A DNA stretch of 33,365 nucleotides, from NCBI RefSeq assembly GCF_001194135.2, contig NC_068991.1, forward strand, positions 61,067,238-61,100,602. Reading direction: 5' to 3'. Below the pieces are notes generated by a model that saw nothing but the letters and a program-made list of their open reading frames with translations, was not told the origin of the DNA and did not search any database. Below are positions 1 to 33,365 of this stretch, piece by piece (position 1 is the stretch's first letter; each line of letters opens with the position of its first letter). Made by a program: the position numbers and the translations under genes. This stretch comes from Octopus bimaculoides (lineage: Eukaryota).

Positions 1-720
1 TGTTGGTGTTTGTGTGTGTGTGTATTGTTAGTTGTAATGGTGGTAATGAGGACAATAGTAGTGGTGGTGGTGGTGGTGGTAGTGTTGGTGATGTGTGTGA
101 GTGTGATAGAGGTGGCGGTGACGTCGACGATGATGATGATGATGATGATGATAATGGTGAAAGCAGTGGTGATGGGTTGGCGAAGGGGGTTGTATGTTGG
201 TGTTGATGATGATAGTAGTGGCGTTGATGAAGGTGGTGGCGGTGGTGGCAGTAGTGGTTGATGGCAATGACAGTACTGGTTTTATAATGGAAGTTTAATC
301 TCTTCAAGGCAAGAAAGCAAAAAAAGCAACAACAAAAAACAACCCCCCCCAAAAAAAAACCATTTCAACAAACACATGCCTACAAGATGTGTTTGGACTG
401 CTGCTGCTGCTGCTGCTACTACTACTACTATCACAACCCTCATTACAACTTCTACAATTACCACCACCACCACTACAACTGCTACTATCACCATCATCAT
501 TACTGCTGTTGCTGATACTACTCTTACTACTACTACCACCACCACCACTACTACTGCTATTACCATCACCACTATTACTACAATCAGCACAACACCACCA
601 CCACTACTGTTACTACCACCAACATTATAACCACCCACCACCACCATCACTACCACCACCACCACCACCATCACTACCACCACCACCACCACCACCACAG
701 CTACAACAACAACGCAATAT
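1..720. repeat. Compound trinucleotide low-complexity region: (GGT/GAT/AGT)n block then (ACC/ATC/ACT)n block
   Basis: Visible triplet runs at about 20-270 and 400-720. The overlapping ORFs are homopolymeric (poly-V/G/D/T/H/P). Confidence 0.95.
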
Positions 721-791
721 TAAACATCTAATATTCACTTAGCTTTGTTTTGTTTATTACTTTTGTTGTAGTTGACATAAATTATATATAA

Positions 792-826
<35 letters not shown>

Positions 827-840
827 TCGACTTACGGAGC

Positions 841-1460
841 TTATATTGGTTGCATATATATAATGCACTGCCAATGACTTATGTGCATTTCTATGCATGT
901 GCAGACATAAGAGCATCTATTTAAACGGGTATATGCATATGTATGATTGTGCATACGATCACATGCATGAACGTTCATGTATACATGTGAGCGATGCATG
1001 CTTGCATGCACCATGTGAATACATGTATATGGATCACATGGGCGTACAGTTACGCACATGAGTGCACACACAAATGAATGCATATATTTATATATATATA
1101 TCTATATCTATATATATACACACACGTTATATATATACACACGTTTGTGCATATGTGCATCTATATTAGACCTGTATGTGCATATGTTATGAAGAAATAA
1201 GTGCATGCGGTGTTCACAAACAACCATGTATATGCATGCATTTGCACACATGCATCACTTCTATGTTGATGCAATTTGAATATGCATGCATGTACTCATG
1301 CATTTATTGTGTGCCCTGAAAATACATATGTTGTGTGTAGATGTAATGCAGTAAACATGATGGATAAGCTTTCTGCCACATGGTTACATATGAGTGTGTA
1401 TACATGCATGCACATAAACATGTAATTGCTCGTTTGAGTACGAACATGTGCAGACATGTG
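841..1460. repeat. Degenerate alternating purine-pyrimidine region rich in ATGCAT/CATG/TACA
   Basis: Dense ATGCAT, GTAC, CACA and TATA words, consistent with a decayed compound microsatellite. Confidence 0.75.
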
Positions 1461-1461
1461 G

Positions 1462-1805
1462 CTAAGTGCTTGGGGCATTTGGATCATGACCGTAAAGACA
1501 GGAGTTTGATTCCCTTGAGCAAGACATTTCATTTAATGTTGCTCCACTTCACTCTGCTAGCAAAACTATATTGTACCTGTAATTCAAAGGGTGAGTTTTG
1601 TCACATTCTATGTTCAGCTGGATTCTGTATCACATTCTGAATGTCACAAGGGCTAGCCATGTCACATTCTGTGTCCTGCTGTGTCCTGAGAACTACGTAA
1701 AGGGTATGCGTGTCTGTGGAGTGCTAAGCCACTCGCACGTTAACTTCATGAGCAGGCTGTTCCATTAATTGGATCAACTGGAACAATCATTGCTGTAACC
1801 AACAG
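1462..1805 (+). mobile_element. Older copy of tRNA-derived SINE family E
   Basis: The segment from gtacctgtaattcaaaggg through gagaactacgtaaagggta and gagcaggctgttcc to ggatcaactggaac aligns by eye with 7430-7580. The head is degenerate (ggagtttgattccc, B-box-like). Confidence 0.85.
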
Positions 1806-2081
1806 AAAGCCAGTTATACACATGCAGATAAACTTGTTTGAGTGTGAGTGCATGAAAAAGCACACGTATACACATGAATAAGAGTGTGTACAAGTATATG
1901 CACAGGTGTATGCATATGCACTAGTGTGTCTGTTTGTGTGTGTATGTGTGTACACAGAGATAAAAGCCGGAGATTTCAGTAACTAACCAGCGTTTTTGGT
2001 AACTTTACAGTAAAATCCTAGATTACAAATAGACGCTGGACTGTTTAGTTTAGTAAATCACTTGAAAATACTTAGTTAAAA

Positions 2082-2082
<1 letters not shown>

Positions 2083-2154
<72 letters not shown>

Positions 2155-2175
2155 CATAATAATTATAATAATAAT
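2083..2175. repeat. (TAC)n-(TAA)n microsatellite
   Basis: Directly visible. Confidence 0.95.
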
Positions 2176-2459
2176 ACAAACAACACATGGTTAGAGGTTT
2201 TGGGTGGTGCAGGAAGAACTCCTAGAAAAAAGGCAGAAATGCTGTTAAGATTGGTAGTTAAGAATGGGCTGGTGTAAGAACCCACCCCGCTTTCTCTTCC
2301 TCTAGCGGCATCTTATCTCCTACCATCTGTTTTCATTAATTATAACCAGAATATCGGAATGTTTTCTATCTAACTGTACTAGGAGTGCTTTCTAACTAAA
2401 GCAGACAGCTAGCTAAGCTTTCTTTTTCTTTTTCTTTTTCTTTCTTTTCATCCACAAAG

Positions 2460-2543
2460 AGAAGGCTGATAAAACGGAACTTGGCATTGCACAAGTGCTG
2501 TGATAATGGCTTCCTCTACAGTCACAACACTTCAAAGGGAAAT
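2460..2543 (+). CDS. Candidate exon: ATG at 2506 encodes MASSTVTTLQRE plus a phase-2 partial codon; product unknown
   Basis: A pyrimidine tract of about 35 nt precedes AG at 2458-2459, and the donor AT|GTAAGT lies at 2544. There is an in-frame stop at 2470 upstream of the ATG. The 84-nt exon is also open in phase 0 (RRLIKRNLALHKCCDNGFLYSHNTSKGN). No homolog recognised. Confidence 0.45.
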
Positions 2544-2739
2544 GTAAGTTGAGCCGTTCATACATTTCCAAAAAGTTGGTGTACATGAAAATAGTTCCAA
2601 CTAGAAATTGAAACTAGTCTAAGAACTTACACTTTTAATAAGTTGATACACATATATATATGAAGAATATTGAGAAAAAGTTGAAAATGTGTCAAAATTT
2701 TCTTTTATATATATAAAAATATACATATATATATATATT

Positions 2740-3417
2740 CATATATTCTTTTCTTTTATTCTGTTACATGTTTCAGGCATTTGGCTGTGGCCATGATGGA
2801 GCACCGTCTTAAAGAGCTTTAGTCGAACAAATAGATCTCAGGACTTATTCTGTGTCAGCCTAGTACTTATTCTATTGATCACTTTTGTTGAACCGCTAAG
2901 TTACAAGGACGTAAGCACACCAACATCAGTTGTCAAGCGATGGTGGAGGGACAAACACAGACACAAACAAATATATACATATATATATATATATATGTGT
3001 ATGTCATCATCATCATCATCGTTTAACGTCCGCTTTCCATGCTAGCATGGGTTGGACGATTTGACTGAGGACTGGTGAAACCGGATGGCAACACCAGGCT
3101 CACACACATATATATTTTCCAGTGTCGCTGGACTGACACTCGTGCAGGTGGCACATAAAAAACACCATTTGAGCATGGCCGTTGCCAGTACCGCCTGACT
3201 AGCCCTTGTGCTGGTGGCACGTAAAAGCACCCACTACACTCTCGGATTGGTTGGCGTTAGGAATGGCATCCAGCTGTAGAAACTCTGGTAGATCAGATTG
3301 GAGCCTGGTGCAGCCTTCTAGTTTGCTAGTCCTCAGTCAAATCATCCAACTCATGTTAGCATGGAAAGTGAACGTTAAACGATGATGATGATGATGATGA
3401 TGATGATATATATATAC

Positions 3418-3452
<35 letters not shown>

Positions 3453-3612
3453 CGATGGGATTCTTTCAGTTTCTGTCTACCAAATCCACTCACAAAGCTT
3501 TGGTTGATGCAAGGCTATAGTAGGAGACACTTGCCCAAGATACCATGCAGTGGGACTGAAACCAGAACCTTGTGGTTGGGAAGCAAGCTTCTTACCACAC
3601 AGCCATACCCAT
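2740..3612 (-). mobile_element. SINE family A (tRNA-like head, internal microsatellite, tail T1), interrupted by family C sequence
   Basis: Head at about 3450-3612 (reverse complement of ggctgtgtggtaagaagcttgcttcccaacc...cttgggcaagtgtc) and tail at about 2740-2965 (reverse complement of ggtgctccatcatggccacagc). Same architecture as 26026-26405. Confidence 0.85.
3004..3406. mobile_element. Two family C SINE 3' ends in opposite orientation, forming inverted repeats of about 100 bp
   Basis: 3004-3101 is the reverse complement of 3301-3406 with scattered mismatches. (CAT)n lies on the left and (GAT)n on the right. The + copy spans about 3120-3406. Confidence 0.85.
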
Positions 3613-3699
3613 ATTTGTTGTGTAATTAGAACAAGTGGAGAATAATTTTATTCTATCTTATAAGTATGGAGGATAAAAATATGATAATACATTTTCACA

Positions 3700-4028
3700 A
3701 ATAGAATTGGTAGAAGGAAACTGTAAGAAGCCCATCATATGTATATATGTGCATGAGTGACTGTGTTTGTTTTTAACCAGTGTGCAAATGTCAAGACAGA
3801 AGAAAGACACAAAGTAACTGTCCAAAGAAATGCTGTTTGCAATCTACTGCAAAAACATGGCAAGCCAATCAGCTGTTCATTGTTTGAAGGACTAAGTGGA
3901 ATATTATCCTCCTTTGAAACAGGTGAAAGGTGGCAACAGGAAGAGCATCTAGTGGTAGAAAATCTGACTCAACAAGATTTGTCTGACCCATGGAAGCGTG
4001 GAGAGGTAGATACTAAACGATGGTGATA
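3700..4028 (+). mobile_element. Decayed SINE: family A head remnant with family D (aggaag..catc...gatgat) tail
   Basis: ggtagaaggaaactgtaagaagccc head motif, then a gaaacaggtgaaaggtggcaacaggaagagcatc...aaacgatggtgat tail. Confidence 0.7.
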
Positions 4029-4030
4029 TG

Positions 4031-4290
4031 TATCACCATCGTTATCATTTTAACATCTACATTTCCATGTTTGCATGGGTAAGATAGAGTGTTATGAAGC
4101 AGACTTTCTATGGTTGAATGACCTTTGTGTCCATAACCTCTACCTGTTTCCAAGCAAAGTAATATTTCCCCATGGCCAGACACTTTTTGCAGAATATTGG
4201 AAATGAACAACACTGCTTGTATGATATTGACACTCATTTACAACCAACTTGACATGTTGAGAGAAGGAGTCACAAAAACACACATGTATT
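4031..4290 (-). mobile_element. Family D SINE body and tail on the minus strand
   Basis: cctgtttccaagcaaagtaatatttccccatggccagac is the reverse complement of the motif at about 22095-22140. Confidence 0.75.
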
Positions 4291-4330
4291 CACACATACA
4301 TATACACACAACATACTTCCTTCAGTTTCT

Positions 4331-4537
4331 AATTTCTTTATTGCCCACAAGAGGCATGAGGAAAGGAATGAGTCAATTACATTGACACCAGTGTTCAACT
4401 GGTACTTATTTTTTCGACCCCGAAAGGATGAAAGGCAAAGTCGATGTCGGCAGAATTTGAACTCAGAACATAAAGACATGAAATACCGCTAAGCATTTCG
4501 CCCAGCGTGCTAACGTTTCTGCCAGCTCGCCGCCTTG
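4331..4537 (-). mobile_element. Young SINE family B with tail T4, 15-bp TSD, inserted in a family A copy
   Basis: CTTCCTTCAGTTTCT is duplicated at 4316-4330 and 4538-4552. On the minus strand there is an A box (tggcagaaacgtt) and a B box (gagttcaaattc), and CpGs are retained. Confidence 0.9.
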
Positions 4538-4670
4538 CTTCCTTCAGTTTCTTTCTGCCAAACCCACTCACAAGGGGTTGGTTTTGGTTAGGCCAGGACC
4601 ACAGTAGAAAATATTTGTCCAAGGTGCCATGCACTGGGACTGAACTCAGAGCCATGTAGTTAGGAATGCT
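4538..4670 (-). mobile_element. Family A SINE head (host of the 4331-4537 insertion)
   Basis: actcacaagg...gtagaa...ccaaggtgccatgcactgggactgaac matches the family A head in reverse. Confidence 0.8.
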
Positions 4671-4924
4671 TGCATGGGAGTGGATGAGATCTGCAGCACA
4701 GCATCTTGCCGCTTCCTTTTTATTTTTCCTCACAGCATATAAATACCTTGATGGCTATGCACACAAACATTGCACATCAAACAAAGCATGCTCCCCTAAT
4801 TTCCTTCCAGTCTTTGCATTCAATGTAAATGTAGCACAACCATGCAACAGCACATGTCGTACACAAGGATGTTGTACTAAAGACAGTCATGTTTTCCCTG
4901 TGACATATTTAAATGGAAAGCTGT

Positions 4925-5035
4925 TCTATATATACATACACATGTATACACACATATAAAAACATATACATATATATGCATATACATACATAAAGATATG
5001 CATACACATGCATATACATATATATACATGTATAC

Positions 5036-5072
<37 letters not shown>

Positions 5073-6120
5073 TACACATATACATGCATAAGTACATATA
5101 TATATATACACATATACATACATATACACACATATATAATATAGATGCGTACATATACACATATATATATATATNNNNNNNNNNNNNNNNNNNNNNNNNN
5201 NNNNNNNNNNNNNNNNNNNNNNNNNNNNNNNNNNNNNNNNNNNNNNNNNNNNNNNNNNNNNNNNNNNNNNNNNNNNNNNNNNNNNNNNNNNNNNNNNNNN
5301 NNNNNNNNNNNNNNNNNNNNNNNNNNNNNNNNNNNNNNNNNNNNNNNNNNNNNNNNNNNNNNNNNNNNNNNNNNNNNNNNNNNNNNNNNNNNNNNNNNNN
5401 NNNNNNNNNNNNNNNNNNNNNNNNNNNNNNNNNNNNNNNNNNNNNNNNNNNNNNNNNNNNNNNNNNNNNNNNNNNNNNNNNNNNNNNNNNNNNNNNNNNN
5501 NNNNNNNNNNNNNNNNNNNNNNNNNNNNNNNNNNNNNNNNNNNNNNNNNNNNNNNNNNNNNNNNNNNNNNNNNNNNNNNNNNNNNNNNNNNNNNNNNNNN
5601 NNNNNNNNNNNNNNNNNNNNNNNNNNNNNNNNNNNNNNNNNNNNNNNNNNNNNNNNNNNNNNNNNNNNNNNNNNNNNNNNNNNNNNNNNNNNNNNNNNNN
5701 NNNNNNNNNNNNNNNNNNNNNNNNNNNNNNNNNNNNNNNNNNNNNNNNNNNNNNNNNNNNNNNNNNNNNNNNNNNNNNNNNNNNNNNNNNNNNNNNNNNN
5801 NNNNNNNNNNNNNNNNNNNNNNNNNNNNNNNNNNNNNNNNNNNNNNNNNNNNNNNNNNNNNNNNNNNNNNNNNNNNNNNNNNNNNNNNNNNNNNNNNNNN
5901 NNNNNNNNNNNNNNNNNNNNNNNNNNNNNNNNNNNNNNNNNNNNNNNNNNNNNNNNNNNNNNNNNNNNNNNNNNNNNNNNNNNNNNNNNNNNNNNNNNNN
6001 NNNNNNNNNNNNNNNNNNNNNNNNNNNNNNNNNNNNNNNNNNNNNNNNNNNNNNNNNNNNNNNNNNNNNNNNNNNNNNNNNNNNNNNNNNNNNNNNNNNN
6101 NNNNNNNNNNNNNNNNNNNN

Positions 6121-6151
<31 letters not shown>
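4925..6151. repeat. (TA/CA/TACA)n microsatellite spanning assembly gap 5175-6120
   Basis: Directly visible, with an N-run. Confidence 0.95.
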
Positions 6152-6154
<3 letters not shown>

Positions 6155-6297
6155 GGAAGTAATGTTAAATTGTGATGTTCGCAAAGGTATTGTTGATAGC
6201 TTCATGGAAATGAATCCATTTCCTACAGGGAATCCTCTGCACAGAACTGTAAGCTGTTCACTGAAATCTTATCTTTGTACAACATCATAAAATCGAA

Positions 6298-7075
6298 CAC
6301 AGGCGTGGCTGTGTGGTTAAGTGGGGTCAGTTTGCATTCATGTGGTTGCAGGTTCAGACCCACTGCATGGTAACCTGGGCATGTGTTTTCTGTTATTGCT
6401 CCAGGCCAACCAATGTTTTGTGCCTGAATTTGGTAGACAGAAACCGTGTGGAAGCCTGTCATATATATATGTGTGTATGTGTATCTGTGTATGGTACATA
6501 TACAGACATGCTTGTCTCATCTTTAACTTGGAGTCATTATTATTAAAACAACTTGGTTCAGATGAATCTTACAAATAATCAATTATATATGTGTTTGTGT
6601 GTGTGTACATGTACATGTCTGTGCGTGTGTGTACATGTATATGTGTCTGTGTGTGTACATGTATATGTATGGATGGGTGCATGCCAGTGTGTGTGCTTGA
6701 CGTGTGTGTGCTTGATGTGTGTGCTTGATGTGTGTGAGTGTGCTTGATGTGTGTGTGTGTGTGCTTGATGTGTGTGTGTGTGTGTGCTTGATGTGTGTGT
6801 GTGTGTGTGTTTGATGTGTGTGTGTATGTGACATGTATATGTCTGTGTCAATGTTTGTCATCCTCATCACCGTTTGACAACTGGTGTCAGCTTGTCAACA
6901 TCTCCATAACTTAGAGGTTCAGCAAAAAAGAGTGACAGAATTATGTACCAGAATTAAGAAAAAAAAAAAACCATAAGCACTAGAGGTGATTCGTTAGACT
7001 AAAACTTCTCCAGGTGATGCCACAGTATGGCTGCAATCCAAAGATTGATACAATTAAAAGACAAAAATACAAAGA
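6298..7075 (+). mobile_element. Family A SINE with greatly expanded internal (TG)n, including a GCTTGA(TG)n minisatellite at about 6690-6830
   Basis: Head ggcgtggctgtgtggttaag...ggttcagacccactgcatgg at about 6300-6460, tail T1 at about 6860-7075. Confidence 0.8.
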
Positions 7076-7132
7076 CAGGTATGTGAATTATGGGAGGAGA
7101 ATAATACACACAGTTGCAACATTTATATATAC

Positions 7133-7787
7133 TAGTGGTTTTCAAAAAGGGTCCATATATCCCTTGGGGGTCCCCATAAGATTTTCTTCTTAAAATGTAT
7201 GTGCAATAAGTTGGTTATATTTCTACACTGGAGGCGCAATGGCCCAGTGGTTAGGGCAGTGGACTCGCGGTCATAGGATCGCGGTTTCGATTCCCAGACC
7301 GGGCGTTGTGAGTGTTTATTGAGCGAAAACACCTAAAAAGCCCCACGAGGCTCCAGCAGGGGATGGTGGCGAACCCAGCTGTACTCTTTCACCACAACCT
7401 TCTCTCACTCTTACTTCCTGTTTCTGTTGTGCCTGTAATTCAAAGGGTCAGCCTTGTCACACTGTGTCACGCTGAATATCCCCGAGAACTACATTAAGGG
7501 TACACGTGTCTATGGAGTGCTCAGCCACTTGCATGTTAATTTCACGAGCAGGCTGTTCTGTTGATCGGATCAACTGGAACCCTCGACGTCGTAAGTGACG
7601 GAGTGCCAACTCCTGATTTCTACACTACACAAAATATTTTAACAACTTCTTTAATAAATTCCTAATGATATTTAATTATGAAAATATAATAAACCTTTTT
7701 AAACATTGAATGGCTATGAGGGTTCACCCAAATAAAACAGAAATCAAAGAGGTCCATAGATAAAAAAAAAATGATTGAGAACCACTG
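7133..7787. mobile_element. hAT-superfamily MITE (CAGTGG-type ends) with 8-bp TSD
   Basis: The left end tagtggttttcaa and right end ttgagaaccactg are 11/13 inverted. ATATATAC is duplicated at 7125-7132 and 7788-7795, and 8-bp TSDs are the hAT hallmark. Confidence 0.85.
7230..7615 (+). mobile_element. Young full-length tRNA-derived SINE family E nested in the hAT MITE, 11-bp TSD
   Basis: A box tggcccagtgg and B box ggtttcgattccc. ATTTCTACACT is duplicated at 7219-7229 and 7616-7626. The head resembles tRNA-Arg, which agrees with octopus OR-type SINEs (from memory, not verified). Confidence 0.9.
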
Positions 7788-7977
7788 ATATATACCTTTG
7801 CCTACCCTGTTGCAGTTGCTAGTAAAACTAGCAGCAGCTGGTTCATAACCAAATGACAGACTTGGTTTGTAGTGAAGTTCATTATAAACCAACCCTAGCT
7901 TAATGAGAAGGAGCTGTTTATACTAAATTAAGATCAATTAAGTGGGGAGAGTCTAAAATTGATATGAATTATCCCAG

Positions 7978-8345
7978 AGATGGCAGAATTATTAGAACAT
8001 ACGAAAAATATATTTGGTGGTATTTTTTCTGGGTCTTTACATTCTGAGTTCAAATCTTGCCAAGATAAACTTTGCTTTTATTTCTCTGGGCATTGATAAA
8101 AGACAGTATCAGCAAAACCCTCCCCTTGATATTGTTGACTTTGTTCCTAAATTCGGAACAATTATTAAAGGCAGTGATCTGAATAAATGCTTTGCGGTGC
8201 ATGTTCCAGCACTTAATATTCTGAGTTCAAATTCTGCTGAAGTCAACTTTGTTTTTCATCCTCCAGGGCTTGACAAAATACAGAATCAGCTATCTACTAG
8301 GAGGTGGGGTTCACTGGTACTGACTAACTCCCTCTCCTCAAAATA
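7978..8345 (+). mobile_element. Two decayed tandem family B SINE copies
   Basis: Two ttctgagttcaaat B-box segments (about 8042 and 8219) separated by an attatt spacer at about 8160. Confidence 0.8.
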
Positions 8346-8727
8346 GTAGCTAAGTCTTCATCAAAGCACAGCTTACAATCTTAAAATATGAAGGACACAT
8401 TGATTGATGTAGTCCAAGGTGCATTACATCAGAACAAAAAACAAAAAAGTCGAAATTGCTATGGCCTGAATGAATTTTTGTAGTAGGTAAGCTTAATCAG
8501 AACTGATTTGCAAGCTAAACAACAATAATATAGAAGGCTACATTGGATAATGTAGTCCTAGATACACTTTGCCTGATAAAAAAAAAAAAAGATACAAAGT
8601 TGTCAGTGGTGAAATGTCTTTGATCATTGGTCTATAAGATCAGAGCAACCATGGGCTAAACAACAGCAACCTTCACTTGAGCTCTCTTTCAACTGAGCCG
8701 CCACCACAAACAGTCATAACCAGTGAT

Positions 8728-8728
8728 A

Positions 8729-8760
<32 letters not shown>

Positions 8761-8830
8761 TAATAATAATAATAATAATGATAATAATAATAATAATAAT
8801 GATAATAATAATGATGATGATGATAATACA
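8728..8830. repeat. (AAT/GAT)n microsatellite
   Basis: Directly visible. Confidence 0.95.
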
Positions 8831-9374
8831 ATTACAGATGCTGACATCAGAAAAGGCTAATGCAACAAAAGGGAAACATTTATTCATATAATTTTCAATT
8901 TCAAAAAGAATTTTTCACCATTTCATTTTTTTTCGTTTGTTTCTTCGTTAATGTATGTTCACAAGCGTGAACAAGCATCAATATATAAATAATATTAATA
9001 ACATTACAACAACGCCAACAACAATAAAGTCGATATCAATAACGGAAACATCATTAATAATAATAATAATGATAATAATAATAATATGATTATAATAACA
9101 TATAGTACTGTACATTTATAAAATTAATAAGGCAAAGAAAGACAGATTTTTGAATTCAAGTGTTTCACGTGTGTGTATGGACGGATACACACACTCACAC
9201 CAAAAAAGCGACACAATGAGTATGTATATGCATGTTTGTGCACGAAATAATATTCCTGTGTAAGTATAGGAGCTGGTATGCTTGTATGCACAAAAGAACA
9301 TGTGAGTATGCACAAGCAGATACATGGAAGCATATGTACACGCCCACCAGTTCACACATGTTCAAGAGTGTGCG

Positions 9375-9377
<3 letters not shown>

Positions 9378-9410
<33 letters not shown>

Positions 9411-9480
9411 CGTGCACAGATGGGTGGATAGATCGATAGACAGACATAGATAGAAAGACAGGTAGATAGATGGATGGATG

Positions 9481-9513
<33 letters not shown>

Positions 9514-9960
9514 GTAGATAGATAATCAGACAGGTAGATAGATAGATGGATATATATATATAATNNNNNNNNNNNNNNNNNNNNNNNNNNNNNNNNNNNN
9601 NNNNNNNNNNNNNNNNNNNNNNNNNNNNNNNNNNNNNNNNNNNNNNNNNNNNNNNNNNNNNNNNNNNNNNNNNNNNNNNNNNNNNNNNNNNNNNNNNNNN
9701 NNNTTATATTTATATATATATTGGAAGAGAGAGAGAGATCAATAGACAGATAATCGGATAAACAGATCAATAGACAGATAAACAAATAGACAGACAGACA
9801 GATGGACAAATAGATAGACAGGTAGATAAACAGACAGACAGAAAAATAGATAGATAGATAGAAAGATAGAAAGATAGATAGATATATAGATAGATAGTTA
9901 GATAGATAGATAGACAGACCGACAGAGTGATAAATAGACAGACTGACAGATAGCTAAATT
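9378..9960. repeat. (TG)n plus (GATA/GACA)n microsatellite spanning gap 9565-9703
   Basis: Directly visible. Confidence 0.95.
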
Positions 9961-10499
9961 AGTATACACATGCAAATGTGTGTTAAATATGTGTGCATGT
10001 ATGAATATAATATACTCATCTAACAGTATATAGATATACGAGAATGGCAGAAAGATGAATAAGAGAGAGAAAGGAACGAGGAAAAAAGTGGTTTTAAATT
10101 ACTTTTCAAATCTATACTTTTGTTGTGTTAATTTTATAAATATATGCAATAATAACCTGCACTTGTTATTTTTGCCACAACTACAACAATAAACAGGGAC
10201 AACAACAACTACAATAACCCAACTCGTTGCAACCGTCGTTTCAATAAATTGTTCCATCTAGTGCATTATAAGTATATTGTTTCAATTTCATAACAAATTA
10301 CACACTGAGTTAATTAAACTTTGAAATAAACAAAGAATGCAATATATAATAATAATATTTTGTAGTGTTGAAAGTGAAATTTGATTATTTTTCCGTTCGA
10401 CATTTGTTTCAAATCAATTGGTAACATCCAAGTAGAATATTGCTGAATATTGTAACATACCTCCTACTGCTCTGAGAGAGGTGAAAGTTTATAGAAATG

Positions 10500-10853
10500 G
10501 GTGTATGTGGGTGTGTATGTGCAAATATATGTGTGCGTATGTATATATGCATGTATCTGTGTGCGTGTGTGTGTGTCTGTCTGCCTGTCTATCTATATAT
10601 ATGTACATATACATACATGTGTACGTTTATTCATATGAATGTGTGAGGGCTTGTGTGTATATGTCTCTCTCTCTCTCTCTCTCAGTATACGCACACACAC
10701 ACACACACACACACCATACACATCTATCTATACATTTGCATATACATGCGTGCATTCATGTGTTTGAGTGTGAGTATATTTGTGTATATGAGTGAGTGTG
10801 TGTATATATGTGCATGTCCCTCACTCTCTCTCCCTATATATATATATATAGAA

Positions 10854-10910
<57 letters not shown>

Positions 10911-10927
10911 TATATATATATACAGAA

Positions 10928-10960
<33 letters not shown>

Positions 10961-11958
10961 NNNNNNNNNNNNNNNNNNNNNNNNNNNNNNNNNNNNNNNN
11001 NNNNNNNNNNNNNNNNNNNNNNNNNNNNNNNNNNNNNNNNNNNNNNNNNNNNNNNNNNNNNNNNNNNNNNNNNNNNNNNNNNNNNNNNNNNNNNNNNNNN
11101 NNNNNNNNNNNNNNNNNNNNNNNNNNNNNNNNNNNNNNNNNNNNNNNNNNNNNNNNNNNNNNNNNNNNNNNNNNNNNNNNNNNNNNNNNNNNNNNNNNNN
11201 NNNNNNNNNNNNNNNNNNNNNNNNNNNNNNNNNNNNNNNNNNNNNNNNNNNNNNNNNNNNNNNNNNNNNNNNNNNNNNNNNNNNNNNNNNNNNNNNNNNN
11301 NNNNNNNNNNNNNNNNNNNNNNNNNNNNNNNNNNNNNNNNNNNNNNNNNNNNNNNNNNNNNNNNNNNNNNNNNNNNNNNNNNNNNNNNNNNNNNNNNNNN
11401 NNNNNNNNNNNNNNNNNNNNNNNNNNNNNNNNNNNNNNNNNNNNNNNNNNNNNNNNNNNNNNNNNNNNNNNNNNNNNNNNNNNNNNNNNNNNNNNNNNNN
11501 NNNNNNNNNNNNNNNNNNNNNNNNNNNNNNNNNNNNNNNNNNNNNNNNNNNNNNNNNNNNNNNNNNNNNNNNNNNNNNNNNNNNNNNNNNNNNNNNNNNN
11601 NNNNNNNNNNNNNNNNNNNNNNNNNNNNNNNNNNNNNNNNNNNNNNNNNNNNNNNNNNNNNNNNNNNNNNNNNNNNNNNNNNNNNNNNNNNNNNNNNNNN
11701 NNNNNNNNNNNNNNNNNNNNNNNNNNNNNNNNNNNNNNNNNNNNNNNNNNNNNNNNNNNNNNNNNNNNNNNNNNNNNNNNNNNNNNNNNNNNNNNNNNNN
11801 NNNNNNNNNNNNNNNNNNNNNNNNNNNNNNNNNNNNNNNNNNNNNNNNNNNNNNNNNNNNNNNNNNNNNNNNNNNNNNNNNNNNNNNNNNNNNNNNNNNN
11901 NNNNNNNNNNNNNNNNNNNNNNNNNNNNNTATATATATATATATATATATATACTTAT

Positions 11959-11991
<33 letters not shown>

Positions 11992-12010
11992 CATACATAT
12001 GTGTCAGCAT
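10500..12010. repeat. Compound (TG/CA/CT/TA)n microsatellite spanning gap 10961-11930
   Basis: Directly visible. Confidence 0.95.
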
Positions 12011-12343
12011 GTGTTGTACATATGTTATTTGTAAGTGGAAAGAATCACACTTCAACAAAAATCTTTGATTTATTAGCTTTTAGTAATTTATAAATAAACA
12101 CCCAAGGCATACTTAAGCTATTTGCAGCATGAATGATCAATGTAATAACAGTAGTTGAATAGTAAATAGTCATATCAAACTGTCTGATCATCCTTCTTCT
12201 CTAACTCTCTAACCCAAACAAACTCGGCTTTACCGACCAGATATATTTATGCAAACAGAAGTCTTTAACCATCTTTGGACACCTTGACTTTCAGTCTCAA
12301 ACTTCAAATGAACATCATATACTATCGACTAACCAAATTCGAT

Positions 12344-12792
12344 GACTGGCACCTGTGCCAGTGGAGCACTAACAGCAATGTCCGAGCGTGATCATTGCCA
12401 GAGCAGCTGTCTGGCTTCTGTGCCAGTGGCACGTAAATAGCACCATTTGAGCATGATCGTTACCAGCGTCGCCTTACTGGCACGTTAGAAAACATTTGAG
12501 CGAGGTTGTTGTCAGTGCCGCTGGACTGGCTCCTGTGCAGGTGGCACGTAAAAAACACCATTTTGCGCGTTGCCGTTGCCAGTACCATCTGACTGGCCCT
12601 CGTGCCGGTGGCACGTAAAAGCACCCACTACACTCTGGGAGTGGTTGGCGTTAGGAAGGGCATCCAGCTGTAGAAACTCTACCAGATCAGATTGGAGCCT
12701 GGTGTAGCCATCTGGTTCGCCAATCCTCAGTCAAATCGTCCAACCCATGCTAGCATGGAAAGTGGACGTTAAACGATGATGATGATGATGGT
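12344..12792 (+). mobile_element. Family C SINE-like element with 4-5 tandem internal modules of about 60-67 bp and a (GAT)n tail
   Basis: Repeated gactggc..tgtgcc.gtggcacgtaaa..gcacc modules, then ggttggcgttaggaagggcatccagctgtag...gttaaacgatgatgat. Same 3' end as 3240-3406. Confidence 0.85.
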
Positions 12793-13427
12793 GATATCTG
12801 TACATATAAATATTTCATTCCATAATGGCTACCTCTGATGAGCGCAGGATTACATAGTCAGACTGTTACCTGACACTCTGCTGAACCGCTAGTGCAAAAC
12901 CAATTAGAAAAAATCAGCTGTAATGGATATATAATACTGCATGCTTCTTTTAATATATATATATTATAGTATTAATAAAATACCAGCATGGAAAGTGGAT
13001 GTTAAACAACAACGACGATGATGATGATGATAATAAAAATAGGAGATGGAATGTGTATTTGACTTTTATTAACTACAAGACATGATTCACCACTTTGAAG
13101 TTCCTGGAGTAAATCTACAGACAACAACAGGTAACTTAAACTGTGCCAGTGCTTTACTCATCATCTATTTATACATTTTTAAGAATTTTTTCCATTATAT
13201 ATACACACACACACACCCACACACCCACACACATATATATACACACATATAAATGCAAAAAAGGTGGAAAAAATAATACTGAGATACCAAAGTTAGAGTA
13301 AGCTTTAATAAAAGAAGTATTTATATTCTTTTATTCTATTATATGTTTCAGCCTTGGGGCTGCGGCTATGCTGGGGCACCACCATTGTAATCACCTTTTA
13401 ATTGGCCAATTCTATGGGTTTGGCTTT

Positions 13428-13628
13428 TGATATTGCTGCCCTCTTTTGAGTTTCCTGCCTTGATATTGGTTCATTAGGGATCTTGAATAGTAAGAGGTCA
13501 AGTTGTTTGTTGAAAACATCTACTCCCACTCCATGGAGATCCCTCAGGTGTTTTGGCAAGGAGTTAAATAGCTGTGGACCCTTGAATCCCAAGCTATTGC
13601 AGTACATGGTCCTCATAGAGCTGGCCCA
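13428..13628 (-). mobile_element. 5'-truncated non-LTR retrotransposon, ORF2 C-terminus (CR1/L2-like)
   Basis: The translation NSLGFKGPQLFNSLPKHLRDLHGVGVDVFNKQLDLLLFKIPNEP...RAA matches the recalled GPxLFNxLP...FKxxLDxxLxxIPDEP pattern at the end of CR1/L2-group ORF2. The clade assignment is tentative. Confidence 0.7.
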
Positions 13629-14065
13629 ATCATTAGCACTCAACACAAAATGCTTAGCAGCATGTTATCTATCTTCATGTTCTGAGTTCAAATCCTGCTG
13701 AGGTGAACTTTGCCTTTCATTCTTTTGGGGTCAATGAATTAAGTATCAGTGAAACATTGAGGTTGATATAATCAACAAGTCCCCTCCCCCAAAATTTCAG
13801 GCCTTGTGCCTTTAGTAGAAAGGATTATTATCATTATCAAGGTGGCAAACTGACAGAATTATTAGCATTCCAGGCAAAATGCTTAGTGGCACTTTGTCTG
13901 TCTTTATATTCTAAGTTCAAACACCACTGAGGTCAACTTTACCCTGTCATCCATCCAGAGTCAACAAAAGAAGGACCAGTTGAGCAAAGGGGGTGATGTA
14001 ATTGACTTACTCCATTCCCCTGAAATAGCTAGCCTAGCCTTGGGCCAAAATTTCAAACTAATGTT
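13620..14065 (+). mobile_element. Two head-to-tail family B SINE copies with tail T3
   Basis: B-box segments at about 13680 and 13910, and a caggccttgtgcctttagtagaaaggattattatcattatc junction at about 13800-13838. Confidence 0.85.
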
Positions 14066-14229
14066 TTAAAATTACTTGAAGCAAAGATAAAGCATTTCAA
14101 CAGAAATGTGGTAACAAACAGGTTATATGCACTAATATCTCACAGCTGCTTACACACATGGGCACGCGCATGTGCATGCAAATATCGGGTAGTAGATTGG
14201 TAGAACTAGGGTTAGAGTACCATGTGACA

Positions 14230-14420
14230 TTTAGCTGTGTTCTTCTATGTTTTGAGTTCAAGTCTGCCCAGGCTGACTTTGCCCTTCCTCTTTTCTGAGG
14301 TTGTTAAAAATAAAGTAGTTGTCATACACTGAGGCTGACATAATTAATTGACTATAACAATGGAGGTGGTGCTCAAACATTGCCACAGTTCAATGACTGG
14401 AACCAAAAAATAAAAAGGTA
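14230..14420 (+). mobile_element. Family B head joined to the family A tail T1
   Basis: ttttgagttcaagtctgcccaggctgactttgcc followed by ggtggtgctcaaacattgccacagttcaatgactggaacc. Confidence 0.65.
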
Positions 14421-15709
14421 AAACAAAAAAAAAAATACAAAAGAAAATCCAAAGAAAAAGAGAAGAATTCAGAGAGACAGAGAATGTTATCTGATCATAT
14501 CTGTATGGGAGGAGGTGAAGAATAATTATTAGAAATCTTGTTATATACTGATGAATTTATTCTTGCCCACAAATGGGAATCAAAAGAAATAAATAAATAC
14601 TAGAAGGAATAGATAAAGGCGCCTGTTTATTTGCTCTTGAAATTTGGAAGCATTAAAAGGGGTTTTGTTAAGAATATTTTATGAATGCTGTTGGAGTTTG
14701 AGAAAGTTAATGGCCCATAATATAGCTGACAGGCAAATCTGATTATCACAGCTGAATGGAGAATTTCCTTCTAATGGCTAGCAAAAGAACCTTAATGTTT
14801 TTCCAAATCACTGAAAGCGAAAAATCTTTGATGCCAAGAAACTATTGTATTGATTAATTATCTCCATGCCTGATAAGATTTTAATTATTATCTAATCTCT
14901 ACACAATTGGCATTCCTTATACTTTTGCTGAAATGAAAATCACAAATTTGTCATTTTACTACTGTAACATTAAAGATGGCAATTTATATGACACAAGATT
15001 CTGCTTTCTCAGGATGAAATATAATTGAAAAATTAGACATTTTAAATATTCATTTAAAATTGGACATCTTAAATATTCATTTGTCTCTCCATTAGCTTAT
15101 TTTCAAATTCTTCTTCTGCCTGCCCTCCCCCCCCCTCTCTCGCTCTGTGTCATGTGTTCTATATTTTTTATTTTCATTGCTGGAAATAAAAGATTTGTCC
15201 TTATCATAAATAAGCAAGACTCTTCTTTCCTGATTGTTCTAATTGAAGTTTGAAAAAAAAAAAAAATGGTAAGAAGAAAGATTTAAATAGAAATGGGCAG
15301 AAAGTATTTTATGTCCAGCTACAATAATATTCAATTAATGCTCACAGACTGGGGAAAGAAACGGCAAAGCTAAAATACTATGTGGGTGGTTGGGAGGAAA
15401 GAGAGAGAGAGAGAGAGATATTATTACTTTAGTGCATCGTAAATAAAAGTAAGTCAGAAAAATCTTTGTTTACAACTATTAGTTTTAAATAAGATATTTT
15501 ATATTTTAAAAGCATTAATTTACCTTTAATACAAAGAAAAAAAAACATTAAAAAAAAAAACCCCACATATATGACAAAATGTGTTAAAGTGAAAAACACT
15601 AAAACAGCGAAAGCAATTAATCGATAACTTGTCAGTGTATAAGGAGTGGAGAATCTCTCAAATACATCAATCTAAACAATTCTAAAACAATAATGATAAT
15701 AATAATAAT

Positions 15710-15921
15710 GGTTTCAAATTTTGGCACATAGCTAGCAATTTGGGGGAAGGGGTAAATTGATTACATTGAGCCCAGTGCTCAATTGGTACTTATTTTATCG
15801 ACCCTGGAAAGATGAAGACAGCCCTGGCAGCATTCAAACACAGAACATAAAGATGAACAAAATGCTGCTATGCATTTTACCTGGAGTGCTAATAATTAAG
15901 CCAGCTTGCCATCCTAAGGAC

Positions 15922-15954
<33 letters not shown>

Positions 15955-16876
15955 CTTTTCTACTATAGACATAAGGTCCAAAATTTTTGGGGAGGGGACT
16001 AATCGATTTCATTGATCCCAGTGTTTCACTGGTACTTAATTTATCGACCTCGGAAGGNNNNNNNNNNTAATAATAATCCTTTCTACTGAAGGCACAAGGC
16101 CCAAAGTTTTGGGAAGGGGGATAGTTGACTATATCGATCCCAGTGTTTCACTGGTACTTAATTTATCGAACCCCGAAAGGATGAAAGGCAAAGTCAACAT
16201 TGGCAGAATTTGAACTCAGAATGTAGCAAAATACCACTATGCATTTCGTCCAGCATGCTAACAATTTTGCCAGCTTGCTGCCTTAATAATAACAACAACA
16301 ACAACATTAATAATAATAATAATAAATGCCCGGATGCAGTACCAGGCAGTGGCTCTCATGGCTTCTTATCTTAACTGATTGGAAGTGTTGTTATGTACAT
16401 TGTTTTGTCTTCATGTAAAAGACGGGCTACAGCAAATATTCTGCTCAATAGCACAGATTTGCTTGTCAGTTGTTTGACCTTAACCAGTTGAGCATGTCCC
16501 TTAGTGGCTGACGATATGTGCATCTCTGATCATGAGCAGAAGTAGTGGGGGAGCATCATACTCATGTGTTGAGAGGAATTCTTTGGGGTTTGGATAATTC
16601 ACCTTTGGAAACAGGTGTTTCTTTCAACATCATTAAACAACCCCTATTCAGGGACTTAAGCAGGATGGGCTACTCGACCTGAAGAAAATTCTAACTGGGC
16701 CCCACCTGCAAGGTCATGTGCTGTTTATCTTGATATGAGATGACCATGTCGTGCACATATGGTTGTGATGCATGTACTTGGCCTACCCTTATCAGATGGA
16801 TAATTATGATGGGTATACTGGGTTTTGTATATTTTACCCCTGTGTCACTTTGATGACATGCACTGCTCTCTCACTC

Positions 16877-16913
<37 letters not shown>

Positions 16914-17310
16914 GTTTCAAATTTTGGTACAAGGCCAGTTATTTTGGGGGTGGGGTTGAGTCAATTACATAGACCCCAATGTTTGACAGGTACTTATTTT
17001 ATTGACCCTGAAAGGAAGAAAGACAAAGTCAACCTTGGTGAAGCTTCAACTCAGAACGTAAAGATGGATGAAATGCTGCTAAGAATTTTGCCAGCGTGCT
17101 AACAATTCTGTTAGCTTGCTGCCTTAATAACAATAATAAACATGATAATAATATAATGGTTCATTCTAGTTTACATACAAGGCAAGCAATTTTGAAGGGA
17201 GCGGGCAAGTCAATTATGTAAGTCCCAGTATTCAGCAGATGCTAATTTTATTAACCCTGGAAGGATGAAAGGCAATGCTGACCTCAGTGGAATTTGAACA
17301 CAGAACGTAA
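15710..17310 (-). mobile_element. Tandem array of five family B (tail T3) SINE copies in one orientation, each bounded by (AAT)n
   Basis: Copies at about 15710-15917, 15953-16057 (cut by a gap), 16078-16284, 16913-17125 and 17157-17310. All carry ggtacttat/tcgacccc/aaaggatgaaaggcaaagtc/ttgaactcagaac-like segments. Confidence 0.85.
16325..16876. mobile_element. Unclassified element of about 550 bp inserted in (AAT)n inside the SINE array
   Basis: Abrupt boundaries at (AAT)n on both sides and higher GC than the flanks. No tRNA-like boxes, terminal inverted repeats or long ORF seen. I recall similar sequence as an interspersed octopus repeat but cannot verify it. Confidence 0.6.
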
Positions 17311-18136
17311 TAAGTATATGAAGTATATATGACACTGAATCGAATTCTATAAGCTATATTGTGCTGCCTATCCTTGGTGCTACAGCTATCATTCTAACGC
17401 ACATATTGATTTCCTTATATGGATGTCACTAGATTAACAGAAAGTGGTTTCTGCTAAGAGACAAATACATGTGTGACATTCTCAATTCTCTCAAGAGCAT
17501 TATTAGTTACTAACCAAAGTGATTTGGTAAATTCATAAATTTGGGCTCAATCCACAAAATACTTAGCGCTACCTTACAGTGTCCAGCTAAACAACTTAAA
17601 ACCTAAAAATAATCATATATATATATATATATATATATATAGGAAAATGAAAAAAAGCCAGAATGCTAAACTGGAAGCATATTTTAATAAAGATTTCTTC
17701 TAACCGGTTTTCATTGCGAAAAGCAAATTATCAAGAAGGAGAATGAAAATGTTTTTTCACAAAGAAGTACAAAATGAAGAAAATAATATATAAAACAATA
17801 ATATATAAAAAAATAAATATACCCATACATTATATTGTCTTTGAGCTTTTGAAGTTCAATAGTAGTTCATGTATAAACTGGTAGGAAAAATAAGGATGCA
17901 TGAGAGTTGAGAGTTTTGTTAGGTTTAAAAAAAGGGTTAAAAGTTTGTGTTAAGCGTATATATATATATATATAATTTCTTAATTTCTTTAAAAATGAAT
18001 GTTTCTAATTTAGTGCATAACCTATCTTAAATTCTATATATTCTTCAGTATGACAAATGGTAAACAATTTGAGATGACTTCTTTCTAAGCTCATTATTTT
18101 GACAAAATATTTTTTTATTTTTTCCTGATTATACAG

Positions 18137-18250
18137 GTTCTGTTCATCTAATATGGACTTTCAGCTGTCTACAGTAGTTCCAAGTAAACATGTTTTGCAT
18201 TCTGCGAAAGACAGATTCAACAGCTACTCCCCACCACCATTCATAAAGAG
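18137..18250 (+). CDS. Candidate 114-nt phase-2/phase-2 exon (FCSSNMDFQLSTVVPSKHVLHSAKDRFNSYSPPPFIK)
   Basis: A T-rich tract precedes tacag|g, and only one frame is open. The donor AG|GTTATT is weak; an alternative donor is AA|GTAAAC at 18184. Confidence 0.3.
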
Positions 18251-18479
18251 GTTATTTTAATACCTGACTCAAATAACTAATTCTGCATTTTGGTGAATAT
18301 TGATTATGTTTTCCTATAATCCTTATTAAGAAAAACAACTCAATCTTTTAGCATTCCAAACTTGGTGTTACATACACCAAACTGCAGTTATTGAAGATTT
18401 ATTTTCCTGTAGTTCATAGAACATTGAAGGAAGGGCATTAAAGACAATCCAAGGTGCCAAAAATATCATTGAATTCAGT

Positions 18480-18800
18480 CTAAGAAGAAAGGTCACTTGG
18501 TGCTGTTTGAAGTACTAGGTCACTGAGTATAGTCTAATAAGAAAGGTCACTGAGTACAGCCAAATGAGAAAGGTCACTGAGTACAGTCTAAGACAGAGGT
18601 AAAACTATCATGTGCAGTCTAAGGTATAAAGAAGGTCATTCTGAACTGTTTAATGGCAAAGGTCACTGTGTACTGGAAAAGGTACAGTCGCAGATAAGAA
18701 AAAGGGTACAGTCGCAGATAAGAAAAAGGTCACTGGGTACAGTCTCGGATAAGGGAAAAGTCAATGTGTACAGGTGAAGACAGAAGAAAGGTCATTGTGC
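18480..18800 (+). repeat. Degenerate minisatellite, unit about 25-30 bp, consensus AGAAAGGTCACTGAGTACAGTCTAA
   Basis: AGGTCA occurs eight times between 18488 and 18794. There is also a near-exact ggtacagtcgcagataagaaaaag duplication at about 18681-18728. Confidence 0.85.
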
Positions 18801-19034
18801 ACGTATTTTGAAATGACTGACTTGGATTCAAAATTATGAGAAGGAAGAATGAGCTCAGAATAGTTAATATGGTGATCTAAGAGCTGATGATTTTGCATAG
18901 CAAAGCAATGGTCAGCAGAATAAAAGATTGGGTAAGAGGGTGAGTGAAAATGTTCAACAGGAGATTAGAGACAATATAGAGTAATACTGAAAAGAGAGAA
19001 GAAAAGAAGGAGGAAAGTTTGACAGAGAAGCGTG

Positions 19035-19080
<46 letters not shown>

Positions 19081-19855
19081 AGGGGGTATGTGGAGGGGTG
19101 TCTCGAGAAAGAAGATAATGTTGGAGATACATAGTTAATGAGAATAGATGAGTTGATGAAGATTTATAGAGTTAGGGCAATGTCGAGAAGCAAGAAAGGT
19201 AAGGATGAAGTTATGCCAGTTAATATCATATGGATTTGTGTACACACACACACACACACAAACAAGCATTCACACAGGCATACATTTATTGGAAGGTGAG
19301 GCTTCACTCTATTTCTGCTCTGAATTTACGCTTCTAAGTCTTCTCAGCAACGAAAACAACTAACTCAAAGCTTTAACTGAAGGAGGGTTTGGTGGTGGGG
19401 TTGTCTCAGTTTGAAAATGCATGAATAAATTCTATATCTGCTGAATGTTGATTTGACTTGTTTATAAATGTGCATATAAATGCAAACCTGTATACATACG
19501 CACGCACACATGCGTATGCAAGCATTTCACATTTAATATCTAAATCATAGAACAGAAATTATTTAACAATAAATGTTCCTCTGATACAAACAAGAGTGTA
19601 CCTGCTGATAATGGTTAACAATAGTGCCAATATATATTTATGTATATTTCTACCAGAAACATAATTATGTACACAGATGAAGTACATATGTATTTATTTA
19701 GATTTTCATTGGCACAGGCCTTGCCATATGATAAAGAAGGTTGCATGAAACCTTGTGTATTTTATACTATAGCTCCAGGCCAATGAATGTTTATGAGAAA
19801 ATGTGGTAGCTGGAAATTGTAGTAAGCCTGTCACACAGAGTGTATGTGTATGTAG

Positions 19856-19887
<32 letters not shown>

Positions 19888-21017
19888 NNNNNNNNNNNNN
19901 NNNNNNNNNNNNNNNNNNNNNNNNNNNNNNNNNNNNNNNNNNNNNNNNNNNNNNNNNNNNNNNNNNNNNNNNNNNNNNNNNNNNNNNTATATATATATAT
20001 ATAAACGTATATATATAATATATATAGAAACATATAAATATATATATAAACATATATAAATATATATATATATACACACACACACATGCACTCATACACA
20101 CAAGGAAGCCAAGATGAATCAGTAGCAGAGAGAGGGGTGGGGGTGGTTGTATAAATCAGAGATTAGTTTTTAGTGTTGTTTCATCAGAATTCATATAATG
20201 TTGTTCCAGTAACATTAGACAACTCCATATACCTCTTTTATATTTAACTAACACATGTAACATATAACCAATTTTATTAGTTGCTTTTAGCTGTTGTTTT
20301 TTTTGAAATTATTCCTAATGTTTTTTTTTTGTACAGATTCTACATCTCTTTCATGGCGCCTGCTTAAAAAGAATTTGTTTCTTTCTGAATTAGTCATCCA
20401 CCCACCATGCTTTTTTTCTCTTTTTACCGAATGCCCTTTGCTCTTTAATGGCTGCTTCAATCATCTTCATTGTTTGATTGCCTTTGTCATGTTCTTTCAC
20501 ACTACAGTTATATAGAACACATTCCATCTATTCTGATAACTTTCTAATTCTTGCATTCATTTATTTAGGTTTTATTTATTTATATATTTATTTATTTTGA
20601 AATTTAAAGCAATGAATCTGCCAGAGGCATCTTGATTCAGGCTGACCTTTAAAAAGCTTACAACTCTAAGCTTTTCCTTTCTCTAGTTAAAAAAAAAAAT
20701 ATTAAAAAATAATATTAAAAAAAAGAAAAAAAAAACGGAACCCATAGTACTGGCAAAACGAAGAAAAAGCTAGAAGTCTACCTTCACAGAAACAACATCA
20801 AAACACATTGCACCTAGTGGGTGTTTTGTTGGAAACATTCAGATGTTTCATTCATTCATTCAGTCAGTCAAAATGAGTTGTTGTCAATGTATTGGTAAAC
20901 TCTAGCAGTGTCCTCATTCCTTGTAGACAGAAGAACCGTCCCAACTTGAACATTGAAAAATCGATCGATTGTTTTCCATGTAAGATATTGATTGATTCAC
21001 ATATTCTTATAATAATG

Positions 21018-21058
<41 letters not shown>

Positions 21059-21059
<1 letters not shown>

Positions 21060-21270
21060 GTTCCAAATTTAGGCACAAGGCCAGCAATTTCAGGGAGGGG
21101 GTTAAGTCAACTACATTGGCCCCAGTATTCAACTGGTACTTATTTAATCAACACAAGGAGGAAAGACAAAGTCAAACTTGGCAGAATTTGAACTCAAAAC
21201 ATGGAAGTCAGATGAAATGCCGCTAAGCATTTTGCTCAGGGTGCTAACGATTCTGCCAGCTCACCACCTT
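21059..21270 (-). mobile_element. Family B (tail T3) SINE between (AAT)n tracts
   Basis: Full reverse copy, ggttccaaatttaggcacaaggcc...ctgccagctcaccacctt. Confidence 0.85.
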
Positions 21271-21271
21271 G

Positions 21272-21309
<38 letters not shown>

Positions 21310-21310
<1 letters not shown>

Positions 21311-21843
21311 CACTGGAAGCTATGTCAACACTATGGAATAACACCAGAAAAATGATGGTATAGGCACATGCCAGAAAAGGTCACAGAAAATTAGAAAACA
21401 ACAATACTATGGGATATGCAAATTCACACAGATAGAGAAATTAAGGCCAATAGGCCAGATATAGTTGTTAGAGATCATGAAGAAAAAAAAATGATTTCTA
21501 ATTGATGTATCAATACCAACAGATGACAACATTTCTCTAAAAGAAATGGAGAAACTTTCAAAATACAAAGACCTGGAAATAGAGGTAAAAACAGAAACAA
21601 TTCCTCTCATAGTGGGCACATTAGGTATGATAAAATATTCAGACAAGCACAAAGCAAAAACACCACAGCTAACAAATATATATAACATACAGAAAATAGC
21701 ACTACTAGGCACCACACACATCCTATGTAAAGCACTTTCAATACAGTAACCATAAGAGCCTTACAGCAAATTACAGCACATGCCCAAGGCACACAGAGCT
21801 CTGCTCGGTAGTGCAGTGAAAGCACGTTATAAAAATAAAACTA

Positions 21844-21846
<3 letters not shown>
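21310..21846 (+). mobile_element. 5'-truncated R4/Dong-clade non-LTR retrotransposon: restriction-like endonuclease domain remnant plus 3' UTR
   Basis: Translation HWKLCQHYG...ILWDMQIHTDREIKANRPDIVVRD...FLIDVSIPTDDNISLKEMEKLSKYKDLEIEV...IPLIVGTLG...IQKIALLGTTHIL*, with RPD at 21452-21460. It has two internal stops and one frameshift, with (AAT)n on both sides. Confidence 0.85.
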
Positions 21847-21882
<36 letters not shown>

Positions 21883-21886
21883 TATA

Positions 21887-22240
21887 ATCCTTTCTACCAC
21901 AGGCACAAGGCCTGAAATTTGGGGGAGGGGATAGTCAATTATATTAACCTCAGTACCACACTGGTACTTACTTTATCAACCTCAAAAAGATGTGTATTTG
22001 CATATGTATAAGTGTGTGGTTTGTGTCTGTTAGCCTTGACTTTACATGGTTGTTGCAAACGAATGTCTTTCATTTCCAGTATTCTGCACAAAAATGTGTG
22101 GCCATGAGGAAATATTACCTTGCTTGGAAACAGGTGAGGGCTGGTGGCAGGAAGGAATGTCCAGCCATAGAAAATCTGCTTTGAAAAACTCTATCCAAGC
22201 ATGGAAAAGTGGACATTAAAATGGTGATGATGATGATGAC
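21887..22240. mobile_element. Partial family B copy (minus, about 21887-21985) followed by a family D body and tail (plus, about 22005-22240)
   Basis: cctttctaccacaggcacaaggcctgaaatttggggg, then gaggaaatattaccttgcttggaaacaggtgagggctggtggcaggaagg...gatgatgatg. Confidence 0.75.
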
Positions 22241-22497
22241 GCTGCACATGTATGTAGTCTGGCTCTTTACTGTCTGCATACTCACTGCAATTCTCAATTG
22301 TAACAATAATGTTTTTTTTTACAAGGCTATACAACTTAAAAAGATGAATGTATTGAACTGAATGAAGTCAAGTATTCTAATATATATTTGATTATCCCTG
22401 GAAGGATTGAAAACTGTATGAACCCTAAAAGAAAGTGTATGAACCCTAAAAGAAAGGGAGTGTAAGATACTGTATAGCATCAAGACCAGATTTTCAT

Positions 22498-22885
22498 ATT
22501 TTTCTTTTACTTTTTCTTTCAGTCACTGGACTGTGGCCAAGCTGGAGCACTATTTCCTTGCAGGCTCTGATCAATCAAGCCGATTCCAGGACTTATTTTA
22601 AGTCTGGTACTTATTCTATTAGTCTCTTTTGACAAAATGCTAAGTTAAGGGGAAGTAAACAAACCAACTTCAGTTGTCAGGTGGTGAGCAAACACACACA
22701 CACACGCATATATGATGGGTTTCCAGGGCTTCCACACAACACAATTTTATGTCAGCGAGATTCACTCACAAGGCATTGGTTAGCCTGGGGCTATAGTAGA
22801 AGGCCCAAGGTGCTGCACAGAGCGGAATGAACTTAAAACCATGGCATTGCAAAGCAAGCTTCTTAACCACCCAGCCATATATGCA
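22498..22885 (-). mobile_element. Full-length family A SINE with tail T1
   Basis: Reverse head (gcaagcttcttaaccacccagccat), internal (CA)n and reverse tail (cagtcactggactgtggccaagctggagcac). Confidence 0.8.
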
Positions 22886-25345
22886 TCTATCTATAACATA
22901 CACGCATCCTGTTATTCACTCACTCATTCTCTCTCTCTCTCTATATATATATATATCTATCTATCTTTCTCTCTAAAAGGGAGGCCTGTTTTAAAAGAAA
23001 AGAATATGAAAGAAAAAGAAACACTGATGGAAGACAGATGATAGAATGGAAAAATGATCTGTATTTGGAATGTTAATATGAAAAGTTGGGTAATCCAGGA
23101 ATATTGGGTATGGAGAAGTGGGAATCATTCAATGGATTAATTCTGGTTTTCATTAGCACTTCCCATAGTTTTGAAGGGAATGCTTTGAGTGGAGGCAAAG
23201 GTAGACGAAACCATGGCTCGGCTCTTCAATAGTTGCTAACCAGAGTTGAGTCATGCATGTATTCATATGAGTAGCTTCATAAGAAGTTGATAGAAAGGAG
23301 ACTAGTTACAAATGGGGTGGGAAAGGAGCAGATACAAGATTATGCATCAGATGACAGGGTAACCTTTCATGGTATGACTTGTGAATTTAGGTCCTTGTAC
23401 TACTCGACAATGATCTTTGCTGGGAAACCTTTTTTCTTGTACTATGCAAGGAAAGGCATAGTCAGAGGCAGCACATCAAAAGACTGCGTTATCTGTAACA
23501 GAGGCAAAGCTAAACACTTTGAAAAGAAGGCAAATAGGAAAGTGTGATGTTCACATTTTTACCGTTTTTACAGAGGATGCTAGTGATATAAGTGAAATAA
23601 GCTGAACTAAAATGAGAGTCACAAACCAAAGTTAAAGAATCAGCTGAGAAATTATGGCCGTTTTACTAAGAATTTTTTCTTTTTTTTTTTTTCCAATTTT
23701 TAAAACTAAACAGATGAGATGAGGAGAAGCAACTGTATAACAAGCTGAACAAACAGTGTTGGGTTAGGGGTTATCGGGCTTGATTGCATGCAGGCAAGAA
23801 GAAATAAAAGAAATAAAAATAAAACATAAAAACGACAAAAGTGATGTTATATCTGGAGAAATTTCCTCTTTGAGAGAGGGACAGGCAGAAATATAAAGAT
23901 AGCGAGAGAGAGAGGGAGGAGAGGAAAGAAAGAAAAAAAGAAAGAAAATACTGTTAATCTTGGTTTTAACCAATTGAGAGGGATATCATTAAAGAGTGCA
24001 GTAGAAATAGTTGAAAAGAAATTAAATAAAAGAAAAAAATGCTTATTAGACAACCTCAGTTTGACCTTTCAGCATTAAGGCAATGGGAAAAAAGCATTTA
24101 GAGAAGATTATTGTCAATAAGATTAGCTTGATCATAGCCGATTACTCTGCTTTAGATGCTAGCTGTACAGGATCTTCATTCTTGTAAATTAGATTCAGTA
24201 ATGCATGGAAATAATAATAGCGATGATGATGATGATAATAAAATTACGAGGATAACAGTGAATATGATGATAACAATGATGATGATGATAACAATAATGA
24301 TGAAAGCCTTCTCAACGATTTCTCATTTCTTGGATCATATTTCTCTGGAAATTTTGTCAGTTGAAAGAACTGACGCCNNNNNNNNNNNNNNNNNNNNNNN
24401 NNNNNNNNNNNNNNNNNNNNNNNNNNNNNNNNNNNNNNNNNNNNNNNNNNNNNNNNNNNNNNNNNNNNNNNNNNNNNNNNNNNNNNNNNNNNNNNNNNNN
24501 NNNNNNNNNNNNNNNNNNNNNNNNNNNNNNNNNNNNNNNNNNNNNNNNNNNNNNNNNNNNNNNNNNNNNNNNNNNNNNNNNNNNNNNNNNNNNNNNNNNN
24601 NNNNNNNNNNNNNNNNNNNNNNNNNNNNNNNNNNNNNNNNNNNNNNNNNNNNNNNNNNNNNNNNNNNNNNNNNNNNNNNNNNNNNNNNNNNNNNNNNNNN
24701 NNNNNNNNNNNNNNNNNNNNNNNNNNNNNNNNNNNNNNNNNNNNNNNNNNNNNNNNNNNNNNNNNNNNNNNNNNNNNNNNNNNNNNNNNNNNNNNNNNNN
24801 NNNNNNNNNNNNNNNNNNNNNNNNNNNNNNNNNNNNNNNNNNNNNNNNNNNNNNNNNNNNNNNNNNNNNNNNNNNNNNNNNNNNNNNNNNNNNNNNNNNN
24901 NNNNNNNNNNNNNNNNNNNNNNNNNNNNNNNNNNNNNNNNNNNNNNNNNNNNNNNNNNNNNNNNNNNNNNNNNNNNNNNNNNNNNNNNNNNNNNNNNNNN
25001 NNNNNNNNNNNNNNNNNNNNNNNNNNNNNNNNNNNNNNNNNNNNNNNNNNNNNNNNNNNNNNNNNNNNNNNNNNNNNNNNNNNNNNNNNNNNNNNNNNNN
25101 NNNNNNNNNNNNNNNNNNNNNNNNNNNNNNNNNNNNNNNNNNNNNNNNNNNNNNNNNNNNNNNNNNNNNNNNNNNNNNNNNNNNNNNNNNNNNNNNNNNN
25201 NNNNNNNNNNNNNNNNNNNNNNNNNNNNNNNNNNNNNNNNNNNNNNNNNNNNNNNNNNNNNNNNNNNNNNNNNNNNNNNNNNNNNNNNNNNNNNNNNNNN
25301 NNNNNNNNNNNNNNNNNNNNNNNNNNNNNNNNNNNNNNNNNNNNN

Positions 25346-25685
25346 AGGATTTTAAGCCCAAATGTCACTTGGAACCTCATGGAGAAGGAACCGATTGATT
25401 AAAAGAAAAATGAAGAGAAAAGTCAACCCAAGCAGGATTTTAAGCCCAAATGTCACTTGGAACCTCATGGAGAAGGAACCGATTGATTAAAAGAAAAATG
25501 AAGAGAAAAGTCAACCCAAGCAGGATTTTAAGTCAGAATGTCACCAAATACTACATGGAGAAGGAATTGGTTATTTTAAAGGAAAATGAGGAGCAAAGTC
25601 AACGTAAGCAGAATTTTAAGTAATGTCACTAAATACAACATGGAAATGAAATTGGTTAAGAAACAAATACAAAGCAGGATTTTAA
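25346..25685. repeat. 88-bp tandem repeat: two identical units, two diverged units and a fifth unit interrupted by a MITE
   Basis: Unit starts at 25346, 25434, 25522, 25610 and 25675. The array begins at gap 24378-25345. Confidence 0.9.
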
Positions 25686-25909
25686 CCCTTTTGATACCAA
25701 CATACCTGGTATCAAAATACTGCTGGTTTTATGATACAAGCTTCCTGTTTTAAGGTGACCCTAAATTAAAGCTTTCCACCAAAATTTCCTGTTTATTTCT
25801 GTTCCAAACATCAGCTTAATAAGGGCAAAATTATTTTACTAAATTATTATTTCCAACATTTATTAAAACAAAACCAGTGTATTTTAAGAGAAACATGGCA
25901 ACAAAAGGG
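25686..25909. mobile_element. piggyBac-like MITE with TTAA target duplication
   Basis: TTAA at 25682-25685 and 25910-25913. The ends cccttttgatacca and tggcaacaaaaggg are 12/14 inverted, with the CCC...GGG termini typical of piggyBac. Confidence 0.8.
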
Positions 25910-26025
25910 TTAAATCAGAATTTGATTCCTGCAGTACCATTTTTGTCATTCATTATCTTCTTTGACAGTAAAAATACTTTAAGAACTGAGATAATTTCAA
26001 AAGAAAAAAAAAAAAATTTCTTCTT

Positions 26026-26405
26026 AGGCACAGATATGGCTGTGTGGTTAAGAAGCTCACTTTGCAACCCTATGGTTTTGGGTTCAGTCCCAACTGCATG
26101 GCATCTTATGTAGTAGTCGTCTACTCTATCTTCAAGTTGACCACTGCCTTGTGAGTAAATTTGGTAGATTGGAAACTGTGTGGAAGCTTCTGTGTGTGTG
26201 TGTGTGTGTGTGTGTGCATGTCCCACTCCCACTGCTTAACAACTAAGGTTGGGTTGTTTATGTCCCCGTAACTTAGTGATTTTGGTAAAAGAAACTGATA
26301 GAATAAGTACTGGGGTCAATTTGTTCATTTAAACCCTTTAAGGTGGTGCCTCAGCATGGCCACAGTCCAATCACAGAAACAATTAAAAGATAAAAGATAA
26401 AAGAT
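26026..26405 (+). mobile_element. Full-length family A SINE with tail T1
   Basis: ggctgtgtggttaagaagctc...gggttcagtccc head, internal (TG)n, and ggtggtgcctcagcatggccacagtcc...(gataaaa)n tail. Confidence 0.85.
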
Positions 26406-26499
26406 TAACTTTGCAAAATTTTGGTGGAGAAACTATTGAATATTAGAATGATTGGATCCTGGATTGTTTTGTCTTTTTTATTTATTTATCAATTTCCAG

Positions 26500-26646
26500 G
26501 AAGATTTTCAGAAAACAAGGGCAGAACCAATACAATAAGTCATCAACAGTATTTAAAAGCTCCAATGCAGTACAAAAGCTGGTTGTGAAATCCTGTTATC
26601 TATTTAAGTCACCAAACTGTAATAACAAACCATTAACACAGTTTTG
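26500..26646 (+). CDS. Candidate 147-nt phase-2/phase-2 exon (KIFRKQGQNQYNKSSTVFKSSNAVQKLVVKSCYLFKSPNCNNKPLTQF)
   Basis: A long T-rich tract precedes ttccag|g, and the donor is TG|GTAAGG at 26647. Only this frame is open. No homolog recognised. Confidence 0.35.
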
Positions 26647-27528
26647 GTAAGGAGGGAAGAAAAATATTGGAATATCTTGCAAAGTAAGATTTCACTCTCT
26701 CCAGGATAGTGGAAACAATATCTGGCAGCTTTTCCAGATTTTGGCATAAAGCTTAATAAAATTTCAAACTGTACTGCATATCCATAAAGATCAACATTAT
26801 GTTATTTATGGATGTAGTTATTTATGGATATAGAGGTCAATGAAAAGAAAGACCAAAAACTGTTATGAGAGATAGAAGTTAGAGAAGGAATAGACTTATA
26901 GCCATAGCTTCTGCTACCATTGTATTGATGATAGTGAACGACTAAGAATAAAATTACAGTTATATCCCAGAACCATAGAAAAATATTTAAGTAAGATTTT
27001 GTGATGGTGTTTATTTCATCTTTCAAAGCATTAAAGAAAACAATGTAGCAGATAGAAGAATGTTATGACAAAGGGTTTTGACTAAAAATGAATGCAACAA
27101 GAACAGCTTCATTATGTGGAATGAGACCCAAAACATTCATCAAATATTTTTTTTAACGACAATAAAGAGCAATAATATAGAATTAAAAAAATATAAAGCA
27201 TAGAAACTGTACACTATTTTATCTCTTCTGCCGTATCTGTTTATTATAGATACAGTATCTGTTTATTGTTTATAATACGAGAGACAAGTTGGTAGGGCAA
27301 GTATAAGAAAATTGGACAGATATTTTCAGCTGGTTAAGTTTGGTTTTCTAAAATAGATATCAATGATAAACTAAAAGCTGTAGTTTCTTAGGGAAGAGTG
27401 TCTCTCATCACCAAAATGTTGCACTCAAACACTTTGTCCAAATATTTATCCCTAAGACTGCAACAATGTCAAACTTTCTCGGTTTTTTTTCTTTTCTTTT
27501 TTTTTTTTTTGTTGTTAATACTTCTTAG

Positions 27529-27573
27529 CTTGCAGAATTCCCAAATAGTTTCAACCACCTCAACCTCTGCATT
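27529..27573 (+). CDS. Candidate 45-nt phase-2/phase-2 exon (LQNSQIVSTTSTSA)
   Basis: A poly-T tract precedes cttcttag|, and the donor is TT|GTGAGA at 27574. Confidence 0.2.
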
Positions 27574-27717
27574 GTGAGAAACAGAATTTGAACTGACTCT
27601 AGATGTTCTTCCTCCACTAAATGAAAATGAGTAATTGAAAGTATGCTCAGCATTTACTTTTTGAATCTATAAATTACTCAAGCTTTACAGTATATTGACA
27701 ATTTCCACAATGTATAA

Positions 27718-27990
27718 TAGGCACAAGCATGGCCAAATCACATGGTTTTAGGTTCAGTCCCACGACATGGCACCTTGGGCAAGTGCCTTCTCTCATAGTC
27801 CCAGTTCAATCAAAGCCTTGTGAGTGGATCACTATCATGTAATCAGTGTTTTTGTTTCCACTCATCCATGACAACAAGCGATGGTTGATGACAGGAAGGA
27901 CATCCAGCCACAGAAAATCCACCTCAACAAATACTGTCCAACCCATGCTAGCATAGAAAAGTAGATATTACGATGATGATGATGATGATG
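27718..27990 (+). mobile_element. Family A head joined to family D tail, internally deleted
   Basis: ggttcagtcccacgacatggcaccttgggcaagtgcc, then gacaggaaggacatccagccacagaaaatcc...gatgatgat. Confidence 0.8.
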
Positions 27991-29029
27991 ACAATGATGA
28001 TGTTTCCCAACCTTCTGCTAGTCCAGCATCCCCTCGGTGATGACAAGTTAAAATGGTCAGCCCTCCTCCTTAAATGTTCTATACAGATATTCAAAGGCAA
28101 GTGAAGTTAAATTTGTATTTGTTACTTATACATTCCCAACATGCCCTCCATGTGTTAGTACCCCATGTTGAGAAACAATTGCATGGTAGATATACTCCTA
28201 ACAGTTGCTTGAAGCTACATTTTAGCCTCATACAAAAAAAGGTAGTCTTCTAGCAAACCAAGACCATACATCAATCTTAAAAAGGTAGGCATTATATTTT
28301 TGGTAAGCCAGTGTTATGACTTGGCTTTAATTCCCAGTTGTGGCTAAATTCCCTTGAGTTTATTTACATAATGTATGGCTTCAGGAAAGGCATGAATATC
28401 ACAACTTTTATTCTCCTCAACCTGAAGTACATAGAGCTTTCCCCTTTGAAATATGTTTTTAACCACAAACGTCAAACAATGACAATTTTCCAAACATGTA
28501 TGAGATAAATAGAACATTTTGTTTTTTCAATTTCTGAAATTTTCTAAAAACAAAAAAAAAGAGTTTGAAATGTTGCTTTATTCAAAAAACAAAAAATACA
28601 ACCTATCATTCATTATAAACCATTCTCTTCTCTTTGTCTGCCATTTCTTATTGTATTCACATATTCACAAACAATACTGGATCTCTGCTCTGTACTTTCA
28701 ATACCATATTCCACCCACAAGAAATCTCTCAGTTAACCAAAATTTCTTCATCATTACCATTACCGTTGCCATTGACACCATTATCATCATCATTGTCATC
28801 ATCTCCATCATCATCATCATTCTCATGATCATCATCTTCATTTAATGAGAATGAAATATATGAATAATACACGAAAGTGTTAGATAGACTAGTGAGTAAT
28901 TTATAAAGAGGCAAGAAAATATAAGTTGGAGTCATTCGGATGACATTAATGAAATTTATACATTGATTATCATTAGGTAAAATACAAAATGATAACTATT
29001 TGGCAAAAGAAAGATTATTAATAATAATG

Positions 29030-29072
<43 letters not shown>

Positions 29073-29814
29073 TAAAATTATGAGGTTAACACTGAATGCA
29101 ATGATAATGAAATGATAATAACAGTGATGAAACACTTCTCAAAGACTTCCCAATCAATAATAATAATAATAATAATATAAAAAGAAGAAGAAGAACAACA
29201 ACAACAACAACATTAATAATATATATATAATAGAAGAAAGAAAGAAATGTATTTTAAAATCCTCTAAGATCCAGTTATCCAGAAGAAATCACTTCTAACT
29301 TATTTTGCAAAGTAAAAAAACTAATTCTAATTTTGAGCTAACAAAACTTTCTAATTAAGTCTGTAAAAATGCTAATTCAGCAATGAATTTTTCCCCCTCA
29401 AATTAACCTCTTCTGTCTTGAAGTCATCATTAACACTGATTTAACAACCATTTTCCTCTATATTGGTAAGGTGTGGGTTGGATAGAAGCTATAGTTCAGT
29501 AAATCACAAGTCATTCCGATTCCATGCTATCTCATCTGCGAAGTCCAACATTTTGAGGCCAAACTACACAACTTCCAACGATGCCGTTTGCTGACAACAC
29601 ACAACACTTTTCACCCCATCGAGTATTCATTGATTGTTAAGTGGTGTTAAAAATTCTGTCTCCTTAAATGAGCAAGACATAGCTAGACAACTGACCAAGT
29701 AATCACATCAAAGGAGATCCTATGGTAGATTAATGACTTAGTAACTGATTACTATAATTGATGTATTTAATTTCATACCTTTCAGTTAAGAGTTCAGATT
29801 TGTATTGGAGTCAT

Positions 29815-30222
29815 GCAGATATGGGTGTGTGGTTAAAAAGCTTGCTTTGCAACCAGGTGGTTTCAGGTTCAGTCTCACTGTGGGATATCTTGGGCAAGTG
29901 TCTTCTACCATAACCTCAGATTGACTAATGTTTTGCAAATAAATTTGGTAAACAGAAACTGTGTTGAAGGCAGCGAGCTGGCAGAATCATTAGCAAGCTG
30001 GGCGAAATGCTCAGCGGTATTTCGTCTGTCTTTACGTTCTGAGTTCAAATTCTGCCGAGGTCGACTTTACCTTTCATCCTTTCAGGGTCAATAAATTAAG
30101 TACCAGTTATGCACTGGGGTCGATGTAATCGTCTTAATACCTTTGTCTGTTCATGTTTGTCCCCTCTATGTTTAGCCCCTTGTGCACAATAAAGAAATAA
30201 GAAACTGTGTAGAAGCCTATTG
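29815..30222 (+). mobile_element. Family A SINE head hosting a family B insertion
   Basis: Head gggtgtgtggttaaaaagcttgctttgcaacc...cttgggcaagtgtc, resuming as gaaactgtgtagaagcc after the insert. Confidence 0.85.
29970..30199 (+). mobile_element. Young SINE family B with tail T4, 16-bp TSD with one mismatch
   Basis: AGAAACTGTGT[T/A]GAAG at 29954-29969 and 30200-30215. A box at 29979-29990, B box GAGTTCAAAT at 30041-30050. The central gcctttcatcctttc.gggtc.ataaattaagtaccag resembles, from memory, the MetaSINE-type core. Confidence 0.9.
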
Positions 30223-30576
30223 TGTTTCAAATGAAAGAACGCACATGGTGTAATGTGATGAATATTTTAGAAATAAATGTTAAGTATGGCTGACATGGTT
30301 TTAGTATGCTTTTCATACAGAAAGTGAAATCAATTGATTTTCGAATATACATATTCCTTACTTCTGTAGTTTATACAAGGTAAGCCTATTTCTGTTATAT
30401 TCGTTGCACTCACCGTGTGTATTTTGAAAGTGAGTAATGTGTGGTTTTACAGTGATAACTCTTTTTATAGCAAGTGATATTTTAATATCCTACTGAATTT
30501 TGTTTGTATTTTTACCTATAAAGGTATAAACTTGCTAGCCACTTTATTATTACCATTATAATGATAATGATACCAA

Positions 30577-30625
<49 letters not shown>

Positions 30626-30713
30626 TAGGTGTGTAAGGTATTTGAGGACATACCTTTTTGGGGTCATTGCTGCATATTTTGCTAATTCTGTATAATCTTT
30701 GTTTCAGAAAATA

Positions 30714-31557
30714 ATGATGGCAGATACACAGCTTACTCATGAAATGAAGAGGCATTCTGTTATTGTGGCTATAAAGGCTGAGCATAGTGATTTAGAAATA
30801 TCTCGAGTTTTAAAAATTGCCAGATCTTTCATCTGCAAAGTTTGTAAGGAGCTAGAGACTGAATATGGAAATGTATCACCAGTATCAAAGCAGAAAAAGC
30901 ATTCTAAACGCTCTGAAATCATCAGAACACCTGAATTTATCCAGCAAGTTCAACAGACCATTGTTTCCAATCCCAGAAAGTCCATGGGGTCAATTGCAAA
31001 AGGTCTCCATATGTCAGAAGGAACAATCAGAAATGATGTCCACAAAGACATCAGATATAAGTTTTATATGATGAGGGAAGGTCAATTTGTTAGAAAAAGC
31101 AAAAGAAAATCACTACATCAGAGCTAAAAGGCTCTTAAACAAACTGGAAAATCCAGCAGATTTGATTGGCTTTTCTCAAATGAGAAAAACTTTGACCAAG
31201 ATCAAAAAGTTAACAGAAGAAATGACAGATGGTTACGTGCAGACCCTTCTGAAGTTCCAAGTGTTATGCATACAAAATTTCCTGCAACTGTCATGGTTTT
31301 AGGGGTTGTCAGCAATGAAGAACATGTGATGCCACCTTACTTCTTTCCACAAGGCCTTACATTGAGGTCTTGGAAATAATTGTTAAGCTCTGGATAGACA
31401 GTGTGTACAATGGAAGGCCATATGTGTTTCAGTAAGACTCTACACTATCACACATGGCTCTAGTAACACAGGAATGGATGGCTGAAAATTTTCATGATCA
31501 CATAACCCCTAACATTTGGCTTCCTAATTTCCAGATTTCAATCCATTGGACTATTAC
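30714..31557 (+). pseudogene. Decayed Tc1/mariner-superfamily transposase, DD37D (maT) type
   Basis: N-terminal HTH-like region, then across frameshifts WLFS[N]EKNF (first D mutated to N, 31179-31181), KFPATVMVLGVVS, YVFQ*D (31436-31438) and W.PN(S)PDFNPLDY (D at 31549-31551). There are 37 residues between the second and third D if one base is restored. The 3' end is lost, and I found no TIR. Confidence 0.9.
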
Positions 31558-31559
31558 AT

Positions 31560-31990
31560 AAAAAACACCAGTGCTGATGCCATATTGAAGCTCTTATGCT
31601 GATGATGTCATAGAAAAAGCACCCAGTTCATTCAGTAAAGCGGTTGGCATTAGAAAAGGCACCCAGTCATAGAAGCCATGCCAAAACAGACAATTGAAGC
31701 CTGGTGCAACTTCAGTGCACACCTGTACATGTCTAGTCCTCTACTCAGTGGAGATGAACAAACCAACACCAGTCAAGAGGTGGTGGGGGACAAACACAAC
31801 ACACATGTGAAAACATGCATGCATACACATATATGTAGATATGTATAGAACGGGTTTGTTTCAATTTCTGTCCATCAAGGAATATAGTAGAAGACATTTG
31901 CCCAAGGAACCATGCAATAGGACTGAACCCAAAGCCATATGATTGAGGAACAAGTTTCTTAACCACACAATCTGTGGCTGTGTGGTTAAG
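31560..31990. mobile_element. SINE fragments: family C (plus, about 31560-31720), family A (minus, about 31740-31970) and an inverted head stub
   Basis: gcggttggcattagaaaaggcacccagtcatag; gacatttgcccaaggaaccatgcaataggactgaaccc; tgtgtggttaag. Confidence 0.7.
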
Positions 31991-32193
31991 ATTTAGCCTC
32001 TATTGATGTGTTGTTATCTAATTCCAGGCCAACCATTATAGGATGGACCTATAATTAAAGGTACTCTAGCTATGACTACACTTATCATTCCAGAACACAT
32101 TGTTCGTTATATCTTTTTCATTTTTTCTTTTTTTTTCATTCAGGATGGTAGGATGTGATTTGAAACACATCATGCTGCTATTTCTAGCAGATC

Positions 32194-32240
<47 letters not shown>

Positions 32241-32250
32241 NNNNNNNNNN

Positions 32251-32298
<48 letters not shown>

Positions 32299-32995
32299 TC
32301 CGTTATCTTGGCATATGTAACAATGGAAAGTGCATATAAAAACTGCTGAAAAATCAATCTCATTTTACGAATCACATTTCTACAAATGTATCTAGATAAT
32401 TCCACTAATCCAAGTCTTAGGTCACCATATGGTAGGAACAAGATGAGAGTAAATTCCCAAAAGCAAAAAAAAAATGGCAAAAACGCAAAGTCCTTCCTGC
32501 ATGATTATAGATATTAGCAACTAAACAACAATAAGAAAAGAAAAAAGAAAAGAAAACAAAACAAACAAAAAAGAAAGCAGCAAACTAATGGAAAATCCCA
32601 TAGCAGTGAGACAGTATAGTAAGATGTTATTTCCAATGGCTATGTTTTGGTTACTAAGAAGAAATAAGTGGTATATTGCGAGGAAAGACGGCATAGGTAG
32701 GATAAATAAAATAGCATTGGTTGGAAGAGAGAGGAAAACTTCATATTTATTAAAAAAGTACAACATATTTTAGATCTTTGTAAGAACAGGGAATCACAAA
32801 TGCTATAATGTGTGTGTGTACAAACATACACATATAAATGTATGTACATATACATGTACATAAACACACACACACACTTGCATATACATACATATACACA
32901 CAACACATACATATACATATATATATATTTATATATGCATACATATATAAATATACATACATAAATACATTACATACATAAATAAATATACATAC

Positions 32996-33365
32996 ATAGA
33001 TAAAGCAATTAAGAGTATGAAGACCGGGAAAGCCCCCGGCCCATCAGGAATCACTGCAGAGATGCTCAAAATATCTGGCAGTGTTGGCTATAGCCTAGTC
33101 ACCCGTATTACGAACCAGGTGATACACGAAGGAGTCATACCCTATGACTGGTGTAGCAGCATCATAGTCAACTGCTACAAAGGTAAAGGGGACGCTTTAG
33201 ATACAAATAATTACAGAGGCATCAAGCTGTTAGATCAGGTTATGAAAGTTACAGAGAGGGTCATAGCCCAACTAATTAGGGAGCGAATCAATTTAGATGA
33301 GATGCAGTTTGGGTTCGTGCCAGGTAAAAGCACTACTGATGCCTTATTTCTAGTGAGACAGTTGC
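32996..33365 (+). mobile_element. RTE-clade LINE, N-terminal part of reverse transcriptase, open frame continuing beyond the window
   Basis: AIKSMKTGKAPGPSGITAEMLK...IPYDWCSSIIVNCYKGKGDALDTNNYRGIKLL...QFGFVPGKSTTDALFLVRQL. 120 codons without a stop carry the KAPG, W..S.I...KGKGD, NYRGI.LL and QFGF..G.ST motifs. Confidence 0.93.

Follow-up and report, generated by a model that had tools for sequence, protein, structure and literature searches.

Two copies of one SINE family interrupt two copies of another at the same position within the window, the 33,365-nucleotide stretch of Octopus bimaculoides DNA analysed here, and this raises the question of whether one SINE entered the other twice and what directed it to that site. 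As read from the sequence, the inserts are family B copies with the tail CTTGTG..CAATAAAGAAAT and the hosts are family A copies; the insertion point is the identical family A position in both hosts, both inserts lie in host orientation, and each has a separate target-site duplication, of 15/15 bases in the first copy and 15/16 bases in the second. The initial annotation had described the homologous position, the shared orientation and the common tail, and every item that it had reported as seen was confirmed on reading the sequence.

The first composite lies on the minus strand. The head of its host, 5' of the insertion, occupies 4553-4700 (5' end approximate), is 76 % identical to the family A consensus over 4537-4661 and aligns with other family A copies. 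It is followed by the 5' copy of the duplication, AGAAACTGAAGGAAG (4538-4552), which was read directly and is part of the family A consensus motif (C/A)AGAAACTG..GAAG. Insert 1 (4331-4537) is a short variant of family B without the 26-base segment TGTCTGTCCTTGTTTGTCCCCTCTATGTTT and carries the tail CTTGTGGGCAATAAAGAAATT, ending in ...CTCTTGTGGGCAATAAAGAAATT; its body corresponds to 4536-4331, base 4537 (C) being ambiguous between host and insert, and it is 90.7 % identical, outside the gap, to the consensus of copies with the CTTGTG..CAATAAAGAAAT tail. The 3' copy of the duplication (4316-4330), also read directly, repeats AGAAACTGAAGGAAG at 15/15 bases, and family A continues past it at 4250-4315 with an internal repeat, whose TG/TA-rich stretch is 4279-4315, immediately after the duplication; this continuation is colinear with intact family A copies once the insert and one duplication copy are removed.

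The second composite lies on the plus strand. Its host head (29811-29953) carries the TGTG site variant and is 79.6 % identical to the family A consensus over 29823-29969, and the 5' copy of the duplication, AGAAACTGTGTTGAAG (29954-29969, read directly), ends in an AAG that is common to the family B 5' end AAGG, so that the first AAG of family B overlaps the end of the duplication. Insert 2 (29970-30199) is the long variant of family B, with the tail CTTGTGCACAATAAAGAAATA ending in ...CCCTTGTGCACAATAAAGAAATA, and is 92.1 % identical to the consensus of copies with the CTTGTG..CAATAAAGAAAT tail. The 3' copy of the duplication, AGAAACTGTGTAGAAG (30200-30215, 15/16, read directly), is followed at 30216-30280 by the rest of family A, identified by joining the flanks and comparing them with intact copies, which begins CCTATTGTGT... 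and is then diverged. With one duplication copy retained, the joined flanks of both hosts are colinear with intact family A copies. The site had been placed just before an internal microsatellite of the host; this holds for host 1, where the TG/TA-rich repeat follows, while host 2 has only CCTATTGTGT and no clear microsatellite. Seven N runs are present in the window, all outside 4250-4700 and 29811-30280 and the nearest at 5175-6120; no N run touches either site, which rules out assembly gaps as the cause, and since nothing relies on continuity across the gaps, only the 25-kb spacing between the two copies is uncertain.

Families A and B are both short, dispersed and represented by many diverged copies, the window containing 14 family B and 9 family A matches, to which loci of O. 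bimaculoides and O. sinensis add others, and four copies have target-site duplications (15/15, 15/16 and 13/13 bases, and a diverged one of about 16), as is usual for SINEs. By eye, B-box-like motifs were recognized in family B (GAGTTCAAATTC) and family A (GGTTCAGTCCC); no tRNA was found in the SINE heads by ARAGORN, and an Rfam search gave no match. The middle part of family B, GGGGTCGATAAATTAAGTACCAG, may resemble the conserved central domain of CORE-SINEs, the group to which the octopus SINE OR2 (Ohshima and Okada 1994) reportedly belongs. Both variants of the target site occur among the other family A copies in the window. The variant AGAAACTGAAAGAA is found in copies at 3446-3604 (minus strand, uninterrupted, with an empty target site of the AAAG type, assigned by consensus match and site alignment) and 31883-31969, and the variant AGAAACTGTGTGGAAG in three uninterrupted copies of the TGTG type assigned by consensus match, at 6307-6468 (plus strand, empty target site), 22726-22876 (minus strand, with a small internal duplication at the site) and 26038-26187 (plus strand, supported also by site alignment).

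The two insertions were independent events and not one copied composite, as follows from the divergence of hosts and inserts, the host-specific duplications, a 26-base difference and the unlike flanks. Position, orientation and tail are all equal, as they would be if a single A-with-B composite had formed once and then been copied as a unit by retroposition or segmental duplication, and yet this is extremely improbable. The host heads of the two composites are far more diverged (62.5 % identity) than the inserts (86.7 %), which rules out amplification of a composite; segmental or inverted duplication is ruled out by the absence of any similarity between the two regions beyond the composite ends; and insert 2 contains the 26-base segment that insert 1 does not. 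Each duplication pair, as the initial annotation had argued, represents the variant of its own host. Both subfamily variants are found in intact family A copies, and a single origin would need parallel changes at four places to put the host-specific variant in both duplication copies. It is also very unlikely that gene conversion or ectopic recombination carried the insert from one family A copy to another, or that, while family A was being inserted, the reverse transcriptase switched templates twice between A and B RNAs and thereby produced each composite. SINE RNAs are generally known to undergo template switching, and family A copies are abundant and similar enough near the site. However, conversion would have carried donor flanks along, whereas each duplication fits its own host variant, the hosts appear older than the inserts (identity to the respective consensus is 76-82 % for the family A hosts and 91-92 % for the inserts), and exact direct repeats of 15-16 bases at the element ends are the usual signature of staggered nicks.

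The site is also non-random, and a target preference exists, the coincidence being far beyond chance. Under random insertion, the computed probability of matching both base and orientation is about 1.1e-4 per insertion, so that 1e4 to 1e5 random copies would give 1-11 at the family A site genome-wide and 1e-5 to 1e-3 pairs within 33 kb. Random insertions into a very abundant SINE, picked post hoc from a large scan, would draw on the density of family A, of which 92.7 kb of octopus DNA contain about 20 copies bearing the target, and on the many windows that the scan spans. Against the small number of pairs expected and an independent copy that again adjoins the site, coincidence is nevertheless a very improbable explanation.

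That independent copy came from an extra sample of 65 kb of octopus DNA, comprising loci L001, L002 and L061, which were reached through three octopus proteins on long contigs. Two further copies with the CTTGTG..CAATAAAGAAAT tail were found in the 65 kb, both in the O. sinensis locus L002. The copy at 2624-2855 is not in family A, and its duplication starts ATTATT/ATCATC; the second is in family A in antisense orientation, and its duplication starts 1 base from the window site, abutting it without being identical to it. One of the two further copies thus lies no more than 40 bases from the site (p = 0.017), and among the four copies with DNA, which include the discovery pair, 2/4 are at the exact site, 3/4 within a 30-base stretch of family A and 1/4 in an unrelated target. 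A fifth copy is represented by an O. bimaculoides open reading frame derived from it (P0131), with the tail cut back as in the window copies and followed by AGAA; its flank does not read as family A. When the 43-residue antisense open reading frame of insert 2 was compared with a representative protein library, one true match was obtained, O. bimaculoides A0A0L8H450, which is known as a peptide alone. No protein sharing words with the 69-residue open reading frame spanning insert 1 and its 3' junction was found in the protein search, and the best 120 matches listed for a chimeric query (six-frame SINE peptides with a Tc1-like transposase) were dominated by transposase. Searching metagenome contigs for an exact 18-mer returned 58 loci, each of them a chance match without family B similarity; among prokaryotic genome contigs and viral contigs, neither a lineage-specific 24-mer nor a 25-mer from the family B core had any match. 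None of these three collections yielded octopus DNA.

Taken with the window, these copies point to a real insertion hot-spot, one that is preferred without being obligatory, and they give no support to strict homing. The initial annotation had proposed homing of the SINE to family A through a sequence-specific partner LINE. On this reading the lineage would be mobilised by a LINE like those of the Tx1 group, with an endonuclease that recognizes the family A segment, and most copies would be located there. Both nicks are identical in two independent events, a third copy was nicked 1 base away on the other strand, three of four copies fall in the 30-base stretch, and there is a precedent in the crocodilian SINEU-3, which Tx1-Mar LINEs mobilise and which is almost confined to the DNA transposon Mariner-N4_AMi (Kojima 2015, PMC4494074). 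The proposal is nonetheless unsupported in this form and improbable: one of the two further copies is outside family A with an ATT-type duplication, the other lies in the opposite orientation, unlike a strand-specific recognition site, the fifth copy has no recognizable family A flank, family B otherwise inserts according to its own tail repeat, and a target-specific retroposon would have the large majority of its copies at one target position, where 2/4 were counted. No partner LINE with a CTTGTG..CAATAAAGAAAT or (ATT)n tail was found in 93 kb, a sample too small to exclude one; the sole LINE present, an RTE-like element in L002, ends in (GAT)n and was rejected as a partner, its 3' end and tail being unrelated to family B. 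A lineage with the CAATAAAGAAAT tail that truly seeks its target, homing to the ~30-base family A segment by pairing of its 3' end (AGAAAT/AGAAAC) and 5' end (AAGG/GAAG) and keeping a large share of its genomic copies there, is likewise doubtful. If true, it would be the first documented SINE-into-SINE homing, with the address set by the RNA template and not by the endonuclease.

Annealing between tail and target, the other mechanism that the initial annotation had considered, fits better than homing. Ordinary family B copies have a tail ending in (ATT)n, a short tandem repeat, and they prefer (ATT)n targets: ATT repeats directly precede 6/9 ordinary copies with a defined 5' end (p = 6e-11), against a background in which perfect (ATT)n of at least 3 units makes up less than 1 % of the sequence. 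In the window, two ordinary copies lie head to tail at 13618-14057 (plus strand), the second beginning within the ATT-repeat tail of the first; on the minus strand, three are head to tail in (ATT)n at 15698-16284, one of them cut by a 10-N gap (16058-16067), two are head to tail in (ATT)n at 16901-17310, and one has (ATT)n on both sides (21047-21270). In ordinary family B the duplication thus begins like the tail repeat, and the match in the two window copies is only partial (AGAAAC against AGAAAT). Full tails of the CTTGTG..CAATAAAGAAAT lineage, as in the L002 copies, end in AGGTATT or AGAT+ATT, and in both window copies the tail is cut short one base after AAAGAAAT, where AGAAAC begins. These shortened tails, the similar one of P0131, the ATTATT/ATCATC duplication of the L002 copy at 2624-2855 and the AAG overlap in insert 2 also speak for guidance by the tail.

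The explanation that we consider probable, based on four copies with DNA and one open reading frame, is target-primed insertion guided by short matches of tail and head to the target and concentrated on an abundant SINE, with pairing of element ends and target, not sequence recognition by the endonuclease, apparently setting the site. Family B is an octopus SINE of ~230 bases that would spread by target-primed reverse transcription with a putative LINE partner, and one of its lineages, with the 3' end ...CTTGTGGGCAATAAAGAAAT(AGGTATT), would have inserted twice independently into old, already diverged family A copies. In both events the first strand would be nicked just 5' of AGAAACTG and the second 15-16 bases downstream, after GAAG. 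Short matches at both ends of the element may favour this site, AGAAAC resembling the tail unit AGAAAT and GAAG matching the first bases AAGG, and a T run about ten bases upstream of the nick may contribute; T is present at -10/-9 in all four targets, which represent only three independent contexts in an AT-rich genome. The abundance of family A would multiply the effect, about half of all AGAAACTG sites in the 92.7-kb sample (5/9 of the pre-insertion AGAACTG-type sites) being in family A. Ordinary family B would behave alike with its own tail, inserting into (ATT)n, mostly the tails of earlier family B copies. AGAAAC occurs 115 times in 92.7 kb and only ~7 times at the family A site, so the six-base match is insufficient to account for two insertions into family A and more of the site must matter. 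A simple model in which the primer pairs with the tail AGAAA predicts the junction CAATAAAGAAACTG, whereas AGAAAT with an extra T or A before AGAAAC was observed, so that one has to postulate either a base added without template or repetition of a tail unit. The antisense L002 copy has no tail/target match whatsoever and yet lies 1 base from the site, which hints at a structural or protein-recognized feature in the family A segment.

At present the case is a small-sample example of an already known phenomenon. Alu inserts into the A-rich tails and linkers of older Alus, and the L1 endonuclease prefers TT/AAAA. The octopus case is likewise a SINE-in-SINE hot-spot that would arise from an abundant SINE carrying a preferred short target, but the Alu motif is a generic A/T motif at many positions, whereas the octopus target is a single exact base within a head of 160 bases. 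SINEU-3 similarly entered one particular position of another interspersed repeat, repeatedly and independently, and has a characteristic 16-base duplication, tandem copies sandwiching a duplication; 86/88 of its examined copies are target-associated, and LINEs of a group that shares this target are known (PMC4494074), whereas the octopus lineage has 2/4 copies at the exact site and 3/4 in the region, and its target is itself a SINE. In RTE-related SINEs and LINEs whose tails resemble microsatellites, the base at which the duplication starts is correlated with the tail repeat, and a T stretch precedes the nick by ~10 bases (Nishiyama and Ohshima 2018, PMC6007223). The (ATT)n tails and targets of ordinary family B agree with this, as may the upstream T of all four octopus targets, and the LINEs reported as active in octopus are of the RTE type (PMC9115989). 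The microhomology of those elements is one or two bases, with no preference for a particular repeat family (PMC6007223); unlike them, the family B lineage may match at both ends, and its insertions are concentrated on one site of one SINE. According to the citation of Kojima and Fujiwara (2004) in PMC4494074, the LINEs Dong, Kibi and Koshi are specific for the microsatellites (TAA)n, (TC)n and (TTC)n, respectively; ordinary family B, which behaves like a (TAA/ATT)n-seeking element and forms head-to-tail arrays in its own tail repeat, resembles them, but they are, in that account, autonomous LINEs with specificity assigned to their endonuclease, and family B is a SINE.

If the preference holds genome-wide, it would provide a natural experiment on what directs insertions driven by a LINE to their targets. 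Sister SINE lineages, distinguished chiefly by the final 15 bases, would then enter different targets, (ATT)n or a site in another SINE, and this would point to the RNA tail, and not the endonuclease, as the determinant. For repeat annotation, SINE nests of this kind may pass for new composite families, and a genome-wide preference would account in part for the way SINEs are nested and clustered in octopus genomes.

The head of host 1, a family A copy on the minus strand, ends at 4553 and is followed by the 5' copy of a target-site duplication (AGAAACTGAAGGAAG, 4538-4552), by insert 1 of family B (4536-4331, base 4537 being ambiguous), which ends ...CTCTTGTGGGCAATAAAGAAATT, and by the same 15 bases again (4316-4330). 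The TG/TA-rich stretch after the second duplication is the one that comes after the same motif in A elements. Host 2 lies on the plus strand; its family A head (29811-29953) is followed by the duplication AGAAACTGTGTTGAAG (29954-29969), by insert 2 (29970-30199, ending ...CCCTTGTGCACAATAAAGAAATA) and by the 3' duplication copy AGAAACTGTGTAGAAG (30200-30215). When the insert and one duplication copy are removed, both composites become colinear with uninterrupted A copies. Two B-in-A composites, each with its own duplication, had been reported as seen in the initial annotation, and on reading the sequence all of these items were present; the internal microsatellite placed after the site was found in host 1, as the TG/TA-rich stretch, and no clear microsatellite was found in host 2. 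The window is AT-rich (35% GC), crowded with short interspersed repeats and microsatellites, and interrupted by seven runs of N. None of these lies inside either composite, the nearest beginning at 5175, so the gaps bear only on the stated 25-kb distance and not on the structures.

Four counts show that the two insertion events are independent, and the earlier proposal of two separate insertions, not a copied composite, was borne out by them. The host heads are 62.5% identical and the inserts 86.7%, which argues against a composite copied as a unit, where equal divergence would be expected. The site variant AGAAACTGAAAGAA is present in intact A copies at 3446-3604 and 31883-31969, and AGAAACTGTGTGGAAG in those at 6307-6468, 22726-22876 and 26038-26187; the two are thus genuine family A subfamily variants, and in each composite the host's own variant is present in both duplication copies. 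A 26-base segment is absent from insert 1 and present in insert 2 and in the O. sinensis copies, and the regions beyond the composites have only simple repeats in common. On the same four counts, segmental duplication was rejected, as were amplification of a composite and gene conversion that carries donor flanks along.

Random insertion at the same base and in the same orientation has a probability of about 1.1e-4. The preference for the A site, the position (C/A)|AGAAACTG in the family A head, is real, since even 1e5 random copies would give, over the whole genome, an expectation of only about 1e-3 same-site pairs lying within 33 kb of each other. The octopus DNA covered came to 92.7 kb, comprising the window and the loci L001, L002 and L061, and about 20 A copies in it retain the site. 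The SINE families of the window were found again at 85-94% identity in loci from O. sinensis and O. bimaculoides, which, together with the relatives of the Tc1-like ORF described below, identifies the window as octopus nuclear DNA. The three loci form an independent sample of 65 kb around three transposase-like genes, the sole source of additional copies with the tail of the two inserts that are known as DNA. Two such copies were found, both in L002 of O. sinensis. One (2624-2855) lies outside family A between the diverged duplication copies ATCATCGAATCTCTTT and ATTATTCAATCTTTT, its tail continuing ...AAAGAAATAGAT and then into the ATT of the duplication. The other (9627-9866) lies antisense in a 5'-truncated A copy with a 13-base duplication (TCTTCCAAATCCA), which in the A sense reads TGGATTTGGAAGA and stops one base before the (C/T)(A/G)GAAACTG motif; its priming nick is thus 1 base from that of the window copies, on the opposite strand. 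A fifth copy, known as a peptide only, is the annotated 56-residue O. bimaculoides ORF P0131 (A0A0L8H450), which when back-translated gives the tail ...CAATAAAGAAAT, one base and then AGAA.., with a flank unlike family A. The exact event was repeated in neither of the two independent copies, and an insertion within 40 bases was seen in one of them (p = 0.017). Strict homing via a sequence-specific LINE, as raised in the initial annotation, was therefore unsupported in this small independent sample (0/2), and the pattern points to a hot segment within family A and away from an obligatory address.

The remaining twelve B copies in the window, here called ordinary B, end ...GGCCTTGTGCC.AA.T.GAAA..ATT(ATT)n. 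In the window and L001, ATT repeats lie immediately 5' of six of the nine ordinary copies whose 5' end could be defined, and these repeats are mostly the tail of another B copy. Copies that each begin within the preceding copy's ATT-repeat tail form head-to-tail arrays of two to four, some of them 5'-truncated (7977-8344; 13618-14344, with two copies at 13618-14057; 15698-16284; 16901-17310; and L001 316-1070), and the copy at 21047-21270 has (ATT)n at either side. Because perfect (ATT)n of at least three units makes up <1% of the sequence, its enrichment before ordinary B (p ~6e-11) shows that the family inserts at targets resembling its own tail. The same pattern is known in RTE-related SINEs: how the duplication starts, in its first base, can be predicted from the tail repeat, and some ten bases upstream of the nick there is a T run (PMC6007223). 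In each of the four targets of the present lineage a T stands at -10/-9, which is no more than suggestive.

The full tail of the lineage, ...CAATAAAGAAATAGGTATT, is homologous to ...TTAGAAAGGATTATT of ordinary B, and in the two window copies and P0131 it ends at AAAGAAAT plus one variable base, after which the target starts AGAAA(C/T). In the proposed mechanism, the bottom strand (3'-TCTTTG...), once nicked at the A site, could pair with the AGAAAU or AGGUAU portion of the RNA tail, and the top strand's 3' end, ...GAAG, matches the bases with which the element begins, AAGG; the GAAG end of the duplication and the AAGG of the element actually overlap in insert 2. The motif AGAAACTG(N4-5)GAAG would in this way supply short matches to both element ends, set apart by the usual stagger of 15-16 bases. 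Of the nine pre-insertion AGAAACTG sites in the 92.7-kb sample, five belong to family A, so even a modest sequence dependence would already steer insertions into A. However, the simplest version of this pairing model does not predict the one extra junction base, and AGAAAC alone, with 115 occurrences of which about 7 are in A, is too frequent to account for the pattern. Pairing of this kind is absent from the antisense copy in L002, which nevertheless adjoins the site; a protein-recognised or structural feature of the A segment may therefore play a part.

Other features of the surroundings were recorded. The A copy at 22726-22876 carries a small internal duplication (GTGTGGAAGCCCTGGAAACCC) precisely at the target motif, in a segment of A where breakage or slippage may occur readily. 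An extra AGAAACTG occurs at 26289 (plus) in the 3' module of an A copy (TTTTGGTAAAAGAAACTGATAGAATAAGTAC), in a context resembling the head site (TTTGGTAGACAGAAACTG) and without an insertion. A reverse-transcriptase fragment of an RTE-like LINE (32951-33364) extends past the window's right end, and the same family is present at L002 16300-18985. Short separate copies of its last ~200 bases occur at 3198-3397 and 12592-12790, with five in L002 and two in L061; at two loci (3198-3604 and L002 6560-6911) an A head and its TA/ATC repeat are immediately followed by such a copy in antisense orientation, which makes another recurrent nested arrangement, or perhaps a composite family. A decayed Tc1-like DNA transposon (30699-31900) retains an intact helix-turn-helix ORF of 142 residues (30699-31127), its DDE part being frameshifted. 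The closest named relatives of the ORF product are O. sinensis and O. bimaculoides proteins, and it is 60-88% identical to proteins of Cordylochernes scorpioides (a pseudoscorpion), Drosophila willistoni and Caligus (a sea louse), as well as to many short metagenome or Logan contigs, a distribution compatible with horizontal transfer. The long imperfect trinucleotide-type repeat at 282-742, with V-, L- and P-run open frames on both strands, is low-complexity sequence and not a gene.

A SINE recurring at one position of another interspersed repeat has a documented precedent in crocodilian SINEU-3, of which 86/88 copies lie in Mariner-N4_AMi, a target common to Tx1-Mar LINEs (PMC4494074). No description of a SINE-in-SINE hot-spot with single-base precision in cephalopods was found in a literature search. 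The LINEs reported to be active in octopus are RTE elements (PMC9115989); the RTE-like LINE of the window and L002 was rejected as the partner of B, as the 3' end of its O. sinensis copy closes in (GAT)n and has nothing in common with B. Unlike SINEU-3, the octopus B lineage does not, in the copies sampled, have nearly all of them at the target, the feature that defines that class, and whereas a LINE with the same target is known for SINEU-3, none is known for the octopus lineage. The interpretation in the initial annotation is thus partly supported: the two insertions arose independently at a favoured site, but the small independent sample does not support strict homing through a sequence-specific LINE. 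The octopus case fits better among retroposons with a microsatellite-like tail that guides priming than in the SINEU-3 class.
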